In this document: in pieces, positions 1-64,000 of the stretch
How the letters are laid out: every line of letters begins with the position of its first letter
How positions within the stretch are numbered: the stretch's first letter is position 1
The notes under the pieces: generated by a model
Databases searched by the model: none
Told to the model about the DNA's origin: nothing
Seen by the model: only the letters and a program-made list of their open reading frames with translations
Assembly: GCA_037127815.1 (NCBI GenBank)
Contig: JBAXXP010000002.1
Coordinates: 142,943 to 206,942 of the forward strand
Direction of reading: 5' to 3'
Origin: a bacterium
Lineage (GTDB): Bacteria; Patescibacteriota; Minisyncoccia; Phycocordibacterales; CAIZLB01
Length of the DNA stretch: 64,000 bases
Made by a program: the position numbers and the translations under genes

Positions 1-156
1 AATTGGCTGTAACAAGCCGTACATTCTGATAGATTCAGATAGGTCTTTTAAGGCGTTTTGATCGAAGTCTCTACGAGGCTGATATGGGTTTGGAACGATT
101 TTTTCTATCTCTATCCAGAAAATTGAATTATTAAAATACTGTGATTGTGGTTGCAT
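1..156 (-). CDS. parB: Partial chromosome-partitioning protein ParB/Spo0J, N-terminal part only; the gene continues off the window
   Basis: The reverse-strand translation from the ATG at 156..154 gives MQPQSQYFNNSIFWIEIEKIVPNPYQPRRDFDQNALKDLSESIRMYGLLQPI. This matches the conserved ParB N-terminal box (I-x-PNP-x-QPR-x-FD ... L-x-SI ... G-x-LQPI). Confidence 0.6.
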   Translation of the reverse strand, partial: MQPQSQYFNNSIFWIEIEKIVPNPYQPRRDFDQNALKDLSESIRMYGLLQPI

Positions 157-213
157 ATGTTAAGATTGTAGCACAGATATTTTCTTTATAACCCTTGAAA
201 ATCAACAAAAGTG

Positions 214-241
214 TTGACATCATGTTGATATTGAATAATAC
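214..241 (+). promoter_or_regulatory. Candidate sigma70-type promoter upstream of tRNA-Leu/miaA
   Basis: TTGACA at 214..219, then a 16-nt spacer and the TAATAC -10-like hexamer at 236..241, lying in the intergenic region before the tRNA at 331. Confidence 0.3.
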
Positions 242-330
242 TGAAGGGGTTGGGGTTGGTCAGCTGGAGCCCGGTGCTTGTTTTAGGTCATTGACCAAAA
301 TCACCTGACTCCAGACACAAATAACAGAAC

Positions 331-411
331 GCCAGAGTGATGAAATGGTAAACATACTCGACTCAAAATCGAGCGCCGCAAGGTTTGTGGGTTCAAGTCC
401 CACCTCTGGCA
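331..411 (+). tRNA. tRNA-Leu (anticodon CAA)
   Basis: Acceptor stem GCCAGAG/CTCTGGC. The anticodon stem CTCGA/TCGAG flanks the loop CTCAAAA (anticodon CAA). A long variable arm and the T-arm GTGGG-TTCAAGT-CCCAC are present. Confidence 0.8.
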
Positions 412-415
412 CAAA

Positions 416-1411
416 ATGGAAAAGCCTAAAAAGACAGGGCTAGAAAAAGCAATTGTTGTATATGGTCCAACAGCTACTGGAAAAAGTGACTTGGCGGTTT
501 TACTCGCAAAAAAATTCAATGGCGAGATTATTTCTGCCGACTCCCGTCAGGTATACAAGGGGCTAGATTTAGGAACTGGTAAAATTACAAAAAAAGAAAT
601 GCAGGGTGTTCCTCATTACATGCTGGATGTTATAAATCCAAAAAAAATTTACACAGCTGATAAATTTGCCAAGCAAGCATTAAAAATTGCGAACGATATT
701 ATATCCAGAGGTAAGGTTCCAATTATATGTGGAGGAACAGGAATGTACATTGATGCGCTAGTTAATGGTGTTGAATTTCCAAATGTTGAACCAGATTTTG
801 AGCTTAGAAAAAAGTTATCCACAGAGACTACAGAAAATCTTTATAATAAATTAATAAAGCTAGATCAAAATAGAGCTGACCAGCTTAAAAACGATGGAGG
901 TGGTCAATTCAATAAAGTTAGAATTATTAGAGCAATTGAAATTGCGTTAAAGCTTGGTGCTGTTCCTCCGCTTAAAAATAAAGAAAATTTTGAGGCAGTT
1001 TTTATTGGTCTTGATTTTGATGATGATACCCTAAAGGAAAGAATTTTACTTAGAATTAAATCGAGAATGAAAAAAGGAATGCTTGCAGAAGCTCGTAATT
1101 TACATGAAAATGGTTTAAGCTATAAGAGAATGCGTGCGCTTGGTTTAGAATATAGACATCTTGCAGATTTACTTGAAGACAAAATTTCTAAGTTGGATTT
1201 TGAAAAGCTACTAGCACAAGATATATGGCATTTTGTTAAAAGACAAAGAACTTGGTTTAAAAAAAGAGAAGAAACTATTTGGATTAAGCCCAGTATCACA
1301 AATTTTAAGAAAGTAGAAAATATTGTGAAAAAGTTTCTAGGTACAAGCATAAGCTCCATAAAAACATCGGTAAAAACAATAGATGGAAAAAACAGATCTA
1401 GAATTAATTAA
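416..1411 (+). CDS. miaA: tRNA dimethylallyltransferase (isopentenyl transferase)
   Basis: P-loop GPTATGKS followed by ISADSRQVYKGLDLGTGK, the canonical MiaA N-terminus; the 331-aa length also fits. Confidence 0.9.
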   Translation: MEKPKKTGLEKAIVVYGPTATGKSDLAVLLAKKFNGEIISADSRQVYKGLDLGTGKITKKEMQGVPHYMLDVINPKKIYTADKFAKQALKIANDIISRGKVPIICGGTGMYIDALVNGVEFPNVEPDFELRKKLSTETTENLYNKLIKLDQNRADQLKNDGGGQFNKVRIIRAIEIALKLGAVPPLKNKENFEAVFIGLDFDDDTLKERILLRIKSRMKKGMLAEARNLHENGLSYKRMRALGLEYRHLADLLEDKISKLDFEKLLAQDIWHFVKRQRTWFKKREETIWIKPSITNFKKVENIVKKFLGTSISSIKTSVKTIDGKNRSRIN

Positions 1412-1973
1412 AGAAATACAAGAATCTACAAACTACCTAAAAGAAGGCAGGCTTTCATTTAATACCCTAGTTGCGCGTTATGCCAATTCTGTTTATTTTT
1501 TTATTTACAGACTGACTGGAAGCAAAGAGGGATCAGAAGATATATCTCAAGAGACTTTTATTAAGGCGTGGCAAAAAATATCAAAATTTGATGCAAATAA
1601 AAATTTTAAAACTTGGCTATTTACTATCGCCAAAAATACGGCTATAGATAAGCTTAGAAAGAAGAACGCGGTACCTTTTTCTGTTCTTAATATTTTGGAT
1701 TCACATAATGATATAGAGACTGATTTTGAGAGCAATATAATGGACACAGAAGATTTACCCAATGAAGTCTTTGAAAAGAAAGAATATTTTGAAAGCCTAA
1801 GGATTGCCCTAGAAAAATTGTCATCAAGTGAAAACTTGATTATTTCCCTACATGTAACGGAGGAACTAACCTTTGAAGAAATTTCAGAAATAACAAATAA
1901 GCCAATGAACACAATCAAAAGCCAATATAGACGTGCTATTTCAAAGCTTAAGGAGCTACTTACAGACAAATAG
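1383..1973 (+). CDS. RNA polymerase sigma factor, sigma-70 family (ECF-like)
   Basis: Region-2-like FIKAWQKISKFD...TWLFTIAKNTAIDKLRKK and a region-4 HTH (LTFEEISEITNKPMNTIKSQYRRAISKLKE). It overlaps the miaA 3' end by 29 nt. Confidence 0.8.
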   Translation: MEKTDLELIKEIQESTNYLKEGRLSFNTLVARYANSVYFFIYRLTGSKEGSEDISQETFIKAWQKISKFDANKNFKTWLFTIAKNTAIDKLRKKNAVPFSVLNILDSHNDIETDFESNIMDTEDLPNEVFEKKEYFESLRIALEKLSSSENLIISLHVTEELTFEEISEITNKPMNTIKSQYRRAISKLKELLTDK

Positions 1974-2026
1974 GCGTTGCACAGATATTTGCACCAAACC
2001 TCTCCCCCGTCTCGTATATAGTTAGT

Positions 2027-2434
2027 ATGAACGTAGAATTAAAGAGAGCGTTAGAGGAAATGGATAAACAAGTGATATCAGCGCCTTACGATCTTGCAAA
2101 TCGCATTATTTTTAGCATTGATGAGAAAGCTAAACAAAACGCCAAGTACAAAGCACTTGGCTTAAGTTTTGTATCCATGATTTCATTCTTTGTTTCCATT
2201 CCAATAATTGCACAAATTATTACATCATTTACACAATCTGGTTTTTATAATTATGTATCAATTATATTTTCAGATTCAGATGTCGCAATGGTGTATTGGA
2301 AAGAAATAGTAATGTCACTAGCTGAATCCTTACCAATAATTGGTATAGCAAGTCTACTTGCGGTTGCCGTAATATTTACTTGGTCAATTCTAAAGGCGAC
2401 TTCAGTTGTAAGAAATAATTTAATAACAGCCTAA
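2027..2434 (+). CDS. Small membrane protein, possible anti-sigma factor partner of the upstream ECF sigma
   Basis: 135 aa with two or three hydrophobic segments, lying immediately downstream of the sigma gene. The anti-sigma role rests on position only. Confidence 0.35.
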   Translation: MNVELKRALEEMDKQVISAPYDLANRIIFSIDEKAKQNAKYKALGLSFVSMISFFVSIPIIAQIITSFTQSGFYNYVSIIFSDSDVAMVYWKEIVMSLAESLPIIGIASLLAVAVIFTWSILKATSVVRNNLITA

Positions 2435-2437
2435 CAT

Positions 2438-2469
2438 TTGGGGTCAGGCACCATGGTGTCTGACCCCAA
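2438..2469. repeat. Copy 1 of the 32-bp GC-rich palindromic element, with one mismatch
   Basis: TTGGGGTCAGGCACCATGGTGTCTGACCCCAA. It lies 8 nt upstream of the ATG at 2478. Confidence 0.85.
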
Positions 2470-2477
2470 AACCAAAC

Positions 2478-3044
2478 ATGAAAGAACACATAAATAAAAT
2501 AAAAGAAAAAATTGATAAGTTTGGAATAATTAAATTCCTGGTAATTTTAATAGTAATTTCTGTAGTTTTCCAAGCGGGAATATTTGTGGGATATCACAAA
2601 GCGATGTTTTATAAATCTACTGGAGATAACTACTACAGAGCATTTAATAACAAAGGCGGTCCTGCAGGCAAAGGAGGACCAGAACAATTTGATGAATTTA
2701 TGAAAGACGCAAATCTTCCCGGAGGACATGGGGCTGTAGGAAAAATCGTTTCAATCAACTTACCCACAATTGTTGTTGCCTCACCTGACAATATTGAAAA
2801 AACAATTAATATTTCTAAGGACACTTTAATTAGACAATTCAGAGAAGATATCAACTCAAAAGATTTGAAAATTGGTGACTATATTATAGTTCTTGGGGAA
2901 ATTTCTGGTACAGACACTTCTCCTTCAGACAAGGGAATAATTAACGCAAAATTAATTAGATTATTACCTCCACCACCGCAATCTGATAACACATCGATTG
3001 TAGCACCTGCAACTACTTCAAAATCAGTAACAGAGACAAAATAA
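2478..3044 (+). CDS. Hypothetical membrane-anchored protein
   Basis: N-terminal transmembrane helix (FLVILIVISVVFQAGIFVGY), a Gly/Pro-rich linker and a C-terminal PPPPQ tract. No family recognised. Confidence 0.5.
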   Translation: MKEHINKIKEKIDKFGIIKFLVILIVISVVFQAGIFVGYHKAMFYKSTGDNYYRAFNNKGGPAGKGGPEQFDEFMKDANLPGGHGAVGKIVSINLPTIVVASPDNIEKTINISKDTLIRQFREDINSKDLKIGDYIIVLGEISGTDTSPSDKGIINAKLIRLLPPPPQSDNTSIVAPATTSKSVTETK

Positions 3045-3063
3045 TTAATTTAATTAAATCAAT

Positions 3064-4836
3064 ATGCAAAAAGAAATCAAAAATATACATAAAGAACCAT
3101 TTAAGATTAGGTTAAAGAATAAATATTTAAAATGGAAACAAATTGCTTTGACATACAAAAAGACAAGTATCGTCATTGCTATAGTTGTTATCGCATTAGT
3201 ATATTGGCTGATAAAATTAATTTTTCCTACACCAGTTATTACATCGTATGTTGTATCTGATGTTCAAAAAGGCTCAATTATCACGAACGTAACAGGTAGC
3301 GGACAAGTTTCTGCATCAAATCAAATTGACCTTAAGACCAAGGCTTCTGGCGATATATTAAAAGTAAACGTTACAACAGGACAAGAGGTTAAGGCTGCGC
3401 AAATTATTGCACAAATTGATAATCCAAGTGCATATCTTGATTATAGAGCTGCGCAAATTGCATATGAACAATTTGTTCAACCTGCAGATGCTTCAACAAG
3501 AATTCAAGCAGAAAATGATTTAAATAATACTAAGCAAAGTTACAATAAATCAGTAGACAATCTAAATAATGCATACGATACCGGATACAGTTCTGTTGCC
3601 TCAAGTTATCTAGACATGACAGAGGCCGTAACTGGAATGAACGATATACTCTATTCAGGTTCTGGATATTTGAATGATCAAAGTTTGGTAGCACTTTCGT
3701 CACAAACAAAGACTTTTAAAAATAATGCTGGTGTAAATTTTGATAAAGTAAAAAATGACTACAGGACAGCTCTTGAAACTTATAGAGCATCGTCAAGATC
3801 AAATTCAACAAGCTCTATTGAACAATTAATTAAGACAGCGTATGAGATAACAAAAGAAGTTTCAAGTACTCTTAAGGACCTAAAAAATACTGTTGACTAC
3901 ATTAAAAATCAAGATCCAAACAGCACAAACGCATCAAGCAACAGTACAGCAGCCGTAAACGCATCAAACAATCTAATTAATTGGATAGGTAAAATTAACT
4001 CTGATCTATCTAATCTATCAAGCTCAGTTAATAATATTAATGATTTAAAAGATACTATTCAAAATGGTCCACAAACGATTGCACAAAAGCAAGCAAACTT
4101 GGATAAGGTTGTAAATGGTGCAGACAATCTTGATATTGAAGCCCAAAGAATCAATCTTCAACAAAAGCAATTAACCTATCAAAATCTTTTTGTCACAGCC
4201 CCCTTTGATGGAGTTATAGCAAAAATAAGTATTAAGCCATCTGATGCAGTTTCCTCAGGAGCATCTGTTGGAACAATTATCACAAAGAACAAAGTAGCCG
4301 ATATTACTGTAAACGAAGTTGATGCAGCCAAGATTCTTGCTGGACAAAAAGCAACACTTACTTTTGACGCTATTGACGCCTTAAGTATTTCTGGAGTTGT
4401 TCAATCAATTGATTTAGTTGGAACTGTCACACAAGGTGTTGTTAATTACAATGTCAAAATTACTTTTGATGTTCAGGATGACAGAGTCAAATCTGGAATG
4501 AGCGTCAGCGCTTCTATAATTACAAACAATAAACAAGATGTAATTGTCATTCCAAATAGTGCTGTAAAAAGTAAGGGAGGAATAAAATATGTAGAGTTGT
4601 TTAGTTCAAAAGTTGCAACATCAACAACAGCACAAACTGCAAATGAGGTTCCTATACAACAAGCTGTGGAAGTTGGATTATCAAATGATACTCAAACAGA
4701 AATTTTATCAGGTCTAATTGTTGGAGACAGAATTGTTACAAAAACAACAACATCCAGTGCAACTGCCGCTAAGACAACATCAACACCTAGCTTGTTTGGA
4801 GGAGGCGGAGGAACAAGAGCTGCGACAGGACGATAA
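3064..4836 (+). CDS. Efflux periplasmic adaptor, HlyD/MacA membrane-fusion family
   Basis: N-terminal transmembrane helix, a lipoyl-like segment (GQVSASNQIDLKTKASGDILKVNV), a long coiled coil, a beta-barrel motif (VTAPFDGVIAKISIKPSDAV), and a C-terminal Ser/Thr/Gly tail. It is followed by the ABC ATPase and the FtsX-type permease. Confidence 0.8.
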   Translation: MQKEIKNIHKEPFKIRLKNKYLKWKQIALTYKKTSIVIAIVVIALVYWLIKLIFPTPVITSYVVSDVQKGSIITNVTGSGQVSASNQIDLKTKASGDILKVNVTTGQEVKAAQIIAQIDNPSAYLDYRAAQIAYEQFVQPADASTRIQAENDLNNTKQSYNKSVDNLNNAYDTGYSSVASSYLDMTEAVTGMNDILYSGSGYLNDQSLVALSSQTKTFKNNAGVNFDKVKNDYRTALETYRASSRSNSTSSIEQLIKTAYEITKEVSSTLKDLKNTVDYIKNQDPNSTNASSNSTAAVNASNNLINWIGKINSDLSNLSSSVNNINDLKDTIQNGPQTIAQKQANLDKVVNGADNLDIEAQRINLQQKQLTYQNLFVTAPFDGVIAKISIKPSDAVSSGASVGTIITKNKVADITVNEVDAAKILAGQKATLTFDAIDALSISGVVQSIDLVGTVTQGVVNYNVKITFDVQDDRVKSGMSVSASIITNNKQDVIVIPNSAVKSKGGIKYVELFSSKVATSTTAQTANEVPIQQAVEVGLSNDTQTEILSGLIVGDRIVTKTTTSSATAAKTTSTPSLFGGGGGTRAATGR

Positions 4837-4848
4837 TAATATAAAAAC

Positions 4849-5583
4849 ATGATTGAAGTAAAAAACATCACAAAAATATATGACCCTGACGCAAATGCAT
4901 TTCTTGCGCTTGATGGAGTAAGTTTTACCATTGAGGATGGCGAGTTTGTTGCAATCATGGGACCATCAGGATCTGGAAAATCGACATTAATGCATATACT
5001 TGGAGCGCTGGACACTCCAACAACAGGAACGTACTTTTTAGATGGAAAAGATGTGTCTGTTCTATCCGATGATGAACTTGCAGACATTAGACGAGAAAAA
5101 ATTGGATTCGTTTTTCAATCCTTTAATCTTCTACCAAGAAGCACTGTTCTTAGGAATGTAATGCTCCCCTTAATTTATGCTGGAGTTGGTGAAGAAGAAA
5201 GAGAACAGAGAGCTCGCGCAGCACTTCATGCATCTGGATTAGATGAATCGCACTTCACTCACCTTTCCAATCAATTATCTGGTGGACAGATTCAGCGCGT
5301 CGCTATATCTCGCGCCCTTGTAAATAATCCAAGTTTAATTTTGGCCGATGAACCTACTGGAAACCTAGATAGTAAAACTGGGGAAATTGTTCTTGGTACA
5401 TTTCAAAAATTAAATGAAGAGCTTGGAAGGACAATCGTTCTAATTACCCATGAGCCAGATGTTGCTGAGCATGCAGATAGGATTATTGTGATTCGAGATG
5501 GAAAAATCACAGAAGACAGAAAGAATCATAAGAAACAAAATGCGATAGCTTTGCTTAAAAAAATGAACGACGATAAAAAATAA
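4849..5583 (+). CDS. ABC transporter ATP-binding protein, MacB/LolD family
   Basis: Walker A GPSGSGKST, signature LSGGQIQRVAISRAL, Walker B ILADEPTGNLD. Confidence 0.9.
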   Translation: MIEVKNITKIYDPDANAFLALDGVSFTIEDGEFVAIMGPSGSGKSTLMHILGALDTPTTGTYFLDGKDVSVLSDDELADIRREKIGFVFQSFNLLPRSTVLRNVMLPLIYAGVGEEEREQRARAALHASGLDESHFTHLSNQLSGGQIQRVAISRALVNNPSLILADEPTGNLDSKTGEIVLGTFQKLNEELGRTIVLITHEPDVAEHADRIIVIRDGKITEDRKNHKKQNAIALLKKMNDDKK

Positions 5584-5587
5584 TTAT

Positions 5588-5619
5588 TTGGGGTCAGGCA
5601 CCATGGTGCCTGACCCCAA
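5588..5619. repeat. Copy 2 of the 32-bp palindromic element (perfect), inside the ABC operon
   Basis: A perfect TTGGGGTCAGGCACCATGGTGCCTGACCCCAA. It sits between the ATPase stop (5583) and the permease ATG (5628). Confidence 0.9.
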
Positions 5620-5627
5620 CCAAAAAA

Positions 5628-6848
5628 ATGACAATATTAGACATATTACACGAAACATATTCTGCGATTTTTTCCAACAAGGTTCGTTCTGGACTGACAA
5701 TGCTTGGAATCGTTATTGGAATTAGCTCCGTTATTGCAATGCTCGCAATTGGACAGGGCGCACAAAATTCCATTCAATCGAGCATTCAATCAATTGGGTC
5801 AAACCTAATTCTTATAACACCAGGTGCACAACGTGGCCCAGGTGTGCAAGTAAGTGCCGGGCGTGGAAGTGCAAAAACATTAACACTCGCTGATGTTGAT
5901 GCAATCAAACTTCAGGTCACAAATATTAAAGCTGTAGCTCCCGAAGTCACAGGAAGATATCAAGTTACTGCGGCTGGCCAAAATACAAATACAACTGTAA
6001 CAGGCGCCACACCTGATTATCAAAGTGTAAGAAATGTTTCCATTGCTGAGGGTACATTTATAACAGATCAAAATTTACAATCTGGAAGTAAGGTTGCGGT
6101 AATTGGTCCCAATGTCAGAGATGACTTATACGGAACCGGTGCTGATGTGATTGGGAAAAAAATAAGAATTAACAAAGTTGATTTTACAGTTATCGGATTA
6201 ACGGTTGCAAAAGGAGGAACTGGTTTTGGTAGTCAGGACGATCTTATTTGGGTACCACTTACAACAGCTCAAAGAATGCTTTCTGGCGATGAATATGTAA
6301 CAACAATAAGTGTTCAAGCTCCTGACTCAAATTCTAGCGCTGACATTCAAGCTCAGATTACTTCCCTTCTACTTGAAAAACATAATCTAAAAAATGGCGT
6401 CGCTGATTTCAGTGTTCTTAATCAAGCAGACATTGCAGCAACAGCATCGAGCATCACTCAAATATTCACCATTCTTCTTGGTTCAGTTGCAGGGATATCA
6501 CTAGTTGTTGGTGGAATTGGAATTATGAACATGATGCTTACAACGGTAACTGAAAGAACTCGGGAAATTGGATTAAGAAAAGCAATTGGTGCAAAAAATA
6601 AAGATATTAGTTTACAATTCTTAATTGAAGCTTTAATGATTACTTTTATCGGGGGGTTCATTGGAATACTCCTCGGATGGCTCATATCCTTCGGAATAAA
6701 TTATTCGGGATTGATTGCAACTCAAGTTTCAATATCTTCTGTAGTTCTATCCTTCACGGTCTCAGCTGTAATTGGGGTTGTCTTTGGATACTATCCAGCG
6801 CGGCGGGCTGCGGGATTGAATCCGATAGATGCGCTGAAGTATGAGTAA
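5628..6848 (+). CDS. ABC transporter permease, MacB/FtsX family
   Basis: N-terminal transmembrane helix, a large periplasmic domain and a C-terminal FtsX-type bundle of three transmembrane helices (GIGIMNMMLTTVTERTREIGLRKAIGA), the MacB permease hallmark. Confidence 0.85.
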   Translation: MTILDILHETYSAIFSNKVRSGLTMLGIVIGISSVIAMLAIGQGAQNSIQSSIQSIGSNLILITPGAQRGPGVQVSAGRGSAKTLTLADVDAIKLQVTNIKAVAPEVTGRYQVTAAGQNTNTTVTGATPDYQSVRNVSIAEGTFITDQNLQSGSKVAVIGPNVRDDLYGTGADVIGKKIRINKVDFTVIGLTVAKGGTGFGSQDDLIWVPLTTAQRMLSGDEYVTTISVQAPDSNSSADIQAQITSLLLEKHNLKNGVADFSVLNQADIAATASSITQIFTILLGSVAGISLVVGGIGIMNMMLTTVTERTREIGLRKAIGAKNKDISLQFLIEALMITFIGGFIGILLGWLISFGINYSGLIATQVSISSVVLSFTVSAVIGVVFGYYPARRAAGLNPIDALKYE

Positions 6849-6865
6849 ACGATTCGATTTTAAGC

Positions 6866-6910
6866 CGATTTTTATGCGTAAAAATCGTACCAAAATCAGC
6901 AGATTTTGGT
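6866..6910 (+). other. Two adjacent AT-rich perfect hairpins downstream of the permease gene
   Basis: CGATTTTTA-TGCG-TAAAAATCG (6866..6887) and ACCAAAATC-AGC-GATTTTGGT (6889..6910). Neither has a U-run, so their role as terminators is uncertain. Confidence 0.3.
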
Positions 6911-7017
6911 ATTGACGAAGTGAAGAACAGATAAAGGTAAAAATTAAAAAATAATAAAACACATTAATCATAGTCGCGCCCAAAGGACATCGGCGCGACA
7001 TGATTTCGCAAAATCAT

Positions 7018-7494
7018 ATGAAAAAAAATCAAATAATAATAGCAGTAATAGTTTTAGTATTAGTTGCTGGAATATCATTCTATGCAGGTACAAAAGTTAA
7101 TAGTAACCCTTCTTCATCAAGACAAATGGGACAATTTGGACAAGATGCAAATGGCATAGGAGGCCCTGGAAATAATATTAGAACAAACAGAGGCGGTATG
7201 ATGGGTGGAGCTGTTTCTGGAGAGGTACTAAGTAAAGATGCAACAAGTATCACAGTAAAGCTAAGAGATGGAGGATCAAAGATAATCTTTATTACATCAG
7301 GAACTGCTGTTCAAAAAACATCAGCCGGAACAATTGAAGATGTAGTAGTCGGTAGTCAAATTTCAGCTACAGGCCAAGCTAATGCTGATGGAAGTATCAA
7401 CGCAACATCAATCAATCAAAGACCTAATGTACCTGTACAAAGCGCTGGAGCGGGTGCAGGAGCCCCACAAGGAGGTGCTCAACAAGCAAGATAA
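7018..7494 (+). CDS. Secreted Gly-rich hypothetical protein
   Basis: Signal-peptide-like MKKNQIIIAVIVLVLVAG and Gly-rich segments. The start is taken at the second Met (7018) rather than the caller's 7000. A GC hairpin GTCGCGCC...GGCGCGAC (6973..6999) lies just upstream. Confidence 0.5.
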   Translation: MKKNQIIIAVIVLVLVAGISFYAGTKVNSNPSSSRQMGQFGQDANGIGGPGNNIRTNRGGMMGGAVSGEVLSKDATSITVKLRDGGSKIIFITSGTAVQKTSAGTIEDVVVGSQISATGQANADGSINATSINQRPNVPVQSAGAGAGAPQGGAQQAR

Positions 7495-7556
7495 AGATTA
7501 GATAGTAGTACAATAAACCGTATACATCGCTCATAAAAAAATACAAATACAGAAAA

Positions 7557-7585
7557 GCCCCCGCGTAGCGGGGGCTTTGTTTTGA
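7557..7585. terminator. Bidirectional rho-independent terminator
   Basis: GCCCCCGC-GTAG-CGGGGGC stem flanked by an A-run and a T-run. It lies between the convergent genes ending at 7494 (+) and 7616 (-). Confidence 0.8.
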
Positions 7586-7615
7586 TTAGATATTCCAGAT
7601 GATAATCGCACTTCT

Positions 7616-8104
7616 CTACCCTTTTCGAATATCAGCCTTAGGAGCAAACTCAATTTTCAGATGTTCTGGTAACACAAGTTCTAGGTCGCCCCATCTCTTG
7701 CTAGTATCAATATAAATGTTAATTGGGCATCCTTTTCTGTAGGACAAGATGAACCGGCCGAGTTGTTCAGGTGTGACCTCGCGCATATCAATTGTATCAA
7801 GGAACTTTTTGAGATTAAATGATTCATTGCGGCCATGTTTGGAAACCACATCTCCAATAGCCTCCTCAGCACTTTTACCCCAGCCTTCAAAATACGGCCC
7901 GGACTTTGCATAATTTGGAACAGCCATTGCTGAGCATCTGTAGTACAATCTGGCAATCATACTCGCATCAGCATCACTTCTGTAAACTACAATGTGGACA
8001 GGTGGATTTTTCACTGAATTATTGGTGTTGAATTTGCCGATCCCAGCAGAGAACTGCCTCTCTAGGTCCGATAATAATATCTCATAGACAATAATCTGTG
8101 TCAA
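7616..8104 (-). CDS. Hypothetical protein, 162 aa; no family recognised
   Basis: A long ORF in a convergent arrangement sharing the terminator above. Local GC is somewhat higher than the surrounding sequence. Confidence 0.5.
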   Translation of the reverse strand: MTQIIVYEILLSDLERQFSAGIGKFNTNNSVKNPPVHIVVYRSDADASMIARLYYRCSAMAVPNYAKSGPYFEGWGKSAEEAIGDVVSKHGRNESFNLKKFLDTIDMREVTPEQLGRFILSYRKGCPINIYIDTSKRWGDLELVLPEHLKIEFAPKADIRKG

Positions 8105-8251
8105 TTTTGAAAATTTCTTATATCGAACTTTACACCATTAAGAGATAGGTTATATAACTCATTCGACATAAAATAATCCTCGTTATATCATTATATAAAC
8201 ATAGTTCTTTTATTTACTGAGGAACTAAATCAACTCAAACCAAATAACTCG

Positions 8252-8677
8252 ATGAAAAACAAACTTGCATATGCTGCTGTTGTTATTTTCATATTTGTTT
8301 TAGGTGTAGCTATTGGTATTTTTTACGAATATGAAAAACTCCACAATCTTGTTGTTCAACAGGACCGAGATAAAAATATTTATTTGCCGATGTCAATTTC
8401 TGAAGTTCAATGCATCAACGCCAACTTAGGGAAACTAGATGTTCAAGCATCCAAACTTGGACATAAATCTATTGTCACATGGCCAACTTCCGTAAAGTAT
8501 ATTGGATGCTGGGATGGTAAGTCTATGATATTTTTTGAGAATAAACCTGCAACCAAACTCTTTGAACAAGGATGGCAAATAACTGATCAAGCTTCCATGT
8601 CTAAAGATTCTATTATCTATGTTATGTTGAGGAATAGACCCTTACCCGATTTGGGCCCATTAATTTGGTACCAATGA
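8252..8677 (+). CDS. Hypothetical membrane-anchored protein
   Basis: N-terminal transmembrane helix AAVVIFIFVLGVAIGIFY; the gene ends with a TGA stop. Confidence 0.5.
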   Translation: MKNKLAYAAVVIFIFVLGVAIGIFYEYEKLHNLVVQQDRDKNIYLPMSISEVQCINANLGKLDVQASKLGHKSIVTWPTSVKYIGCWDGKSMIFFENKPATKLFEQGWQITDQASMSKDSIIYVMLRNRPLPDLGPLIWYQ

Positions 8678-8698
8678 TAGTTAATTAAACAAAAAAAA

Positions 8699-8737
8699 CC
8701 CGCCTAGTATGCATTAAGCAGAACGGCGGGGTTTATT
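8699..8737. terminator. Candidate bidirectional terminator
   Basis: A8-CCCGCC ... GGCGGG-GTTTATTTGT, lying between convergent genes (8677 + and 8755 -). Confidence 0.5.
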
Positions 8738-8754
8738 TGTACATAATATTTAAA

Positions 8755-9183
8755 TCATATTTTAGATTTGTACAAGTTCAAAAAATTTGGAAGTTGAGAA
8801 TGAAGTGGTTCAGGAAAGGCGTCTAAAGAAAACCATTCTACAGCATCAAATTTATGAGGCTCCCCGTTACCTGTTTTCAATGGATCAATCTTAACCTTAA
8901 AATCTAGAGCTACCCAATGAGTATTTTTTCCTTGGTGCTCTCTATGAACATCTCGGTACCCTAAAAATTCAAAATTTAATATATCTGTGCGATATTCTTC
9001 AGCAATCTCTTTTCTTAGAGTGTTTTCTACAGTGTCATTAAATTCAAGACCTCCTCCACCACAGTCCCAGGTTCCATGCTCATCCCTGCAACTATTACTT
9101 CTTTTTGAAAGCAAATATTTACCATTTCCATCGTGACATAGATATACAATTGTAACACCTGTATAATCTTCTCCTTTTTTCAT
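8755..9183 (-). CDS. NUDIX hydrolase
   Basis: Nudix box GGGGLEFNDTVENTLRKEIAEEYRTD, matching the Gx5Ex7REUxEExGU pattern. Confidence 0.8.
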   Translation of the reverse strand: MKKGEDYTGVTIVYLCHDGNGKYLLSKRSNSCRDEHGTWDCGGGGLEFNDTVENTLRKEIAEEYRTDILNFEFLGYRDVHREHQGKNTHWVALDFKVKIDPLKTGNGEPHKFDAVEWFSLDAFPEPLHSQLPNFLNLYKSKI

Positions 9184-9200
9184 AATATTGTATATTCTAG

Positions 9201-9273
9201 CGGGCCCACGAGGACTCGAACCTCGAACTGCGGTTTTGGAAACCGTCGTTTTACCATTGAAACTATAGGCCCG
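9201..9273 (-). tRNA. tRNA-Trp (anticodon CCA)
   Basis: Reverse complement GGGCCTATAGTTTCAATGGTAAAACGACGGTTTCCAAAACCGCAGTTCGAGGTTCGAGTCCTCGTGGGCCCG. Anticodon loop TTCCAAA (CCA) and T-arm GTTCGAGTC. Confidence 0.8.
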
Positions 9274-9431
9274 TATTTTGTGATTCTAACCAAATCGTCC
9301 CCTGCCAGCCTCTGAACGTTTGTTCTACTATCTTAATCTATTTTGACTAAAAAGCCAAACCTGCTTATGACTAGGCCCATACAACCCATTTACACCAACC
9401 AAAATCACAACTAAAATTATGACACATTTAT

Positions 9432-9782
9432 ATGATTGTTAATAAGGACCACTTTGATATAATTAACCCATTACCAATAACCACAAGAAATATGGGCGAA
9501 AAACATCAGACACCCGAAACATTTTTTGATGTGGCAGAGATATATAATAGATTAGATCAAGTTATATATGATCATAGAGAGGAAGAGGAAAAGTATGGAA
9601 GAGTTATATCAGATGAAATGACAAGTAAATATGAGTCAGCATTAAATATATTAATTCACATTAGAAGAATGCACCCTCAACCAGATTCTGAAAAAGCGTT
9701 CATCAAAGTTTTAGATGACGTAAAAGAAAAACACGGCATGGATGAGTCAGTTTATAGTATAATAATCCAGCAAGTTTATTAA
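9432..9782 (+). CDS. Hypothetical small acidic protein
   Basis: 116-aa ORF. It shows weak paralogy to the next ORF (EIYNRLDQVI versus EIYKQLGETI). Confidence 0.45.
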   Translation: MIVNKDHFDIINPLPITTRNMGEKHQTPETFFDVAEIYNRLDQVIYDHREEEEKYGRVISDEMTSKYESALNILIHIRRMHPQPDSEKAFIKVLDDVKEKHGMDESVYSIIIQQVY

Positions 9783-9816
9783 TTAAAAAATAATTGGAAT
9801 ATAATTAGATAAAATT

Positions 9817-10119
9817 ATGAGTGAATTTCCCCCTCCACAGGAGACCCCCTTTAACGCAAAAGAAATCTATAAGCAATTAGGCGAGACAATCGACGAAGAC
9901 AATGAAAGACTCGGGGATGTACCACGGGACGTCAACATTGAGGCCTTACAAAAGCAAGCCCTCGACGCCACTGATGCGCTCACAAGAGAAAGGGGTATTG
10001 ACTCAATAGAAAAATTTATTGCAGCAGCTAAGTTTAAGGTTACAAGTAGATCAATGAGTAAGGGAGCGTACAACATGATTATGAAACAACTAAGGCAGAT
10101 GTACCCAAGTGTAGAGTAA
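9817..10119 (+). CDS. Hypothetical small acidic protein, paralog-like of 9432..9782
   Basis: 100-aa ORF with a helical, charged composition. Confidence 0.45.
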   Translation: MSEFPPPQETPFNAKEIYKQLGETIDEDNERLGDVPRDVNIEALQKQALDATDALTRERGIDSIEKFIAAAKFKVTSRSMSKGAYNMIMKQLRQMYPSVE

Positions 10120-10168
10120 AATATTCTTATACTGAAGTAAGCCAAAAGTTTTAGTAACGCAAATAAAA

Positions 10169-10192
10169 AACACCTAGGAGGGTGTTTTTTAT
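10169..10192. terminator. Candidate bidirectional terminator
   Basis: A-run, then CACC-TAGGAG-GGTG, then a T8 run, lying between convergent genes (10119 + and rpmG -). Confidence 0.5.
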
Positions 10193-10229
10193 TTTTCTAT
10201 TCATAATCCCGTCGGATTATTTAAAGAAA

Positions 10230-10385
10230 TTATTTCTTGATCTCTGAAAACTCTACGTGCTTACGTAGCTTTGGACTGTACTTCATAAGTTTTAGCTTAC
10301 GCTCTACAGTTTTCTTGTTTTTACTTGTGTGATAGATCTCACCTGTCTTTTTGTGAGCTACTTTAACTAATCTTGTTTGTGACAT
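10230..10385 (-). CDS. rpmG: 50S ribosomal protein L33
   Basis: MSQTRLVKVAHKKTGEIYHTSKNKKTVERKLKLMKYSPKLRKHVEFSEIKK fits the bL33 pattern (KNKK...L.LKKY.P...KH..F.E.K). The caller's longer ORF (to 10526) runs through the tRNA-Tyr and is an artifact. Confidence 0.8.
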   Translation of the reverse strand: MSQTRLVKVAHKKTGEIYHTSKNKKTVERKLKLMKYSPKLRKHVEFSEIKK

Positions 10386-10449
10386 GTTTGTATATATATT
10401 TGGGCCCCGAATTAATAATGTTTTGGTGCCAATCACCGTTTGAGCCTTG

Positions 10450-10532
10450 TGCGCAGAGTAGGATTTGAACCTACGTAGCCCGAAGGCGTCTGATTTACAG
10501 TCAGATGCATTTGACCGCTCTGCCATCTGCGC
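10450..10532 (-). tRNA. tRNA-Tyr (anticodon GTA)
   Basis: Reverse complement GCGCAGATGGCAGAGCGGTCAAATGCATCTGACTGTAAATCAGACGCCTTCGGGCTACGTAGGTTCAAATCCTACTCTGCGCA. Anticodon loop CTGTAAA and a long variable arm. Confidence 0.85.
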
Positions 10533-10605
10533 GTAGGAATATCATAGCAGATATTCCTGTTTTTTCCAAATATCTTATTATTAGCTAAAAGACAGGTATA
10601 TTCCC

Positions 10606-10944
10606 TTATAATACCTTTGAAACAACAACCACTTCTATAGCCACCACCCCAAACAAGCTTTCATCCTTTACGGTGTAGAATCCATAATAGACAGATTCAG
10701 CCTCATCAATAGACTTAGCCCCAGGTATTACATTATTCAAGCCCTCTTTGGCAATCATCTCTCTAAAGGTCTTATATATCTTCTTACCGACAATACTTAA
10801 AGTTAGACAATCGTTCACAAACAATTCATCTCCTACATTCATCTCTGAAAACTTATCCTTGTTCAATCTTCCTTCGACTTTCTTGGACTCATTTGCGAGG
10901 TGTGTAAAATAAGGTTCATTTACATGAATTATATGTCTAGTCAT
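10606..10944 (-). CDS. ASCH-domain protein
   Basis: MTRHIIHVNEPYFTHLANESKKVEGRLNKDKF...GFYTVKD resembles the ASC-1 homology / PUA-like fold family. The start is taken at the internal Met abutting the clpB start, not the caller's 10995. Confidence 0.55.
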   Translation of the reverse strand: MTRHIIHVNEPYFTHLANESKKVEGRLNKDKFSEMNVGDELFVNDCLTLSIVGKKIYKTFREMIAKEGLNNVIPGAKSIDEAESVYYGFYTVKDESLFGVVAIEVVVVSKVL

Positions 10945-10945
10945 A

Positions 10946-13696
10946 CTATTTAGCCAAAACCTTCTTCTTTGCCACCTTAGCCTTGATTGGAGCAACTAAA
11001 CTCTCCTTAGACAAAGATCCATCTGTTACCTCCTTAACATCAATAACCTTGCCTTTTTTCACCTTCTTAACATCAAATGTAAACTCAGATGTTTTGGCGT
11101 CAATTCCAACGTTAATTGTTCCACCCTTAATTACACCTTGATCGATAATCAAACCAGCAACGGCAGTCAGAATCTTAGATTGAATTAATCTCTTTAATGG
11201 ACGAGCTCCATATTGTGGATTATATCCTTCCTTTGCAAGATACTCATAAACACCTTCAGAAACAACAAGTGTGATTTCCTTTTCAAGAAGTCTTTTAATA
11301 ACTTTCTCTACTTCAATTTTAACAATATCTTTAATTGCCTCAGGAGATAATATATCGAAAATAACAATTTCATCGATTCTATTCAAGAACTCTGGTCTGA
11401 AACTATTCTTAAGTGCTCCCATTACTCTTGTCTTTGCATCTTCATAATCTGACTTATCAGTTTTCTCGATTGCAAATCCAATTTTTTGCATATTATCAAT
11501 ATATTGAGCACCAATATTTGATGTCATTATAATAATAGTATTTTTAAAGTTAACAGTTTTACCTTTTGAATCAGTTAATCGTCCATTATCAAGAACCTGA
11601 AGTAGAATATTGAATATCTCAGGGTGAGCCTTCTCAATTTCATCGAACAAAATTACAGAATATGGACGATGTCTTACAATGTCAGTAAGTGTTGCGCTTT
11701 CATCATGTCCAACATATCCGGGAGGTGCACCAATGATTTTTGAAACTGAATGCTTTTCCATGTACTCGGACATATCAACTCTAATAAGAGCCTTGTCATC
11801 ATCGAACATAAACTTTGCAAGAGCTTTTGTTAATTCTGTTTTTCCAACGCCAGTTGGTCCAAGGAAAATGAATGAACCGATTGGTTTTTGTGGATCATTA
11901 ATACCAGCACGTGATCGCTTAATAGTGTCTGCTACAATCTTAACAGCAGCATCTTGTCCAACAACTTGTTTTGTAAGCTCCTCACCAATTCTAGATATTT
12001 TTCTTGCCTCTTCTTCTAACATTCTCGAAACTGGAATTCCAGTCCATCTTGAAACAACTGCGGCAATATCATTTTCTGTAATTTCTTCCTTGAGAATTCT
12101 TCTGAAAACTTGTAACTTTTTTAAGCGCTTTGCTTTTGCTTCCAAATCTTTTTCAAGTGCCGGAATTTTTACATATCTCATCTCAGCTGCTTTTGATAAA
12201 TCAGCTGTTGCCTCTGCCCTTTCTGCGTCCTGTCTTAATGACTCCAATTGCTTCTTAATAGATTTAATATCAGCAAGAGTTTCTTTTTCATTAATCCATT
12301 TAGCTTCAGTCTCCCTAGTTGATTCTTTTTGATTTGCAATATCAGCCTCAATATCCTTTATCCTAGCCTTAACAGACTTGTTGGTTACTAACTCTTTAAT
12401 TAAAGCCTGTCTCTCAATTTCCAATCTCATTATTTTTCTATGAGCAACTTCAAGTTCTGGCGGCTTATTTTCTAGCGCGATTTTAAGTGCAGATGCCGCC
12501 TCATCAATTAAGTCAATTGCCTTATCTGGCAAAAATCTATCTGAAATATATCTTGAAGAGAATTTAACAGCGGAAACAATTGAATCATCTGTTATACGAA
12601 CACCGTGATACAACTCGTACTTTTCTTTTAGACCTCTAAGAATTGAAATTGCATCCTCTTCTGATGGTTCATTAATAAAAACAGGTTGAAAACGTCTTTG
12701 AAGAGCAGGATCTTTCTCAATATGCTTTTGATATTCCTTAAGTGTTGTTGCTCCAATTGCATGCAGCTCTCCACGAGAAAGTGCAGGCTTCAACATATTA
12801 GATGCATCAAGTGCGCCATCTGCAGATCCAGCTCCAACAATAGTGTGGATTTCATCGATAAAAAGAATTATCTTTCCATCTGATTTTTCTATTTCTTTTA
12901 AAATATTTTTTAAACGCTCCTCAAATTCTCCTCTGTATTTTGTTCCAGCAACAAGCATACCCATATCAAGCGATACAAGGTCTTTATCTTTTAGAGATTC
13001 TGGTACATCGCCTAGTGCGATTCTGTTTGCCAACCCTTCTGCGATTGCAGTCTTTCCAACTCCAGCCTCTCCAATTAACATTGGATTATTTTTTGTTCTT
13101 CTTGAAAGAATTTGAATAACTCTTGCAATCTCCGCATCTCTTCCGATAACTGGATCTAATTTATTCTCTCTAGCAAGGTTTGTTAAGTTACGAGTGAACT
13201 TAAGAATTGCCTTCATTTTCTTTGGAGCAGCATCAGCAGATGCTCCTTTTCCAGCTTTGAATGCAGTTAACGCATCAAGCACCATAGATTTTTCTAATTT
13301 GAATTTAAACAAAAGTTCACGCGCAGATGATGCAACATCAAAAAGCGCAAGCAATAAGTGCTCAACAGATACAAACTCATCCTTAAGCGTTGCGGAAACT
13401 CTGCCTGACGCTTCAATAACTTGAGCAAGCTCTGGAGTTAAATATAGTTGATATGATGTAGACATTGTATTCCCTGCCTCACCTGTATCAATTTCTTCAA
13501 TAAGGTTGTCAGCAAGCAAAATTGTATCAACTTCTAGTCTATCTAAAATAGCCAAAACAATACCGTCTTCCTGGACAACAAGGGCTGTTAGCAAGTGAAG
13601 CGGATTCACATGATTTTGACCACGTTCTATGGCTAATTCATGGGCTTTTTTGATGACATCTTTGGCTTTGGTTGTAAAATGATGTAATGGTGGCAT
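10946..13696 (-). CDS. clpB: ATP-dependent chaperone ClpB
   Basis: Clp N domain, then two AAA+ modules (GEAGVGKTAIAEGLA with DEIHTIVGAG, and GPTGVGKTELTKALA), a long coiled-coil M domain between them, and a sensor-2 motif GARPLKR. Confidence 0.95.
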   Translation of the reverse strand: MPPLHHFTTKAKDVIKKAHELAIERGQNHVNPLHLLTALVVQEDGIVLAILDRLEVDTILLADNLIEEIDTGEAGNTMSTSYQLYLTPELAQVIEASGRVSATLKDEFVSVEHLLLALFDVASSARELLFKFKLEKSMVLDALTAFKAGKGASADAAPKKMKAILKFTRNLTNLARENKLDPVIGRDAEIARVIQILSRRTKNNPMLIGEAGVGKTAIAEGLANRIALGDVPESLKDKDLVSLDMGMLVAGTKYRGEFEERLKNILKEIEKSDGKIILFIDEIHTIVGAGSADGALDASNMLKPALSRGELHAIGATTLKEYQKHIEKDPALQRRFQPVFINEPSEEDAISILRGLKEKYELYHGVRITDDSIVSAVKFSSRYISDRFLPDKAIDLIDEAASALKIALENKPPELEVAHRKIMRLEIERQALIKELVTNKSVKARIKDIEADIANQKESTRETEAKWINEKETLADIKSIKKQLESLRQDAERAEATADLSKAAEMRYVKIPALEKDLEAKAKRLKKLQVFRRILKEEITENDIAAVVSRWTGIPVSRMLEEEARKISRIGEELTKQVVGQDAAVKIVADTIKRSRAGINDPQKPIGSFIFLGPTGVGKTELTKALAKFMFDDDKALIRVDMSEYMEKHSVSKIIGAPPGYVGHDESATLTDIVRHRPYSVILFDEIEKAHPEIFNILLQVLDNGRLTDSKGKTVNFKNTIIIMTSNIGAQYIDNMQKIGFAIEKTDKSDYEDAKTRVMGALKNSFRPEFLNRIDEIVIFDILSPEAIKDIVKIEVEKVIKRLLEKEITLVVSEGVYEYLAKEGYNPQYGARPLKRLIQSKILTAVAGLIIDQGVIKGGTINVGIDAKTSEFTFDVKKVKKGKVIDVKEVTDGSLSKESLVAPIKAKVAKKKVLAK

Positions 13697-13764
13697 ATAT
13701 AGCTATTATAGCACATATTCGACAAGTTGAAAAACCATCTCACACCAAATTACAGTGAGTTGGA

Positions 13765-15873
13765 CTATTTCAAATTACTAATAATTCCCCTCGTCAGTGG
13801 CCCAAAATACCCCGTAGAAGGAATCTTGTTTGCCTTCTGGAACTTGATAAGAGCAGCCTTGGTAGCAGGGCCGAATCTATTTGATTCATGACCGGGTGAG
13901 CCAACACCTGATGATGCAATTGGGAATCCATTGTTGTTCAAGTATATCTGTAGATTCCTAACATCTTCATTAACCATGTTAAGTGATAGGTCTTTTGTGA
14001 ATTCAAATGTTGTAGTTGTAGTATTAACAACATTTGATGTGGTAGCAACTATGTTTGATACAACAGAGGATGAAGCATTTAATATTGATATATCTTTCGA
14101 TATCTTGCTGTTATAGAGATCAAGTGCAGATTTTGTAATTTGTCCAAAGTATCCTGTGACCTTGCTTGAATCCATAAGCTTTGCTTTGACAAGTAGTAGT
14201 TGTAGGTTTGTTACATTCTTGTTTCTGTCACCGATTTTGTATAAGGAGGTTGGGATTGGTTGTATAGCTGAGATGGTTGAGACGGGAGTTGTAGCAACAA
14301 CTATTGGAGCTATATATGAATATCCTCCCCCACCACCACCTCCGCCACCACCACTATATACAACAGGTGCAACAACTACCGGGGTAGGGATTGTTCTAAA
14401 TGTTGAATCTGTTGTTGTTGCAATTACTCCATTTATATTTAACGTTGTAATTTTGAAATGATATAGCGTGTCAGGAACAAGATTTGTAAGCGAATATGAA
14501 TGAGTTGTAGTTGTAGCGATTAAAGATGTACTTGAGCCATAGCTATCTGTCAATCCATAATCCAGTGTTGAAGTCGCATTAAAGTTAGTATTAAACGAGA
14601 CATTTGCCGTAAGATCAGTAGTTGTTGTCACAAGGTTTGAGATATTTGAAATTGAGGACAGGACATTTATTGGAATAGTCAAATAAACCGATTCATTTGG
14701 CCTATACCCATTTGAAATAACCCAATCAGGTGAAACCTGAACATTTAAGTAACCACTTGATATATATCTATTGTCATTGATAGATATAGTACCTGTTGCT
14801 GATACAGCTAAACCTAAATTACCATTTACTATTATAAACTTCGGTTTAATTGGAAGAAATTGATTAAAGCTTGTTTGATCCAAAACAGTTTGACCTACCA
14901 CATCCCCATTCTTTACATTATCTAATATACTAATAGCATTTTGATTTGTTGCTAATGAGCTAATATTTGGTACTACTTTAAATTTATCGAAATTGTAAGT
15001 AGAAACTTCATAAGTACCACCAAGTGTGGCCATCGTTTGATTTATATCAGAAATATATGCTGACGTAAAATCACTAGTTGTGTTTCCAAAGAAAGTTGTT
15101 AGCAACACTGGTTTCCCGTCAATAATAACAAATAAAGGATCTCCAGAGTCTCCTCCTACCAAATCTGTCTTAGAAAAACTATTTCTAAGGGGATCGGCTG
15201 AGGCCACTCCATTGTAATTTACGCTTTTGTTACCGATGGTTATACTATCCGCATTAAAAATCAAAGCTTTTTCATTCTGATCAGTTGCAAACAGAGGAAG
15301 ATCCTTAAATATCGGTAAGTATTGAGCAAATACAGTTGGATCAGCAATTAATGGGTAGTATGTAATACTTGCTGGAACATCAGAATCTAAAATACCAATT
15401 CTAATATCTGTAGTACCAACTCTTAAACTATTAACCATAGTTCTGGTTATGACATTATTATTATTATCAACAAATTTAATAGTTGAACCATTTGCGATAG
15501 TATAATGGTTTGCAAAAATTATATGTCTAGGAGATATCAATGTACCGGCTTTAGTCTGTGCACCATCTGAATTCCAAGGTGATATACCGGTTAAGTCAAT
15601 AGATGTAGTTCCCTTGGATGTCCAAATATTTGTATTTCTAACAAATGTACTACTTGCAAAATTTTGTGTTGTAAAAATACTTGATGCAGTTGTTGAACTT
15701 AATCCGATCAATCTATTATCAACCTCACTAGATATGTGCTTATACATATCTGTACTAGAAGCAACTCCATTAGCGTAAAATACCGTGGATGTTGCTTTGG
15801 TATTTAATGGAAAAATAATTGCTACCAAAAGAATAAGAACAAGTATAGGGTATCTGATTTTATATGACATCAT
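13765..15873 (-). CDS. Secreted trypsin-like serine protease with FN3-like domain, poly-Gly linker and C-terminal peptidoglycan-binding domain
   Basis: Signal peptide. His motif GTLISPRHIIFANHY (compare trypsin WVLTAAHC) and Ser motif GDSGDPLFV (compare GDSGGPL). FN3-like LYHFKITTLN, a G11 tract, and a C-terminal YFGQITKSALDLY...FGPATKAALIKFQKANKIPSTGYFGPLTRGIISNLK (PG_binding_1-like). Confidence 0.7.
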   Translation of the reverse strand: MMSYKIRYPILVLILLVAIIFPLNTKATSTVFYANGVASSTDMYKHISSEVDNRLIGLSSTTASSIFTTQNFASSTFVRNTNIWTSKGTTSIDLTGISPWNSDGAQTKAGTLISPRHIIFANHYTIANGSTIKFVDNNNNVITRTMVNSLRVGTTDIRIGILDSDVPASITYYPLIADPTVFAQYLPIFKDLPLFATDQNEKALIFNADSITIGNKSVNYNGVASADPLRNSFSKTDLVGGDSGDPLFVIIDGKPVLLTTFFGNTTSDFTSAYISDINQTMATLGGTYEVSTYNFDKFKVVPNISSLATNQNAISILDNVKNGDVVGQTVLDQTSFNQFLPIKPKFIIVNGNLGLAVSATGTISINDNRYISSGYLNVQVSPDWVISNGYRPNESVYLTIPINVLSSISNISNLVTTTTDLTANVSFNTNFNATSTLDYGLTDSYGSSTSLIATTTTHSYSLTNLVPDTLYHFKITTLNINGVIATTTDSTFRTIPTPVVVAPVVYSGGGGGGGGGGYSYIAPIVVATTPVSTISAIQPIPTSLYKIGDRNKNVTNLQLLLVKAKLMDSSKVTGYFGQITKSALDLYNSKISKDISILNASSSVVSNIVATTSNVVNTTTTTFEFTKDLSLNMVNEDVRNLQIYLNNNGFPIASSGVGSPGHESNRFGPATKAALIKFQKANKIPSTGYFGPLTRGIISNLK

Positions 15874-15892
15874 AAAATTATATTGATAAACT

Positions 15893-18592
15893 CTATTTCA
15901 AATTACTAATAATCCCCCTTGTCAGTGGTCCAAAATACCCCGTAGCAGGAATCTTGTTTGCCTTCTGGAACTTTATAAGCGCAGCCTTGGTAGCAGGTCC
16001 AAAGTATGTAGTCTCCTTTCCCTTGGATCCAACACCAGTCTTTGCAATAGTGAATCCCTTTGCATTAAGATATGCCTGTAATTTTTTAACATCAGAACCT
16101 GTTGAATATACAGATAGGTTTTTGGTGAAAGATACAGGACCTGTTGATGAAATGGATGGTGTTGTTGCAGTAGAAGGTATATTAACAGTGATAGGTGTTA
16201 ATTGTAGAGATTGTGGCGCATACCCACCGCTAGCACCACCTGAATACACAGAAGCAAGAGCAGATGGAACATTTGTTGTAAAAGTTAAATCAGTTGAGGT
16301 TGAAATATTCGCTGATTCATCTCTTGCTGTAATACGGAAGTGGTATACTGTTCCACTTTGTAATCCAATTAATGACAATGCACTAGTTACGCCAAGTGAA
16401 GACACAACTGTTTGTCCATATGAGCTTGATGTTCCGTAATCAACTGTATTTGTTACATTTTTGTCGGTTGTTATGTTAACAACAGCATTATCTGTACCAG
16501 TTAATACACTTGTATTTAATATTGATGGTTTTGTGTTGTCGGCAGAGATAATGGAGATGGAGGCGGAAGAATAATTGGATACATACACCTGACCATTTAC
16601 AATACTTGAGTAAATTGGCTTTGTCCCAACGGATAAGGTCTGTGTTACTGAGTCAGTCACGGTATCAATTATTGATACATTATTTGATGCTTGATTATTT
16701 ATATATAGCTTTGTACCAAGAAGAGCTGCGGAGTTAGGGGTTGAACCAACAGCAATAGTTTTTATCACAGCATCTGTCGTTGAGTCAATAACAGAAACTG
16801 TACTTGATGCGGAATTTAGTACATATAGTTTTGTACCGACAGAGATAGAGTATAGTGGACTTTTGTTAACATTTATAGTTGATGAAACAGTATTTGTACT
16901 TGTATTTATAACGGATACAGTACTTGATGAATAGTTTACAACGTAAAGGTTTGTACCGTTAAAAGTAGAGTGTCTGGGGTTACTATTGACAGCGATTGTT
17001 GCCACCACCGTGTTTGTTGTCGTGTCTACAACAGAGACATTATTTGAGACTGAGTTTGTTATATATAATTTTGTACCGACAAGATTGAGAAAACCGGGGG
17101 ACGTTCCTACTGCTACAGTTGTTGATGAAGCTGTGTCTGTTATTGTGTTGATTATCCTAATATTATTACCACTTCCAAGATAAATATTTGAACCTATTAA
17201 GACAGGCGAAACACATGTTGATGAAAATGAAATAGTTTTAATATTAGTATCAGTCAATGTGTCTACAACAGATACATCAGAAGACCCTGCATTAAAAGTA
17301 TATATTTTAGTACCTACATTAATAATCTCTTGGGGACCATAACCTACTACAACGTAGTTTAATACTGCTTTTGTTACAGCATCAACTACAGAGACATTAC
17401 TTGATCCTTGGTTTGCTATATACAGTTTTGTGCCGACAAGAACTGTTTTGTAAGGTGTTGACAAATAATTGATATTCTGTGGAGTGGTTAACAAAACCGT
17501 ATCCGTTAGCGTATTTATAACTGATATATTTTTTCCAGAGTTGTGCACATACAGCTTTGTCCCAACAAGTACTGAGTACTTTGGTGTCGACGCAACAGCA
17601 ATAGTAGACAAAACACTATTTGTATTTGCATCTATTACTGACACAGTACTAGAACCAAAGTTGTTAACATATAATTTTGTACCAACAGCTGTTGAATTTA
17701 CTGGACCAGCATTAACAATAATAATACCTGTAACTGTGTTTGTTGTAGTATCAACAACAGAAACATTGTTTGTCGTATTATTACTTACATACAGTTTTGT
17801 ACCAATCACAGTTATTGATCTTGGAGAAGTTCCTACAGTTATAGTCGTTGATGAAGCTGTATCTGTTATTGTATCTATTATTTTAATATTATTTGTTGTT
17901 TTATTTACCACATAGAGATTGGTTCCAACAACAACTGACATTTGAGGTGCCGTGCCAACTGTTATTGTTTTTGTAACAGTATCCGTTGTTGTATCAATAA
18001 CAGAAATATTACTTGAGCCTGAGTTTGTCACATAAAGCTTTGTACCCACAAGTGTTGCGGATATCGGGGTGGTGCCAACGTTAATAGCAGAACTTACGGT
18101 ATTCGTTATAGTATTTATAACAGACACATCATTTGAGTTTTTATTTACAGAATAGAGCTTTGTACCAACAAGGATCGAAAAGAAAGCGCCATCACCAACT
18201 ATTATTGTCGCTGTAGGTGTAGTAGAGCCAGTTACGGTATCCATCACATAAACATTATCAGTACCAAGTCCTCCATATGTGGAAACATACAATTTAGTTC
18301 CAACTAGCGTCATATACATCGGAGTATCATCCCCATAATTAAAGGATAATCTTGTGGAAGAAATTAGGTCAGTAGTTGTGTCCATTATTGAGACTGCGAC
18401 AGATGGACTACCTGAGTTTGCAATGTACAGATTAGAACCAACCAGAACTGAGTAACCGGGGGCTGACACTAGACCATTGTTATAAATACTAGGAATATTT
18501 ATGGTTTGACTCACACTATCTGCTTTTACAACATTACAAAAGCTGATAGACAAAAACAAAGCGAGTAATAATATTGTTGCATTTTTTTTCAT
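15893..18592 (-). CDS. Secreted YVTN-family beta-propeller repeat protein with FN3 domain and C-terminal peptidoglycan-binding domain
   Basis: Signal peptide, then 15 or more repeats of roughly 40 aa (VGTKLYV.N..S.NVSVIDT.T.TV). FN3 VYHFRITARDESANIS. The C-terminal roughly 55 aa are identical to those of the neighbouring protease. Confidence 0.7.
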   Translation of the reverse strand: MKKNATILLLALFLSISFCNVVKADSVSQTINIPSIYNNGLVSAPGYSVLVGSNLYIANSGSPSVAVSIMDTTTDLISSTRLSFNYGDDTPMYMTLVGTKLYVSTYGGLGTDNVYVMDTVTGSTTPTATIIVGDGAFFSILVGTKLYSVNKNSNDVSVINTITNTVSSAINVGTTPISATLVGTKLYVTNSGSSNISVIDTTTDTVTKTITVGTAPQMSVVVGTNLYVVNKTTNNIKIIDTITDTASSTTITVGTSPRSITVIGTKLYVSNNTTNNVSVVDTTTNTVTGIIIVNAGPVNSTAVGTKLYVNNFGSSTVSVIDANTNSVLSTIAVASTPKYSVLVGTKLYVHNSGKNISVINTLTDTVLLTTPQNINYLSTPYKTVLVGTKLYIANQGSSNVSVVDAVTKAVLNYVVVGYGPQEIINVGTKIYTFNAGSSDVSVVDTLTDTNIKTISFSSTCVSPVLIGSNIYLGSGNNIRIINTITDTASSTTVAVGTSPGFLNLVGTKLYITNSVSNNVSVVDTTTNTVVATIAVNSNPRHSTFNGTNLYVVNYSSSTVSVINTSTNTVSSTINVNKSPLYSISVGTKLYVLNSASSTVSVIDSTTDAVIKTIAVGSTPNSAALLGTKLYINNQASNNVSIIDTVTDSVTQTLSVGTKPIYSSIVNGQVYVSNYSSASISIISADNTKPSILNTSVLTGTDNAVVNITTDKNVTNTVDYGTSSSYGQTVVSSLGVTSALSLIGLQSGTVYHFRITARDESANISTSTDLTFTTNVPSALASVYSGGASGGYAPQSLQLTPITVNIPSTATTPSISSTGPVSFTKNLSVYSTGSDVKKLQAYLNAKGFTIAKTGVGSKGKETTYFGPATKAALIKFQKANKIPATGYFGPLTRGIISNLK

Positions 18593-18680
18593 ATATAAAA
18601 ATTATATCATAATTTATATATTATTTACAAAATATAAACAGAATTGCATCTCTTTTTTAAGATTTATTTAGAGCATCAGT

Positions 18681-19937
18681 TTAAACTCTAGTGACCGCCT
18701 CCACCACCATCTTCCCCGCCTTAATTACATCGGACTTTGTTGTGTATTTTCCTAGACTTATTCTTAGAGATGATTTAGAACAACCGTCCCCTGATACTTC
18801 TTGAACAACATATGAATATGAATCTTCAGAAAGTGTTCTACAACTTGTTACAGAAGAAACGCACAAGCCCATTGCATCCAATGTTACGACAAGAAACTCT
18901 GCGTCAATTTCTTTGATACAAATATTTAAATTATTAGGTAATCTTTGTCCTTCTTCTATTGTGCCATTTATTGTAAAAAACTCCCCCATTTTAGAATCGC
19001 CAATTTTTGATGACTTCAAATATTCCAAAAGCATATTACGAAGAACCTCAACCCTCGTAAATTCTTTTGTCTTTTCTTTTTCTGCTGTTTCAAGAGCTAA
19101 TGCAAAGCCTGCAATTCCCGGCACATTTTCTGTTCCGGCTCGTCTTCCATTTTCTTGACTACCACCATCTGTAATTGACTTAAAAGGAACAATTCTTTTT
19201 ACAAACAAAGCCCCTACTCCACGTGGTCCATAAATTTTTCCACCGTCCATTGTCATTAAATCAACATGAAGAGATGGAACTCTCATTGATAAATATTGAA
19301 CTGCTTGCGATGCATCACTGTGCAAAAACGGCATATCAAATTCTGTTCTACCAAGGCCTCGCTTATATTCTCTCAACTTTTTTCCAATCTGGGCTAGTGG
19401 CATAATTGTTCCAATTTCATTATTAGCATACATAACACTCACCAGTATAGTCTTTGGTTTTAATGCTTCAGAAATTTCTGATGCTTCAATAATTCCTTCT
19501 TCGTTTGGCGAGATTAGGGTTAATTCAATTTCTCCTTTTTTTTCTAAATTATTCAAAAGTTCTCTAATTGAAGGATGCTCAATTGTTGAACTAATTATAT
19601 GTGGAATTATAATATCCCCATTAATATCATTATTAATTTCACTATCCAGTCCATCAGCTTTTGTCTGTTCCGCTATATATCCTTTAATTACACCTTTAAT
19701 AGCTAAAGCATTTGATTCCGTTCCACCTGATGTAAAAATAATTTCATCAGCATGTACCTCAAGTGCTTTTGCAACTCGATTTCTACATGATTCTAAAAAA
19801 TTTAAAACCTCAACCCCCTCTTTATATAATGAAGATGGATTTGCAACATATTTTTGTGACACACGTAAAATTTCCTTCGATATTTTCTTATCGATAGGTG
19901 TAACTGACGCATAATCTAGATAAATTCTTTTGGACAT
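18681..19937 (-). CDS. Cysteine desulfurase (class V aminotransferase, IscS/NifS-like)
   Basis: MSKRIYLDYASVTP, SGGTESNALAIKG, HSDASQAVQYL, and a PLP-lysine region DGGKIYGPRGVGALFVKR. Confidence 0.85.
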   Translation of the reverse strand: MSKRIYLDYASVTPIDKKISKEILRVSQKYVANPSSLYKEGVEVLNFLESCRNRVAKALEVHADEIIFTSGGTESNALAIKGVIKGYIAEQTKADGLDSEINNDINGDIIIPHIISSTIEHPSIRELLNNLEKKGEIELTLISPNEEGIIEASEISEALKPKTILVSVMYANNEIGTIMPLAQIGKKLREYKRGLGRTEFDMPFLHSDASQAVQYLSMRVPSLHVDLMTMDGGKIYGPRGVGALFVKRIVPFKSITDGGSQENGRRAGTENVPGIAGFALALETAEKEKTKEFTRVEVLRNMLLEYLKSSKIGDSKMGEFFTINGTIEEGQRLPNNLNICIKEIDAEFLVVTLDAMGLCVSSVTSCRTLSEDSYSYVVQEVSGDGCSKSSLRISLGKYTTKSDVIKAGKMVVEAVTRV

Positions 19938-20001
19938 ATTTTTAACAAAAGGTTAATAACTACACTATACAAAAAAAGACTGATTCTGTATACTTTGTGT
20001 T

Positions 20002-20490
20002 ATGTTTTATTTAAGCGCTGATATATTGTCAATCGGACTAATTGCACTTTCTGTAGTCGTCCTGATTCTTCTAATAATGGTTATCGGAATACAAATGAGG
20101 TTAAAAAACCTTCTTAAAAGCGGAGCAAAATCAATTGAAGAAAGTATCACTTCAATGATTAAGCATATTGATGACCTAGAGGTCTTCAAAAAGGAATCTC
20201 AGGAGTACCTAACACTAGTTGAAAAACGCCTAAGAAATGGAATACAAGGAGTGGATACACTAAGATTCAATCCATTTAAAGGAACTGGATCTGGTGGAAA
20301 TCAAAGCTTTTCAACGGCTTTCATAAATGAACAAGGAGATGGAGTAGTTTTTTCAAGTCTATATTCAAGTGACAGAATGAGCGTTTTTGCAAAGCCAATT
20401 GAAAAATTCAAGTCAACATTCGAACTAACCGAAGAAGAAGCAAAATCAATTGCAATGGCGCATGACAGATTAGTGTCTCCAAAGGTTTAA
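20002..20490 (+). CDS. Hypothetical membrane protein
   Basis: N-terminal transmembrane helix followed by a soluble domain; no family recognised with confidence. Confidence 0.45.
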   Translation: MFYLSADILSIGLIALSVVVLILLIMVIGIQMRLKNLLKSGAKSIEESITSMIKHIDDLEVFKKESQEYLTLVEKRLRNGIQGVDTLRFNPFKGTGSGGNQSFSTAFINEQGDGVVFSSLYSSDRMSVFAKPIEKFKSTFELTEEEAKSIAMAHDRLVSPKV

Positions 20491-20545
20491 TCTTATCTGG
20501 AAGTAGTTTGCCAAATCCCTAAAAATATTATATATTAGGGTTTAA

Positions 20546-22126
20546 ATGGAAATTCAAACATCAGACTCTAGACCGCCGGTAGTTGTCGTAATGGGCCACA
20601 TTGACCACGGTAAATCAACACTTCTTGACTACATCAGAAAAACTAATGTGGTTGATAAAGAGGTGGGAGGAATTACACAAAGAATGTCAGCTTATGAAGT
20701 TGACCATACTGCCGTTGATGCTAATGGTAAGGAACAAAAAAAGACAATAGTATTTATTGATACTCCAGGTCATGAATCATTTAGCGCGATCAGAGCGCGT
20801 GGTGCAACAGCAGCAGACATTGCAATTCTTGTTGTATCAGCTGAAGACGGAGTTAAACCTCAAACACTAGATGCTCTTAAAGCAATCAAAGATGCAGGAC
20901 TTCCTTTCATTGTTGGAATCAGTAAAATCGATAAGCCAAACGCTGACATTGATAGAGTTAAGCTTTCCCTGGCAGAGAATGAAATCTATGTTGAAGGTTA
21001 TGGAGGCAGTATTCCATGGATAGCATTCTCTGGTAAGACAGGAGCTGGTGTTGATGAACTATTAGATTTAATTTTACTAACTGCAGAAGTTGATGAGATT
21101 AATGGAGATCCATTTGCTGAAGCAGAGTGTGTTGTTATTGAAGCAAATAGAGATAAAGTTAGAGGAGTTTCTGCAACACTAATTGTTAAGAATGGAACAC
21201 TTTACACTGGATCATTTATTGTTTCAGGAACAGCATTGTCTCCTGTTAGAATTATGGAAAACTTTCTAGGAAAGCCATTAAAAGAAGCTGGACCTTCTAC
21301 TCCAGTTAGAGTTGTTGGTTGGACAGCAGAGCCTGAGGTTGGTGGAGTATGCTTTACATTTGGAAGCAAAAAAACAGCTGAGGCTTATGTTGCAGAAGAA
21401 TTAATAAAAGCAAGAGAAAGATCTGAAGCTATTCAAAAGGTTCGTGTTATAGACAGAATTACAGCTACAAACAAAGCTAATGCTCTTGCTCATGAAAATG
21501 GTGAAGAGATTATTGATACAGTTGTTCTTCCTGTAATTATCAAAGCAGACACTTCAGGATCTGCGGAGGCTGTGAAGTATGAAATCGAAAATAAAATTAA
21601 AGTTCCTAATGTAGAAATTAGAATTATTGCGATGAGTATTGGAGATATTCTAGAAAAAGACGTCAAACTAGCTTCAGGAAAAGCTGGAACAGTTATTCTT
21701 GGATTCAACACAAAGATTGATAGTGGATCAAAGTCCATGGCGGACAAAAATGGAATTCATATAATGACATTCAATATCATTTACAAGATGACAGAATGGT
21801 TACAAGAATTTGCAGAAGAACATAGACCAAGAACTCAAATTGAAGAAACTAAAGGAATGATTAAGGTTCTTAAAATATTTAGCGCAAGCAAGGACAAACA
21901 AGTTCTTGGAGGAAGAGTTGAAACTGGAATGATTTCATTTAACGATGAAGTTAAAATTCTTAGACGCGATATTGAAATTGGTAGAGGTCGTGTTCGTGAA
22001 CTTCAACACCTTAAGGCTAAAATTGGTTCAGTTGAAGAAGGAAAAGAATTTGGAGCTATGGTTGAGTCAAAGGTTGAAATAACAGCTGGAGATAAATTGG
22101 AAACATTCCACAAAATCATAAAGTAA
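20546..22126 (+). CDS. infB: Translation initiation factor IF-2, short form lacking the N-terminal domains
   Basis: G domain GHIDHGKSTLLD, DTPGHESF, and SKIDK (compare NKID), followed by the beta-barrel and C-terminal domains. rbfA lies downstream. Confidence 0.9.
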   Translation: MEIQTSDSRPPVVVVMGHIDHGKSTLLDYIRKTNVVDKEVGGITQRMSAYEVDHTAVDANGKEQKKTIVFIDTPGHESFSAIRARGATAADIAILVVSAEDGVKPQTLDALKAIKDAGLPFIVGISKIDKPNADIDRVKLSLAENEIYVEGYGGSIPWIAFSGKTGAGVDELLDLILLTAEVDEINGDPFAEAECVVIEANRDKVRGVSATLIVKNGTLYTGSFIVSGTALSPVRIMENFLGKPLKEAGPSTPVRVVGWTAEPEVGGVCFTFGSKKTAEAYVAEELIKARERSEAIQKVRVIDRITATNKANALAHENGEEIIDTVVLPVIIKADTSGSAEAVKYEIENKIKVPNVEIRIIAMSIGDILEKDVKLASGKAGTVILGFNTKIDSGSKSMADKNGIHIMTFNIIYKMTEWLQEFAEEHRPRTQIEETKGMIKVLKIFSASKDKQVLGGRVETGMISFNDEVKILRRDIEIGRGRVRELQHLKAKIGSVEEGKEFGAMVESKVEITAGDKLETFHKIIK

Positions 22127-22130
22127 TACT

Positions 22131-22162
22131 TTGGGGTCAGGCACCATGGTGCCTGACCCCAA
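22131..22162. repeat. Copy 3 of the 32-bp palindromic element (perfect)
   Basis: Lies between the infB stop (22126) and the rbfA ATG (22172). Confidence 0.9.
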
Positions 22163-22171
22163 CAAAAAAAC

Positions 22172-22510
22172 ATGAAATCTAAAGCAATAATAAAACCACA
22201 TAGAGACGAAAGGGCTATTCATATCATTAAAGAATTGGCTATGGAGTTTATGTCACGTGAAGCAAACAGAACATCTCTTGTTACTGTTACTAATGTCATT
22301 CTTGGCGATAGAGCTAAGAAAGCAACAATCCTTCTTAGTGTTTTACCAGAAGATAAAGGCCCAGTTGTTGAAGAATTTGCTAATAGAAAATGTAAGGAGT
22401 TCAGAAGTTATGTAAAAGCTAAGTCAAAGCTAGGTATTATACCCTTCTTTGATTTCAAAATAGACTTTGGTGAATTGAATAGACAGAATATTGACAGGAT
22501 GCTAAAATAG
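22172..22510 (+). CDS. rbfA: Ribosome-binding factor A
   Basis: Conserved infB-rbfA synteny. TSLVTVTNVILGDRAKKATILLSVLP and LGIIPFFDFKID match the RbfA KH-like fold motifs. Confidence 0.7.
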   Translation: MKSKAIIKPHRDERAIHIIKELAMEFMSREANRTSLVTVTNVILGDRAKKATILLSVLPEDKGPVVEEFANRKCKEFRSYVKAKSKLGIIPFFDFKIDFGELNRQNIDRMLK

Positions 22511-22567
22511 CAAAATGTCAGGGTTAGATTTGGTTGAATAAGACTAAATATAGGACAGTGACGGTTT

Positions 22568-22640
22568 GGCGTAGTGGCGAAGTGGTTAACGCGGCGATTT
22601 GCAAAATCGTTATGCGCCGGTTCGATCCCGGCCTACGCCT
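22568..22640 (+). tRNA. tRNA-Cys (anticodon GCA)
   Basis: GGCGTAGTGGCGAAGTGGTTAACGCGGCGATTTGCAAAATCGTTATGCGCCGGTTCGATCCCGGCCTACGCCT. Anticodon loop TTGCAAA. A perfect 8-bp hairpin ATGTAAAA-TTTG-TTTTACAT follows at 22642..22663. Confidence 0.85.
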
Positions 22641-22682
22641 CATGTAAAATTTGTTTTACATATTTCCGTACAAAATCTTTAA

Positions 22683-23177
22683 ATGAGAAAAAGAAAATGG
22701 TCAAAAGATCAACTTATCAAGTCAGTTTCCGAATCTACAAGCTATAGGCAGGTTCTGAAAAAACTTGCATTAGTTGAGGCTGGAGGAAATTATACTCAAA
22801 TAAAGAAATATGTTTTGGAATACAATGTTTCGATAGCACATTTTACAGGTAGAGGGTGGAGCAAGGGTAAAAAATTTTCTGATAAGACACCTTTAATTCC
22901 AACTAAAGATATTCTTGTAGTAAACAGCACATTTCAAAGTCACAAACTTAAAAAGCGTTTATTTAAAGAAGGCTTAAAGGAAAAGAAATGTGAGATATGT
23001 GGTTGGAACAAAACAACAGCCGAAGGAAGATTACCTTTAGAACTAGACCATATAAATGGTGATAATATGGACAATAGAATATCTAATTTGCAGATACTTT
23101 GCCCAAATTGTCATAGTTTGCAGCCTACTCATAGAGGATTGAATAAAAATAAAAAAGCTCGGGTGGTGGAATGGTAG
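22683..23177 (+). CDS. HNH endonuclease (free-standing, homing-endonuclease-like)
   Basis: HNH motif CEICGWNK...LELDHINGDNMDNRISNLQILCPNCH. The gene is inserted between tRNA-Cys and tRNA-Leu, and its last 21 nt overlap tRNA-Leu. Confidence 0.75.
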   Translation: MRKRKWSKDQLIKSVSESTSYRQVLKKLALVEAGGNYTQIKKYVLEYNVSIAHFTGRGWSKGKKFSDKTPLIPTKDILVVNSTFQSHKLKKRLFKEGLKEKKCEICGWNKTTAEGRLPLELDHINGDNMDNRISNLQILCPNCHSLQPTHRGLNKNKKARVVEW

Positions 23178-23239
23178 ACACGCGACACTTAAAATGTCGT
23201 AGGCGTAAGCCTGTGTGGGTTCGAGTCCCGCCCCGAGCA
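23157..23239 (+). tRNA. tRNA-Leu (anticodon TAA)
   Basis: GCTCGGGTGGTGGAATGGTAGACACGCGACACTTAAAATGTCGTAGGCGTAAGCCTGTGTGGGTTCGAGTCCCGCCCCGAGCA. Anticodon loop CTTAAAA and a long variable arm. Confidence 0.85.
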
Positions 23240-23457
23240 CAAAGTCGGAAAAAACAAAAATACACATCAATAACCAGATGTGTATTTTTGTTTACATAAC
23301 TTACTTGATTTTGACGCTATTCTACATCATATATTACAGAATGGCTCATATTAGCCTTATTTTTGGTAAAAAACTTGACACATCGTCAAAAATAGATTAC
23401 AAGTAATAAGGACCGAGTACACAACTGTCGGTGCTAAGTGAACCATAAAAAAGACTG

Positions 23458-24084
23458 ATGATACATATAAAGAAAGTTGCTATTTTTGCAGCATTCATCA
23501 CTATAATCCCATTTGGCACTACCAACGCCAAGGGTGATGGAGAAAACAAAAATCACAACAGAGATAGGGATTGTAATAGGTTGGAATTGTGCTACATGGA
23601 GGTCTGCGTGACCAAGTATCACAAGTCTGAACCTCACTGCGATCCAGGTACATTGAATGGAGATTCCAAAACGGGCGTTAAACTCCGTGAAGGAAACTCC
23701 AAGGTTATTGGGACAATCGCAACTGACCCCAGGGTCATACCGTTTGGCTCACTCGTTCTGATGACTACAAAGAAAGGGGTCACAAACCTCTATCTCGCTG
23801 TGGATATTGGAGGAGCAGTAACCGCCAGAAGAGCATCACGTCAACTTGCGAAGCAAGATGGACTAGGAAAGGAATGGGCTACCCGCCCAGTGATCGATGT
23901 ATATTCATCACGAGAGATTATCAGCAACTGGTCAACAGTTATGATAGTCAAAGCCGCCCCATTGGGAAAGCTGAAAGACTCGGAGTTGAGGCCGCGTTTG
24001 AAAGAACGCATGTACACCGGATACTGGATGTCCAGAGGGCTTGAGCTGCCCGATAAGAAGCAGTTCATGGCCTATAACAAATAA
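23458..24084 (+). CDS. Secreted 3D-domain protein (MltA / lytic transglycosylase-like)
   Basis: Signal peptide. CVTKYH...DPGT...NGDSKTG...GTIATDPRVIPFGSLV...AVDIGGAV matches the 3D (Asp-rich) domain pattern. Confidence 0.65.
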   Translation: MIHIKKVAIFAAFITIIPFGTTNAKGDGENKNHNRDRDCNRLELCYMEVCVTKYHKSEPHCDPGTLNGDSKTGVKLREGNSKVIGTIATDPRVIPFGSLVLMTTKKGVTNLYLAVDIGGAVTARRASRQLAKQDGLGKEWATRPVIDVYSSREIISNWSTVMIVKAAPLGKLKDSELRPRLKERMYTGYWMSRGLELPDKKQFMAYNK

Positions 24085-24100
24085 GATTGTAACCCCTGAT

Positions 24101-24138
24101 GGGGCTTGCGGCATCTGCCGCAAGCCCCATCTTTTTTT
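24101..24138 (+). terminator. Rho-independent terminator
   Basis: GGGGCTTGCGGCATCTGCCGCAAGCCCC hairpin followed by a T7 run. Confidence 0.8.
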
Positions 24139-24157
24139 ATTAAACCTAATTCAGACG

Positions 24158-25237
24158 TTAGAGAAATCGCAAAAATAAACTTATAACAGGAAACAAGACA
24201 TAATCAAACCACTTCATTTTACATGAACCTGGATCAAAAAAAACTGATTCTTTTTTCCATACATCAATTATTTTCGTGATTTTCAAGATTGCATGAGGAT
24301 CTTTAAAGAAAATGCCAATCTCGGAGTTAAATTCAAATGATAAGAAATCCAAATTATTTGATCCAATAATTGCATCCTTAGAATCAATAACCATAATTTT
24401 TGCATGATTCATTTTTGGCTCCAGATAAAACTTTATTCCGAGTTTAGAGAGCTTACACATATAATAGTAATTAATTCTATCTATAACATAATGATCAGTG
24501 TCTCTTGGTACTAAAATTTCAACATTAACACCCCGAAGATGTGCCTGGTGGAGCAAGCCAATAAACCATCGCTTTGGTATAAGATACGGGGTTAAAAGAA
24601 CTATGTCCTTTTTAGCTTTCGATAAATGATTTGTGTAAATCTTTTTTAGACGAAATCTATTCTTCACAGGCGAATGCTCTATAATCCAATCGTGCATTTT
24701 CTTTCTGATTCTAGGAATTTTTCTATGAACATTATTCCTTTTACTAAGCGAAATAATGGATTGATCAAGACCTCCGCACTCTACATAAGACTTTGCAAAA
24801 GATCTAATTATAACAGATACCAACTTTCCTTTTGATTGCACAACTAAATCGTTCCAAAGCGATGAGCTTTGCTGAAAATTTACACCTCCAATAAAAGCTA
24901 CTTGTTCATCGACAATCAAAATTTTTCTATGTGTTCTGTGGAAAAGATAACTTAGAAAGAATATCTCTGCCCCTGATTCTCTAATTTCCATTACTGCTTT
25001 TTTACTCAAATTTGAACTTCCAAATGAATCTAAAATTATTCTAACTCTCAAACCTTCTGAGGCTTTTTGTTTTATTAACTTCAAAAAATCAAACTCCACC
25101 ATCCCATCCTGAAAAATATACATCTCGAGATATACAGATTTTTTAGCAACAGAAATAGCATTAAACATTGCTTGCCATGACTTCTGAGAATTAGCGAAGA
25201 ATTTGTAACGCATATTAATGTTTATATTATACCTCAA
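24158..25237 (-). CDS. Phospholipase D family protein / cardiolipin-synthase-like
   Basis: Two HKD motifs: HRKILIVDEQVAFIGGVNF and HAKIMVIDSKDAIIGSNNLD. Confidence 0.8.
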   Translation of the reverse strand: MRYNININMRYKFFANSQKSWQAMFNAISVAKKSVYLEMYIFQDGMVEFDFLKLIKQKASEGLRVRIILDSFGSSNLSKKAVMEIRESGAEIFFLSYLFHRTHRKILIVDEQVAFIGGVNFQQSSSLWNDLVVQSKGKLVSVIIRSFAKSYVECGGLDQSIISLSKRNNVHRKIPRIRKKMHDWIIEHSPVKNRFRLKKIYTNHLSKAKKDIVLLTPYLIPKRWFIGLLHQAHLRGVNVEILVPRDTDHYVIDRINYYYMCKLSKLGIKFYLEPKMNHAKIMVIDSKDAIIGSNNLDFLSFEFNSEIGIFFKDPHAILKITKIIDVWKKESVFFDPGSCKMKWFDYVLFPVISLFLRFL

Positions 25238-25262
25238 ATAGCAAATATGCTACAATATCGTT

Positions 25263-25664
25263 ATGAAAAAAGGATATAAAGAAAACATAGAAAAAGAAAC
25301 ATTAGAAAATATTAATTTTAGAAAAGTGCTTTATACAGGCGCTCATATGCAATTAGTGCTTATGTCACTTAAACCAAGTGAAGACATTGGCCTTGAAGTT
25401 CATACTGAAAATGACCAATTTTTCCGTTTTGAAAAGGGACATGGAAAAGTAATTGTTGGTGAGACTGAATATGAAGTAGCGGATGGTGATGTAATAATCG
25501 TTCCTTCAAATACTCAACACAATATTATTAATACCTCAGATACAGAAGACTTAAAAATGTACACAATCTACTCTCCTGCTCATCACAAAGATGGTGTCGT
25601 AAGATTAACCAAGGAGGAAGCGGAAAAAGACGGACCAGAATTTGATGGTGTTTTAAGTGAGTAA
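25263..25664 (+). CDS. Cupin-domain protein
   Basis: Cupin motifs: HTENDQFFRFEKGHG and a second metal-binding site, DGDVIIVPSNTQHNI. Confidence 0.65.
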   Translation: MKKGYKENIEKETLENINFRKVLYTGAHMQLVLMSLKPSEDIGLEVHTENDQFFRFEKGHGKVIVGETEYEVADGDVIIVPSNTQHNIINTSDTEDLKMYTIYSPAHHKDGVVRLTKEEAEKDGPEFDGVLSE

Positions 25665-25678
25665 TTAAAAATATTCAA

Positions 25679-26875
25679 GTGTCTGTAGTAACAAACGATG
25701 CGATGGCGGACAACCATCATAAACCTTTATATTTTGAAAATCTTGATGGACTTAGGTTCATAGCTTTTTTTGCTGTCTTTATTTCTCATGCATCGTTATT
25801 TCTAGGGTATGACAATAATTCTTATTTTTATCAGCTATTTAAAAAGTATATTCTAGTAAATGGAGATGTTGGCGTATCATTTTTCTTTGTACTTTCTGGT
25901 TTTTTGATTACCTACCTATTGATTAGAGAAAAAGATAATAATGGTAAGGTATCTTTGAAAAGTTTCTATCTTAAAAGAATTCTTAGAATATGGCCGGTGT
26001 ATTTCACAACTCTTATTGTTGGTTTTTTTATATTACCAGTAATAGCGCGCTTAATTATTGGCTCTGAAAGTTTTGTTTTTCTGATGAACCCATTGTTCTC
26101 AGTACTACCTAACTATATATTTTTTCTTGCTAACTTCAATGGCGCTTTGAGTACTAATGTGCCAACAGCTGTTCTTTGGTCAGTATCAGTTGAAGAGCAA
26201 TTCTATCTAGTTTGGCCATTTGTAATAGCTTTTCTTCCCAGGAAACATCTATTGAAATTCCTAAGCACTATTATTTTAATATCGTGTTTATATAGATATT
26301 TTTATGCTTTTTTTCCAGACATGATATCATATTCGACATTTTCTGTTATGTCCGATTTAGCAGTTGGATCAGTTTTAGCATACTTACTTTATACTAAAAA
26401 TAATTTAATGGATGGTTTATTTTCTAAGATCAAAGTTGCTCCAAAAAAAATCATTGCTTTACTGTATACATTTTTAATACTAATTATAGCAGGAAGACAT
26501 TATGCTACTGACGCATTAATTTCTCATTCTATTTTTTACAGCCTTTTTGTTTCGATATTTCCTCTAATCCTAGCCTCTACCTATGCACTTATAATTTTTG
26601 AGCAGAATGAATCAAGTGGATCAATTTTTAAAATCGGGAGATCAAAAATACTTACCTCGCTTGGAAAGATTTCTTATGGATTATATTCATATCACATGAT
26701 TGCATTTGTTATAGTACTGCTTTCTATGTATTGCTTCGGAATCGATATATGGCACATGTCCATTATCAATTGGTTCATATCTATGGGGCTATCATTGACT
26801 ACCGTGTACGTGCTAGCAACGCTTTCATATTATGGAATGGAAAAATATTTCTTGAGTAAAAAGCCAAAACATTGA
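25679..26875 (+). CDS. Acyltransferase family 3 (OafA/YrhL-like) integral membrane protein
   Basis: FENLDGLRFIAFFAVFISH N-terminal motif and roughly 10 transmembrane segments. Confidence 0.8.
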   Translation: MSVVTNDAMADNHHKPLYFENLDGLRFIAFFAVFISHASLFLGYDNNSYFYQLFKKYILVNGDVGVSFFFVLSGFLITYLLIREKDNNGKVSLKSFYLKRILRIWPVYFTTLIVGFFILPVIARLIIGSESFVFLMNPLFSVLPNYIFFLANFNGALSTNVPTAVLWSVSVEEQFYLVWPFVIAFLPRKHLLKFLSTIILISCLYRYFYAFFPDMISYSTFSVMSDLAVGSVLAYLLYTKNNLMDGLFSKIKVAPKKIIALLYTFLILIIAGRHYATDALISHSIFYSLFVSIFPLILASTYALIIFEQNESSGSIFKIGRSKILTSLGKISYGLYSYHMIAFVIVLLSMYCFGIDIWHMSIINWFISMGLSLTTVYVLATLSYYGMEKYFLSKKPKH

Positions 26876-26935
26876 TTTTTCTGACATAATTTTATATACT
26901 AGTCAAGGCTAAGAAAACCAACAAAGGAGCACTTT

Positions 26936-27325
26936 ATGAAGGAAATTTATGCAGAATTTGACCCAACGCTGTATAACCTCAAACAGATTATTCAGGCACT
27001 TACCTGCCCCATTAATCGACATGCGACATGCGTCGAGCATGGATGTGACGAATGGGAACTACAGAAACACCCAGAATGGCTGATTGAGCATTACATAAAA
27101 TATGGAGGAGCGGTTGCTTTTGATAAAAAACGCAAAGAATTTGAGAAAGGATGTGATTTCTACAATAACTGCCTTTTGGCAAATTGGTGTAAGCTTGCAA
27201 GTATGCAATCTAATCACATGAAATGCCCCCTCAAAGTGATTACCGACGGGCGAGTTCATCTTCATGGACTTGCTTGTATTAACGCTGACGTTGATGACGC
27301 TGGCACAAACAACTTTCAGATATAA
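26936..27325 (+). CDS. Cys/His-rich hypothetical protein
   Basis: 129-aa ORF with Cys clusters (CPINRHATCVEHGC, CDFYNNCLLANWC, CPL...HLHGLAC). GC is above background. No family recognised. Confidence 0.4.
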   Translation: MKEIYAEFDPTLYNLKQIIQALTCPINRHATCVEHGCDEWELQKHPEWLIEHYIKYGGAVAFDKKRKEFEKGCDFYNNCLLANWCKLASMQSNHMKCPLKVITDGRVHLHGLACINADVDDAGTNNFQI

Positions 27326-27358
27326 CGCCTAGTGCGGGAAATCTACAAACCCAAAAAT

Positions 27359-27393
27359 GCCCGGCAGACCCATGGTCTGCCGGGCATAAATTT
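27359..27393 (-). terminator. Terminator serving mainly the minus-strand gene 27400..27951
   Basis: GCCCGGCAGACC-CATG-GGTCTGCCGGGC hairpin; on the minus strand it is followed by TTTTTGGGTTT. Confidence 0.6.
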
Positions 27394-27399
27394 ACCATT

Positions 27400-27951
27400 T
27401 TACAATATCTTCATTATCTCATCCTCAATATTTGAATTATAATTATGTCCCGCATTTTTTACCCTAACAACATCTACACCTTTTTTTTCTAAACTATTTA
27501 CGATTCTTTTATCACACAAGTATCTATCTTTTTCACCCATAATTATTGTTATTTTATCATGTGGTACGATATTTATAATATCTACAACAGGAATACTAAA
27601 TAATTTCATTGCTTTATAAAAAGCAGGTACAGCAAATAACATTAATTTAATTCTTTTAACAGGACTTCTTACCCCTTCAAATATAATATATTTAGACCAC
27701 CGAATAAATATATTATCTTTTACAAATACAGGATTGATTAGAATAATCCTAAAATTTCTATATATATTCCAATTATACAAAAGCGCCACTGAACCAAGAC
27801 TGTGAGCAATCACAGTATCTGCATCAATTCTTTCATCAAGATTAATTTCATTATCCCAAATATCAAGATTATTTTTAAAACCATATATTTCCCCTATATC
27901 CATCCAACCCGGTATGTAAAAAATTCTTTTATTTTCTTTCAGTTTCTCCAT
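27400..27951 (-). CDS. Putative alpha/beta-hydrolase-fold protein
   Basis: Nucleophile-elbow-like AHSLGS and a C-terminal AGHNY (candidate catalytic His). No specific family recognised. Confidence 0.45.
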   Translation of the reverse strand: MEKLKENKRIFYIPGWMDIGEIYGFKNNLDIWDNEINLDERIDADTVIAHSLGSVALLYNWNIYRNFRIILINPVFVKDNIFIRWSKYIIFEGVRSPVKRIKLMLFAVPAFYKAMKLFSIPVVDIINIVPHDKITIIMGEKDRYLCDKRIVNSLEKKGVDVVRVKNAGHNYNSNIEDEIMKIL

Positions 27952-27982
27952 GATTGTAATTATATCATATTGATTTTATATC

Positions 27983-28037
27983 GGGGTCAGGTAGCACTAG
28001 TATTTGTATTGTCATAAGTCACTACCGTGCCTAACCT
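27983..28037. repeat. Degenerate, disrupted copy of the palindromic element
   Basis: GGGGTCAGGTAGCAC ... about 25 nt ... TACCGTGCCTAACC. The arms resemble GGGGTCAGGCACCA / TGGTGCCTGACCCC with several substitutions and an internal insertion. Confidence 0.3.
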
Positions 28038-28085
28038 AAAAAAAAGGCCGCATGCGAGTAAACTCGCATGCGGCCCCATATCAAA
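28038..28085 (-). terminator. Strong rho-independent terminator for the minus-strand flavoprotein gene
   Basis: GGCCGCATGCGAG-TAAA-CTCGCATGCGGCC hairpin followed on the minus strand by a T8 run. Confidence 0.8.
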
Positions 28086-28097
28086 ACTACCAACAAA

Positions 28098-29564
28098 TCA
28101 CACACCTTCAATGTACCTCACGACATCCTCCGCATAGTATGTAGCATCTTCATGCGCCATAAATACTTTGAAGAACCCTAAGGAGTCACCGGCGGTAAGA
28201 ATGGGCTTCTCTCCATCTCTTGCTCCCGCTGTAGACATGAGAGCGTTACAGAGACACACAGTACGTTTTGTGCACTCTATGCAACCGCCTTTACTGACAA
28301 AATTGTCGATAGGTTCAGCAGAACACCTAAATCCAATGCTTCCGTCATCCTTGATATATGCCGTCCTCAGTAGCCCAATATTACAAACGCGCTTGCGCTC
28401 ATTATATACGACTTCTTCAGAAAGCGTTTCAGAGACTCTAGAAACCTTGAATGGAAAACCTGTAGGTGATGCATCGCCATCAGTAAAAGTATCGAGACTA
28501 CCATTGAAGCCCAGCTTTCTAGACTGGCTTTTTAAATCCTCTCGAGTGCCAGATTCCTCACAAAAAGCAAAAGCCGATCCAACTTGGATACCATTTGCTC
28601 CAACACTTTGTGCGTAGCGTAGACCCTGAGGAGAAGCAAGTCCACCAGCAATATAAAATGGAACACCCAAACTTGCTACCCTAGCAAAATCCACAACGTC
28701 ACGTTCCCCATACACAGGTTCCCCACGAGCATTCAGTATTAAGTCCTTTCCGCGAGGTGGAGCGTTATGCCCGCCAGCAGTTGGAGCCTCAATAATAAAT
28801 CCATAGATTTTTCCTGGATATGTTTTATGCAAACGCTCAAGAAGCGTATTGGATGCCACAATAGGTAAAAACAAAGGACGATTCTTGATGTACAGTCTTT
28901 CTCCAAAAAACGAAACACAATCAAACACCAAGTCCACAGTGTTTTTATCGGAACCAGGAACTTTGTCCTGACCAACGACGTAAATTGGATAAGTGATCCT
29001 TTCGCCATTCATAATGTCATCAATGAGCTTTGGCATTTCTTTTGGAATACCAGCACCCATTACAACACCATCAACGTTAGCAAGCATCGCACCCAGTACA
29101 CTGTAAAGATTCGGCATCGGAACTTCATGAAGTAGATTGATAAAGATAGGTTTTGAATGACCTTCCTTCGACAAATCTACAAATACAAAGCTCGCACAAA
29201 TTGTTAAACCCATCAATAAATTTGAGGGTTCGAAGGTATACATCGGGACAGGTTTTTGCTTCTTTCCTTCCTTAATACCACCATCGACAAAATATGCATT
29301 CATAACCATCTCCACAATTTTTGGATATGGAAATCTTTTTAGTGACCTACGATAATCGCCAGTTGGATCACCTTTTTGTAATACATATGCCAACAGGTTG
29401 GCGACCGCAGTAAGTGATACGGTGCCAATTGCACCCGCACGAGCTGCAGCATTTGCAAGTCTCCAACCAGAAACTCCAACCCCCATTCCACCTTGAATGA
29501 TGGGCGGTAGCTTAACTGAATCGGCGCTCACTGATACTAAACTATCATTAGTTTTTGCATTCAT
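28098..29564 (-). CDS. Nitronate monooxygenase / 2-nitropropane dioxygenase family FMN oxidoreductase, long form with a Cys-rich C-terminus
   Basis: PIIQGGMGVGVSGWRLANAAARAGAIGTVS (NMO/enoyl-reductase-like glycine motif). The start is taken at the ATG at 29564, which has a GAAGG Shine-Dalgarno; the caller's 29615 start is GTG. The C-terminus carries C-x-C...C-x-C cysteines. GC is about 45%, against about 35% background. Confidence 0.7.
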   Translation of the reverse strand: MNAKTNDSLVSVSADSVKLPPIIQGGMGVGVSGWRLANAAARAGAIGTVSLTAVANLLAYVLQKGDPTGDYRRSLKRFPYPKIVEMVMNAYFVDGGIKEGKKQKPVPMYTFEPSNLLMGLTICASFVFVDLSKEGHSKPIFINLLHEVPMPNLYSVLGAMLANVDGVVMGAGIPKEMPKLIDDIMNGERITYPIYVVGQDKVPGSDKNTVDLVFDCVSFFGERLYIKNRPLFLPIVASNTLLERLHKTYPGKIYGFIIEAPTAGGHNAPPRGKDLILNARGEPVYGERDVVDFARVASLGVPFYIAGGLASPQGLRYAQSVGANGIQVGSAFAFCEESGTREDLKSQSRKLGFNGSLDTFTDGDASPTGFPFKVSRVSETLSEEVVYNERKRVCNIGLLRTAYIKDDGSIGFRCSAEPIDNFVSKGGCIECTKRTVCLCNALMSTAGARDGEKPILTAGDSLGFFKVFMAHEDATYYAEDVVRYIEGV

Positions 29565-29859
29565 GATTAATAGCCTTCTATTTGTTTGTTGTTGAATTTG
29601 AACGATTTTTAACACCAGTCAATGACCTTTTCTAGGCAAATCATAGCATAAAACGAAAATTCATTCCTTATTTCGACGAACTACTTCTTCTGTTGAATTA
29701 TTTAAAAATACCCTATAAACCTTATTTAAAAAAGCAAAAAACCCGAACCTATAAATAGATCACGGGCTTCTAGAACCTCGGGTTTTCTGCTTAATATAGT
29801 ATATCAGATACTATAATTTTTTGATATAGATTCCCAGTTTAAATAACAAGTAGTCAAAA

Positions 29860-30696
29860 TTACTTGTTATTTTTTAACCAAGACAACACACAATAACCAA
29901 CAAAATTACCCATATCATTATACTTAGGGGCAAAATACATTTCTCCACTCATTGTATGACCTTTTTTGTTCAAAAAAGCCCTACTGTTTATTCTATAAGG
30001 CTGTCCAAGTAATGAGAAATTTTTAAAGATTTTTATAGCCTCTTCTGTATCTCCATCAGTTGTAAAATCAAAAAACTTCTTTCCAACAAACTCATCTTGT
30101 AAGTATCCTGTGATTTTTTCAGCGGACTGACTAACATATTCTATCATTCCATTTTTATCAATATCAAAATATAGATCACAGACATTAGCCATAAACTCCA
30201 AGTCATTTTTTTTAGAAACATTCTCATTCTTTTCCTCATCAATTAATTCAGCAAGCAACAATATTTGTTTATCACTTTCAGTTGGATGATATAATCTTGC
30301 TACTACATTTATTGGAACATTCCTTCCATCCTTAGTTCTATGAGTAGTATCAAATTTTATATAATTGTCGTCGCCCAATAATGAGTCAGTAAAGAAGAAA
30401 CTTTCATCAAGTCTTTTAGATAGAAGTGGATTTATTTCACTAAAGTTTTTCCCTATCAATTCTTCATGTGTGTATCCTAAAAGAAGACAAGCTGATTGAC
30501 TAACGTTTGTAATAACGCCCTTACTATTTCTTATAAGCATATAATGAGTATCATCATCAGCCAATTTTATGCTACCTATTCTATTTATGGTTCCACATTT
30601 CTTACACTTTATCTCAAGTGCACCGTCAAAAAACAGCCCCTTAAGTAGAAGCTTGCCGCATTGGCATCTTTGCTCATTTAAAAATAATTTGTCCAA
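29860..30696 (-). CDS. PAS-domain protein with an N-terminal zinc ribbon
   Basis: CQCGKLL...CKKCG zinc ribbon, then two PAS-like modules (ITNVSQSACLLLGYTHEELIGKNF; IEYVSQSAEKITGYLQDEFVGKKFFDF). A perfect 10-bp hairpin overlaps the stop codon. Confidence 0.65.
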   Translation of the reverse strand: MDKLFLNEQRCQCGKLLLKGLFFDGALEIKCKKCGTINRIGSIKLADDDTHYMLIRNSKGVITNVSQSACLLLGYTHEELIGKNFSEINPLLSKRLDESFFFTDSLLGDDNYIKFDTTHRTKDGRNVPINVVARLYHPTESDKQILLLAELIDEEKNENVSKKNDLEFMANVCDLYFDIDKNGMIEYVSQSAEKITGYLQDEFVGKKFFDFTTDGDTEEAIKIFKNFSLLGQPYRINSRAFLNKKGHTMSGEMYFAPKYNDMGNFVGYCVLSWLKNNK

Positions 30697-30880
30697 AATT
30701 GTATATTTAGAGAAATAAAAATATACTTGAGCTTCTAGAGCTTCTTAGAAAAGTAATACTAACAGTATACATATAAACCATATTTAACACCAGACACACC
30801 AACCTTAAACCACATAAGAAATTGTGTAACAACTTTTGTCAATATCATCTAACATATCAAGCATGAGATAATCAGAACAT

Positions 30881-31774
30881 ATGATAGACACAAGTAAACT
30901 TATCGATTTAGATGAATGCGCTATAAACGCTCTGGATTTATTCAAAAAGAAAGGTATTCCAAAATTGGAAGACATTAGCTTCAATAGACCCATTGTATTA
31001 GGAAGTAGTAATGCCCTAGTAGCTGGAAAAATAATTTTTGAGGATACCGATGCTGTCTTTGCAGATGAGAGTAATTTCATTAAAAAATTAGACACTACAA
31101 AAAATATAGATGGGGCGGTTATATTATCAGCATCAGGAGGAAAACACGCACCGATAATTGCAGAAGAACTTAAGAATAGAAAAATTGAATCAATTCTTTT
31201 CACAAATACAGAAAACTCACAGGCTGGAAGGATTGTTGATCACACATATATCTTTAATAAAAATACAGAACCTTACACATACAATACCTCTACCTATCTT
31301 GGTATGATTTTATCTAAAACAAAAGAAAACCCATCACAAATTATTGAAACGATAGAAAGTATAAAAAATATTATACCCACAGACTTATCTAAGTATAATG
31401 CATATTTTATAATCATCCCAAATGAGTTTGAAAATTTAAGAGAAATGCTTATTACAAAGTTTGACGAGTTATTTGGACCAATGCTTGTAGGTCGAGTCTA
31501 TACCCCAGAACAAACAAAGCACGCAAAGACAGTAACTGAATCTGATACAGAGCTATTTATAAGCCTCGGTTATGAAAATAATTTATTTGGAAAAAATAGA
31601 ATAAATATTCCCCTATCAGAAAAATTTAATTATGGAACATTAATGGCTGTTGCATATTATATTATTGGTCAGATTCAAAAGGCCAATCCACCATATTTCA
31701 AAAATAATATTGAGAGATATATAAAGGAATCTTCTGAGATTTTTCATGAAAAACTGGAGGTGATAGTAAAATAA
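30881..31774 (+). CDS. Hypothetical protein, 297 aa
   Basis: Long ORF with a strong downstream hairpin. There is a possible Rossmann/SIS-like stretch (VILSASGGKHAPIIAEELKNRKIESILFTNTENS), but the family is not assigned. Confidence 0.5.
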   Translation: MIDTSKLIDLDECAINALDLFKKKGIPKLEDISFNRPIVLGSSNALVAGKIIFEDTDAVFADESNFIKKLDTTKNIDGAVILSASGGKHAPIIAEELKNRKIESILFTNTENSQAGRIVDHTYIFNKNTEPYTYNTSTYLGMILSKTKENPSQIIETIESIKNIIPTDLSKYNAYFIIIPNEFENLREMLITKFDELFGPMLVGRVYTPEQTKHAKTVTESDTELFISLGYENNLFGKNRINIPLSEKFNYGTLMAVAYYIIGQIQKANPPYFKNNIERYIKESSEIFHEKLEVIVK

Positions 31775-31810
31775 CAGAATACAAGATATAAAATTAAGGT
31801 AAATTAATTG

Positions 31811-31837
31811 GCCCGCCTGCTTAAGCAGGCGGGCCGT
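31811..31837. terminator. GC-rich hairpin, candidate terminator
   Basis: GGCCCGCCTGC-TTAA-GCAGGCGGGCC lying between convergent genes. The T-run is weak. Confidence 0.5.
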
Positions 31838-31863
31838 GTTTCGAATCATAATCATATTCGTTC

Positions 31864-32244
31864 CTAGAACATGATCAGTGTCCCCACTTTCGCTATCTCA
31901 CTACCAACCACTCGCCGTTCAGAAGTAGCCGAGGCCACTTTCAGATTACGATGATACTCCTTCATTCTGCTGATCAAGACAACGATATAAGGAAGACCAC
32001 TAAGGTAAGGGATCTTGGAGAGACCATCAAAGTCAGCTTCGCCATTAATGCCATTGAGGCAAGTAGGACGGCAGACAAATGAAAATTCCACACCCACATT
32101 GTCAGACTTGAAGCCAGAGCAATTGTCCAGAGTTTTTTGATAACCACGGACACCGTGTCCAGTAGGAGGTCCAAAAACAAACTTCCTCGTATAATGATCA
32201 GATTCCAAATAACCACATTCCGTGCATTGTGTTCCAAAAGCCAT
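31864..32244 (-). CDS. Hypothetical Cys-containing protein
   Basis: 126-aa ORF with GC above background. It is preferred over the overlapping low-complexity ORF 31974..32303. Confidence 0.35.
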   Translation of the reverse strand: MAFGTQCTECGYLESDHYTRKFVFGPPTGHGVRGYQKTLDNCSGFKSDNVGVEFSFVCRPTCLNGINGEADFDGLSKIPYLSGLPYIVVLISRMKEYHRNLKVASATSERRVVGSEIAKVGTLIMF

Positions 32245-32404
32245 GATATCTTGTTTCTACTTGTTGAATTGATGCCTGACAGGCAAACAGTGTCTCGTCT
32301 CAATGAGCCAGAGGTCTAATTCAATATATTACCACGTTTTTCCTAAAACTCAAGACCAATTATTTATATCTTGTTTTTTCAAAAACAAGTGAGATAATTA
32401 ATGC

Positions 32405-32992
32405 ATGAAAGAAAAAAATATTATAATTATCATAATTATTTTTTTATTAGTAATTGCCACACCATTTATATTCAATAAAACAATTATGAAAAATGAAACT
32501 ACCTCATCACCTAATAAGGCTACAACAGAAACACAAGTAAATCTACCAATGGGAATAAGCATATCAAGCTCGGCATTTAGCAATGGAGAAAAGATACCTT
32601 TTAAGTATAGCTGTGATGGAGCCAATACCCCACCACCATTATCGATAAAAAACGTCCCTTCCAAAACTAAGTCCCTTACGATAATTGTCGAGGATCCTGA
32701 CGCACCAAGTGGAACATGGAGTCATTTTTTAATTTGGAATATTGCACCAAATACAACTGAATTAAATGAAGGATTTGGCAAAGAAGGAACTATGGGAGTG
32801 AATAGCTCGGGAAAAATTGCATACCTAGGACCATGCCCACCAAAAGGCCCTACTCATAGATATTTTTTTAAAGTATACGCCCTAGATTCACGTCTTGAAA
32901 TCGAGAAAGGCTCAACAAAAAATATTCTTCTTGAAGCAATGAGAGGGCACATTTTAGATCAATCGGAGATATTTGGAACCTACTCGAGGTAA
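32405..32992 (+). CDS. YbhB/YbcL-family phosphatidylethanolamine-binding protein (PEBP), secreted
   Basis: N-terminal transmembrane/signal segment. FKYSCDGANTPPPLSIKNVP...LTIIVEDPDAP...WSHFLIWNI...YLGPCPPKGPTHRYFFKVYALD matches the bacterial PEBP family. Confidence 0.85.
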   Translation: MKEKNIIIIIIIFLLVIATPFIFNKTIMKNETTSSPNKATTETQVNLPMGISISSSAFSNGEKIPFKYSCDGANTPPPLSIKNVPSKTKSLTIIVEDPDAPSGTWSHFLIWNIAPNTTELNEGFGKEGTMGVNSSGKIAYLGPCPPKGPTHRYFFKVYALDSRLEIEKGSTKNILLEAMRGHILDQSEIFGTYSR

Positions 32993-33002
32993 ATTGCATA
33001 AT

Positions 33003-34496
33003 TTATTCCACCATCACTTTTACGTTTACTCTTTCATTCTTGATTTTTATAAATAATGAAGTAAATGCTCCAACAAAAACTATCGCAGCTGCAATTAGGA
33101 ACACATAATTATAAGCGTTTATCTGGGCCTTCAAAACAACAAGTGACATATACTGTTGAATGGTAGTTGGATTAGTACTATTCAATATACTCATTTGATT
33201 TATAGATAGGATGTTTGTACTGATCCTATTGCTCAAAATCGTACCAAATAACGCGATACCAACAGCTCCAGAAATATTTCTAACAAGTGCGAGTATTGAT
33301 GACGCAATGCCAATTTCATTAAGGTCGACAACTGATGCGACGATATTCGTACGTTGAGCCATACCAAAGCCAAGACCAAAGGCCATCACAGATAATGGAA
33401 CCATTATATCCATCGCTGTTGATTTTGCATCAAGAAAAGAAAGCATAAAAATTCCAATTGACGCTACAATCGTACTCGCGAAAATAATATATCTTGGCTG
33501 TACCTTACCAGTTAATGAACCCCCAAGAGGTGAAGCAATCATCATCGCTGCAGCAAGGGGCATAAATAAATATCCAGATTGACTTGCTGTGTATCCCAAA
33601 AATGTTTGTGCAAATACCGGTATTAAAAATAATCCTCCCATCATACCCATAAACACAACAAAGTTGTTAATAAGTGCATAAACAAAGGCGGGTATCTTAA
33701 AGAATTTCAAATCAACAATAGGCTCTTTTGTTTTCTGTTCGATTTTTATAAATAATCCAAAAAGTGTGACTATTATAAAATATGAAATCATACTTCCTGA
33801 TGAAAGCCATCCCCAATCGTTCCCCTTCTCCAGCACCAAAACCAGAGATGAAAGCATACCCCCAAGAGTCAGTGCTCCCCACCAATCGAAATGTTTTGAT
33901 TTAACTGGAGCAACAGACTCGTTAATAAAATGAAAAGCCATCCAGATTCCTATAATTCCAATCGGTAGGTTAATAAGAAACACGGAACGCCATCCAAAAT
34001 TATCAATAAGTGGACCACCAATAAGCGGGCCAAAAACTGTAGCGGCAGCAAAAGATGATGACCATATACCAAGCGCTTGTGCTCTTTGCTTTCCTTCCTT
34101 GAAGGTTATAGCAATAATAGCCATAGCTGTTGGATAATCAGCGGACCCTGCAATTGCTTGAATGATTCTAAAAACAATCATCGATTGAAGATTCCAAGCA
34201 AGACCAGCCAGTACTGATCCAACAATAAAAATCGAAAATCCTAATATATATATTTTCTTCCTTCCAAGTGAGTCACCAAGCTTTCCCCAGATTGGAACAA
34301 ACACTGCATTTGCAATAATATAAGCTGTGGCAATCCAACCTGCAGACGAGATGGTAAGCCCAAAATCATTAATGATTTTAGGCAAAGCCAAGTTAACAAT
34401 TGTCTGATCAAGACGCCCCAAAAAAGTACCCACTATAACAGTAAGAAGAATCCACCACTGAAGTTTTGTTCTACCTTCCTCCTTATTATTTTGCAT
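33003..34496 (-). CDS. MFS transporter, DHA2 (EmrB/QacA, 14-TMS) family
   Basis: Motif A GKLGDSLGRKK, 14 predicted transmembrane helices, and a multidrug-type operon context. Confidence 0.9.
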   Translation of the reverse strand: MQNNKEEGRTKLQWWILLTVIVGTFLGRLDQTIVNLALPKIINDFGLTISSAGWIATAYIIANAVFVPIWGKLGDSLGRKKIYILGFSIFIVGSVLAGLAWNLQSMIVFRIIQAIAGSADYPTAMAIIAITFKEGKQRAQALGIWSSSFAAATVFGPLIGGPLIDNFGWRSVFLINLPIGIIGIWMAFHFINESVAPVKSKHFDWWGALTLGGMLSSLVLVLEKGNDWGWLSSGSMISYFIIVTLFGLFIKIEQKTKEPIVDLKFFKIPAFVYALINNFVVFMGMMGGLFLIPVFAQTFLGYTASQSGYLFMPLAAAMMIASPLGGSLTGKVQPRYIIFASTIVASIGIFMLSFLDAKSTAMDIMVPLSVMAFGLGFGMAQRTNIVASVVDLNEIGIASSILALVRNISGAVGIALFGTILSNRISTNILSINQMSILNSTNPTTIQQYMSLVVLKAQINAYNYVFLIAAAIVFVGAFTSLFIKIKNERVNVKVMVE

Positions 34497-35127
34497 AAAC
34501 CCTTAATTTTACAGACATACCATTCCTGAATTCTGGATGAAGTAAAATATCATATCTAACTTTTATATTAAATTGTTTTATTTCACGTTTATCAGAAATA
34601 CTAAATAGAGAACCTGATTGATTTGATGTTGGGCTAACCTCATCAACAATACCCATAAATTGTGTACTACCATATGCATCAACGGTAAACACAGCAGTAT
34701 CGCCAACTTTAATTCTAGATAGACCTTTATCTTCATCAATTTTCCCAACCACTCTCAATTGATTAGGATCAATCATTGATACAACTGTAGCTCCTGCCAT
34801 AAACACTTGCCCTGGAGTATTTTGCACATTAATAATTACACCTGCAGTTTTTGCAGAGAGTACTTCTGAACCAACTCGTGCTAATGATTGATTAACAGTA
34901 ACCCTGTCACCCGCCTTAACATAAACCTCTGAAAGAATACCCTCAGCTTCTGGTCCAACATTTATAACTGGAGCAGAAATTTGAGACATATCAATAGAAA
35001 CATAAGCTGAGGTTGATTTCAAATAAAGAAGACCTCCGAGTATACCAAATATTACTATTATACCAGTCACACTTTGAACCAACGGCCTTTTAAAGAAACT
35101 CTTTTTTGTATTGTTAGGATTTTCCAT
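34486..35127 (-). CDS. Short HlyD/EmrA-like membrane-fusion protein
   Basis: Transmembrane helix, a lipoyl-like VYVKAGDRVTVNQSLARVGSEV, and a beta-barrel segment. The start is taken at MENPNN (35127), because the caller's upstream extension simply translates the palindrome (MGSGTMVPDPK). Confidence 0.7.
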   Translation of the reverse strand: MENPNNTKKSFFKRPLVQSVTGIIVIFGILGGLLYLKSTSAYVSIDMSQISAPVINVGPEAEGILSEVYVKAGDRVTVNQSLARVGSEVLSAKTAGVIINVQNTPGQVFMAGATVVSMIDPNQLRVVGKIDEDKGLSRIKVGDTAVFTVDAYGSTQFMGIVDEVSPTSNQSGSLFSISDKREIKQFNIKVRYDILLHPEFRNGMSVKLRVYAK

Positions 35128-35143
35128 ATTTTGTATTTTGATT

Positions 35144-35175
35144 TTGGGGTCAGGCACCATGGTGCCTGACCCCAA
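35144..35175. repeat. Copy 4 of the 32-bp palindromic element (perfect)
   Basis: Lies between two co-directional HlyD-family genes, 16 nt upstream of the 35127 start. Confidence 0.9.
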
Positions 35176-35179
35176 ATGA

Positions 35180-36220
35180 TTATTGTTTTACGATTGTTAG
35201 AAGTGTCTTATTTACAATAGCTGATTCACCAATTTTTAAATGTGAATCAACAAATGATACAACCCCGTCCATTGGAGCGACAATTGTATAATTCTTATAC
35301 GCAGCCAAAGCAATTTCATATGACCCCTGCACAGAATTTATTGTAGCTTGTGCAATATTGGCCTCTGAAGATCCATTCTTACCAAGATTTGCTTCTAGCT
35401 GACTTAATACTTGATTACGAGTTGTTACAGCTAGATCATATGCGTTTCTATTTGCAACGTAGCTAACAGAACGTTTGTTTGGAATGCTTATTACCCACTT
35501 AGTTGAAGCAGAATAATATCCTGATGGAAATTGAATAAATAAACCACATGAACCAAGAGGCTGTGGAGCAAAATATGTTACACTTCCATTACCATCTTCA
35601 AGCCCTGTTACATTAAATGAATAGCCTGATACAACACCCGATGAATAAGGTGCTACAACATATTCACCTTCCTTTTCACAGGTGTACGTCCCACTTATCT
35701 GTGGAATTAAACTATTATCTACTGTTGCATTTTCATTATAATTATCTTTACCTACTGCAATAAGATTACTAGATAACATTGTTCTATAAGCATTTGCAAC
35801 CAGCACATCTTGTTGTTTTTTTGCACTAGCATATTGAACATTCAGTGATGCATACTGTGCTTTCGCAAGCTCAAGTGACCCCCTTGCTTGATTCACCGCA
35901 CCTTTTGCATCATCTGCCTCAAGAGTTGCCAGTACGTCACCTGCTTTTACAATATCTCCAGAACGAACAGTAACTGTAGCGACACGCCCTGCTTTAACAA
36001 AAGCAAGGTTCACTGAGTTACTAGATGTTCCTTCAACTGATATAGCAAGATTTTGATCTAAAGGAAGTACGACGGAAGGAGCATTACCAACATAATTATA
36101 AAGTGACGCTCCGATAATTATTGCAACAACCATTGATGCTGAAATTACAATTTTAGGTTTCTGAAATATGCTGATTATTTTATTTTTCATTTTTTTTGAG
36201 AACTCATGTCGCGTCTCCAT
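35180..36220 (-). CDS. HlyD/EmrA-family membrane-fusion protein
   Basis: Transmembrane helix, a lipoyl half-motif VRSGDIVKAGDVLATLE, a coiled coil, and a C-terminal beta-barrel IVAPMDGVVSFV. Confidence 0.8.
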   Translation of the reverse strand: METRHEFSKKMKNKIISIFQKPKIVISASMVVAIIIGASLYNYVGNAPSVVLPLDQNLAISVEGTSSNSVNLAFVKAGRVATVTVRSGDIVKAGDVLATLEADDAKGAVNQARGSLELAKAQYASLNVQYASAKKQQDVLVANAYRTMLSSNLIAVGKDNYNENATVDNSLIPQISGTYTCEKEGEYVVAPYSSGVVSGYSFNVTGLEDGNGSVTYFAPQPLGSCGLFIQFPSGYYSASTKWVISIPNKRSVSYVANRNAYDLAVTTRNQVLSQLEANLGKNGSSEANIAQATINSVQGSYEIALAAYKNYTIVAPMDGVVSFVDSHLKIGESAIVNKTLLTIVKQ

Positions 36221-36243
36221 CCTTTTGGCGCAACACTGATTAA

Positions 36244-36693
36244 TTAATTAATTTTATTAAGAATAACTGTAAGCTGTTTTTTTTCTTCTTCTGTAAGGGG
36301 TACCAACATTTCCCTAATAATTCCAACCTTTATATCCTTAAACATAGAAAACAATTTTATTGTCTTTGGAGTTGCTGAAATAAGAATCCCTCGTCTATCC
36401 TTAGGGTCGCTTTTTCGATTAACTAACTTTTTTTCATAAAGTGTTTCAATCAAAGATGTAGCAGATGGTGCTGTAACATCCAAATGAGAAGCTATGCTCT
36501 TCATTGTGGGGTTTTTATTCTCTATTACAAACCTAAGAATCTCAAGCTGGGAAATCGTAAAATGAAGATTATCAGCCTCTTTTCTTAAACCAATAACAAA
36601 TTTCTTGTGAAATTTCATGAAAGCATCCTGAAGCTCATTTTCCATTACAACCTTTGTTACAGCCTTTTTTTTGTTATTTTGGGTTAATTTCAT
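36244..36693 (-). CDS. MarR-family transcriptional regulator
   Basis: Winged-HTH ISQLEILRFVIENKNPTMKSIASHLDVTAPSATSLIETLYEKKLVNRKSDPKDRRG. It is the first gene of the efflux operon. Confidence 0.8.
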   Translation of the reverse strand: MKLTQNNKKKAVTKVVMENELQDAFMKFHKKFVIGLRKEADNLHFTISQLEILRFVIENKNPTMKSIASHLDVTAPSATSLIETLYEKKLVNRKSDPKDRRGILISATPKTIKLFSMFKDIKVGIIREMLVPLTEEEKKQLTVILNKIN

Positions 36694-36810
36694 GTATTAT
36701 ACTTAGCCAAATTAAATGTTAGACAAACTAAGTATATATTAATCACAAAAAAAAGCCACCGAGTCTCAGGCTTTATGGTGACCAACCCCATATCTTAATG
36801 GTAAATCAAA

Positions 36811-37674
36811 CTAGAAAAACTCCCCCTGAAAACCTTCCGATTTCTCCATAGAAAAATCCTTTCTAATTAGTACATATTCAAAATCATAAAGTGGGGCCAA
36901 CATACTTGCGTCAACAAAGAACAAACATGTAGCCAGTGCATCAGCAATCATGGCAGTTTTTGCAGTCACCCAAATTGCAATAATTTCATCTGAAGATTCT
37001 AATGTTTTTGGATTCATTATATGATTATATTTTCCCCAAGACCTTCTGTTACCTGATGATCCGCAGATACTTCCATTTTGTAATGTACAAACACCAATAA
37101 CCTGATCTAAGTTTTTTGGATTCTCTAAGCCCACCCTAATTGTATTTTTACCTTTATGCAAAATGTCTCCACCAGCATCAATACAATACTCGTCAACACC
37201 TTCGCTATTTAGTAACTCCCCTATTATGTCTACAATATAACCCTTACCTGCCGCTCCAAAATCAAGCATCACAGATTTCTTAACCGTAAGTTTTGGATGA
37301 GAATACTCAAATACGTCATTCCATTCTGGAGGCACACTCAATTCATCCTTAGGCTGTAAAGAATAATTAGAGTCATACCCCGCATCAGATAAAAGATTAC
37401 CCATAAATGGAGAAAAGAAACCGTTTGTCAGATTATAAAGCTCGTGATATATAGACATCATCTTCTCAGCATCTTCTGGTAACCCATATTCCCCTACCTG
37501 TTTGGAAATTTTTGTTACAATAGAATCCTCTCTAAATCTTGAATAATTACTCTCAAAAACTTCTATTCTATTTTTTATAATCAAAAGGAGCTCCTCTTCC
37601 TTTTGAGAATCGAGCTCCTTATATATATCTATCTGCCATGTTGTACCTATCGCTTTAAAATTAAATTGAGTCAT
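36811..37674 (-). CDS. apbE: FAD:protein FMN transferase (ApbE/Ftp family)
   Basis: MTQFNFKAIGTTWQIDIY (compare MGT.W), DFGAAGKGYIVD, and IDAGGDI motifs. Confidence 0.85.
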   Translation of the reverse strand: MTQFNFKAIGTTWQIDIYKELDSQKEEELLLIIKNRIEVFESNYSRFREDSIVTKISKQVGEYGLPEDAEKMMSIYHELYNLTNGFFSPFMGNLLSDAGYDSNYSLQPKDELSVPPEWNDVFEYSHPKLTVKKSVMLDFGAAGKGYIVDIIGELLNSEGVDEYCIDAGGDILHKGKNTIRVGLENPKNLDQVIGVCTLQNGSICGSSGNRRSWGKYNHIMNPKTLESSDEIIAIWVTAKTAMIADALATCLFFVDASMLAPLYDFEYVLIRKDFSMEKSEGFQGEFF

Positions 37675-37703
37675 AAATTTCCGTCAATTCAGTATAACGC
37701 TAA

Positions 37704-38288
37704 TTATGCAGCTGCTTGTGTCTTTATACTAGACAAAGCTTTATTGAAGCCTTCAGGTGTTAGAGATGAACCGGAGACTTTTGATAACTTAAGGTCTGCA
37801 ATATTTTTTCCAATCACATACTGTTTATATCCAGAAATAAATTTCTCTTGATACCTTACAGATGTTCTATCTCCTGAGACTGATGTTACATTTGAGTCAG
37901 TAATTATATTATTTGCGATTGTAAGACTAACCCTTATTGTCACATCTCCATCTGGTGTTCCATAAGTACCATCGGCAGTGTATGTTCCATTCTTGTAATT
38001 ATTTGTAGACACACCCTTCTTTGTAGTACCAACCTGCGTTGTTACTACTGCTGGGATGGTGTTGGATGGAGCCTGCGTATTATCATCATCAGACTCAGAA
38101 TCATCTGAAGTCTGATTATTTGCAACTACATTATTTGATACCTCCGATGTACTTTGCTGTGTTGATGTGTCAACAGCTACATTTGAAGAGGTTTTTTCCT
38201 GCGAATATGTGACTATTACAACAGCAAGTACAGCAACGACACCCAGTAATATTCCGTTTTTTTTATACAATTGATTATTTGAATTCAT
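37704..38288 (-). CDS. Secreted FMN-binding-domain protein, probable ApbE flavinylation substrate
   Basis: Signal/transmembrane segment, a Ser/Asp-rich linker, and a C-terminal FMN_bind-like domain (YKNGTYTADGTYGTPDGDVTIRVSLTIANNIITD...GSSLTPEGFNKAL) containing the flavinylated-Thr-type motif context (D-G-x-S/T). Confidence 0.65.
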   Translation of the reverse strand: MNSNNQLYKKNGILLGVVAVLAVVIVTYSQEKTSSNVAVDTSTQQSTSEVSNNVVANNQTSDDSESDDDNTQAPSNTIPAVVTTQVGTTKKGVSTNNYKNGTYTADGTYGTPDGDVTIRVSLTIANNIITDSNVTSVSGDRTSVRYQEKFISGYKQYVIGKNIADLKLSKVSGSSLTPEGFNKALSSIKTQAAA

Positions 38289-38311
38289 TATTTTGTTTTA
38301 TATTTAAACTT

Positions 38312-38734
38312 TTATTTTAATAAGGCCTGAGATTGCACTTGATCTTTCTTTTGCTGTATACAAAAGACATCTGCTCCATTCATAAACACAACAAGGGTTC
38401 CTATAGCTATTCCCAAATCTCTGACACCAGTATCTCCATATCCAACAACCCACATAATATCTAGCATATGAAGGCCTAACAAAAGAGCTGATAATCTTGT
38501 AAATAAACCAAACATGAGCGCAAGGCCAAACACTAATTCAAAACTAGCATTTAGAAATACAAAGTTTGATGCACTTATATTGGTCATTGAAACCAAGGAT
38601 TCAGGAATATAAGCCACCCACATACTATTATGCAGGAATTGTTGCAAACTGAACCACAATATGACTGCCGCCATACCAATTCTTAATACCACAGGAGCAT
38701 AAAGCTCCAGAAAATACGTTGTTTTATTTATCAT
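38312..38734 (-). CDS. DoxX-family membrane protein
   Basis: Four transmembrane segments with a DoxX-like pattern (LRIGMAAVILWFSLQQF ... LMFGLFTRLSALLLGLHML). Confidence 0.5.
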   Translation of the reverse strand: MINKTTYFLELYAPVVLRIGMAAVILWFSLQQFLHNSMWVAYIPESLVSMTNISASNFVFLNASFELVFGLALMFGLFTRLSALLLGLHMLDIMWVVGYGDTGVRDLGIAIGTLVVFMNGADVFCIQQKKDQVQSQALLK

Positions 38735-38814
38735 AATTATTATTATACACCAGCACTATCACACCACCTATACTATTAGTACGATAGTTATTAGAAAAAC
38801 TTTCACTATAACAT

Positions 38815-38846
38815 TTGGGGTCAGGCACCATGGTGCCTGACCCCAA
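38815..38846. repeat. Copy 5 of the 32-bp palindromic element (perfect)
   Basis: Lies 10 nt after the metK stop and 81 nt upstream of the DoxX start. Confidence 0.9.
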
Positions 38847-38856
38847 ATTACAAACT

Positions 38857-39822
38857 CTATCTGTCCCACTCAAAACCTCTCCCAAAATGTCCCCAGGTAC
38901 ATGTATCCTTAAATTTTACGTCCTTGAAATTTAGATGATTATTTATTCCAGCTGGAGTTAAATCATAATCTGTAATCTCAACCTCTTTTCCATCAATAAC
39001 AGCAATAGCCATAACCGGCTCATTTTTCCCAATGGCATATGCAAGCTTCGTAAAAACCTCATTTGCATTATGTTTCTTAAGCAAATCAATTGCAATTTTA
39101 CGTGCCATGTAAGCGCCTGATCTATCAACTTTTGTATAGTCTTTTCCAGAGAATGAGCCACCACCAATTGTTATTTCTGGTCCATAATTATCAACAATCA
39201 ATTTCCTACCAGACAGTCCCGTATCTGCATCAAACCCACCTTGATCCCATTCTCCTGCTGGATTAATTAAATATTCGTCAGCTTGGATAATATCTTTTAC
39301 GATTTTCAGAAGCTCATCATTTTTTGAGTTTTGAAAACTTACGACAACTGTAGTGACTTTACCATCCTCAATTGTAACTTGAGTCTTTCCATCGTAAGGA
39401 TAAACTTCAAAAACTTTCTTACACAAATTTCTAGCCAACTCATATTCTAAAGGTAATAATGATACGGTCTCATTTGTTGCATATCCCTTCATAATCCCCT
39501 GATCTCCAGCTCCTCCAGTATCAACACCTTGTGCAATTTGAGGACTTTGTAAAACTAAATTTGATATTATTTTATATGAATCACCTACGATACCCTTTAC
39601 AATCAACTCAATATCAGGATTTGCTTTTGATGTAACTTCTCCATTTATTGTAATCAAACCATGACCACCCATCACCTCTACTGCAACTCTACTTTTTATA
39701 TCTTCTTGCATATATGCATCTAGAATACTATCTGCGATAAAATCGCAAATCTTATCTGGATGCTTTGGACTAACAAATTCTGCTGTTCTTTTCATATTTG
39801 TACGAATCGCCACAACACCCAT
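38857..39822 (-). CDS. metK: S-adenosylmethionine synthetase, short form
   Basis: FVSPKHPDKICDFIADSILDAY, RVAVEVMGGHGLITINGEVTS, GGGSFSGKDYTKVDRSGAYMARKIA (the GGGAFSGKD P-loop-like motif). Confidence 0.85.
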   Translation of the reverse strand: MGVVAIRTNMKRTAEFVSPKHPDKICDFIADSILDAYMQEDIKSRVAVEVMGGHGLITINGEVTSKANPDIELIVKGIVGDSYKIISNLVLQSPQIAQGVDTGGAGDQGIMKGYATNETVSLLPLEYELARNLCKKVFEVYPYDGKTQVTIEDGKVTTVVVSFQNSKNDELLKIVKDIIQADEYLINPAGEWDQGGFDADTGLSGRKLIVDNYGPEITIGGGSFSGKDYTKVDRSGAYMARKIAIDLLKKHNANEVFTKLAYAIGKNEPVMAIAVIDGKEVEITDYDLTPAGINNHLNFKDVKFKDTCTWGHFGRGFEWDR

Positions 39823-39849
39823 ATTATTTAAATGAGTGTAGTAGCCTAT

Positions 39850-40006
39850 TAAATTAAAAATTCCTCATAAAGAGGAAAGATAGATGACTAGTCTTATCTT
39901 TCCATAATAATGCTTTCGCACTATCTGGCTGGATTTAGCACCTACTCATTTCTGAGGGTTGCCGATGGGTCGTTGAGCCAGTTGCTCTCGCCATACTCGT
40001 GATACA
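39850..40006 (-). ncRNA. SAM-I (S-box) riboswitch with terminator, in the metK leader
   Basis: Minus-strand sequence GGCGAGAGCAACTGGCTCAACGACCCATCGGCAACCCTCAGAAATGAGTAGGTGCTAAATCCAGCCAG...AAAGCATTATTATGGAAAGATAAG. This aligns with the SAM-I consensus (GAGAGG..GGGACUGGCCCGAUGAAACCCGGCAACC.AGAAAUGGUGCCAAUUCCUGCAG...GAAAGAUGAG). It is followed by a CCTCTTTATGAGG hairpin and a U-run before the metK ATG. Confidence 0.6.
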
Positions 40007-40108
40007 ACTAATTTAGTTGTGGCTACATTGTAGCACTACTCAGTTTGCAATACAATCACGCTCTATTAATTATTTGATTAATGAGCATGATTAGGTTAAA
40101 ATTATCGT

Positions 40109-40513
40109 ATGGAAAGTCTAAAATCATTCAGTCAATTATCAGGAGGAACAGAATCAGAGCCAACTCCTGAATTACAGCAACCTGTTGAGAGAAAAGAAAA
40201 ACATATAGAGATGCTAGAAAAAATGGGTTTATCACCTGAAGATTCTGAAAAGATCCCTCCCAAGGATTTCTTTGATTTAGCGATGAATAAATGTGGATAC
40301 ATGGCTCCAAATTTTAGAGATAGTTCAAGAAGAATCATACTTATGAGTACATATCAAAAAGCATTCATAGAATACTATGGACTTAAGGGACCAAAGAAAA
40401 ATGTTGAATTCTCCAAAATTTTCGACAAAATGTATAGAGATGGAGAAATAGATTTCATACCTCATACAAAGGGCAAAGATTCGTTTTTAGCTTCACCTAT
40501 AGTTGAGGAATAG
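40109..40513 (+). CDS. Hypothetical protein, 134 aa
   Basis: Acidic ORF with no recognised family. Confidence 0.4.
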   Translation: MESLKSFSQLSGGTESEPTPELQQPVERKEKHIEMLEKMGLSPEDSEKIPPKDFFDLAMNKCGYMAPNFRDSSRRIILMSTYQKAFIEYYGLKGPKKNVEFSKIFDKMYRDGEIDFIPHTKGKDSFLASPIVEE

Positions 40514-40729
40514 AATGAGGATACTTACCAAGCTGAAATCCAGTCTTAATTCACGTATAATTTTCTCAATCGTATTATTCTTAGTATGCATGTCCCTAGA
40601 TTTCTCGGTAACTAATTTTTATATTCAAGGAAATATAAATTTGGAGGGGAATTTACTAAATATTTATTCATTTTTTATTTTATTTTTATTTATAAAAACC
40701 AATGTTATACTAATTAGTATAACATAGAT

Positions 40730-40997
40730 ATTCTCGGCTACTAAAAATTATCGTTAATTTATAAGAATCCAGAAGCTACAACAGAAGATACAAAGATTAT
40801 TTCTTAGTAAGATATTTTCGAACCTGTCATTAGGAGATGATAACATAACGCCAGAATACACATTGGCATTTAAATTTCTTACAGAATGACTACCTGTAAT
40901 AAATGATAGTTTAGAACCACAAAACTATGGCTCTAACAAAGGAAAAGAGAGCACTTTCGTGCCCTCTCATCCTGTCTTGCTCCGCGGGTAGGATTCG
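40730..40997 (+). pseudogene. Remnant 3' end of a serine-recombinase gene plus a copy of the tRNA-Asn 3'-end core: relic of an older integrated element
   Basis: 40799..40997 is about 95% identical to 50998..51195 (the recombinase C-terminal codons plus CCGCGGGTAGGATTCG). The homology decays further 5' toward 40730. No intact ORF upstream. Confidence 0.6.
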
Positions 40998-41116
40998 CCC
41001 CTCGCCCTTCGGGCTCGAAATTCGTGCCCTTATCTCGCGGAATCAGGCAAAAGAAAAAACGCCAGCTGTGCTGACGCCTTTTCTTCTGCTGCTCCGAACT
41101 TGGGGCGATGTTCGAA
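40998..41116. repeat. attP-derived arm (P'), copy A
   Basis: CCCCTCGCCCTTCGGGCTCGAAATTCGTGCCCTTATCTCGCGGAATCAGG... is homologous to the arm at 42282..42400. Confidence 0.5.
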
Positions 41117-42211
41117 TTATTGTTGTAAATTCTGAATTAATGGATTTTCAATTGTAAATATATCGCTCGCTGCATTCATACCAAGACCTGAATTTTCTAT
41201 TTGAACTTGATAAAGACCTGGTAAAATATCTGACGGTATATTCCAAGTATATGTACCTATTGATACACCCGGGTTCGGATTAAAATATGTATAATCATGT
41301 CTAGATGAATCATAAATTCCCCAACCTAACATAGCTGAAATGGTTATTACACGCATTGGACCACTCCAGTTAATTTGGACTGACTTTCCTGCTTTCCAGA
41401 CTGTTGATTTGTTTGGGGAGATTATTTTTACAGCAGAACCTCCATTTGTATTTGAAGTATTAGCAGATGTGGATACATCATCAAGCACGCTATTAGTTTT
41501 ATTAGTAAAAATAATAGTTGGAATAATCTCATCGATTCCTACGCCACCAACATTGTTCACAGCACGGCTATAACTAGAAATTTCAAGAATATTCCCTTTT
41601 GAATCCACAGGAATAAACACCATCTCTCCCCCACCACCAGATATTTCATTATGATAAATAACCTCAATCGCTTTTTTACCTCCCACAGTTATATTTCTTT
41701 TTATCACATTAGAATACTCGGGATTCTTGACCTCATTATCTACCGTTTCCTCATAAGTAAAATTTCTTCCAAGCACCTGGTTGTAACGAATACCCTCTCT
41801 AAAATCTAAACTATTAGCAAAACTAATTTCTATACCCGTACTCTGTTCACTGACCGTAGGTTGCCCCATTGTTGGTGGGTATTTAAAAGTAAAATCTATT
41901 TTATCATTAGTGTATGTTGACCAATTTTCATTTACATCATTACCCAAGGTTGGAACAACCGGAAACACATCAACTGTAGTTTTTAAAGTTTTTTTATTAA
42001 TATTGTCTGAATTTTTAATAATCGAAGATGTGGTTGATGAGGAATTATTTGTTAATTCTTTTACAGGCGAAGGATTCTCTGGCGTAGATTCTTGTTTTAT
42101 TTTATTGTTTGAAGTGTTTTGCATATAAAAATATGTTGCCACCCCAACCCCTAATAAAACTACAACCATCATCATTAGAGGAACTATAAATCCTCTTTGT
42201 GTATTTTTCAT
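41117..42211 (-). CDS. Secreted hypothetical protein (signal/TM anchor, Ser/Thr-rich linker)
   Basis: N-terminal FIVPLMMMVVVLLGVGVATYFYM; it is the only gene between the att-like copies A and B. Confidence 0.5.
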   Translation of the reverse strand: MKNTQRGFIVPLMMMVVVLLGVGVATYFYMQNTSNNKIKQESTPENPSPVKELTNNSSSTTSSIIKNSDNINKKTLKTTVDVFPVVPTLGNDVNENWSTYTNDKIDFTFKYPPTMGQPTVSEQSTGIEISFANSLDFREGIRYNQVLGRNFTYEETVDNEVKNPEYSNVIKRNITVGGKKAIEVIYHNEISGGGGEMVFIPVDSKGNILEISSYSRAVNNVGGVGIDEIIPTIIFTNKTNSVLDDVSTSANTSNTNGGSAVKIISPNKSTVWKAGKSVQINWSGPMRVITISAMLGWGIYDSSRHDYTYFNPNPGVSIGTYTWNIPSDILPGLYQVQIENSGLGMNAASDIFTIENPLIQNLQQ

Positions 42212-42266
42212 ATTACAATTGTATCAGAATCAAATATTATATACATCTTTTTATTTTCACTCTAAT

Positions 42267-42400
42267 CGCGGGTAGGATTCGCCCCTCCTCCGTCGAAATT
42301 CGTACCCTTCTCTCGCGGATCAGTTAGAAATAAAAATGCACCAGACAAGCTGGTGTTTTTTATTCTAATGCTCCGCGGACTTGATTCTGTTCGACTAGCA
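42267..42400. repeat. att-like core copy B (CGCGGGTAGGATTCG) plus a P' arm with an embedded bidirectional terminator
   Basis: The core is at 42267..42281. The arm CCCCTCCTCCGTCGAAATTCGTACCCTTCTCTCGCGGATCAG is homologous to copy A. A hairpin CACCAG-ACAAG-CTGGTG with a T6 run lies at 42339..42362. Confidence 0.5.
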
Positions 42401-42480
42401 CTCATTGAGGATGGTTTGGATGATTTAGCGAAGATTGAGAAAGTTAAAAAGAAACAGAAGTCCAATATATAATTTAATAC

Positions 42481-43473
42481 TTATTCAGGTTGGGTTGTCT
42501 CTTTCATTTTTTTGAATCTAGCTAAAGCTTCTGGTGTAACTTTTTCAACAGAACTCATACCGTCTGTTACGCTTAAATATTCTCTAAATCCACCATTTAC
42601 TCCAACTAATCCCATTTCAGATGGTTTTGCAACTTCTTTTGTAATTCTTCCCATAGGATCAGCATCCCAATCTGGTTCCTTATTAGAAGCTATTCTTCCA
42701 GCTCTTACATCACGGACGAACCATCTTTTTCCATCAGCAATTACTTCCTCTCCAACATTGAAATGTTGTCCGTTAAAAAGAAAAGCACCCTCTTTTAATT
42801 TGTCTTTATTTTCATCAGTCATGTATTTTACTTTACGACCTTCCATGCCGTCCTCCATTTCAGTGGCACGGCCATTAAAAGCTCCGACTTGCTTTGGTGG
42901 ATTCTCATCTTTACTAGATCTGTCGCTCTCCAGAGTGGAAATTTGATCCTCGAGTGTCTTAATCCTTGCTCTTTCACTTGAGATACTGGGAGGTTCTTGG
43001 GAAGAGCCCTCTTTCATTCCTAAACTACCTCGAATTGACGACAGCTTGTCTGCCGTAAACTCGATACCATTTTTAATTGTTTCAATAGCAGAAACACGTT
43101 TCAATACTTCTCCACCAATTTCTTGTTCAGACAACATCTCTTCCTTAGGTTCGGGATTTTTTTCAACATTATTTTCTAAGCCTGATTCTATAGACTCACT
43201 CCCAACAAAGGTTATGTCCTGACCATCTTCAATCTCTGCGCCATTAGCGTCATGTTTCTTTTCCTGTGGAACTGGATGATTTTTTTCAAAGGAGATCATT
43301 GTTTGTATATTATAATTATTAGTAAAGTATACAACATACAAGGAAAAAAAGAAGCCCATACCTAGGTATAAAAATAACCCCATATTAATGGGGCTATTTT
43401 CGTCGGCTCGCTTGGCAGTTCGCATTCCGAACCTTTGACTGGTCAAAAGCTGTGGGGGACATAGAAACAACAA
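42481..43473 (-). CDS. Hypothetical membrane-anchored coiled-coil protein (element cargo)
   Basis: Hydrophobic MGLFLYLGMGFFFSLYVVYF segment, then a charged coiled-coil region. The real start is probably the internal Met near 43383. Confidence 0.45.
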   Translation of the reverse strand: MLFLCPPQLLTSQRFGMRTAKRADENSPINMGLFLYLGMGFFFSLYVVYFTNNYNIQTMISFEKNHPVPQEKKHDANGAEIEDGQDITFVGSESIESGLENNVEKNPEPKEEMLSEQEIGGEVLKRVSAIETIKNGIEFTADKLSSIRGSLGMKEGSSQEPPSISSERARIKTLEDQISTLESDRSSKDENPPKQVGAFNGRATEMEDGMEGRKVKYMTDENKDKLKEGAFLFNGQHFNVGEEVIADGKRWFVRDVRAGRIASNKEPDWDADPMGRITKEVAKPSEMGLVGVNGGFREYLSVTDGMSSVEKVTPEALARFKKMKETTQPE

Positions 43474-43623
43474 ACAAAGAAATTAATCACCTGTTGTCTT
43501 TAATATAAAGATAATATCGTAAGTATCGTCTGTGGATTTTGAAAGGCTGGGAGGGGATACTCCTTTTACACTAGTCCCCGTCAGTTATAGAAAAAAAGTA
43601 GTGTTACCTATTAACTTAAGTAA

Positions 43624-44208
43624 TTATAAGTTATGCGTAGAATTCTTGATTGTTTCATTAACGATATCAGAAACAGTCTTTGTAGATACTGCCTTTCCAC
43701 AAATTGCTCTCAATTTTTGTTGACCAACTTCTCCATAAATCCATACGAAAAATACCGTGTCAGGATTATCTATAAAAGATATGTCTGCCTGTACTCCCCC
43801 ATAATCATTATCTGAGGCATCCAAAATTACAAACTTGCTTTGATAATATTTCTTACTAAAATTATTCAAACCACAATTCATATCCTTGCTTATATTCTCT
43901 AAAGCTTCTACTTCCAATCCATTATTTGTTCCATCCAAATATCCATTTAGAGCAGTACGAATTTGTTTTATGTATGGACTATTAAAAATTTCTTCTTCAG
44001 TTGGGTTTTTTCCAATTACAGGAGGGTTTTCTACCTCGAGGTTTTTTATAGCACCTTCTATTTTAGCTGGATCTACAGTCCCCTTTTGTGTTTCAGAAAC
44101 AACAGGAGCTTTAGTAGGTTGAACTTGAGACCAATACAAAACACCAGCTAAGATAACCAGAGCAGAGACGATAACTATTATGTGTTTATATTGATTTATT
44201 TTTTTCAT
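43624..44208 (-). CDS. Secreted hypothetical protein (element cargo)
   Basis: Signal/TM segment IIVIVSALVILAGVLYW; no family recognised. Confidence 0.5.
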   Translation of the reverse strand: MKKINQYKHIIVIVSALVILAGVLYWSQVQPTKAPVVSETQKGTVDPAKIEGAIKNLEVENPPVIGKNPTEEEIFNSPYIKQIRTALNGYLDGTNNGLEVEALENISKDMNCGLNNFSKKYYQSKFVILDASDNDYGGVQADISFIDNPDTVFFVWIYGEVGQQKLRAICGKAVSTKTVSDIVNETIKNSTHNL

Positions 44209-44328
44209 ATGGTTATTCTATCACACGCAACTAAAATATGTCTTAAGAAAAACAATATCAGATGGACTTTTGGATACATTATGGAATAATTAAGTAGTAA
44301 TTTAGTTATGATTTTCCAATGAAATAAT

Positions 44329-44637
44329 ATGAAAAAACACCCATCTATAAGACAAGTCAAATATGCCTACGGATTAATGAATGAAAATAAAACCAAACAG
44401 CAAATAGCCCTTGATTCTGGTTTCTCGCCAAGTACTGCCCGAGTTCCCAACTCAATCGAAAATAAGATAGGTTTTAAGCTTGCTATCGCTCAGATAGCTG
44501 GAGAGATGGAGAACGTCGCTATGAAGCTCATGTACGAGCTTGAGGTGCGTGATATGAGTAAGATGGACAACAAGACCTTACTTTACTCTCTTGATGTAAT
44601 TTCAAAGACTCACGAGCGTTTTATGGCCAAAATCTAA
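44329..44637 (+). CDS. Small HTH protein, possibly terminase-small-subunit-like or a recombination directionality factor
   Basis: The N-terminal KQQIALDSGFSPSTARVPNSIENKIGFKLAIAQ resembles the HTH of phage small-terminase / regulatory proteins. It is on the same strand as the recombinase. Confidence 0.35.
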   Translation: MKKHPSIRQVKYAYGLMNENKTKQQIALDSGFSPSTARVPNSIENKIGFKLAIAQIAGEMENVAMKLMYELEVRDMSKMDNKTLLYSLDVISKTHERFMAKI

Positions 44638-44777
44638 TAAACATAAGGAATTTCCATACTTCAACATTCAAACTCCACTTCCCTTTATATTTATTTAAAA
44701 TGTGGTAGTATTTTAGTACAACTTAATAAAAGAAGTAGCCTAAACCTATGTTGAAATATATAGGCATGGTGAAAAAA

Positions 44778-44882
44778 GTCCTGACAGACATAAAAAACCC
44801 ATCATATGGGGTGTCTGTCAGGCCGTACTGGGAAACTGGTATTGGAGAGCGCAAGCTCTCCACTCATGTGGTGGGCTTTTTG
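44778..44882 (+). ncRNA. Candidate structured small RNA or cis-regulatory leader
   Basis: An 11-bp stem CCTGACAGACA...TGTCTGTCAGG encloses a small hairpin. It is followed by GGAGAGC-GCAA-GCTCTCC (GNRA tetraloop), then CCAC-TCAT-GTGG, then GGGCTTTTTTG. The whole lies 35 nt upstream of the 44917 ATG. Confidence 0.3.
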
Positions 44883-44916
44883 CGTTCTTGATTATATTTA
44901 TTTTAAATAAAAATAC

Positions 44917-45813
44917 ATGAAAAAATATCTTTCAATTATAGTCCTACTTATAATAATAACTCCTTCGATTGCCCTAGCCTCGTGGTGGAATCCCTTCACT
45001 TGGGCATGGCTTGGTAAAACTATAAATACTCAAACTATACAGGAATTGTCAACTACAACATCATCGGTTGCAACATCAACTTATAAGAATATTCATGCAA
45101 CTACTTCAATAAATTTAATAGGTGATAAAGCTAAAAAGTCTTCAAAAACAGAAGTTCATATTCAAAAACAATCAAATGTTGAACCTTATATATCATCAGT
45201 TCAAGATCTGCCACAAAAAACTAACGAGGTAGAAAAAAGTTCCTTATTAAAACAAGATGAATCTATTAAACCATATATAGATATTAAGGTTAATGGGCAA
45301 GATGGTCCAATTACCGTAAATTTGAACTCTTACGTTACTGTTTCTTGGACATCAAAAGGTGTTCTGTCTTGTGTTTCAAATAAGAACAACAAGTCACTTT
45401 CTGGTAGTGAAATTATAAATATTAATGCACAAACAACAAACCCTTTCGTAATTAAATGTGTTTCTACCGATGGAGATAATGTGTCTGACTCAGTGTCACT
45501 AAATATCAACGGTTCAAATATTGAAAATATAGATCCTTATGGTGTAGTACCCTTGAAATCAGGCGATGTTTATACTCCAGATCAACTAAACTTAATTGAC
45601 TGTACATATCATGGAACTAACTGTAAACCAATGACCACCATTTACCAAGATGTTCAACCTGCTTCTGTTCAAAAACAAGTCTTTGATTGTTGGTCATATC
45701 AAGTAGAACAGAAAAAACTCGATGAGAGTTATGCCCAAAATGGAACCCTCTTTTCTGGTGCCAGAGCAAATGCAGATAGCGCCCTAAAAGCAAAATATGC
45801 GAGTTGTTTTTAA
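44917..45813 (+). CDS. Secreted hypothetical protein (element cargo)
   Basis: Signal peptide MKKYLSIIVLLIIITPSIALA, a Ser/Thr-rich linker, and a Cys-containing C-terminal domain. Confidence 0.5.
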   Translation: MKKYLSIIVLLIIITPSIALASWWNPFTWAWLGKTINTQTIQELSTTTSSVATSTYKNIHATTSINLIGDKAKKSSKTEVHIQKQSNVEPYISSVQDLPQKTNEVEKSSLLKQDESIKPYIDIKVNGQDGPITVNLNSYVTVSWTSKGVLSCVSNKNNKSLSGSEIININAQTTNPFVIKCVSTDGDNVSDSVSLNINGSNIENIDPYGVVPLKSGDVYTPDQLNLIDCTYHGTNCKPMTTIYQDVQPASVQKQVFDCWSYQVEQKKLDESYAQNGTLFSGARANADSALKAKYASCF

Positions 45814-45822
45814 TTCAAGTAT

Positions 45823-46533
45823 ATGAAAAAAATAATAACACCATTTATAATAGCAATTATTTTTATAACTACTGCTTACCAGTGGAATCCAGAAAATTTA
45901 AATAACCCTATTGATAAAAAGACCACAAATCAATCTGAGCAAAAACCTGTATCCGAGGCGCCTATTTCTACTACCACAAAAAATGTTCATGAGGAACCAA
46001 AAAAGATAGTCACTGAAAATACCGAAACTACGTCTATTTCAAAAACCAACACAATACCAACAAAAAATACAAAATCGAATATTGCAACTAGTACAACCGA
46101 TCCCTATGGTATTTTATCAACATCAGGTATTGCATACACCCCAGCAGAATTAAAAGCCATTGAAAGTGCTTATGCTGGAGTTTATGACCCTGCGATCAAT
46201 ACAGCCTTAAGCAAAGTTGATACTATGCAAAGAGAACGATCTGCAATTGCTGAGGCATCATTAGAATCATCATCAGGAAGAAATGTTGGTACAGTGGTTC
46301 TCTCTGAATCTGGATGTGATTATTATTTAGTTGAAACAAGTTTAGGCTATTCACTACTCGAATGGTATGGAGGTTTTGTCCAAGTAGAAGGGGGTATTAT
46401 ATATGGGAACCTAAACAGTTATGGGATGAAAGATGTCACAAACAGGAGCGGACGAAGCGGTAGAGCTTGGGTGGAGGACTACATGCTTTCAAAATCAAGA
46501 GCGATGGAAAAATATTACGATAAGTGTAATTAG
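45823..46533 (+). CDS. Secreted hypothetical protein (element cargo)
   Basis: Signal/TM segment MKKIITPFIIAIIFITTAY and a Thr/Ser/Asn-rich linker. Confidence 0.5.
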   Translation: MKKIITPFIIAIIFITTAYQWNPENLNNPIDKKTTNQSEQKPVSEAPISTTTKNVHEEPKKIVTENTETTSISKTNTIPTKNTKSNIATSTTDPYGILSTSGIAYTPAELKAIESAYAGVYDPAINTALSKVDTMQRERSAIAEASLESSSGRNVGTVVLSESGCDYYLVETSLGYSLLEWYGGFVQVEGGIIYGNLNSYGMKDVTNRSGRSGRAWVEDYMLSKSRAMEKYYDKCN

Positions 46534-46814
46534 CAAAACTTGTATTAGACAAGACTAAAATTTGACTTTTACAAATAACTTGCTAGGCTTATATAGAAGC
46601 TCTTTGCATCGTAGTAAATTTTCTGGAGAATTGATTTGTTGTATGGGACAGTTATGATCAGTCAAATTCAAAGGGAATGTTCAGAACAATATATTTAAAA
46701 TAGATAACTCCCGCCTTATGGTAAGTTATCAAGGGTAAATGTGTGAAGCTGACAATCTAATAGGTTTTTCCTATTAAGTTGTCAATTTTACATATTAACA
46801 ATCATGTAGAAAAG

Positions 46815-46841
46815 ACAACCCCCAAAGGGTTGTTTTTTGTT
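46815..46841 (+). terminator. Rho-independent terminator
   Basis: ACAACCC-CCAAA-GGGTTGT followed by a T6 run. Confidence 0.6.
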
Positions 46842-46901
46842 TAGATAGAAGCAACAAACCTATTTATTCAAAACTCCAACACTTACTTATTAATATTAAT
46901 C

Positions 46902-49415
46902 TTGTTTTGTGTGATAGCTCTAAGTGAAGAATCTAATCAGTTACCACTTAGGGTTATCACACGGCATGTAACTGATTATATGAACAATATAAACATCCTC
47001 GCCAAAACTTTTGGCGAACAAAAACGTTGGGTAAATTACAAATTAATTGAAAAAGACGGTAAATTAATAAAGCCTCCATTCAAAACAGACGGGAGTCTCG
47101 CATCATCGACCGACAGCGGTACATGGTCTAACTACGAAGATGCTATAAAATCATCTCCTAATGTTGGCATAATCTTTACTCCAGATAAATTACTTCTTGG
47201 TATTGATATTGATCACTGTCTTGAAGACGGGGTGATTTCTCACGTAGAAAAAGAAAAGATTGAGAAACTAGTCATCAAGGCAAATACTTATACAGAAATA
47301 TCCCCCTCCAATACAGGACTGCATTTATTTCTTTCTTTGACTGAACCTCTAGAAATTCTAAAAAATAAAAGTGCCCCTTTTGAAGTTTATATATCTGGGC
47401 GTTATTTTACTGTAACAAACAACCCATACATAGAAGCTCGTCCTGTTCGTACAGTAACACCAGATGAAGCTTTTAAACTACTATCAATTATTGGTTATCC
47501 TTGGAATAAAAAAGAAGACTTTCAACAAAATATTGTAACGCTTAATACTTTATCACTCAGTGATGAAGAGATTATAACTAAAATATTCTCTTCAAAAAAT
47601 GGAGCCAAAATTAAATCACTTTACAATGGCGACATATCAACATACGGTGACGATGATTCTTCAGCAGACCTAGCATTATGTTCTTACCTAGCTTTTTGGA
47701 CACAAAAAGATCACAGTCAGATTGAACGTGTATGGCTCAATTCCCCTCTTGGTAAAAGAGAAAAAACTCAATCTCGTAAAGACTATAGAGATAGAACTAT
47801 CGAGACTGCGATAAATGGTTGTTCAGAAGTATATTCAAAATCAAGACAACAGAAAGAAGATAAGTCTGACGTTAACAATATTCAGACGGAAGTAGCAAAA
47901 GATAACACATTACTTAATGAGATTTGTAACCGAAGTGATGTAACACTATTTTGTGATGAGCAAAAAGATACTTATATTGCCTTAGACATTTTGGGGCATC
48001 AAGAGATTTGGCCTTGTGATGGTAGTTCAATAAAAAATTTACTAGCTTATATGTCTTGGAATAAAAACAAAAAACCTCTAGGTTCAGAGAGTACTAAAAG
48101 CATAATAGCCGTAATGGAAGGTAAGGCACGTTTTGAAGGAAAAGAGATTAAATTACACAATCGTGTAGCTTGGCACGATGGCAGTCTTTGGTATGATCTT
48201 ACAAATAAACAGTGGCAGGCAATAAAAATATGTGAAAGCGGTTGGGAAATTATAGGCAAACCACCAATCATCTTTAATCGATACAGCCACCAGCAGTCTC
48301 AAATTACTCCGAATCAAAACGGAAATATAGACTTATTTTTAAGGTATATAAACATAACTAATCCAGAACACCGTTTGTTATTCTTAGTTTTTTTAGTTAG
48401 TTGTTTTATCCCAGATTTTCCTCATGTAATGCTCGTGATATTTGGAGCCCAAGGATCGTCTAAATCAACTTTTTCAAAATTGACGAGAATGACAATAGAC
48501 CCATCAATGATTGATGTTGTTGCGTTACCAGAAAAATAAAATGAACTTGTACAGATACTTGCGCATCATCACGCCGTATTTTTTGACAATGTATCTCACG
48601 TCAGTGAAGATACATCAGATACAATTTGTCGAGCAATTACTGGTAGTGGTTTTTCAAAAAGAAAGCTCTACAAAAATGATGAGGATATCATATACAAATT
48701 TAACAGATGTTTAGGAATTAACGGAATAAACCTTGTTACTATTCGACCAGATTTACTTGAAAGAAGCCTACTAATAGAATTGGAAAGAATTGACCCGACA
48801 AAGAGAAAGCATGAAAAAGAACTCTACGAGAATTTTGCACAAGATTTACCATCTATTTTGGGAGGAATATTCGATATATTAGTAAGAACTTTAGAAATCA
48901 AGTCTACAATCAAAATTAACTCTCTACCTCGTATGGCAGACTGGACTATTTGGGGATGTGCAATTTCAGAAGCATTAGGATATACAAAAGAAGATTTTTT
49001 GAAGGCGTATGAAAATAATATCAACAGGCAGGCTGAAATGCTGTTAAATGAAAATATCATAGCTACTACGTTATTTTCATTCATGGAAGATAAATCAAAT
49101 TGGAGAGGAACTGCTAGCGAACTTCTGGATAGTCTATATTCAAAGACTCCTACGGATTATTTCGCTAAGTATGAGAAGTTTTGGCCAAAAAGTGCTGGCT
49201 CTTTATCTCGTAAATTAAATGAACTAAGCACGTATCTAAAGCAAATGGGAATAGTTGTAAACATTAGTACTACTGGCAAGGAAAGGTACATTGATATAAA
49301 AAATATTTCTAAAGCTAAGGAATCTATAGAGAAAAATAAGCAGATTCCTATTGGCGTTAGAGATGACGATACTTACGATATTTTATCAATACCAAAAAGA
49401 GACATTTTTGCTTAG
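46902..49415 (+). pseudogene. Prim-pol (bifunctional primase/polymerase N-terminal domain) fused to a D5/P4-type primase-helicase NTPase, interrupted by a single in-frame TAA at 48537..48539
   Basis: The N-terminal KRWVNYKLIEKDGKLIKPPF matches the prim-pol motif. Walker A GAQGSSKST lies before the stop. Reading on in the same frame (frame 0) gives NELVQILAHHHAVFFDNVSHVSED... (Walker B hhhhD) and joins the ORF 48780..49415 without a frameshift. Confidence 0.65.
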
Positions 49416-49431
49416 ACCCTTAACACCAACC

Positions 49432-49593
49432 AAGATGTTAAGCAAAGAAATTATTAGTGAGTTTCAGGAGGTTCTAAAAGAAGAGTACGGCAGGAACGTA
49501 ACCTTTCAAGAAGCATCCTCAATACTTTGTGGTTTGGTGGCCTATTTTGACACGCTTGCAAAAATAAACCATCTTATGCAACAAGACCCCTGA
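49432..49593 (+). CDS. Small hypothetical protein immediately upstream of the recombinase
   Basis: MLSKEIISEFQEVLKEEYGRNVTFQEASSILCGLVAYFDTLAKINHLMQQDP. Its position suggests a possible accessory or directionality factor, but it is unverified. Confidence 0.3.
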   Translation, partial: KMLSKEIISEFQEVLKEEYGRNVTFQEASSILCGLVAYFDTLAKINHLMQQDP

Positions 49594-49635
49594 GTGATAT
49601 ACTGGGTAAAATACTTATAAATTAATCTAACAACC

Positions 49636-51189
49636 ATGGAAACTAAAGCTGTATCATACTGTAGGGTGTCATCTAAAGAACAAGAGGAGTCTGGCTATTC
49701 CCTACCATCACAGGAGAAGTTACTTGCTGAGTATGCAAACAGGAAGGGATTAGATGTGACTAAAGTATTTGCTGTAGCTGAATCTGCAAGTGGAGCAAAA
49801 CAAAGAAAGATATTTAGTGAAATGATGGAGTATATGGAAAATAAGGGCATATCTATATTGTTATGTGAAAAAGTTGATCGTCTATCGAGAAATTTAAAAG
49901 AAGCTGTGGTTGCAAATGATTGGATTGAGGCTAATCAGAAAAGACAAATTCACTTTGTAAAACAAAATCTTGTTATACACAAAGCTTCTAAATCTGATGA
50001 AAAATTTCGTTGGGATATTGAGATTGTTTTGGCGAAGAAATTTATTTCAAATTTATCAGAAGAGGTTAAAAAGGGACAGAAGGAAAAAATATCTCAAGGT
50101 TGGTTACCAACAAAACCCCCTCTAGGATATATAACGACTGGAGACAAAGGTCACAAAATACATCTAGTTGATACAGAAAAATCTTCTTATATCAAAAAGA
50201 TGTTTGAGCTTTATTCTACAGGCAACTATTCCATACCCGCCCTTGTTGAGGTCATGTACACAGATGGTTTCAGAAACAGAGAGGGTAAAAAGGTTGGAAA
50301 GTCTAGATTACACGACCTGTTATCAGACCCTTTCTACTGTGGAGAAATGAAATGGAATGGCCAAATATATTCCGCAAAACATAAACCTATTATCACAAAA
50401 GAACTATTTGATTTAGTTCAAGAAAAGATGAATCGTAAGTTTAAAATTCCTAGATATCAAAAACATTTACCAATATTTAAAGCTAAAATCGAATGTGAGG
50501 AATGTAATGGAACTATTACATGGGAAACCCAGAAGGGTCATTGGTATGGTCATTGTAACCACCATAAAAAATGTGGTCAAAAAAATTGGTGGAAACAAGA
50601 AAAGGTTGAGGAAAGGATATTCCCATACTTTGAAGGAGTAGCACCCAAAACCGCTAAGGTATTACAAATTATTGAAAGAGCAATTATAGAGAGTCACAGT
50701 GATGATACAAAAGATAATTCTAATTCACTAATTGAAGTTAATAGACGTATAGAGACATCACAACGTAGACTAGAGGCAATTTATGAAGACAAGATTGATG
50801 GAAAAATTTCTATTGATTTTTACAACAAGAAATTTACTGAATACACAAAAGAAAATGAGGAGGCTACAAAATTATTAGTCAAAGCCAGTAAGGGAAATAT
50901 AAAATATTATGAATCGTGTTTCAAAATTCACGAGCTTGCTTCAAATGCTTCACTTATCTACAAGAGCCCTAAAGCCACAACGGAGGACAAAAGACTACTT
51001 CTTAGTAAGATATTTTCGAACCTGTCATTAGGAGATGATAATATAACGCCAGAATACACATTAGCCTTTAAATTTCTTACAGAATGGCTACCTGTGCTAA
51101 ATGATAGTTTCGAACCACAAAACTATGGCTCTAACAAAGGAAAAGAGAGCACTTTCGTGCCCTCTCATCCTGTCTTGCTCCGCGGGTAG
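49636..51189 (+). CDS. Large serine recombinase (resolvase/invertase-type N-terminal catalytic domain, recombinase domain, zinc ribbon, coiled coil)
   Basis: Catalytic-serine context AVSYCRVSSKEQ, a resolvase fold, DUF/recombinase domain, a zinc ribbon CEECNG...CNHHKKCGQ, and a C-terminal coiled coil. The stop codon lies inside the tRNA-Asn 3' end. Confidence 0.9.
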   Translation: METKAVSYCRVSSKEQEESGYSLPSQEKLLAEYANRKGLDVTKVFAVAESASGAKQRKIFSEMMEYMENKGISILLCEKVDRLSRNLKEAVVANDWIEANQKRQIHFVKQNLVIHKASKSDEKFRWDIEIVLAKKFISNLSEEVKKGQKEKISQGWLPTKPPLGYITTGDKGHKIHLVDTEKSSYIKKMFELYSTGNYSIPALVEVMYTDGFRNREGKKVGKSRLHDLLSDPFYCGEMKWNGQIYSAKHKPIITKELFDLVQEKMNRKFKIPRYQKHLPIFKAKIECEECNGTITWETQKGHWYGHCNHHKKCGQKNWWKQEKVEERIFPYFEGVAPKTAKVLQIIERAIIESHSDDTKDNSNSLIEVNRRIETSQRRLEAIYEDKIDGKISIDFYNKKFTEYTKENEEATKLLVKASKGNIKYYESCFKIHELASNASLIYKSPKATTEDKRLLLSKIFSNLSLGDDNITPEYTLAFKFLTEWLPVLNDSFEPQNYGSNKGKESTFVPSHPVLLRG

Positions 51190-51249
51190 GATTCGAACCT
51201 ACGACCAATTCGTTAACAGCGAACTGCTCTACCACTGAGCTACCGCGGA
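51178..51249 (-). tRNA. tRNA-Asn (anticodon GTT)
   Basis: Reverse complement TCCGCGGTAGCTCAGTGGTAGAGCAGTTCGCTGTTAACGAATTGGTCGTAGGTTCGAATCCTACCCGCGGAG. Anticodon loop CTGTTAA. Confidence 0.85.
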
Positions 51250-51368
51250 TTGTTTACATCATTCCCTGTGTAGGGCTTGATACAAAGATAATAGCAAAAT
51301 GTACATCTTTTGTAAACTCTATAATAGGTTAGGTTTTAAAGGGCTACACCCCACCCATATTTCCCCAT

Positions 51369-51974
51369 CTACCTTGTCACCATTATGTCCCCAGAGGCTG
51401 TAGTTTCAGCTACATCAGACTTAACTGTCACTCTTCCTGTTATGTCTTGAAGTATCAGATATCCTGTATCATAGCTGTCTGGAGTCTCCCAGAAGGCGCC
51501 TGTTTTCTTTGGATCAAAGGGTAATGAGGAAATATAGGTCGGGGAAATACAATCCGCTATATCAAACACTCCAGCCCCAACTCCACTCTTCATAGGCTCA
51601 AATGTTGTTGGTATATTTTTTGCCTCCCCATTACAACTGAATACCCCACCATTATCTGCAATGTTTTGACTCACTGCATTTAGAACTGATGCAACATTTG
51701 CGGTACGTTGAGAATCTCTTGCTGTCTTAAATTGCTTGGCAGGATTCACTGCGACCAAAACAACAGTTGCAAGAATTGCCAGAATTCCAATTACCACTAA
51801 AACCTCTATCAAAGTAAAACCAGCAGTAGCACCAACTGTACTGGATACATTAGTATTTTTCTTCACAAACTTATACTTCTTCAAAAAATTTGAAATAGCG
51901 GTCTTTTGTGCCACGCTTTGATTACGCGTCACAGGAACAGCTCTTCCAATTACATTTATTTTATTCATGTTCAA
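51369..51974 (-). CDS. Type IV pilin-like protein with an unusually long leader
   Basis: Prepilin cleavage/methylation motif AGFTLIEVLVVIGILAILATVVLVAV, preceded by about 50 residues. Confidence 0.7.
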   Translation of the reverse strand: MNMNKINVIGRAVPVTRNQSVAQKTAISNFLKKYKFVKKNTNVSSTVGATAGFTLIEVLVVIGILAILATVVLVAVNPAKQFKTARDSQRTANVASVLNAVSQNIADNGGVFSCNGEAKNIPTTFEPMKSGVGAGVFDIADCISPTYISSLPFDPKKTGAFWETPDSYDTGYLILQDITGRVTVKSDVAETTASGDIMVTR

Positions 51975-52001
51975 ATCGTATCAAAGCAACATAAAGAATC
52001 T

Positions 52002-52667
52002 CTAAATATTTTCTAAAGAATCGATAAAGTTATTTATGAGATGTAGTTTACTAATATATGACCTATATTCATCCAATCTCCACTCTACATATATCCTTGA
52101 ACGATTACCCTCATCTACAAATTGATCTTTTCCTACCCCACCAACACTTAAAACACCGAGGGTGCTGTAACCTTCTATTATAGATCTATAGCTGCAACCG
52201 GAGCCTACATCACAAGCTTTCAATTCTATCACTTTGCAATTGTAGTTTTCAGAGCCACTTCTACCATTTATTGAATACCTAGAGATATTTGCATCTACCT
52301 GACCAATGACTCCCATACCATTACCATTTGCCCCGACGTTGTGTATCCAATAATTATTGTCTATAGGTGAATTTATTTCCAATCTCTGTAGATAGTCAAT
52401 TAAATCAGTGTTTAATGATGGATACTTTGCTAAGATATTTGAAATCTGTCCAACACACAAAAAAGAGCTCTGCAAAGCCCTTTCTGACTTTATTATTTCT
52501 CTCACATTATCAGCAATTTTCTTCTGATTTTCAGAGTATTTTATCATCATCAAAAGTAATGACATTGATACTATTATGACAAAAATAAGCAATGCAAAAC
52601 CATTCTCATACACTCGCAAAATCACACGATTCCCAGATTTCTTTCTTTCATTAAATTTTAGCACCAA
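52002..52667 (-). CDS. Hypothetical membrane-anchored protein, possibly a degenerate pseudopilin
   Basis: N-terminal ENGFALLIFVIIVSMSLLLMMI resembles a degenerate prepilin segment. It lies in the pilin cluster. Confidence 0.35.
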   Translation of the reverse strand: MVLKFNERKKSGNRVILRVYENGFALLIFVIIVSMSLLLMMIKYSENQKKIADNVREIIKSERALQSSFLCVGQISNILAKYPSLNTDLIDYLQRLEINSPIDNNYWIHNVGANGNGMGVIGQVDANISRYSINGRSGSENYNCKVIELKACDVGSGCSYRSIIEGYSTLGVLSVGGVGKDQFVDEGNRSRIYVEWRLDEYRSYISKLHLINNFIDSLENI

Positions 52668-52794
52668 GAAACTATATCAAATAGACATAAAGTCACGATA
52701 AAGAAAAGGTAAAGAATTACCCTACTTTTAATTTTACGCGGAATATTCCAGCGACTGTCTATATATTACAATATCTCAAACCTCTTCTTGTACC

Positions 52795-53418
52795 CTAGAT
52801 TCCAACCACTTTCTTTCTTTCTATTTTTAACCACCACAGGAATGCAACTATACCTATTACAGAAAGGATAAGTCCAACCTCAGAGAAATATTTTCCAAAT
52901 AGATGCCATTTTCTACCAACCAAAACTCCAAGCATTAAATAAGCGACAGACCAAACTGTTGCACCGACAATATTCCATAGGTTAAATGTCTTGAAGTCCA
53001 TACCAGTTGTCCCTGCTACTATTGGAACAGCGGGACGTATTGGGCCAATAAATCTGGCCATAACAAGGCTTTTTGCCCCATATTTATCAAAAAAAGAATG
53101 CCCCACCTTCAGATTTTTTGTACTTAAATATCTATGATGATCCTTGAAGAATCTTCTGCCGTATTTACCCAGGGAATAACTAATCATATCACCAAGTGTC
53201 GCACCTATTATTGAGGCAATTACACATGGGAAAAAATGCATATAGCCCTGAGAAATTACTGAGCCAAAATAAAGCATCACAATAACTCCTGGAAATACGG
53301 CTCCAACAGGACTTGATTCTAGACCTGAAATTATAAAAACTATCAAATAAACAAGAACGCCCATTGATGCAAAATAAGGCATTGAGTCTATTATTGGTTT
53401 GATTAGAAAATCTAACAT
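52795..53418 (-). CDS. DedA / SNARE-associated (TVP38) family membrane protein
   Basis: Conserved DedA core: ...RFIGPIRPAVPIVAGTTGMDFKTFNLWNIVGATVWSVAYLMLG. Confidence 0.8.
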   Translation of the reverse strand: MLDFLIKPIIDSMPYFASMGVLVYLIVFIISGLESSPVGAVFPGVIVMLYFGSVISQGYMHFFPCVIASIIGATLGDMISYSLGKYGRRFFKDHHRYLSTKNLKVGHSFFDKYGAKSLVMARFIGPIRPAVPIVAGTTGMDFKTFNLWNIVGATVWSVAYLMLGVLVGRKWHLFGKYFSEVGLILSVIGIVAFLWWLKIERKKVVGI

Positions 53419-53510
53419 AGATTGATTATATCAGAAAAAATGACTTTTACTTAGGGAAAATTAAAGCAGTACGGCTAAATTCACGATGCACAACAAATAA
53501 CTGAATTTGA

Positions 53511-54161
53511 CTAGTTAGTCCTTATAAACTGTCCGTTACCGTATTGATAATATGAGTTTGAGTTGGAATAATAATTTTGATTTTGATACCCATATCCACT
53601 ATTGTTGCCATTATTACCATAGCCATTGTTTACATAAGCAGGATAACCAGTACTTGCTTGATAGTAAAGAGAGATTGCCGCTGTGCCCGCTGCGGTTGCT
53701 GTAGTTTGACCTATACCACCATATACACCAACGTTGCCACTATTTGAATTACCGTACGTAGTATTATAAACAGGAGTCTGTTTTCCAAAAGTATCCATTG
53801 TAGTGCTTATGCCATTGTTCGATGTGTTATTTGGCACATAAACTATCTGAGGATAATATTGAAATTGATATGGCTGACCTATACCATTATTATTAGTTTG
53901 ATTTGGTACGTAGGTTATTTGAGGATAACTTTGATATTGATACGGCTGATTGTAGTTTGATGCAGAAGAATAGTACGAATAGTTATTGCTACCCCCACAA
54001 CCACTGTAATCGCCATACCCCCCGTAATTATAATCATAAGAACCGCCACATGCCTCTACCTTATTAAAAGGCACAGCAACAAACATAATAGCAAAAATAG
54101 CCATAGAAATTACAAATGGGAAAGTGGCATTTTTAATGTATTTGTTTGTAGCGATATTCAT
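53511..54161 (-). CDS. Secreted Tyr/Asn/Gln/Gly-rich low-complexity repeat protein
   Basis: Signal/TM segment. Tandem repeats of about 24 aa (YQYQSYPQITYVPNQTNNNGIGQP / YQFQYYPQIVYVPNNTSNNGIST), mirrored as a DNA tandem repeat of about 72 bp at 53830..53960. Confidence 0.5.
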   Translation of the reverse strand: MNIATNKYIKNATFPFVISMAIFAIMFVAVPFNKVEACGGSYDYNYGGYGDYSGCGGSNNYSYYSSASNYNQPYQYQSYPQITYVPNQTNNNGIGQPYQFQYYPQIVYVPNNTSNNGISTTMDTFGKQTPVYNTTYGNSNSGNVGVYGGIGQTTATAAGTAAISLYYQASTGYPAYVNNGYGNNGNNSGYGYQNQNYYSNSNSYYQYGNGQFIRTN

Positions 54162-54214
54162 AGGCTTATTTATATCTGGATATTAGCACATATATGCCAT
54201 TTGTAAAGAGGTTG

Positions 54215-55708
54215 CTAATTAATCTTGAAAGTACTAAATATCTTATCGAAAATTGAAAAGTATGGACTACTATCTTCCTTTGCTATTGCATACAATCCAA
54301 AAATGCTCCTATCTCCATTTTTATCGCTTACACAAATATCCGCATGATATGTGCTATCACCCCCAGAAGTTACCGCGTATTTAATATATGAACCAACACC
54401 AAATTGACCTAGATCAATAAACTCGGAACTTTTAACTTTGACACTTGTTGAATTACTTAATCCAAAAGTATATTCTGCACAAGTTCCCATTATCGACAAT
54501 GTACTAAATACTATTGTTCTACCCTCTGGCTCTGTAAATGTTATCATCGTACCCTTATCAAAGTTCTCCTTTCTTTGCCAAGTATCTGGAGCACGGAATG
54601 AAAAATTTAGACCTTTATATGCATAATTATACGGATACCAAATTGATGTACTTTCAGATTGTTCTTTAAATAACCTCGCCTCTGCAATTTTGCGCATAGA
54701 ATATATAAAAGGGACCGCTGGACTGGTGGCAACAGATGAGTCGCCACCTTCTATAGATGTGCTAGTTGCAACATCATATCTAATCACCTTATTGACCGAT
54801 GGCTTACCAATCTTATCGCCACTCACATAAAAACCTCCAATCAATGTTGCAACGTTATCACTAATTTCTACTGATGAGATTGATGGCGAATATACACCAT
54901 AATTAAATGGGACGATAGTGTATCGAGGTAAAGGTACAGAAATTATAGAGCTTGAAGAACTAACCGCTGGAGCGGGAGCAACGACAGCAATTGGAGCTTC
55001 TGAAAGCAGAGTATAAAAATTATTTGTTATAGTTTTGTTTGCTGTACCATTTTCAGTTGCAGATATAGAAATTACAGCATCATTTATGCCGTCTTTATTT
55101 AAATCGCCGATAGCCCAAATTTTATCTAGCTTATAATATGGGAAACAAAGTCTTTCTGTTGGCGTGTTGTAGCAAACATCCCCCATCGCCTCTCCATTTG
55201 ATAAGGTAATATTTACACCATTCTTATCATTATTGGTTTTAATTAGATACTGAGAGCCACTTGCTGCCATGATAATATTTGAGACATCAGATGAATTTGG
55301 ATCAACACCTTCTCCAAACGTGATCTTGCCAATAGCACCAACACCACTGTTTATTCCACCGCCTGCAACAGTCTTTGCAGTGTTGACTGAATTTTTAATA
55401 TTTTTAAGCACAGTAATTGGCGAATCTATAAGACTTTTGATTGCAACTTCCTCAACTGTCGGAGCTTCTGAACCTGCGGGATTTTGATCTGTAATTGGGC
55501 CTCTAAGTACAGCATCTTCTTGTTGTTGCTTCTTAGTTACTATAGATTGAAATAGCTTTCCTTGCTCATTTATACCAATATAGTATGCAGCTACCGCAAG
55601 TAGTGTAAGACCTATTATAAAATAGAAAACAAAAGTAACAGAACCTTTATTTTTTAAGATTCTGTCATTGTCCATGTTCGAGTGTTTTTTTTCGATATTC
55701 AAAAACAT
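54215..55708 (-). CDS. Hypothetical membrane-anchored extracellular protein
   Basis: N-terminal transmembrane helix VTFVFYFIIGLTLLAVAAYYIGI and a large extracytoplasmic domain; no family recognised. Confidence 0.5.
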   Translation of the reverse strand: MFLNIEKKHSNMDNDRILKNKGSVTFVFYFIIGLTLLAVAAYYIGINEQGKLFQSIVTKKQQQEDAVLRGPITDQNPAGSEAPTVEEVAIKSLIDSPITVLKNIKNSVNTAKTVAGGGINSGVGAIGKITFGEGVDPNSSDVSNIIMAASGSQYLIKTNNDKNGVNITLSNGEAMGDVCYNTPTERLCFPYYKLDKIWAIGDLNKDGINDAVISISATENGTANKTITNNFYTLLSEAPIAVVAPAPAVSSSSSIISVPLPRYTIVPFNYGVYSPSISSVEISDNVATLIGGFYVSGDKIGKPSVNKVIRYDVATSTSIEGGDSSVATSPAVPFIYSMRKIAEARLFKEQSESTSIWYPYNYAYKGLNFSFRAPDTWQRKENFDKGTMITFTEPEGRTIVFSTLSIMGTCAEYTFGLSNSTSVKVKSSEFIDLGQFGVGSYIKYAVTSGGDSTYHADICVSDKNGDRSIFGLYAIAKEDSSPYFSIFDKIFSTFKIN

Positions 55709-55772
55709 AGTAATATTATATCACTATAAGTAAAAAAGTTTAAGAATTATAATGCAAGAAATCCGAAAATGA

Positions 55773-56219
55773 TTACATAGTTAAAACCTCCTTCACCTTC
55801 TCCACAATTTGATCTAAGGTGTAGTTTGTTTTAACTAGAAAAACGGTAGTTCCCTGCTCCATTGCATGAGCGACACTCTCTGGCTTATCAATTGATGTAA
55901 GCATCATAACTTTTGCATGTTCTCCCCAAGGATCAGTTCTTAGTTTTTCTAATGTCTCCCAACCACTCATATTTGGCATTTTTACGTCAAGCAAAATTAC
56001 GTCTGGCTTTATTTCAAATGCTTTCTTTAGACCAATTACTCCGTCTCCAGCTGATTCAGCGATAAAACCTGAGAAGTTTAGTTTATCTACTAAAACGGAA
56101 GAAAGGTTCTCGTCATCATCAATTACTAATACTTTTTTCTTAATAGTTACTGCCGGCTCAGCAGCTGTGTTTACGTCTAGATTTGCATCAGTTTGATTTG
56201 TTGTGTTTTGTTGTTCCAT
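55773..56219 (-). CDS. Single-domain response regulator (CheY-like receiver)
   Basis: KKVLVIDDDENL ... ILLDVKMPNMSGWE ... MMLTS receiver motifs (Asp pocket, phospho-Asp, Thr/Ser, Lys). Confidence 0.85.
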   Translation of the reverse strand: MEQQNTTNQTDANLDVNTAAEPAVTIKKKVLVIDDDENLSSVLVDKLNFSGFIAESAGDGVIGLKKAFEIKPDVILLDVKMPNMSGWETLEKLRTDPWGEHAKVMMLTSIDKPESVAHAMEQGTTVFLVKTNYTLDQIVEKVKEVLTM

Positions 56220-56272
56220 GATGGTTATATTATAGCCTTAATTTGGGGTTTTGGCCAAGGTAAGTAGTTAAA

Positions 56273-56929
56273 TCAGTTTCCCATGCAATAATCACCTAAT
56301 TCAGAAGGCCCTTCTCCCCAATCTATTATTTCCTTATTCCAGTAGGAACTCGTAAATGGAAAAGAAGGTTGACCATACAATTGACTATCAATATCTTGAA
56401 GATAAATTTGTATATAATAATTATTAAATGTTTTAATACCACCGCAAGAGTAGTAGCGTGAAAAATACTCCGATAACTCAACAGGATCGGTGACATAAGC
56501 TATATACATATAACCCAACTTAGGAAGAGAGATTAGTGATTTAGTCAAATCACCCATATATAGCTTTTTTGTTTTAAGTAAAGCGCTTACATTATCAGTA
56601 ACTTCAGTTAAGGTAGATGCGGGTACACCAAGTTGGTACTGATCTTGAAGCCAAGAGCCTAGAGGAAATTTCGGATATGATCCAAAACTTGTCCTATATA
56701 ACTCCAAGGCCTTGGCAAATTCCTCCATATCACTTCTCACCTTTGATATCTGAGCCTTTTGTCTCGCTGTATTTACTGAAGCCAAAACAACAGATGAAAG
56801 CAAAGCAATAATTGAAATAACCACCAGAAGTTCAATTAGAGTGAAGCCAGCTTTCTTGAACCTAGATCTAGAGCCCCCCCCTATCAGTTTTGAGATTCCT
56901 TCCTCTTTGTATTTTTTAAAAATTCGCAT
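56273..56929 (-). CDS. Type IV pilin / pseudopilin-like protein
   Basis: KAGFTLIELLVVISIIALLSSVVLASV prepilin motif after a 27-aa leader. Confidence 0.7.
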   Translation of the reverse strand: MRIFKKYKEEGISKLIGGGSRSRFKKAGFTLIELLVVISIIALLSSVVLASVNTARQKAQISKVRSDMEEFAKALELYRTSFGSYPKFPLGSWLQDQYQLGVPASTLTEVTDNVSALLKTKKLYMGDLTKSLISLPKLGYMYIAYVTDPVELSEYFSRYYSCGGIKTFNNYYIQIYLQDIDSQLYGQPSFPFTSSYWNKEIIDWGEGPSELGDYCMGN

Positions 56930-56944
56930 ATTTTTGTTAATATA

Positions 56945-58399
56945 TTATAACCTCAAAGTGAAAGTTGAGCCAACATTCTCCTCTGATGCAAAACTAATAC
57001 TTCCGCCAAGTGCCTCAGCAACTGATTTAACAAGATATAGACCAAGTCCAGTACTTTGGCTACTACTAACATCCTGTACATTTTTCGCACGAAACAGCTT
57101 TGAAAAAACTCTGTTTTGCTGATCCTTTGGAATTCCCAGACCAGTATCTGTTACGCTTATTTCTCCTTGATCTAGACTTACTCCATCCTGCAAATCAATT
57201 GTTATACTTCCGCCGTCTCTATTGTACTTAATGGCATTTGTAATCAGGTTTTGAATAACAATTCTGAGAAGTTTTGGATCACTATTCACATTTGATAATG
57301 CATTATTGTATTTCTTATTAAATACGATTTTCTTTGCATCAATTTGCGACGCAAGTTCAACGATAATTCCATCAACAATTAGGGGCACATTTGTAGATTC
57401 TTTTGTTATTGCAAGTGTACCGATTTCTATTCTTGAAACATTTAATAAAGTCTCTACTAAATCAACCATATCTTTATTAACCCTAGCCATTCTACCTAAA
57501 TATTCTTTTTGCTTATCTGTTAAGACACCTAAATCTCCAGATGAAAGCATTTCTGTATACCATTTAATTGTTGCAAGAGGTGTTCTCAATTGATGTGAAG
57601 CTAAGGAGACGAATTCTGTCTTTGCTTGATCCAATTGCTTTTGCTCTGTTATATCAAAAACTGTAACCAAACCACTTTTCTTACCTGTTGAAAAATCTTT
57701 ACTTTGAAATATTGAAATTGAAGCCCATTTAACTGAACCTTCTTTTGTTATCATTCTAATTTCCTCCTTATTGATTGGTAGATTAGATTTGTAAAAATTA
57801 AGGAATTTCTCACCCAGTTCCTTATCTTCTTCTGCTGTATAAAAAAAGAAATTTTTTCCTGAAATTTCGGCTGGTATAACTCCAAAAAATCTTAGAGCAG
57901 ATTTATTACATCCATGTATTTCACCTTCTTCGTTAATTGTTAAATATGGTATTGGTGCATTTTCATATATTTCCTCAAGCTCCATCTTTGAACCTAGTAG
58001 TTTTTTTGTCTTATATGAAGAGATAAGCTCTGCTCGCGTTGTTGATGTTAAAAGAAGATACACTATATAACCAATAAGTACTGTAGTTATATAGGCAGAA
58101 ATCAACAATATCAATGCTTCAAATCCAGAAGCAGAGAAACTAGTGAACATTCCTCCTCCAGTACCCGCTCCTTCTAGATTAAAATATTTTTGAGGATATA
58201 AAAATATATCAGTGAAGAAAGGGGTGACCCAAAACAAAAGTCCCATTAGCACAATTACAGTTGTAATACTAATTGTAATATGTCTAACAAGAATATCCTT
58301 TTGTTCTAGTTCTGAAGATGGATCCTTTGCTTTTTCCAACAATGGTTCAACTGTAGTTGGCACCAAAGCTGGTATTTCATTTTCTACATTTTCAGTCAT
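56945..58399 (-). CDS. Sensor histidine kinase (TM, PAS, HisKA, HATPase_c)
   Basis: N-terminal transmembrane helices, a PAS segment, the H-box SHQLRTPLATIKWYTEML, N/G boxes (NLITNAIKYN, DTGLGIP, GLGLYLVKS). Confidence 0.85.
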   Translation of the reverse strand: MTENVENEIPALVPTTVEPLLEKAKDPSSELEQKDILVRHITISITTVIVLMGLLFWVTPFFTDIFLYPQKYFNLEGAGTGGGMFTSFSASGFEALILLISAYITTVLIGYIVYLLLTSTTRAELISSYKTKKLLGSKMELEEIYENAPIPYLTINEEGEIHGCNKSALRFFGVIPAEISGKNFFFYTAEEDKELGEKFLNFYKSNLPINKEEIRMITKEGSVKWASISIFQSKDFSTGKKSGLVTVFDITEQKQLDQAKTEFVSLASHQLRTPLATIKWYTEMLSSGDLGVLTDKQKEYLGRMARVNKDMVDLVETLLNVSRIEIGTLAITKESTNVPLIVDGIIVELASQIDAKKIVFNKKYNNALSNVNSDPKLLRIVIQNLITNAIKYNRDGGSITIDLQDGVSLDQGEISVTDTGLGIPKDQQNRVFSKLFRAKNVQDVSSSQSTGLGLYLVKSVAEALGGSISFASEENVGSTFTLRL

Positions 58400-58449
58400 A
58401 GAAATATTATATCACACAGAACTCATGTACTACAGTGTATGGACCCTGA

Positions 58450-59835
58450 TTATTCGTACGAAACCTCATCCTTTCTCTCTCTTAAATCAATTGGGTACTT
58501 TCCATTAAAACATGATGTGCAAAATAGTGATTCGCTAAGTCCAGTTGATTCTATCATTCCATCGTAGGACAGAAAATTTAAAGATGTAGAACCTAAATAT
58601 TTATTCATCTCTTCAATACTCATTTTAGATGCAAGTAAGTCAGATTGCTTTGGTAAATCTATTCCATAAAAATCTGGATATTTAACTGGCGGAGAACTTA
58701 TAACAAAGTGAACCTCCTTTGCGCCCGTTTCAAAAAGCATTTTAACAATTTGGCGAGATGTAGTTCCTCTAACAATTGAATCATCGACAACAATAACCCT
58801 TTTATTTTCAATCATCTCTTTAAGTGGTGCTAGTTTTAACTTAACACCCTGTTCTCTAATATGCTGTTCTGGTTCGATAAAAGTTCTGTGAATATATCTA
58901 CTTTTAATAATTCCCATTTCAAATGGAATTCCAGATGCATTTGCATAACCTATAGCAACAGGAATTGAAGTCTCAGGAATTGGTATAACAACATCTGCAT
59001 CAATTAAATACTCCTCTGCTAAGCGCTTTCCAAAATTCTTTCTAACATCATAAATTGACTTGCCAAGCAAAGTACTGTCAGGTCGGGAAAAATATACGAA
59101 TTCAAAAATATCCAGCTTCTGAATTCCTTTTACGATTTGTTTTATCTTAAGCCCGCTCTCATCTACAACAACCATTTCTCCTGGATTCACATCTCTCATA
59201 AAAGTTGCACCAATTGGATGAAAGGCGCAGGTTTCTGATGCAAAAACAAAGCCTCCATTTAACTTGGCAATAGATAGTGGTCTAATTCCATATTGATCTC
59301 TAAGTGCAATCAACTTATTCTTAGTCATTATTAATATAGAAAAAGATCCCGTCATTAGCGGGAAAATTTCTTCTATAGCATCTTCTATTGTTTTACCTTT
59401 AGTAACAAGGGCGTGCAGTGCTTCTGTGATTATCATAGAGTCGGAAGCTTTTTGCAATTCTATTCCCCTATCCTTCAAAAACTTTGTTAATAGCGTTGTG
59501 CTAGGTAGGTTTCCATTGTGCACCAAGGTGATTGTCTTGTCAGAAGTTTCTATGGGGTGTGCGTACTCAACTCCGGCACCTGACGAGGTTGAATATCTAT
59601 TGTGACCTATTCCAATGTATCCTGGTAGACTTTGTATTATTTTCTCATTGAAGACTTGCGATACTAATCCAACTCCTTTATGACAAAATATTTCTTCCCC
59701 ATCTGTTGTTGCAATTCCTGAATTCTCCTGCCCTCTATGTTGTAGAGAGTATAAACCAAAAAAGGTCAGACGGCTTACGTCTAGACCTTTACCATAGATT
59801 CCAAATACTGCACATTTTTCTCCAGGGTTTTCCAT
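58450..59835 (-). CDS. purF: Amidophosphoribosyltransferase
   Basis: N-terminal nucleophile Cys (CAVFGIYG), a Gn-AT type II domain, and the PRTase motif VIVVDDSIVRGTTSRQIVKML. Confidence 0.9.
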   Translation of the reverse strand: MENPGEKCAVFGIYGKGLDVSRLTFFGLYSLQHRGQENSGIATTDGEEIFCHKGVGLVSQVFNEKIIQSLPGYIGIGHNRYSTSSGAGVEYAHPIETSDKTITLVHNGNLPSTTLLTKFLKDRGIELQKASDSMIITEALHALVTKGKTIEDAIEEIFPLMTGSFSILIMTKNKLIALRDQYGIRPLSIAKLNGGFVFASETCAFHPIGATFMRDVNPGEMVVVDESGLKIKQIVKGIQKLDIFEFVYFSRPDSTLLGKSIYDVRKNFGKRLAEEYLIDADVVIPIPETSIPVAIGYANASGIPFEMGIIKSRYIHRTFIEPEQHIREQGVKLKLAPLKEMIENKRVIVVDDSIVRGTTSRQIVKMLFETGAKEVHFVISSPPVKYPDFYGIDLPKQSDLLASKMSIEEMNKYLGSTSLNFLSYDGMIESTGLSESLFCTSCFNGKYPIDLRERKDEVSYE

Positions 59836-59855
59836 ACACTTATTGTATCATATAT

Positions 59856-59887
59856 TTGGGGTCAGGCACCATGGTGCCTGACCCCAA
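59856..59887. repeat. Copy 6 of the 32-bp palindromic element (perfect)
   Basis: Lies between the ABC gene stop (59895) and the purF start (59835), 20 nt upstream of the purF ATG. Confidence 0.9.
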
Positions 59888-59894
59888 ATAAAAG

Positions 59895-61748
59895 CTAATT
59901 ATGCCCGCCATGCATAAGCATCTTCACAGCATGTTCCATTGAACCAGCAACGGTTATTGTTCCAGAATTTACAAAACAAATTTCATCGGCCCTATCTATT
60001 GTATTTAGCCTGTGGGCAATAATTACTTTTGTAGTTTCAGACGGAAGCTTCATAAGTATTTCTTCCAATAATTGCTCGGTTACAGTATCAATGTTTGCTG
60101 TTGCCTCATCTAAAATTAAAATCTCTGGTTTATGCAAAATTGCACGAATAAACGCAATTAATTGTTTCTGTCCCAAACTAATACCATCACCTGATGTTGT
60201 CACTTTAGAATCAAGACCGTTTTCAAATCTTGCTAACAACTTTGATAATCCAGCTTTTTCAAGTTCATCGCGAAGCATTTCATTTGAATAGTTCGCATAA
60301 TTGTCATTACCATAAATAATATTATCTTTAACTGTACCTGAAAAAAGGAATGGTTCTTGTAGAATAAAACCAATTTTTTTAACTCTATCTGCTGGCTGAT
60401 ACGACCTAATATCAATGCCGTCTAGAAAAATCGTTCCTTCTGTTGGATCAAATAATCTAGCCATTAAGGAAGCTGTTGTTGTCTTTCCTCCGCCAGTTGG
60501 ACCTACAAGTGCATAGGTCTTTCCTTTATCAAATTTAAGATTAATATTACTTAACACGCTCCCTCCATCAGGATAACCAAATGAAACATTTTTAAACTCG
60601 ATAATAAGGCTCTCATTTTTTGTGGGTAAATTTCCGGATGGAATACCCTTCTGTTTATCTTCTTTTGTTAGATCTAAAACCTCTAGATTTGATTTAAGGA
60701 CAAGAATTTCCGATATTCTATCTAAGCCGGCAAGCGCCTGCTGTAGAGATGACCACACAGAAGCAAGCTGTTGCAATGGCCCATAAAAGCTTGTTGTATA
60801 AAGCATAAAACCAATCAGCAAACCAATGGTAAGCTGTCCAGCGGAAATAAGATAAATACCATAAACTAAAACAAGAAGTTGACCAATATTTGATGCCAAA
60901 CTATATATTGGTGTAAACAAGTTATTTGCAATACCAGCACCAAAGTTAGCTTTGAAATTTGTTTCATTAACATTGTCAAACTTTTTGCGAAAATAATCCA
61001 TTCTATTGAAAGCAACAACAACCTTAAAATTATCTATATTTTCTTGAATCTCAGCACTCATTCCTCCAAGACTTTGTAAATTTTCTAGATTTTTTTTCTT
61101 CACCCAACCAGAAATAATTCTTGAAATAATAAAAACTAGAATCGCTGGAATTAAAGCTACTATACCAAGCTTAGGATTCAACACAAGAAGAAATATTCCA
61201 GCACCAACTATCAAGAAAAAGTTTCTCATGAATTGCATCAAAGCCTGAGAGAAAAATTGATTCAGTTGGTCTGTGTCATTATTAATACGAGAAATTAAAT
61301 CTCCGACTTTATTTTGATTAAAGAAAACCAAGGGCAACTCCTGAAGCTTATTGAAAACAGTATTACGTAAATTGAATAAAATCCTTCTTCCGACTCCGCC
61401 CATTCTTGTTGTCTGTATATAACTCGAAAATAATCCAATGAAATAAATTATGAATAATAATACAGCTGTTAATAGAACTTCTCTGTAGTTACCTTTTTGA
61501 ATATAATTGTCTATTGTATAACCAATTATAAGCGGGGCAACTAGGGCAGCAGATGAAGTGACTATTGTAGCGATTAAAGCCATTATTAAATTACGCTTTT
61601 CTCCCTTAATGAAGGATTTCATTTTCTTAAAAGCACTCCACAAACTCACCTTTCTGTCTTTTTTTTCTGTTTTATTAAGCTGGTATTTCATGTTTGTTTG
61701 TACTTTCGTAATTATTTGTACTTTGCTGAGAATCATAAATCTGAACAT
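59895..61748 (-). CDS. ABC exporter, fused permease-ATPase (type I exporter, MsbA/MdlB-like), subunit 2
   Basis: Six transmembrane helices, then Walker A GPTGGGKTT, signature SGDGISLGQKQLIAFIRAI (degenerate), and Walker B ILILDEATANID. The real start is probably internal (MKYQLN...). Confidence 0.85.
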   Translation of the reverse strand: MFRFMILSKVQIITKVQTNMKYQLNKTEKKDRKVSLWSAFKKMKSFIKGEKRNLIMALIATIVTSSAALVAPLIIGYTIDNYIQKGNYREVLLTAVLLFIIYFIGLFSSYIQTTRMGGVGRRILFNLRNTVFNKLQELPLVFFNQNKVGDLISRINNDTDQLNQFFSQALMQFMRNFFLIVGAGIFLLVLNPKLGIVALIPAILVFIISRIISGWVKKKNLENLQSLGGMSAEIQENIDNFKVVVAFNRMDYFRKKFDNVNETNFKANFGAGIANNLFTPIYSLASNIGQLLVLVYGIYLISAGQLTIGLLIGFMLYTTSFYGPLQQLASVWSSLQQALAGLDRISEILVLKSNLEVLDLTKEDKQKGIPSGNLPTKNESLIIEFKNVSFGYPDGGSVLSNINLKFDKGKTYALVGPTGGGKTTTASLMARLFDPTEGTIFLDGIDIRSYQPADRVKKIGFILQEPFLFSGTVKDNIIYGNDNYANYSNEMLRDELEKAGLSKLLARFENGLDSKVTTSGDGISLGQKQLIAFIRAILHKPEILILDEATANIDTVTEQLLEEILMKLPSETTKVIIAHRLNTIDRADEICFVNSGTITVAGSMEHAVKMLMHGGHN

Positions 61749-63435
61749 ATTCTGGAGAAGTCTTCATAAGCTCCTCATGTGTACCAGTGGTTAAAATCTC
61801 CCCATCCATCAGTAGAATAATTTCATCATAGTTTTCAATGGGAGCGATTTTTTGAGTAACTGATATTAGAGTAATACCTGGATAATTCCTTTCAATATTC
61901 TTCAAAATCTTTTTTTCAGTTGTATTGTCCACTCTGGCTGTAAAATCATCTAGTAGCAAGACTTTTGGATTTAAAGCAAGTGCACGAGCAAGCATGACTC
62001 TTTGCTTTTGACCACCAGAAAGACTGGTTCCTCTTTCTGAAACTATAGTATCGAGTTTATTTGGGAGACTATCTATAAAGTCATAAAGTTCTGCTGTCTG
62101 AATAGCCTTTTCTAGATCTTCATCCTTTACAGTGTTACTGAAAGCAATATTTTCTCTTAGAGTTAAATTGAACATTATACTATCTTGGAATACAAACCCT
62201 ACTTGTTTATGTAGAGATTCCTTGCTGTAAAAATCTATATCCCTTTCATCATATTCAATAATTCCAGAGTTTGGAGAAAATAATCCAATGAGTAAATATA
62301 GCAATTGAGTCTTGCCAGCAGCTGTTGGACCAATGATTGCTGTCTTTGTCCCAGCTTTTACACTAAAGGATACATCTTTTAGAATCATCTTATTTCCTAG
62401 CGTAACAGAAACGTGCTTAACACAAACATTACCGTCAATATTTGCAACTGTTGTTCCTGTGTCTTTTTTCCTAGGCTCATTTAAGACTTCTGAAATTCTC
62501 TCCCAAGAAGGTGTAGCTTGCGCAATAACAGCACTAGTAAAACCAAGAATCATTATGGGAAAAATTAAAATAATCAAATAGTTATTAAAAGCACTGAAGC
62601 TTCCAAGAGTCATCGTACCTGCAATTACATAATGACCCCCAAGTGTTAATATTATAAGTGTTGCGATATTTGTAAAAAATGTAATTACTGGAACAAGCCC
62701 TGCAAATAGACCTAAGATTCTTAATCCAATATTTTTTGCTTCAGTATTTACGATTAAAAACTTTTGATATTCATAATCATGTGAATTCAATAATCTAATT
62801 AATGCAGAACCAAGTATACTTTCATTGATTACTTTGTTCAGTGCATCAATTGCTTCTTGTGATTTTTTAAAAAGTTTTCTAACTTTGGAAAAAACGAAAT
62901 AAAATGTGAATCCAATTATTGGAATCACAGAAAGAACAGCAAGGGCTAACCTCCAGTTTATAAGCAAAAGAAGGGTCATCGAACCAACTATTAAAAATAT
63001 AGATGAGACCACCGAAGAAACGGATTGAGAGACAAAGGTTTTAATATTATCAATGTCCGATGTTAAGTTTGTTAGAAGTTTTGACGGTGTCACCTTCTGA
63101 ATATATGAATAATCCTGAACGGATATCTTGGCCATTAATTTTCTCCTAAGGTCTCTTGCTACTCTGCCAGAAGTATAAATTTGGGCAACACCAAGAAGGT
63201 ATGTAAAGATAAATATCAAAATCGCTACTGTGAAAAATTCTAAAGTTACAACATTAATATCAAAAGAACCTTTTGCATATGTATCAATAGCTCTAGCGAT
63301 TATTTTTGGAACAAGCAACGTAAGACCATTTGCAATAATAGTTAGTATAACGAGTAAGGAGATCAGTGATGAGTATGGCTTTAGAGTACCAAATAGACTC
63401 GGATTTTCCTTTTTTTCTCTCTTGTTTTTTTTCAT
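61675..63435 (-). CDS. ABC exporter, fused permease-ATPase, subunit 1 (heterodimer partner)
   Basis: Six transmembrane helices, then Walker A GPTAAGKTQ, signature LSGGQKQRVMLARAL, and Walker B LLLDDFTARVD. It overlaps the downstream partner gene. Confidence 0.85.
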   Translation of the reverse strand: MKKNKREKKENPSLFGTLKPYSSLISLLVILTIIANGLTLLVPKIIARAIDTYAKGSFDINVVTLEFFTVAILIFIFTYLLGVAQIYTSGRVARDLRRKLMAKISVQDYSYIQKVTPSKLLTNLTSDIDNIKTFVSQSVSSVVSSIFLIVGSMTLLLLINWRLALAVLSVIPIIGFTFYFVFSKVRKLFKKSQEAIDALNKVINESILGSALIRLLNSHDYEYQKFLIVNTEAKNIGLRILGLFAGLVPVITFFTNIATLIILTLGGHYVIAGTMTLGSFSAFNNYLIILIFPIMILGFTSAVIAQATPSWERISEVLNEPRKKDTGTTVANIDGNVCVKHVSVTLGNKMILKDVSFSVKAGTKTAIIGPTAAGKTQLLYLLIGLFSPNSGIIEYDERDIDFYSKESLHKQVGFVFQDSIMFNLTLRENIAFSNTVKDEDLEKAIQTAELYDFIDSLPNKLDTIVSERGTSLSGGQKQRVMLARALALNPKVLLLDDFTARVDNTTEKKILKNIERNYPGITLISVTQKIAPIENYDEIILLMDGEILTTGTHEELMKTSPEYVQIYDSQQSTNNYESTNKHEIPA

Positions 63436-63474
63436 TACTATGTATGATTATAGCATATGGAATTATGTACTTAA

Positions 63475-63530
63475 ATATAAAAAAGACCCGGCCGGCGCGA
63501 AGGCGCCGGCCGGGTCTTTTTTATCTAAGG
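63475..63530. terminator. Very strong GC-rich bidirectional hairpin terminator
   Basis: A6-GACCCGGCCGGCGC-GAA-GGCGCCGGCCGGGTC-T6: a perfect 14-bp GC stem with an A-run on one side and a T-run on the other. Confidence 0.6.
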
Positions 63531-63725
63531 CTTTATTACAATCTTCTTTGCCTTCATTTTTTTCTTATTCTTACCTTGAGCGTTATTCCCTTTAGCCATT
63601 TTAATTTTTATTATTTTTTAATGCATAAATTATAGCACAGTTTTTTTTAAGCAAACAAAGAAATTCACAACTCTTGGCCAAGTAATAAGCACCTAGGAAA
63701 TAAACTTGGTTGTGCAAAAATAACT

Positions 63726-63751
63726 CTTGACTATAGGAATCGGTGGTATAA
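63726..63751 (+). promoter_or_regulatory. Candidate promoter with an extended -10 (TGgTATAAT)
   Basis: TTGACT at 63726..63731 and TGGTATAAT at 63743..63751, lying about 40 nt upstream of the ATG at 63790. Confidence 0.4.
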
Positions 63752-63789
63752 TTAGACATCGGCTTTAAAATTTTAAACATACATAAAAC

Positions 63790-64000
63790 ATGAAGAAAAT
63801 ATTATCAACCCTAGCTATTGCATTATTAGTCTCAAGCTTTTCCCTTGCTAACGCAGAGTCTCAATCAAGAGGCGAGAACAGTCAAAAAGAATTGAACGAA
63901 AATTCAAATAAGAACGAGCAATTTGAATCAACAAGCACAGAAAGAGAAATGGAGAAGAATAAAATCGAAAACAATCAGTCTGAACTTTATCGTCAGACAA
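63790..64000 (+). CDS. Partial secreted protein (signal peptide, Glu/Asn/Ser-rich); the gene continues off the window
   Basis: MKKILSTLAIALLVSSFSLANA (a signal peptide) followed by a charged low-complexity region. The ORF is open to the window end. Confidence 0.5.
   Translation, partial: MKKILSTLAIALLVSSFSLANAESQSRGENSQKELNENSNKNEQFESTSTEREMEKNKIENNQSELYRQT

Follow-up and report, generated by a model that had tools for sequence, protein, structure and literature searches.

The analyzed window, a stretch of 64 kb, belongs to a metagenome-assembled genome of an uncultured Paceibacteria-like (Patescibacteria/CPR) bacterium. A GC-rich palindrome recurs between its genes. The 32-mer TTGGGGTCAGGCACCATGGTGCCTGACCCCAA was present in five perfect copies, at 5588, 22131, 35144, 38815 and 59856, while a sixth copy, at 2438, carried a single mismatch (C to T at 2459). 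The chance expectation for this 32-mer in the window was 0, and 100 dinucleotide-preserving shuffles produced 0 matches. Both the count and the shuffles thus bore out an earlier note on this DNA, which had described a dispersed 32-bp palindrome with five perfect copies and one single-mismatch copy.

Copy 1 (2438..2469) resides in an ECF-sigma/efflux operon, 3 nt after the stop codon of a gene for a 135-aa hypothetical protein and 8 nt before the ATG at 2478. Its mismatch results in a G.U pair in the plus strand RNA, with a predicted hairpin energy of -26.6 kcal/mol. For copy 2 (5588..5619, perfect, -28.3 kcal/mol), the distances are 4 nt from the stop codon of an ABC ATPase gene and 8 nt to the ATG that opens a MacB/FtsX permease gene, in a spacer where a promoter would not fit. 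Copy 3 (22131..22162, perfect) separates infB from rbfA, with its start 4 nt beyond the stop codon of the former and its end 9 nt short of the ATG of the latter. The Pfam assignments (ABC ATPase|MacB/FtsX and IF-2|RbfA) upheld the operon contexts proposed earlier for copies 2 and 3.

The other three copies, all perfect, lie among minus-strand genes. Copy 4 (35144..35175) follows the stop codon of a gene for a YknX-like membrane-fusion protein by 4 nt and precedes the ATG at 35127 by 16 nt. Copy 5 (38815..38846) starts 10 nt past the stop codon of metK and is separated by 80 nt from the ATG of a DoxX gene, whose putative -10 element of the TGTATAAT type (38742..38750, minus strand) lies downstream of the copy and ends 7 nt before the ATG. 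Copy 6 (59856..59887) lies between an ABC exporter gene, whose stop codon is 7 nt away, and purF, whose ATG is 20 nt away. This copy directly adjoins the predicted extended -10 element of purF, TGATACAAT (59842..59850, minus strand), which occupies the space between the palindrome and the start. This box ends 6 nt before the ATG, a position which implies, as far as can be judged from sequence, a leaderless purF mRNA. The gaps to starts given before, close to an ATG in five cases, were reproduced (8, 8, 9, 16 and 20 nt, and 80 nt for the copy at 38815).

The central CCATGG of the palindrome lures gene callers into false N-termini (MVPDPK...). For example, a public call of a 224-aa gene begins at the central ATG of copy 4 and reads MVPDPKIKIQNMENP, an artefact that had been anticipated.

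A seventh, degenerate copy had been suggested at about 27983. We found that only one arm matched there, at 11 of 13 positions; the expected number of such arm matches per window is 0.36. Given this one-arm match and a weak fold (z = -1.7), the segment 27983..28036 was not accepted as a member of the family; its neighbors are a canonical terminator (28046-28075) on one side and a leaderless promoter on the other.

The palindrome is not confined to the 64-kb region. We observed nine further distinct copies on other contigs of the same lineage (tetranucleotide correlation 0.97-0.98), which with the six copies of the window makes at least 15 distinct copies. Perfect copies made up 13 of the 15, a fraction to be read with the bias toward perfect copies that comes from fetching metagenome loci by exact match; the scan also missed one contig known to carry the element. 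Copies with 3-8 mismatches were absent from ~170-200 kb of lineage DNA, and decayed copies were nearly absent altogether. The true repeated unit was found to be 34 bp long, T-TTGGGG...CCCCAA-A, with the extra T present in 26 of the 30 flanks of the 15 copies. One variant, GTGGGG...CCCCAC, was compensatory and kept the pairing, while a strain variant, TTGTGG (L061), had an uncompensated mismatch.

Every copy was a singleton, with nearest neighbors in the window 3,150 nt apart. No target-site duplication was seen at any of the 15 copies, and the flanks of the copies were unrelated to one another. The neighboring genes were unrelated housekeeping genes as well (infB, rbfA, metK, purF, dut, tmk, glyA, rnj, rnc, mreB, and genes of ABC/MFS transporters). 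At least one public short-read contig terminates within the palindrome.

All 15 copies were intergenic, 12 of them between co-directional genes, two between convergent genes and one between divergent genes. In 12 of the 15, the copy started within 12 nt after a stop codon, while a start codon was within 20 nt of the copy in ten. The enrichment near start codons claimed in the earlier note was present in the window, where five of six copies were within 20 nt before a start (15.9% expected, P = 5e-4). However, the proximity to stop codons was stronger, with six of six copies within 10 nt after a stop (8.9% expected, P = 5e-7). Prior to insertion, the spacers of five of the six window copies would have been co-directional spacers of at most 30 nt (P = 4e-7). 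Most spacers in this genome are ~10-20 nt long or are filled by a promoter abutting the start codon, and the closeness of the copies to starts largely reflects very short spacers. Still, the gaps to starts clustered at 8-10 nt (six copies) and 19-20 nt (three copies), and such tight clustering could reflect something more specific than tolerance. A target preference for the spacers at ribosome-binding sites, raised earlier, was not supported as a general rule, given the stronger proximity to stops and the two convergent copies with no start codon near (L064, L066).

As a perfect palindrome, the unit folds into a stem of 14-17 bp with a CAUG loop, and the same hairpin would form in the transcript of either strand. 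Folding of the stem predicted a strong hairpin, with energies from -26.6 to about -30 kcal/mol and z-scores from -5 to -6.4. An Rfam scan of the window at gathering scores had no match at any copy; a sensitive scan around copy 3 produced only sub-threshold matches to generic hairpins (miRNA).

The infB|rbfA junction was compared in four relatives. In three of them (80-84% IF-2 identity) the element was absent and the spacer was 18-21 nt long; in the fourth, the junction had an unrelated GC hairpin. The element arm, with up to two mismatches allowed, was absent from the ~35 kb of the relatives' DNA searched (L079-L081).

A co-varying transposase of the RAYT/IS200-like type, mentioned earlier as a possible partner of the repeat, was not found within the lineage DNA sampled (~200 kb), where a crude motif scan detected no ORF with the HUH...Y motif. 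Similarly, Y1_Tnp (Pfam) had no match in ~75 kb around the window, and no transposase of any kind was seen alongside the copies. The sole recombinase in the window was the serine recombinase of an integrated element that has its own 211-nt att-like repeats.

Among the options offered in the earlier note, a REP/MITE-like mobile palindrome was best supported, by the identical copies, the unrelated flanks and genes, the empty sites and the REP-like placement. We infer, with a probability of about 60%, that this 34-bp palindrome is a non-autonomous repeat of the REP-like kind, young and specific to its lineage, that puts a hairpin on the 3' side of the upstream cistron. Within one Paceibacteria-like population, the unit would have spread by copying to many places between genes, with copies surviving only at harmless sites. 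Since spacers are compact and promoters abut the starts, the harmless sites would be those a few bases after a stop codon, which would create the apparent placement upstream of starts. The copying may go through a single-strand hairpin intermediate, by an HUH/Y1 (RAYT-like) enzyme encoded elsewhere or by template switching, and intrastrand templated correction may hold the arms perfectly complementary. By analogy with the REPs of E. coli, a hairpin in this position would be a barrier to 3'-to-5' exonucleases, and it may also be a weak brake on transcription and translation. The net effect would be to raise the expression of the upstream gene relative to the downstream gene.

Among described repeats, those most similar to the palindrome are the REPs and the REPIN/RAYT system of Enterobacteria and Pseudomonas (Di Nocera et al. 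2013, PMC3733652; Bertels & Rainey 2011, PMC3116915). REPs are intergenic, mainly between unidirectional or convergent ORFs, and lie near the 3' end of the upstream ORF. At one end, members of the REP superfamilies carry a GTAG or CGTC tetranucleotide that stays unpaired (PMC3733652). In the REPIN/RAYT systems, the repeats are mostly in inverted pairs, and the single-copy Y1 (HUH) transposase RAYT is usually flanked by repeats. The palindrome described here resembles REPs as a GC-rich unit of 34 bp, within the 20-40 bp range, that is dispersed, strictly intergenic and lineage-specific and mostly occupies co-directional or convergent spacers next to where the upstream ORF ends. Further shared features are the lack of a target-site duplication and a probable transcription into an RNA hairpin. 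On the other hand, neither GTAG nor CGTC (nor their complements) is present in the unit or conserved in its flanks, which are T/A only, and the palindrome is perfect whereas REPs are imperfect. It differs from REPIN/RAYT in that the copies are singletons, with no inverted pairs or BIME-like clusters, and in that no RAYT was found in the DNA sampled. As a REP-like family, the element would differ from classical REPs by the missing tag and by the transposase, which was not seen in the DNA sampled. The mechanism of copying is therefore a tractable question for this element.

Two other repeat types are worth comparing. The Correia/NEMIS elements of Neisseria are IS-derived MITEs of 100-150 bp with terminal inverted repeats and a TA duplication. 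Like them, the palindrome is a non-autonomous inverted repeat near genes, probably co-transcribed, with an RNA stem that would be open to nucleases; unlike them, it is 34 bp long and has no duplication, internal sequence or cognate IS. MITEs as a class carry terminal inverted repeats and a target-site duplication and match a cognate IS, whereas the element consists of two abutting arms only, with no duplication in 15 copies and no IS seen. The cyanobacterial HIP1 (GCGATCGC) is likewise a perfect palindrome over-represented across the genome, but it is 8 bp long, is not hairpin-forming and has thousands of copies, including those inside genes.

The hairpin could also be a cis-acting mRNA element of the downstream gene, held at a constant small distance from its start codon and either controlling translation initiation or being a processing site for an RNase, e.g., RNase III; the cut would then free the downstream cistron in a genome without Shine-Dalgarno sites. 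This would fit the six of 15 copies that end 8-10 nt before an ATG with an A/C-rich unstructured stretch in between, a group which includes the one copy without a nearby stop codon (L071:1852). A Shine-Dalgarno site was present in only four of 62 genes, a near absence that leaves the initiation at internal cistrons to be explained. In addition, both RNase III and RNase J are encoded in the lineage, one copy is 10 nt upstream of rnc, and a perfect duplex of 14-17 bp is a plausible RNase III substrate. Nevertheless, we consider such a role unlikely. For the purF, glyA and tmk copies, an extended -10 box and 6-7 nt separate the palindrome from the ATG, so the hairpin would be outside the gene's own, apparently leaderless, primary transcript. 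The start next to copy 5 is 80 nt off, behind its own promoter, and the convergent copies have no start to act upon. Relatives do without a hairpin at infB|rbfA, and a cut at the hairpin base would produce a leader of 8-10 nt rather than a leaderless 5' end. With the -10 box intervening in three copies and the proximity to stops statistically beating the proximity to starts, the control of translation initiation suggested in the earlier note is not supported as a general rule.

The position directly after stop codons, shared by most copies, would also suit a U-tract-independent terminator or insulator that blocks read-through into genes with their own leaderless promoters. Three copies adjoin the extended -10 box of the next gene, two are between convergent genes, and the copy at L069:10426, flanked by A5/T5, resembles a canonical bidirectional terminator. 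Moreover, in an unrelated contig of 60% GC, trpS and a convergent gene are separated by an identical 28-bp core that, flanked by A6/T4, forms a hairpin of the terminator type. However, the six window copies all lack a following U-run, in agreement with the earlier statement that the palindrome is not a classic terminator, and U-tract-less hairpins terminate poorly with the bacterial RNA polymerases tested in vitro. The copies at 2438, 5588, 22131 and 35144 are inside operons, in spacers too small for a downstream promoter; efficient termination is unlikely because the permease gene, rbfA and the other downstream genes would need read-through. Transcription units in this genome are already closed by ordinary terminators, unique hairpins with T-runs at unit ends (7554, 24098, 28046 and 63477), and a canonical terminator that follows the palindrome in L066 would make it redundant. 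We regard the terminator function as improbable.

A more far-reaching version of the mobile-repeat reading, to which we give quite a low probability, is that the 34-bp palindrome is a minimal self-propagating unit without a dedicated transposase, co-opted as orientation-independent cistron punctuation with functional distance classes. The unit would spread by hairpin-mediated template switching or by a host nuclease. It would set 3' ends or processing sites and thereby decide the output of each neighboring gene, in a host that would have largely replaced Shine-Dalgarno initiation by leaderless mRNAs. The sharp classes of distance, 8-10 nt from the ATG and 3-5 nt from the extended -10 box, would then serve a function and not simply be tolerated.

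The perfect two-fold symmetry could point to a double-stranded DNA site for a dimeric protein, i.e., an operator or ParB/Noc-like loading sites. Three copies are centered ~36 nt upstream of the leaderless starts of nucleotide/one-carbon genes (purF, glyA, tmk). At a distance of 2.3 kb from copy 1 lies the gene for a ParB homologue of unusual length (428 aa), canonical parS (up to two mismatches) was absent from the window and from the surroundings of parB, and the copy density in the window, one per 11 kb, was above that of the other copy-bearing contigs. Still, the identity over 34 bp amounts to ~68 bits, while ~15 bits would be needed for a few dozen sites in a genome with an assumed size of ~1 Mb; such an excess argues for common descent rather than selection for binding. 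Graded or degenerate sites were absent, and relatives had no sites at infB|rbfA and in the stretches searched. The copies were never inside genes, unlike parS and Noc sites. With flanking genes that make up no regulon and an inconsistent position relative to promoters (inside operons, between convergent genes, after terminators), the operator proposed earlier is weak, and a protein site in general appears very unlikely.

A lox/FRT-type site for a tyrosine recombinase, with 13-bp inverted arms and an 8-bp core, fits by size and layout only (13 + 8 + 13 = 34 bp) and is extremely unlikely, since the core ACCATGGT is itself symmetric, no tyrosine recombinase is near and the only recombinase of the window is of the serine type. 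In addition, recombination among six or more such sites in 64 kb would be expected to scramble the chromosome, but independent assemblies share the same synteny, and a gene order that is stable between strains speaks against any active role.

The genomes of Patescibacteria (CPR) are small, streamlined and thought to be repeat-poor, and the literature searched had no relevant report of REPs in this group. If the palindrome is indeed a recently expanding REP-like repeat, even a very compact genome is open to invasion by selfish or semi-domesticated palindromes, and the positions of the copies show where such a genome can still take 34 extra bases.

In 19 of 62 genes, the distance from the end of a -10 hexamer to the start was 5-9 nt, most often 6 nt, and 11 of the 19 had a TG extension. 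A TGnTATAAT box was often seen with its end 6 nt ahead of the ATG. The scarcity of Shine-Dalgarno sites along with such boxes near the ATG predicts largely leaderless translation in this lineage, which may interest specialists more than the repeat itself.

The 32-mer TTGGGGTCAGGCACCATGGTGCCTGACCCCAA occurs without mismatches at window positions 5588, 22131, 35144, 38815 and 59856 and with one mismatch at 2438, in agreement with the earlier note. It had zero matches in 100 dinucleotide-preserving shuffles of the window, the GC content of which is 33-40% along its whole length. A seventh copy proposed at 27983 was dropped: it has one arm only, matching at 11 of 13 positions (about 0.36 arm matches as good as this are expected per window), and its fold is weak (z = -1.7). 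Besides the six window copies, nine further distinct copies turned up when JGI metagenome contigs were scanned with the 28-bp core; they are located on other contigs, which come from the same lake samples and SESB01. The GC content and tetranucleotide signature of these contigs are like those of the window (r = 0.97-0.98). All copy counts are lower bounds, since one contig that is known to harbour the element escaped the JGI scan. The palindrome family is spread through the lineage and is not restricted to the region of the window, where the copies had originally been noticed.

The window sequence is also present in contig CAYQJB010000002.1 (214.8 kb; MAG GCA_964417855.1) as well as in JGI, ENA and Logan assemblies. 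Recurrence of the same sequence across these independent assemblies shows that the element is not an assembly artefact. The best named relatives of the IF-2 protein belong to Candidatus Pacebacteria and Taylorbacteria, with 64-66% identity; therefore, the host is a Paceibacteria-like member of Patescibacteria/CPR.

When both flanks of the 15 independent copies were aligned, 26 of the 30 had a T at position -3 relative to the GGGG core. Therefore, the repeated unit is 34 bp long, T-TTGGGG...CCCCAA-A. The aligned flanks contained no direct repeat of the target, and a search for a target motif revealed no conservation past the T/A that belongs to the unit. The flanks of copies 2 and 3 (at 5588 and 22131) are partly alike (92% over 51 nt), both being low-complexity stop/A-rich contexts.

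The RNA of each copy folds into a stem of 14-17 bp closed by a CAUG loop, with a free energy between -26.6 and about -30 kcal/mol (z from -5 to -6.4). The palindrome is perfect in 13 of the 15 copies; another carries a single C->T, which makes a G.U pair on the transcribed strand, and the remaining one differs in its outer pair by a compensatory change (GTGGGG...CCCCAC). One strain has a G->T change that is uncompensated. No copies with 3-8 mismatches were detected in about 170-200 kb of lineage DNA, and the palindrome was the sole dispersed intergenic repeat family found in the window. A perfect palindrome yields an identical single-strand hairpin from either strand, which would suit copying by an HUH/Y1 enzyme or through template switching; the perfect arms as well as the compensatory variant would be accounted for by intrastrand correction on a template. 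No transposase adjoins any of the copies, and a crude motif scan covering part of the genome found no Y1-type, RAYT or IS200 ORF in the sampled lineage or in the foreign loci.

Every one of the 15 copies is intergenic; the neighbouring genes are co-directional for 12 copies, convergent for two and divergent for one. Twelve begin within 12 nt past a stop codon, and ten finish within 20 nt ahead of a start codon. For the six window copies, which are an unbiased set, we compared the placement with a uniform one over all 7068 possible intergenic insertion points. All six were located within 10 nt after a stop codon, compared to 8.9% expected (P 5e-7), and five of six within 20 nt before a start codon, compared to 15.9% expected (P 5e-4). 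Five of six were in co-directional spacers that had been at most 30 nt long prior to insertion (3.7% expected, P 4e-7). The enrichment near start codons described in the earlier note is thus real, but targeting of starts is not the rule: the stronger and more general pattern is a position right next to the upstream gene's stop codon.

The spacers of this genome have an unusual content. A Shine-Dalgarno-like motif was seen in only 4 of the 62 window genes, and 19 of the 62 have a TATAAT-like hexamer whose end is 5-9 nt ahead of the start codon, with a sharp peak at 6 nt; 11 of these 19 start-proximal boxes have a TG extension. The minus-strand gene row at window 52795-59850 is an example of such leaderless-type promoters. 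The sequence pattern predicts that a large share of mRNAs in this Paceibacteria-like lineage would be leaderless, with promoters abutting the ATG and filling many spacers. The simplest reading of the placement is then that copies would survive only where the promoter and the 8-9 nt before the ATG stay intact; in this genome the room for tolerated insertion would be the bases directly after the stop codon. The element is tied to an apparently leaderless regime of gene expression, and this regime deserves a separate study.

The distances to the start codon fall into classes. Six copies lie 8-10 nt from it, and the gap is A/C-rich and too short for a promoter; therefore, the downstream gene must be co-transcribed. 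Three copies lie 19-20 nt away (upstream of purF, glyA and tmk) with the same layout, namely the palindrome, directly followed by TGnTAcAAT, then 6-7 nt and the ATG. Copy 5 (at 38815) is 80 nt from the start, and the downstream gene's own -10 box is in between. Judging by these boxes, the hairpin of the purF, glyA and tmk copies and of copy 5 is predicted to be outside the downstream gene's own transcript. This and the two copies between convergent genes speak against the element having a general role in initiating translation of the downstream gene, and leave the suggestion of an mRNA stem-loop controlling translation unsupported.

The genes flanking the copies are mutually unrelated housekeeping genes. 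Two copies are in an ECF-sigma/efflux operon; copies are situated between an ABC ATPase and its MacB/FtsX permease, between infB and rbfA, between a YknX-like adaptor and the downstream MFS transporter, between metK and a DoxX gene, and between an ABC exporter and purF. Other neighbours of the lineage copies are dut and tmk, glyA, RNase J, RNase III and mreB. A SAM riboswitch is present 5' of metK (window 39891-40008, minus strand), and copy 5 follows the stop codon of the same gene. In L067 (160-191) and L072 (7290-7321), two retrieved loci, the end of one lineage copy is 10 nt from the start codon of the downstream rnc, whose RNase III product has the ...NERLEFLG signature at its N-terminus. 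In principle, the RNase III encoded just after this copy could act on it as a substrate.

The infB-rbfA junction was compared in four relatives with 80-84% IF-2 identity. In three of them the spacer is AT-rich, 18-21 nt long and without a hairpin. The fourth (L079 2053-2095, 84% IF-2 identity) has an unrelated GC hairpin, GCCCCGCCCGC-gaa-GCGGGCGGGGC, with no U-run. Removal of either insert leaves a spacer of about 13-17 nt. An arm of the element (allowing up to two mismatches) was absent from roughly 35 kb of the relatives' DNA (L079-L081). Given these empty or otherwise filled spacers and the absence of the arm, the element is an insertion specific to this lineage, at a junction that was tight in the ancestor, and the comparison suggests that hairpins were gained independently at this site. 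The flanks of the nearest relative with available DNA (84% IF-2 identity) are too diverged to define the insertion boundaries.

The element resembles REPs in being palindromic and dispersed, in its size and placement, and in having no target duplication, and to this extent the REP/MITE-like reading of the earlier note holds. On the other hand, it has neither the GTAG/CGTC tag of REPs nor the paired arrangement of REPINs, and it does not qualify as a MITE or as an intrinsic terminator. On these grounds, the element is classed with the dispersed palindromes rather than with the REP/RAYT family. Literature searches by the element sequence returned only unrelated eukaryotic primers, and the sole paper retrieved for Patescibacteria with 'extragenic palindromic' was irrelevant. 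An expansion of REP-like repeats in a CPR genome would, with this element, be neatly documented for the first time.

With respect to function, we infer by analogy with REPs that the hairpin would shield the 3' side of the upstream cistron from exonucleases and would mildly lower downstream expression. In E. coli, the malE-malF REP stabilises the upstream mRNA. Liang, Rudd and Deutscher are reported to have found that terminating ribosomes are impeded by REPs lying no more than about 15 nt from a stop codon. An operator for a DNA-binding protein, another option raised for a palindrome of this kind, is unlikely, because perfect identity over 34 bp is far more informative than a binding site needs to be, graded sites are absent, and the contexts and neighbouring genes are heterogeneous. 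A ParB-bound site is a low-probability reading. Canonical parS (up to two mismatches) was sought and is absent near parB and throughout the window. The ParB homologue, located 2.3 kb past the left end of the window (L073 3243-4529), is unusually long (428 aa). A standard terminator is rejected, as the earlier note had supposed: the six window copies all lack a U-run, four need read-through to the next gene, and ordinary terminators with T-runs and unique sequence are found at window 7554, 24098, 28046 and 63477. Restriction-site avoidance is dismissed since CCATGG and GGYRCC are about as frequent outside the elements as expected, a known RNA family since Rfam has no match at the element, and a phage or plasmid origin since there were no matches in viral contigs, phage records or plasmids.

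A universal element shared across phyla is rejected as well. The 12-bp stem, when loops of 0-10 nt are allowed, has 57 loci; they are spread over about 38 assemblies of many phyla, and some genomes have multiple copies. For example, the stem GGGTCAGGCACC recurs, each time with the family's own loop, in the Hyphomicrobium MAG JANOFU01 (L031, L033, L036-L038, L052, L054, L056) and in CAVRJK01 (L018, L034, L042, L048, L049), the loops being ttttgg and tttcatgaga. A base rate of 92 perfect 12-bp hairpin windows per Mb predicts about 3-30 chance matches in 596 Gb per stem with 9 G/C; the null of independent arms, which gives 0.02, is the wrong one. The 57 loci are within the order of chance, therefore the cross-phylum matches were not used as evidence, and given the base-rate estimate the multi-copy GGGTCAGGCACC families are probably a case of convergence. 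An identical 28-bp core, flanked by CC/GG and A6/T4, is present in an unrelated organism with 60% GC (L070 6601-6632, ODAI012823708.1). There it makes a hairpin resembling a terminator, with trpS on one side and a convergent proC-like gene on the other; its presence may be due to coincidence or transfer.

The element is also an annotation hazard. The public gene call of a 224-aa protein (window 34486-35160, minus strand) starts at the central ATG of the palindrome and thus acquires the false N-terminus MVPDPKIKIQN, in line with the remark of the earlier note on ORF callers. The Logan contig L062 stops 33 nt past infB, within the palindrome; therefore, the element also breaks short-read assemblies.

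Other repeats were observed in the window. Within an 899-aa ORF (15893-18592, minus strand), the region 16629-18050 has nine copies of a roughly 93-nt unit, spaced by about 120 nt and 62-74% identical, which indicate a tandem-repeat domain in this hypothetical protein with no Pfam match. Two 211-nt direct repeats (40792-41002 and 50990-51200, 95% identical), overlapping the 3' end of tRNA-Asn (51177-51249), bracket a roughly 10.2-kb integrated element (region 41-51.2 kb), inside which there are no palindrome copies. Its cargo includes a serine recombinase (49636-51189) as well as an NrS1-like primase-polymerase (46911-48539). The integrated element also contains, immediately 5' of the gene row, a LOOT RNA (Rfam RF03000; 44737-44860, plus strand) scoring 80.4 bits compared to the gathering score of 46.4.

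Follow-up and report, generated by a model that had tools for sequence, protein, structure and literature searches.

A short palindromic repeat with REP- and MITE-like features at gene ends and inside operons of a Patescibacteria species

A perfect palindrome between the ATPase and permease genes of an ABC transporter operon is probably one copy of a recently amplified, lineage-specific repeat of the REP/MITE type in one Patescibacteria (Parcubacteria-like) species rather than a conserved means of setting the stoichiometry of the two gene products. We place it among the short interspersed palindromic repeats, which according to our literature search have not previously been described in this phylum. 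Searching by sequence and by topic, we found no paper on this palindrome, nor one on such repeats in Patescibacteria. The DNA analyzed here, a stretch of 64,000 nt that we call the window, belongs to a 214-kb contig of the MAG GCA_964417855.1 and is also present in independent assemblies (JGI, ENA, Logan). The assignment to Patescibacteria/Parcubacteria follows the names given to its homologues. Since identical DNA was recovered in several independent assemblies, the element is no assembly artefact.

The palindrome at positions 5588–5619 of the window (TTGGGGTCAGGCACCATGGTGCCTGACCCCAA) is 32 nt long and consists of the arms TTGGGGTCAGGCACCA and TGGTGCCTGACCCCAA, which have 16 nt each, are fully complementary and directly abut each other without a spacer. 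It resides in a gap of 44 nt (5584–5627) that separates the gene for an ABC transporter ATPase (4849–5583, plus strand, 244 aa; PF00005, E 5.8e-34) from the gene for a MacB-type permease (5628–6848, plus strand, 406 aa; PF12704 MacB_PCD and PF02687 FtsX). Upstream of both in this co-directional cluster, a gene at 3064–4836 (plus strand) encodes a HlyD-family, MacA-like adaptor, and the junction between the adaptor and ATPase genes measures 12 nt and contains no element. Reading along the ATPase-permease junction, the TAA stop codon (ending at 5583) is followed by TTAT, the two arms, CCAAAAAA and the ATG of the permease at 5628. Hence, 4 nt lie between the stop codon and the palindrome and 8 nt between the palindrome and the ATG. 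The RNA of 5588–5619 was predicted to fold into a stem of 14 bp (nine G-C and five A-U pairs) with a 4-nt loop and an energy of -28.3 kcal/mol, and none of 200 shuffled sequences was as stable (z = -6.6). A first-pass annotation had located the palindrome correctly, both in its coordinates and in its placement within the 44-nt gap, and it was also right about the same arrangement between infB and rbfA and between two HlyD-family genes. It had described a 16-bp GC stem; the strong and stable hairpin was confirmed, while the RNA stem is 14 bp long, because the central 4 nt are forced into the loop, and is only partly made of G-C pairs.

The 28-nt core of the palindrome, GGGGTCAGGCACCATGGTGCCTGACCCC, was found six times in the window (starts at 2440, 5590, 22133, 35146, 38817 and 59858, the first of these with one mismatch), while the expected number was 0.00 in 100 shuffles of the window. 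In the descriptive sense of the term the sequence is therefore a short repeated palindrome as REPs are, with six copies in 64 kb against none expected. In a metagenome scan for the arms, nine more distinct copies turned up on other low-GC contigs of the same species and of the same lake samples (L128, L130 and L131 with one copy each; L129, L139 and L143 with two each), so that the contigs examined hold at least 15 copies, six in the window and nine elsewhere. The lake metagenomes that contain the population are JGI 3300020228, 3300021349 and 3300021520. Wherever they overlap, the contigs with the short element are at least 99.9% identical to each other and to the window, and the element is absent from relatives with a nucleotide identity of about 75–77%. 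The core sequence is identical in 14 of the 15 copies. All 15 short copies are solitary, without doublets or clusters, and isolated half-sites were absent from the window and from the other loci, every 13-mer arm being part of a full palindrome. Comparison with Rfam gave nothing at the gathering score and only sub-threshold matches, to generic hairpin (miRNA) models.

The conservation extends slightly beyond the core. When the 30 half-flanks were pooled, T was found at position -1 in 30, at -2 in 28 and at -3 in 26 of them, and positions farther out were indistinguishable from background. The flanks are moreover mirror-complementary at ±1 and at ±2 in 15 of 15 copies, and at ±3 in 13 of 15. 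Half-flank conservation and mirror complementarity together define the repeated unit as TTT + GGGGTCAGGCACCATGGTGCCTGACCCC + AAA, a sequence of 34 nt. Two copies carry mirrored complementary variants of the flanks (TGT...ACA and ATT...AAT), and in the unit at the ATPase-permease junction (5587–5620) the outermost pair is mismatched (T/C). We also considered that a quasi-palindrome had grown by flank extension, and rejected this, since complementarity past ±3 nt is at chance level (4–7 of 15 copies). A direct target-site duplication was absent at all 15 copies, as well as at the long elements described below; the flanks are instead the mirror-complementary TTT and AAA.

Besides the palindrome at the ATPase-permease junction (copy 2), the window contains five copies in diverse settings. 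Copy 1 (unit at 2437–2470) lies between two co-directional genes of unknown function; its core is 5 nt away from the stop codon on one side and 10 nt away from the ATG on the other. A single C>T exchange in its 3' arm leads to a G-U pair in the sense RNA and to a predicted fold of -26.6 kcal/mol. Copy 3 (22131–22162) separates infB (20546–22126) from rbfA (22172–22510), and its core follows the infB stop codon at 6 nt and precedes the rbfA ATG by 11 nt. Copy 4 (35143–35176) is placed between two HlyD-family genes on the minus strand (35180–36220 and 34486–35127) in a MarR-HlyD-HlyD-MFS cluster, and its core starts 6 nt past the upstream stop codon. We rejected the idea that copy 4 splits a single HlyD gene: a TM segment, a lipoyl motif and a beta-barrel are all encoded by the downstream piece itself, the ORFs are not simply a broken frame, and the pair thus represents two genes. 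The core of copy 5 (38814–38847) is found 12 nt past the metK stop codon (minus strand) and 82 nt before a doxX-like gene. That of copy 6 (59855–59888) is located 9 nt past the stop codon of an ABC exporter gene (59895–61748, minus strand), and the copy is directly upstream of the extended -10 box (TGATACAAT) of a purF-like gene (58450–59835). An imperfect hairpin at 27983–28037 with the termini GGGGTCAGG...CCTAACC might be a decayed relative, for which the evidence is weak (fold z of about -1.7).

The distribution of the copies is far from uniform. All 15 are intergenic, and intergenic DNA makes up only about 10% of the window; like REPs, the palindromes are thus restricted to extragenic positions, typically at gene 3' ends or inside operons. 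In at least 12 of the 15 copies the core is found 5–14 nt from a stop codon, which is strongly non-random, and in six copies the next ATG follows 10–13 nt past the core. Once the element itself is subtracted, five of the six copies in the window sit in junctions of 25 nt or less, and such junctions account for about 3.5% of the intergenic bases, a bias that is likewise strongly non-random. The neighboring genes are unrelated housekeeping genes (infB/rbfA, metK/doxX, ABC exporter/purF, dUTPase, SHMT, RNase J/MFS, YceG and CDPS). Flanking genes are co-directional at 11 or 12 copies, convergent at two (L128 and L130) and divergent at one (L143:1854). Since this split does not differ significantly from the share of each class in intergenic length, avoidance of divergent regions cannot be claimed. 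In particular, exclusion from divergent space, a hallmark of REPs, did not hold up as a feature of the palindrome, because one of 15 copies against about 18% expected by length is not a significant deficit.

If the palindrome were a fixed part of the operon, related bacteria should carry it at the same junction. We traced relatives via permease homologues that share 73–90% amino-acid identity and about 70–77% nucleotide identity. The junction between ATPase and permease genes turned out to be empty in L149/L150 (1 nt), L153 (2 nt), L147/L148 (4 nt) and L151/L152 (6 nt), so that in five relatives, with a MacB that is 73–89% identical, it comprises merely 1–6 nt and is free of a hairpin. L146 has 47 nt of unrelated, GC-rich and weakly structured sequence at this position, and from two further contigs we took the lengths only (40 and 44 nt). 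The other junctions gave a similar result: in L153 and L149 that of copy 1 measures 10 and 7 nt, respectively, L161/L162 have 18 nt and no hairpin between infB and rbfA, and the RNase J-MFS junction contains no element in L149. Four filled junctions are consequently empty in relatives, a presence/absence pattern at orthologous sites as known for MITEs, in a comparison that is between species only. Conservation of the stem in these operons is thus contradicted, and it was gained in the lineage of the window. The relatives are too distant for a base-level alignment of the empty junctions that would define the exact insertion point. A different perfect hairpin (GGCCCCGCCCGC-GAAG-GCGGGCGGGGC) occupies the infB-rbfA junction of L160, 6 nt past the infB stop codon and 9 nt before the rbfA ATG. 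A stem like this one is also found at L129:7925 in the source species.

A longer, related element was found in two sister species (L146 and L151). At 9041–9131 of L146, the HlyD-ATPase junction harbors a hairpin of 91 nt with a predicted energy of -60 kcal/mol, 3 nt past the stop codon and 15 nt before the ATG; it begins with GGGGTCAGGCCCCGTGCAG and finishes with CTGCACGGGGCCTGACCCC. The 10-nt termini GGGGTCAGGC...GCCTGACCCC are common to the short palindrome and the 91-nt element (L146 and L151), and the interiors differ. In L151/L152 the orthologous copy of the long element has decayed (-30 kcal/mol), and a second copy there, reduced to the left half, lies 2 nt past the permease stop codon (L151: 8389). 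Shared termini, a variable interior, several copies and a decay that looks neutral match what is seen for non-autonomous mobile elements. An autonomous element with GGGGTCAGGC and GCCTGACCCC as its ends was not found in the sequences examined, and neither the window nor the surroundings of the nine other copies revealed a transposase, a RAYT or another mobilising gene. The sole serine recombinase of the window (49636–51189) belongs to an integrated element adjoining a tRNA-Asn gene. Strain-level polymorphism for presence or absence was not seen either. With no mobilising gene, no target duplication and no strain polymorphism, we infer mobility from the between-species comparison only. A viral origin was considered and rejected, as both the short and the long form are absent from viral contigs.

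These observations are best accommodated if the unit was inserted into A/T-rich spacers beside gene ends by a process that would leave no direct target duplication. The consequences at the RNA level depend on how the operon is transcribed and translated. No promoter fits into the 8–10 nt before the permease ATG, and the hairpin must therefore be inside the operon mRNA. On the sense strand the stem at 5588–5619 is followed by AACCAAAAAA, which is no U-tract, and for this reason the palindrome should not terminate transcription; a transcript that folds with about -28 kcal/mol would be read through by RNA polymerase. Regarding translation, an SD-like 4-mer precedes just two of 51 starts, compared to 9% at random positions, and a -10-like hexamer ends 5–9 nt before the ATG at 15 of 51 starts, compared to 3% at random. 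The scarcity of SD sequences together with the frequent -10 hexamers close to the ATG suggests that many genes are leaderless. Internal cistrons begin after short A/C-rich spacers, and the permease gene likewise has no SD sequence upstream. The ribosome-binding region that the first-pass annotation had assumed 3' of the stem is thus not present, and in a genome almost without SD sequences a position "immediately 5'" of such a site has no literal meaning.

Several effects of the hairpin on the operon mRNA are conceivable from its position, and all of them would apply to any copy of the repeat. The hairpin could act as a barrier to 3'-to-5' exonucleases or as a processing point, and thereby protect the upstream ATPase segment. 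Since the base of the stem is 4 nt past the stop codon, a terminating ribosome would have to melt the lower stem. The refolded stem, ending 8 nt before the permease AUG, may in turn hinder independent loading of 30S subunits. With a stem this close to the AUG in a genome that lacks SD sequences, initiation at the permease gene probably relies on ribosomes arriving from the ATPase cistron. Such RNA-level effects would be by-products of a tolerated insertion that are mildly useful at most.

The first-pass annotation had proposed that the stem sets the ratio of ATPase to permease, and by extension of IF2 to RbfA and of the two HlyD proteins, by translational coupling, attenuation or mRNA processing. 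We consider a dedicated intercistronic stem of this kind unlikely. At three tight junctions between co-directional genes the stem is 4 nt away from the stop codon and 8 nt away from the ATG, which would suit such a role, as would the strong enrichment of the copies in very short junctions. Relatives also have other hairpins or GC-rich inserts at these sites (infB-rbfA in L160, ATPase-permease in L146), the sole core variant (copy 1) retains a G-U pair in the sense RNA, and the two mirrored flank variants are compensatory. The other inserts at the same junctions, together with the mirrored variants, could mean that a hairpin is selected for there, and this would support a functional reading. 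However, at least 15 near-identical copies are spread over unrelated junctions, and one sequence at 15 unrelated sites points to copying and not to independent selection. The same operon functions with a stem-free junction of 1–6 nt in five relatives. Moreover, convergent gene pairs (L128, L130) and a divergent promoter region (L143:1854) harbor the identical sequence too, and the genes downstream of copies 5 and 6, as well as of copies in L129 and L139, possess a separate -10 box that lies past the element and before the ATG. Finally, the orthologous long element is decaying in L151. An effect on processing, stability or coupling remains physically plausible, as the hairpin is transcribed, very stable and not followed by a U-tract, yet nothing indicates a purpose-built role in stoichiometry.

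The enrichment in short junctions, the other inserts found there and the compensatory variants can thus be explained in two ways, either by a preference for A/T-rich, stop-proximal spacers as targets combined with purging elsewhere, or by selection for hairpins at these junctions. We give higher weight to target preference and purging, because identical copies speak for copying, five relatives lack the stem and the orthologous long copy decays. A variant of the functional explanation, which appears quite improbable to us, holds that the palindromes, along with the U-tract-less hairpins of the relatives, have been domesticated as intercistronic punctuation in a bacterium that lacks SD sequences and uses mostly leaderless mRNAs or very short leaders. 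Cleavage at the hairpin, or arrest of an exonuclease by it, would then divide the polycistronic RNA, create a protected 3' end upstream and leave an AUG about 10 nt from the new 5' end. The hairpins themselves would have been delivered to stop-adjacent, TTT|AAA-like spacers by an undescribed insertion mechanism that makes no target duplication.

Beyond the amplified repeat that we favor, two further explanations were weighed and found very unlikely. One is that the palindrome is an intrinsic terminator or attenuator that reduces transcription of the downstream gene. The strong GC stem would fit, and a consensus terminator scan indeed flagged copy 2 as terminator-like on the antisense strand only, where the stem is followed by AUAAUUAUUU, because the end of the ATPase gene is A-rich. 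On the sense strand, attenuation is unlikely given the tail after the stem: the arrangement TTT-stem-AAA inverts the AAA-stem-TTT layout of a bidirectional terminator, so that a U-tract follows in neither direction of the unit. Genuine terminators of the window have clear T-runs after the stem (for example 7554–7578, 24098–24131 and 28046–28075), and the palindromes are the sole very stable hairpins in the window without a U-tract and the sole ones in tight co-directional junctions. In addition, the permease gene has no promoter of its own in the 8 nt before its ATG, and if transcription ended efficiently at the stem, the pump would lose a partner that it cannot do without.

The other explanation, to which we assign an equally low probability, is that the DNA duplex and not the RNA matters, with the palindrome being bound by a dimeric protein, for instance as an operator, as a parS/NBS-like site for chromosome organization or as a recombination site. 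The perfect dyad symmetry, nearly invariant across 28–34 bp, would be expected for such a site, and a ParB-family gene lies immediately left of the window. Most copies, however, are found directly past stop codons, inside operons or between convergent genes and not at promoters, and they are dispersed over at least five different contigs instead of being clustered in one region. The palindrome also does not resemble what we take to be the 16-bp parS consensus. The sister-species hairpin of 91 nt, with the same termini and a different interior, is more readily understood as an element with terminal repeats than as an operator. A role of the central CCATGG as a restriction site was rejected as well: of ten such sites in the window four are outside the palindromes, which does not indicate avoidance.

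Paired DNA-uptake sequences as in Neisseria or Haemophilus, retained for DNA uptake, have a negligible probability: inverted DUS pairs in Neisseria do form hairpins at gene ends and Patescibacteria are thought to depend on DNA uptake, but solitary half-sites are lacking in the window and at the other loci, coding regions contain no copy, and a density of about one per 10 kb is far below that of DUS/USS.

REPs are among the known systems closest to the palindromes. The two have in common a short length (about 20–40 nt), an extragenic location mostly at gene 3' ends and in operons, co-transcription, hairpin formation in ssDNA or mRNA and the lack of target duplications. REPs and REPINs of Enterobacteria and Pseudomonas are mobilised by RAYT tyrosine transposases (PMC3116915, PMC3337134, PMC5581495). 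In the window and beside the nine other copies no RAYT gene was found, and the host, with a genome of roughly 1 Mb, is a member of the Patescibacteria, which are not known for REPs as far as our literature search showed. Where REPs have an imperfect symmetry, the palindrome described here is perfect and hardly varies between copies, and its copies are solitary whereas REPs form inverted doublets (REPINs) or clusters; the 91-nt element of the sister species, with two inverted arms and a long hairpin, is REPIN-like in this respect. A GTAG-like tetranucleotide beside an imperfect palindrome defines REP/REPIN-RAYT systems. The unit in the window (TTTGGGGTCAGG...) does not have the GTAG-type 5' tetranucleotide of RAYT-linked REPs. 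In E. coli, REPs stabilise upstream mRNA segments. According to work by Liang, Rudd and Deutscher in Mol Cell from 2015, REPs located about 15 nt or less from a stop codon reportedly cut upstream output, with ribosome stalling and tmRNA involved.

The Correia elements (CREE/NEMIS) of Neisseria are MITEs whose co-transcribed hairpins are cleaved or bound by RNase III, which alters the expression of neighboring genes (PMC2649163). Like CREE, the element in the window is non-coding, built of inverted repeats, gene-adjacent, co-transcribed and present or absent in a lineage-specific manner. CREE are however 100–155 bp long and have an internal core, an IHF site, promoter-forming ends and a TA duplication (PMC2649163), compared to a 34-nt unit that consists of arms only, with a stem shorter than a classical RNase III substrate. 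The arm of about 44 nt in the sister-species element (GGGGTCAGGCCCCGTGCAGAGCGCGGAAAATGTGTYGTAATATT) starts with GGGGTC and contains CGGAAAAT, features that we take to resemble Tn3/Tn21 ends; this partial similarity is a lead. Unlike Tn3-family elements and TIMEs, no copy is flanked by a 5-bp target duplication, and a Tn3-type transposase was not seen. In yeast mitochondria, the palindromic mini-elements known as GC clusters are rich in GC and have colonized the intergenic regions of a very AT-rich, compact genome. Host and sequence are unrelated to ours and GC clusters have characteristic flanking duplications, so the comparison is an analogy only. Intrinsic terminators share the GC-rich stem-loop just past a stop codon, and differ by the U-tract that the palindrome lacks on the sense strand. 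Integron attC sites were rejected as a candidate: the core motifs RYYYAAC/GTTRRRY are absent from the sequences inspected, and the flanking genes are housekeeping genes (infB, rbfA, metK, purF) and not cassettes.

Patescibacteria have small, gene-dense genomes from which repeats are expected to be purged, and the recent amplification of a palindrome that is lodged almost exclusively in the short stretches from a stop codon to the following start would mean that they still host active miniature elements. The palindrome is also a natural experiment on how far stable hairpins are tolerated in tightly coupled operons without SD sequences. Should a functional reading be true instead, it would reveal a way of punctuating polycistronic mRNAs in bacteria with leaderless translation. 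In practical terms, the element can mislead regulatory inference, as in the first reading of this junction, and also annotation through its central ATG. Indeed, one gene call had a gene begin at this ATG.

The 13-nt arm was also found, as an exact match, in high-GC metagenome contigs. These matches probably reflect, for the most part, coincidence in a large pool of GC hairpins, together with one REP-like family that is unrelated. Searching across contigs with a loose pattern of 18 specified bases gave, among the matches listed, high-GC sequences, mainly from a Rubrivivax REP family. In one Bacillota MAG the same 13-nt arm occurs with a different loop as part of an ordinary terminator.

A Shine-Dalgarno-like 4-mer lies upstream of only 2 of the 51 gene starts, compared with 9% at random positions, and the genome is almost without Shine-Dalgarno sequences. 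A -10-like hexamer ending 5-9 nt ahead of the ATG was found for 15/51 genes (3% at random), and leaderless mRNAs therefore appear to be common in the source genome. At 6980-7002 we observed a GC hairpin, GTCGCGCC-N11-GGCGCGAC, which extends precisely to the start ATG of the gene spanning 7000-7494; this start codon therefore abuts the stem.

A perfect GC hairpin that differs from the palindrome and lacks a U-tract was detected in a related species (L160:2059-2085) and on a contig of the source species (L129:7925-7951), following the pattern GGCCCCGC[C/A]CGC-loop-GCG[G/T]GCGGGGC. In the related species it sits at the infB-rbfA junction, exactly at the site taken by palindrome copy 3 in the window; the source-species stem is similar, and the arm difference is compensated. 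These two hairpins may represent a second hairpin family. Within the window, an imperfect hairpin at 27983-28037 (termini GGGGTCAGG...CCTAACC) lies beside a canonical terminator (28046-28075). The folding energy falls short of significance (z about -1.7). This hairpin is a possible decayed relative of the palindromes.

The sister species carry a longer, 91-nt hairpin element (L146:9041-9131; L151:6326-6415 and 8389-8435), which shares its 10-nt termini with the short palindrome. Within the same MacAB-like operon, its copies lie 2-3 nt past stop codons. Decay is evident in one orthologous copy, and a further copy retains only its left half.

Among the genome-contig matches listed (L001-L120), Rubrivivax benzoatilyticus JA2 (e.g., L038 and L053) contains a dense, clustered REP family, GGGGTCAGG-TCTCNNGAGA-CCTGACCCC, whose arms match those of the short palindrome over their outer 9 nt. 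The 13-nt arms of the palindrome recur unchanged, around a loop of GC or AG, in five high-GC metagenome contigs (L132, L133, L137, L138 and L141), where they sit within a longer inverted repeat, AAACCTGAC...GTCAGGTTT. Two of these contigs, L132 and L133, appear to hold orthologous loci in which the flanks have diverged around an identical 28-nt core.

Two adjoining HlyD-family genes lie on the minus strand at 34486-36220, within a MarR-HlyD-HlyD-MFS cluster. The first encodes 346 aa with a TM segment, lipoyl motif and coiled coil, without a beta-barrel. The product of the second, 213 aa long, has a TM segment of its own, together with a short lipoyl motif and the barrel. In one gene call the second gene begins at the palindrome's central ATG and measures 224 aa, probably as an artefact of annotation. 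A SAM riboswitch (RF00162; 39891-40008, minus strand) is found upstream of metK (38857-39822), whose stop codon is followed 12 nt later by the core of palindrome copy 5.

The region 44300-51250 is probably an integrated mobile element. A large serine recombinase gene (49636-51189) abuts tRNA-Asn (51177-51249, minus strand). Several ORFs in this region had no family match; it also contains a prim-pol-like gene (46902-48539) and a LOOT RNA (RF03000; 44737-44860, 80 bits).

Follow-up and report, generated by a model that had tools for sequence, protein, structure and literature searches.

A phage-type HNH gene in the tRNA-Cys/tRNA-Leu(UAA) spacer of CPR bacteria: a probable free-standing homing endonuclease cassette

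The window (the whole 64,000-nt stretch of bacterial DNA that was analysed) carries a 164-aa HNH gene between tRNA-Cys and tRNA-Leu(UAA). This is probably a free-standing, phage-derived HNH homing endonuclease gene whose copying into the tRNA-Cys/tRNA-Leu(UAA) operon placed it between the two tRNAs, just a few bases 5' of tRNA-Leu. The cassette is polymorphic among close relatives, even between near-identical strains. A preliminary description of the locus had suggested a selfish insertion of the homing-endonuclease type that left the tRNAs intact, and this was supported by the presence and absence of the gene among relatives and by the empty cysT-leuZ state.

Results

Organization of the locus

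The following features were assigned, with coordinates in the window.

22480-22508, + strand: candidate sigma-70-like promoter (TAGACA-17-TAAAAT with TG) 5' of tRNA-Cys; consensus scan, 10/12 matches, a pattern match only.
22568-22641, + strand: tRNA-Cys(GCA); ARAGORN, Rfam 63.8 bits.
22642-22661, + strand: 8-bp hairpin, native tRNA-Cys trailer/spacer; sequence reading and fold.
22643-23154, + strand: segment missing from the empty site L290, comprising spacer, 5' leader and HNH codons 1-157; blastn of the window against L290.
22683 (ATG) to 23175-23177 (TAG), + strand: HNH homing-endonuclease-type ORF, 164 aa; ORF list, Pfam HNH.
22704-22820, + strand: N-terminal three-helix module, aa 8-46, probable DNA-binding domain; secondary structure of the model.
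22989-23117, + strand: HNH beta-beta-alpha-metal core, aa 103-145; invariant residues and Pfam match.
23157-23240, + strand: intact tRNA-Leu(UAA); ARAGORN (taa), Rfam 57.9 bits.
23252-23293, + strand: 17-bp hairpin in a T-rich context 3' of tRNA-Leu, probable operon terminator; RNA fold.

The HNH ORF that the preliminary description had placed between tRNA-Cys and tRNA-Leu(TAA) was recovered by ARAGORN, Rfam, the ORF list and Pfam. Its claim of a 21-nt overlap ending at a stop codon in the D-loop GGTAG was borne out by the sequence. The 3' end of the ORF (23157-23177) coincides with the 5' end of tRNA-Leu, the stop codon is the TAG of GGAATGGTAG in the tRNA-Leu D-loop, and the first 21 nt of the tRNA encode the last six residues of the ORF (ARVVEW) plus the stop. 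The locus is flanked by infB and rbfA upstream and by a 3D-domain gene downstream. The window has a GC content of 35%, and its IF-2 is approximately 50% identical to the IF-2 of named Patescibacteria MAGs. In E. coli K-12 the order is glyW-cysT-leuZ, with 12 nt between cysT and leuZ; adjacency of the Cys and Leu tRNAs is thus an old state, and tRNA-Cys is the upstream partner of an ancestral cysT-leuZ pair. A tblastn search within the 64-kb window returned no paralogous HNH copy, and neither a match to an Rfam intron family nor an integrase was found at the locus.

The hairpin that had been described after tRNA-Cys is present with its 8-bp stem and ends at 22661 rather than at 22663. It reads ATGTAAAA-TTTG-TTTTACAT (22642-22661) and folded at -4.2 kcal/mol. 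In a 27-nt context its z was -3.5, and in one of 63 nt it was indistinguishable from shuffles. L291, which is empty, has a near-identical hairpin (atgtaaaatgatgagttttaca), and so do the filled L292 and L294. As the empty allele carries it too, the hairpin is native spacer that lies outside the cassette, and a role as part of the cassette was ruled out. It was also rejected as a terminator, having a weak AT-only stem, no T-run and a non-significant fold in the 63-nt context.

The HNH protein

By its motif the protein is an HNH (His-Me finger) nuclease, with presumed nuclease activity. Pfam HNH (PF01844) matched aa 103-145 at an E value of 5.6e-6, above the curated cut-off. The zinc ligands (C103, C106, C140 and C143) and the catalytic residues (H123, N135 and H144) were invariant in 105 aligned sequences. 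An AlphaFold model (mean pLDDT 87) comprised an N-terminal three-helix bundle (aa 8-46), a linker and a zinc-bound HNH core with the expected strands and helix; the last seven residues were disordered. The three-helix module is a probable DNA-binding domain. It gave weak fold matches to small helix-turn-helix domains and occurs in two to three tandem copies in longer homologs (P0012, P0019 and P0094), as expected for a DNA-recognition unit. The PDB fold search was discarded as a guide to this module, its matches being generic (McrA, Cap5 and HNH; E >= 0.01). A viral structure library returned phage and giant-virus HNH endonucleases, down to an E value of 1e-13.

The best family assignment was phrog_10822, "HNH endonuclease" (E 3.6e-46, residues 1-161). 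In PADLOC the best match was the 'HEase' (homing endonuclease) model (E 1.5e-19), and the ZorE HNH domain was matched at E 1e-13. NCBIfam matches to ZorE and to the IscB HNH were sub-threshold and were not used. Membership in Zorya type II ZorE was rejected, with a score of 24 bits against a cut-off of 600 and with infB, rbfA and the 3D-domain gene as neighbours in place of zorA or zorB. Membership in the GIY-YIG Seg family was likewise rejected, Pfam showing HNH-type domains only. More than 3500 relatives were found in protein databases, the top 120 of which were 53-100% identical over the full length; the gene is therefore real and no chance ORF.

Filled and empty alleles in close relatives

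Homologs of the window IF-2 with 80-86% identity were found in contigs sharing the aminotransferase-DUF4446-infB-rbfA synteny. In the three nearest relatives (L290, L291 and L293; IF-2 80-84% identical), the HNH gene is absent and tRNA-Cys is followed by tRNA-Leu, with spacers of 10, 28 and 67 nt, respectively. In a fourth contig the gap at this place is only 337 nt long. In a blastn comparison of the window with L290, homology ended at 22642 and resumed at 23155. The tRNA-Leu 5' sequence that forms the tail of the ORF is also carried by L290, L291 and L293, and the last 6-7 codons plus stop of the ORF are therefore host tRNA sequence.

Over 4,590 nt, L292 and L291 show 5 differences (99.9% identity); past the common spacer, L292 runs into the HNH gene, and its contig ends 75 nt into that gene, before tRNA-Leu. 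In L294 the filled allele is complete, with an identity to L291 of 96.7% on the upstream side and 92% on the downstream side. Its insert relative to L291 is 477 nt long, starting 4 nt and ending 3 nt before the 5' end of tRNA-Leu. The true insert is about 477 nt where the native spacer is longer; the segment in the window relative to L290 is 512 nt. The cassette is approximately 0.5 kb in size and has no stop codon of its own, the ORF ending at the D-loop TAG. The gene is free-standing, in that there is no intron, tRNA-Leu is complete and the insert lies 3-4 nt before the tRNA 5' end. Comparison of this spacer in relatives, proposed in the preliminary description, showed presence and absence at this exact position, down to a flank identity of 99.9%.

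The tRNA-Leu genes of L294 and L291 are identical over nt 1-26 and again from the T-arm to the 3' end. Nucleotides 27-57 have diverged to approximately 71% identity, with an anticodon stem of CAACA/TGTTG in L294 against AGAGA/TCTCT in L291 and a different variable arm. A 100-nt alignment window covering the diverged part of the tRNA and its 3' flank was 71% identical. In L294, nt 27-57 are read as a putative co-conversion tract, in one well-resolved pair only. The empty outgroup L293 has the AGAGA/TCTCT anticodon stem of the empty allele, which points to gain of the cassette and not loss.

Distribution and occupancy of the site in CPR genomes

A scan of one genome per species with the HNH protein gave at least 420 matches, of which the best 80 were kept. 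These came from Saccharibacteria, Paceibacterota, Microgenomates-type and other CPR lineages; L058-L060 and L079 are among several Saccharimonadales MAGs with the gene. In 80/80 of these genomes the HNH gene abuts tRNA-Leu(taa), directly upstream and on the same strand, at a distance of -162 to +29 nt; an apparent exception, L065, has a masked stretch within its tRNA-Leu. The ORF overlaps tRNA-Leu in 50/80 loci. The nearest upstream tRNA is tRNA-Cys(gca) in 54/80, and infB lies upstream in approximately 35. The C-terminal tails RVVEW and RVVEWYTRDT, which are common among homologs, are translated tRNA. Judged from these neighbourhoods, a phage-type HNH family holds one fixed chromosomal site, tRNA-Leu(UAA), in very many CPR (Patescibacteria) bacteria, which are ultra-small.

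The 80/80 count reflected sampling by the HNH protein. Universal synteny had been considered a sign of a housekeeping gene, and universal presence was named in the preliminary description as the observation that would argue for a housekeeping nuclease. It fails when loci are sampled by tRNA or by infB, and the view was dropped because loci chosen independently of HNH include empty ones. The tRNA-based sampling used the pattern ACACTTAAAATGTN{14,24}GGGTTCRA, which matches 36/80 CPR loci and 0/80 viral loci. A metagenome scan with this tRNA-Leu pattern yielded 120 loci, comprising 41 filled, 63 unfilled and 16 that were too short. CPR-like flanks (proteins at least 45% identical, over approximately 100 aa or more, to those flanking filled loci) were present in 33/63 unfilled loci, and tRNA-Cys was found 2-70 nt upstream in approximately 21/63. 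The cassette is present in about half of the sampled CPR-type loci. Universal presence, as for a core CPR gene, was not observed, the nearest relatives and 33 CPR-like metagenome loci being empty against 41 filled. Among close pairs, RbfA of the empty L247 and the filled L222 was 91% identical, and flank proteins of the empty L271 and the filled L036 were 80-95% identical.

Phage relatives in tRNA clusters

At least 278 full-length relatives with 35-51% identity were found in IMG/VR. Nearly all of the best 80 lie within phage tRNA arrays, with up to 20 tRNAs per 6 kb. About 27/80 of these start 4-170 nt (mostly 40-100 nt) downstream of tRNA-Leu(taa), and about 10/80 lie just upstream of it, from overlapping to approximately 120 nt away. 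Several viral contigs carry two copies of the HNH relative beside other tRNAs. Cultured phages gave 270 matching records. The T5-like Salmonella phage S124 has a homolog (orf94) between tRNA-Ala and tRNA-Leu(TAG), with a 6-nt tRNA overlap, and a second HNH gene overlapping tRNA-Asp. T5 hegA, which also lies in the tRNA region, matches in the HNH half only. Homing endonucleases have been described in the tRNA clusters of T4 and T5, including T5 F-TflI/II/IV (PMC2330249).

From its assignment to phrog_10822 and its tRNA adjacency in viral contigs and in S124, the HNH gene family is judged to be phage-derived. The identities (at least 53% to the query for the CPR copies among the top 120, at most 51% for viral matches) suggest that the CPR copies form a separate clade.

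Anatomy of the cassette in other lineages

Alignment of L222, L036 and L074 with an empty relative shows homology that reaches 22-27 nt into tRNA-Leu and stops there, with the cassette next and a complete tRNA-Leu after it. Homology that runs into tRNA-Leu before the cassette indicates a leftover tRNA-Leu 5' fragment, nt 1 to 22-26, kept upstream of it. The remnant end and the start of divergence in L294 both point to a break near nt 22-27 of tRNA-Leu, as we infer from the alignments. At -60 to -51 relative to the ATG, the D-arm motif GGTAnAC was seen in 35/99 loci, with fewer than 1 expected; its reverse complement was present at -30 to -21 in 23/99. The tRNA remnant counts rest on this position-resolved motif count. 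A strict remnant search returned 9/115 only, and a looser regular expression was abandoned after it caught false positives in the tRNA-Cys D-arm.

When 100 loci were aligned at the ATG, a T-rich -35-like element was seen near -35 and TAnAAT at -12 to -7; hexamers such as TTGCAT and TTGACT were recognized by eye at -35 in individual loci. These elements place the predicted transcript start at or near the ATG. Inverted repeats 5' of the ATG were enriched (29% scored 8 or more, compared with 6-7% of controls), and their arms co-vary, for example GGTAAAC/GTTTACC and GGTACAC/GTGTACC. They may be a hairpin or a two-part protein-binding site. The window copy has neither the tRNA-Leu remnant nor the D-arm inverted repeats.

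I-TevI represses its own expression through an operator that resembles its homing site. In many CPR relatives, L032, L040 and L061 among them, inverted copies of the tRNA-Leu D-arm motif flank the cassette promoter and could similarly be a target-mimicking operator. This is pure analogy, the window copy being without the repeats and the co-variation of the arms fitting a hairpin equally.

Mode of evolution

The HNH gene has a dN/dS of 0.06-0.10, as low as that of housekeeping genes, and its mean identity across CPR is 61%, against 42% for IF-2. Its GC content tracks that of the flanks (r = 0.85 over 32-60%). Close filled pairs are collinear, with similar identities in gene and flanks, and inheritance is therefore mostly vertical over the long term. 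Collinearity, dN/dS and GC tracking together indicate long-term residents under strong selection for an intact protein. The dN/dS, the identity relative to IF-2, the GC tracking and the collinearity were counted against the homing interpretation.

An all-against-all blastn of filled loci returned no near-identical gene in otherwise divergent genomes. Pairs with 76-79% nucleotide identity and no flank match were attributed to protein conservation in AT-rich genomes. Mantel correlations of HNH with IF-2 were weak (r = 0.07-0.12), and IF-2 against tRNA-Leu was equally weak (tRNA-Cys was also compared); because the HNH identities are star-like (SD 4.7%), this comparison cannot split vertical from horizontal descent and was dropped as evidence.

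Two copies are decayed: in L194 and L261, just the C-terminal third of the gene remains. In L236 these two tRNAs enclose a complete LAGLIDADG gene (PF14528, E 3.7e-13). A remnant of the LAGLIDADG gene with an internal deletion is found in L284, and the ORF of this remnant likewise terminates within tRNA-Leu. L214 and L270 have other HNH-type ORFs just ahead of tRNA-Leu(taa). Unrelated homing genes at one site, together with filled, empty and decayed states, are as a homing cycle predicts.

Expression in the window

TAGACA-17-TAAAAT at 22480-22508 was the only good promoter match in the window locus. This candidate promoter is likely to drive tRNA-Cys, the HNH gene and tRNA-Leu as one transcript. 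The hairpin 3' of tRNA-Leu folded at -20.4 kcal/mol (z -8.3), and 0/200 shuffles were as stable. A Shine-Dalgarno match precedes only 2/47 genes in the window, so that the missing ribosome-binding site before the HNH gene is normal here; many of the genes have TGATATAAT 6-8 nt before the start codon. A weak promoter belonging to the HNH gene itself could be TACAAAAT, at -14 to -7.

Should the HNH gene and the tRNAs share a transcript, an RNase P cut at 23156/23157 would deprive the HNH message of its stop codon. For T4 segB, it has been proposed that processing of the tRNAs severs the message after the last codon, ahead of the stop, and thereby down-regulates the gene (PMC2330249).

Discussion

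Proposed mechanism

The N-terminal helical module would anchor the protein to the tRNA-Leu(UAA) gene, and the protein would nick or cut the empty allele, probably near nt 22-27 of the tRNA. Repair templated by a cassette-bearing copy would then transfer the cassette, along with the neighbouring stretch of tRNA, to the allele that lacked it. Uptake by the cells, which are presumably competent, could supply the donor DNA. Transcription of the HNH gene in the window probably starts at the promoter of the tRNA operon. Cleavage by RNase P at the 5' end of tRNA-Leu would remove the last 6-7 codons and the stop and so limit full-length protein, as proposed for T4 segB. The full tRNA-Leu target is still present in filled alleles, which was noted as a point against the mechanism with regard to avoidance of self-cleavage.

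A wider account is offered tentatively, as possible though short of probable. One HNH cassette family would have persisted CPR-wide at tRNA-Leu(UAA) for a long time, cycling between filled and empty states. Its fuller form would insert inside the tRNA at approximately nt 22-26 with a replacement 5' portion, repairing the tRNA gene without an intron. It would have its own leaderless promoter with inverted D-arm copies, possibly a self-regulating operator, and would drive exchange of tRNA-Leu sequence. Each homing event would overwrite part of tRNA-Leu, and the element would in this way drive tRNA-Leu exchange between CPR lineages.

Alternative explanations

The preliminary description had offered a domesticated nuclease, co-transcribed with the tRNAs, as its alternative. 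Its gene would no longer be mobile and would be kept for a benefit to the cell, with expression of the tRNA operon, DNA repair and uptake as examples of a host function. The low dN/dS (0.06-0.10), the invariance of all catalytic residues, an identity across CPR above that of IF-2, the ameliorated GC content (r = 0.85), the vertical collinearity of close pairs and the presence in at least 420 species genomes all fit this account, as does a window copy with an operon promoter and terminator and no convincing promoter of its own. However, the gene is absent from the three nearest sequenced relatives of the window and from about half of the CPR-type loci, and it is polymorphic between assemblies with 99.9% flank identity. 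Truncated copies exist, an unrelated LAGLIDADG homing endonuclease occupies the same site, and the relatives are phage homing-type genes. We consider full domestication unlikely; given the strong purifying selection and the probable co-transcription, it may be a layer added to homing.

A nuclease of defence or competition, which would cut incoming phage DNA at tRNA-Leu genes or exclude rival elements, was thought very improbable. The PADLOC matches to 'HEase' (E 1.5e-19) and the ZorE HNH (E 1e-13) and the weak NCBIfam match to ZorE favour it, and phages carry tRNA-Leu(UAA) genes with related nucleases; published work describes roles of homing endonucleases in phage competition and immune evasion. 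These matches are, however, limited to the generic HNH core (ZorE at 24 bits, cut-off 600), and the neighbouring genes (infB, rbfA and the 3D-domain gene) include no partner defence genes. It is hardly credible that the ORF belongs to some bigger integrated element (a prophage, for example, or an island with the tRNA as attachment site) or that it is spurious. tRNA genes are common integration sites and the family is phage-derived, but the insert measures no more than 477-512 nt, filled and empty relatives alike have collinear housekeeping genes on either side of the site, and neither an integrase at the locus nor a paralog in the 64-kb window was found. Thousands of full-length homologs speak against a spurious ORF. 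Both possibilities were refuted by the alignments of filled with empty alleles. The free-standing homing endonuclease gene is accordingly the explanation that we retain.

Comparison with known systems

Free-standing homing endonuclease genes are known mainly from phages. The phage tRNA-cluster HNH genes (phrog_10822) belong to the same family over the full length, with 33-51% identity between the window protein and phage copies. Both groups are placed between tRNAs with the 3' end abutting or overlapping the next tRNA, and lie neither in an intron nor in an intein; in contrast, the CPR copies are in a bacterial chromosome, at one fixed site in the cysT-leuZ operon.

T4 SegB is free-standing in a tRNA cluster and cuts a tRNA gene of a relative that does not carry it, with flanking tRNAs co-inherited (PMC2330249). 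The CPR gene would work alike as a free-standing gene in a tRNA cluster, although its cleavage is inferred here. SegB is a GIY-YIG protein and the CPR protein HNH, so that the resemblance is functional and there is no homology. SegB spreads in phage co-infection, whereas spread in CPR would need DNA exchange between bacterial cells. Unlike the phage and SegB systems, the element is in a bacterial chromosome, at one site across a superphylum, with a stop codon borrowed from the tRNA or, in lineages other than that of the window, the 5' part of the tRNA regenerated.

Group I introns with HNH genes are found in Patescibacteria tRNA genes, where they interrupt the anticodon loop and the tRNA is restored by splicing (PMC13011429). 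The phylum, the tRNA targets and the HNH-type homing genes are the same; here there is no intron, and the tRNA is kept intact by insertion just upstream or by a duplicated 5' portion. The element is unmentioned in that 2026 survey (PMC13011429). A literature search returned no description of it, an absence that is no proof of novelty.

Implications

For annotation, the element explains gene-caller entries of "HNH endonuclease" that overlap tRNA-Leu, and it is a caution that the tRNA-Leu(UAA) of these organisms may have a mosaic sequence. It offers a natural system in which to ask what lets a selfish nuclease endure in the genomes of cells. Two further questions that it touches are whether homing in these episymbionts is supported by uptake of DNA, and in what way an essential tRNA gene withstands recurrent invasion and keeps a record of it.

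Repeated palindrome and structured RNAs in the window

A perfect, GC-rich palindrome of 28 nt, GGGGTCAGGCACCATGGTGCCTGACCCC, was present in six copies in the window (35% GC) against 0 expected. The copies were located at the following window positions:

2440-2467
5590-5617
22133-22160
35146-35173
38817-38844
59858-59885

At least four of the six were placed immediately beyond the ends of ORFs, and one lay in the gap between the housekeeping genes infB and rbfA, upstream of the tRNA-Cys/HNH/tRNA-Leu locus. The palindrome resembles either a terminator present in several copies or a REP-like element. Two structured RNAs were identified in the window:

44737-44860, + strand, LOOT RNA (RF03000), scoring 80.4 bits (gathering score, 46.4)
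39891-40008, - strand, SAM riboswitch (RF00162), 56.2 bits

Translation starts and the region upstream of the HNH gene

Start sites were surveyed across the whole window for 47 ORFs with a length of 150 aa or more. Shine-Dalgarno-like motifs were found in only 2 of these 47 genes, and in many window genes an extended -10 box, TGATATAAT, stopped 6-8 nt short of the start codon. Together, the scarcity of the former and the abundance of the latter suggest, from sequence, that this organism's mRNAs are as a rule leaderless.

The 85 nt preceding the HNH start (-85 to -1) were compared among CPR species genomes (L006-L085) and metagenome loci (L169-L288). The tRNA-Leu D-arm motif (GGTAnAC type) and its complement formed inverted repeats around the -35 or -10 box that belongs to the cassette itself, and the arms of these repeats co-varied from locus to locus. 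Such repeats may act as a hairpin or an operator; the window's HNH copy was without them.

Comparison of CPR and phage loci

In two CPR genomes (L016 and L057), the tRNA-Cys genes were identical and the HNH proteins 78% identical, while IF-2 was only 50% identical, a pattern that could have arisen if the tRNA-Cys/HNH region had been transferred as a block. At CPR locus L065, tRNA-Leu(taa) was missed by ARAGORN because 35 consecutive N (masked bases, approximately 3508-3542) lay within the gene, directly 3' of the anticodon loop.

Many phage genes called as tRNA-Leu(taa) were just 74-76 nt long (L088, L092, L104, L111, L112 and other viral loci), a length that cannot accommodate the long variable arm found in bacterial tRNA-Leu. 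The tRNA-Leu(TAG) of the T5-like Salmonella phage S124 was likewise 74 nt. Gene order on one metagenome contig (L288, 3672-4176) was phage-like, with tRNA-Leu(taa) first, followed after approximately 15 nt by the start of a distant HNH relative (31% identical).

LAGLIDADG genes at the same tRNA site

A different homing endonuclease gene was found on two contigs:

L236, 8786-9451, full LAGLIDADG gene between tRNA-Cys and tRNA-Leu(taa) on another CPR contig
L284, 1340-1584, remnant of that LAGLIDADG gene with an internal deletion

The ORF stop of the remnant also fell within tRNA-Leu. The tRNA-Cys/tRNA-Leu(taa) site appears to be common to unrelated homing genes.
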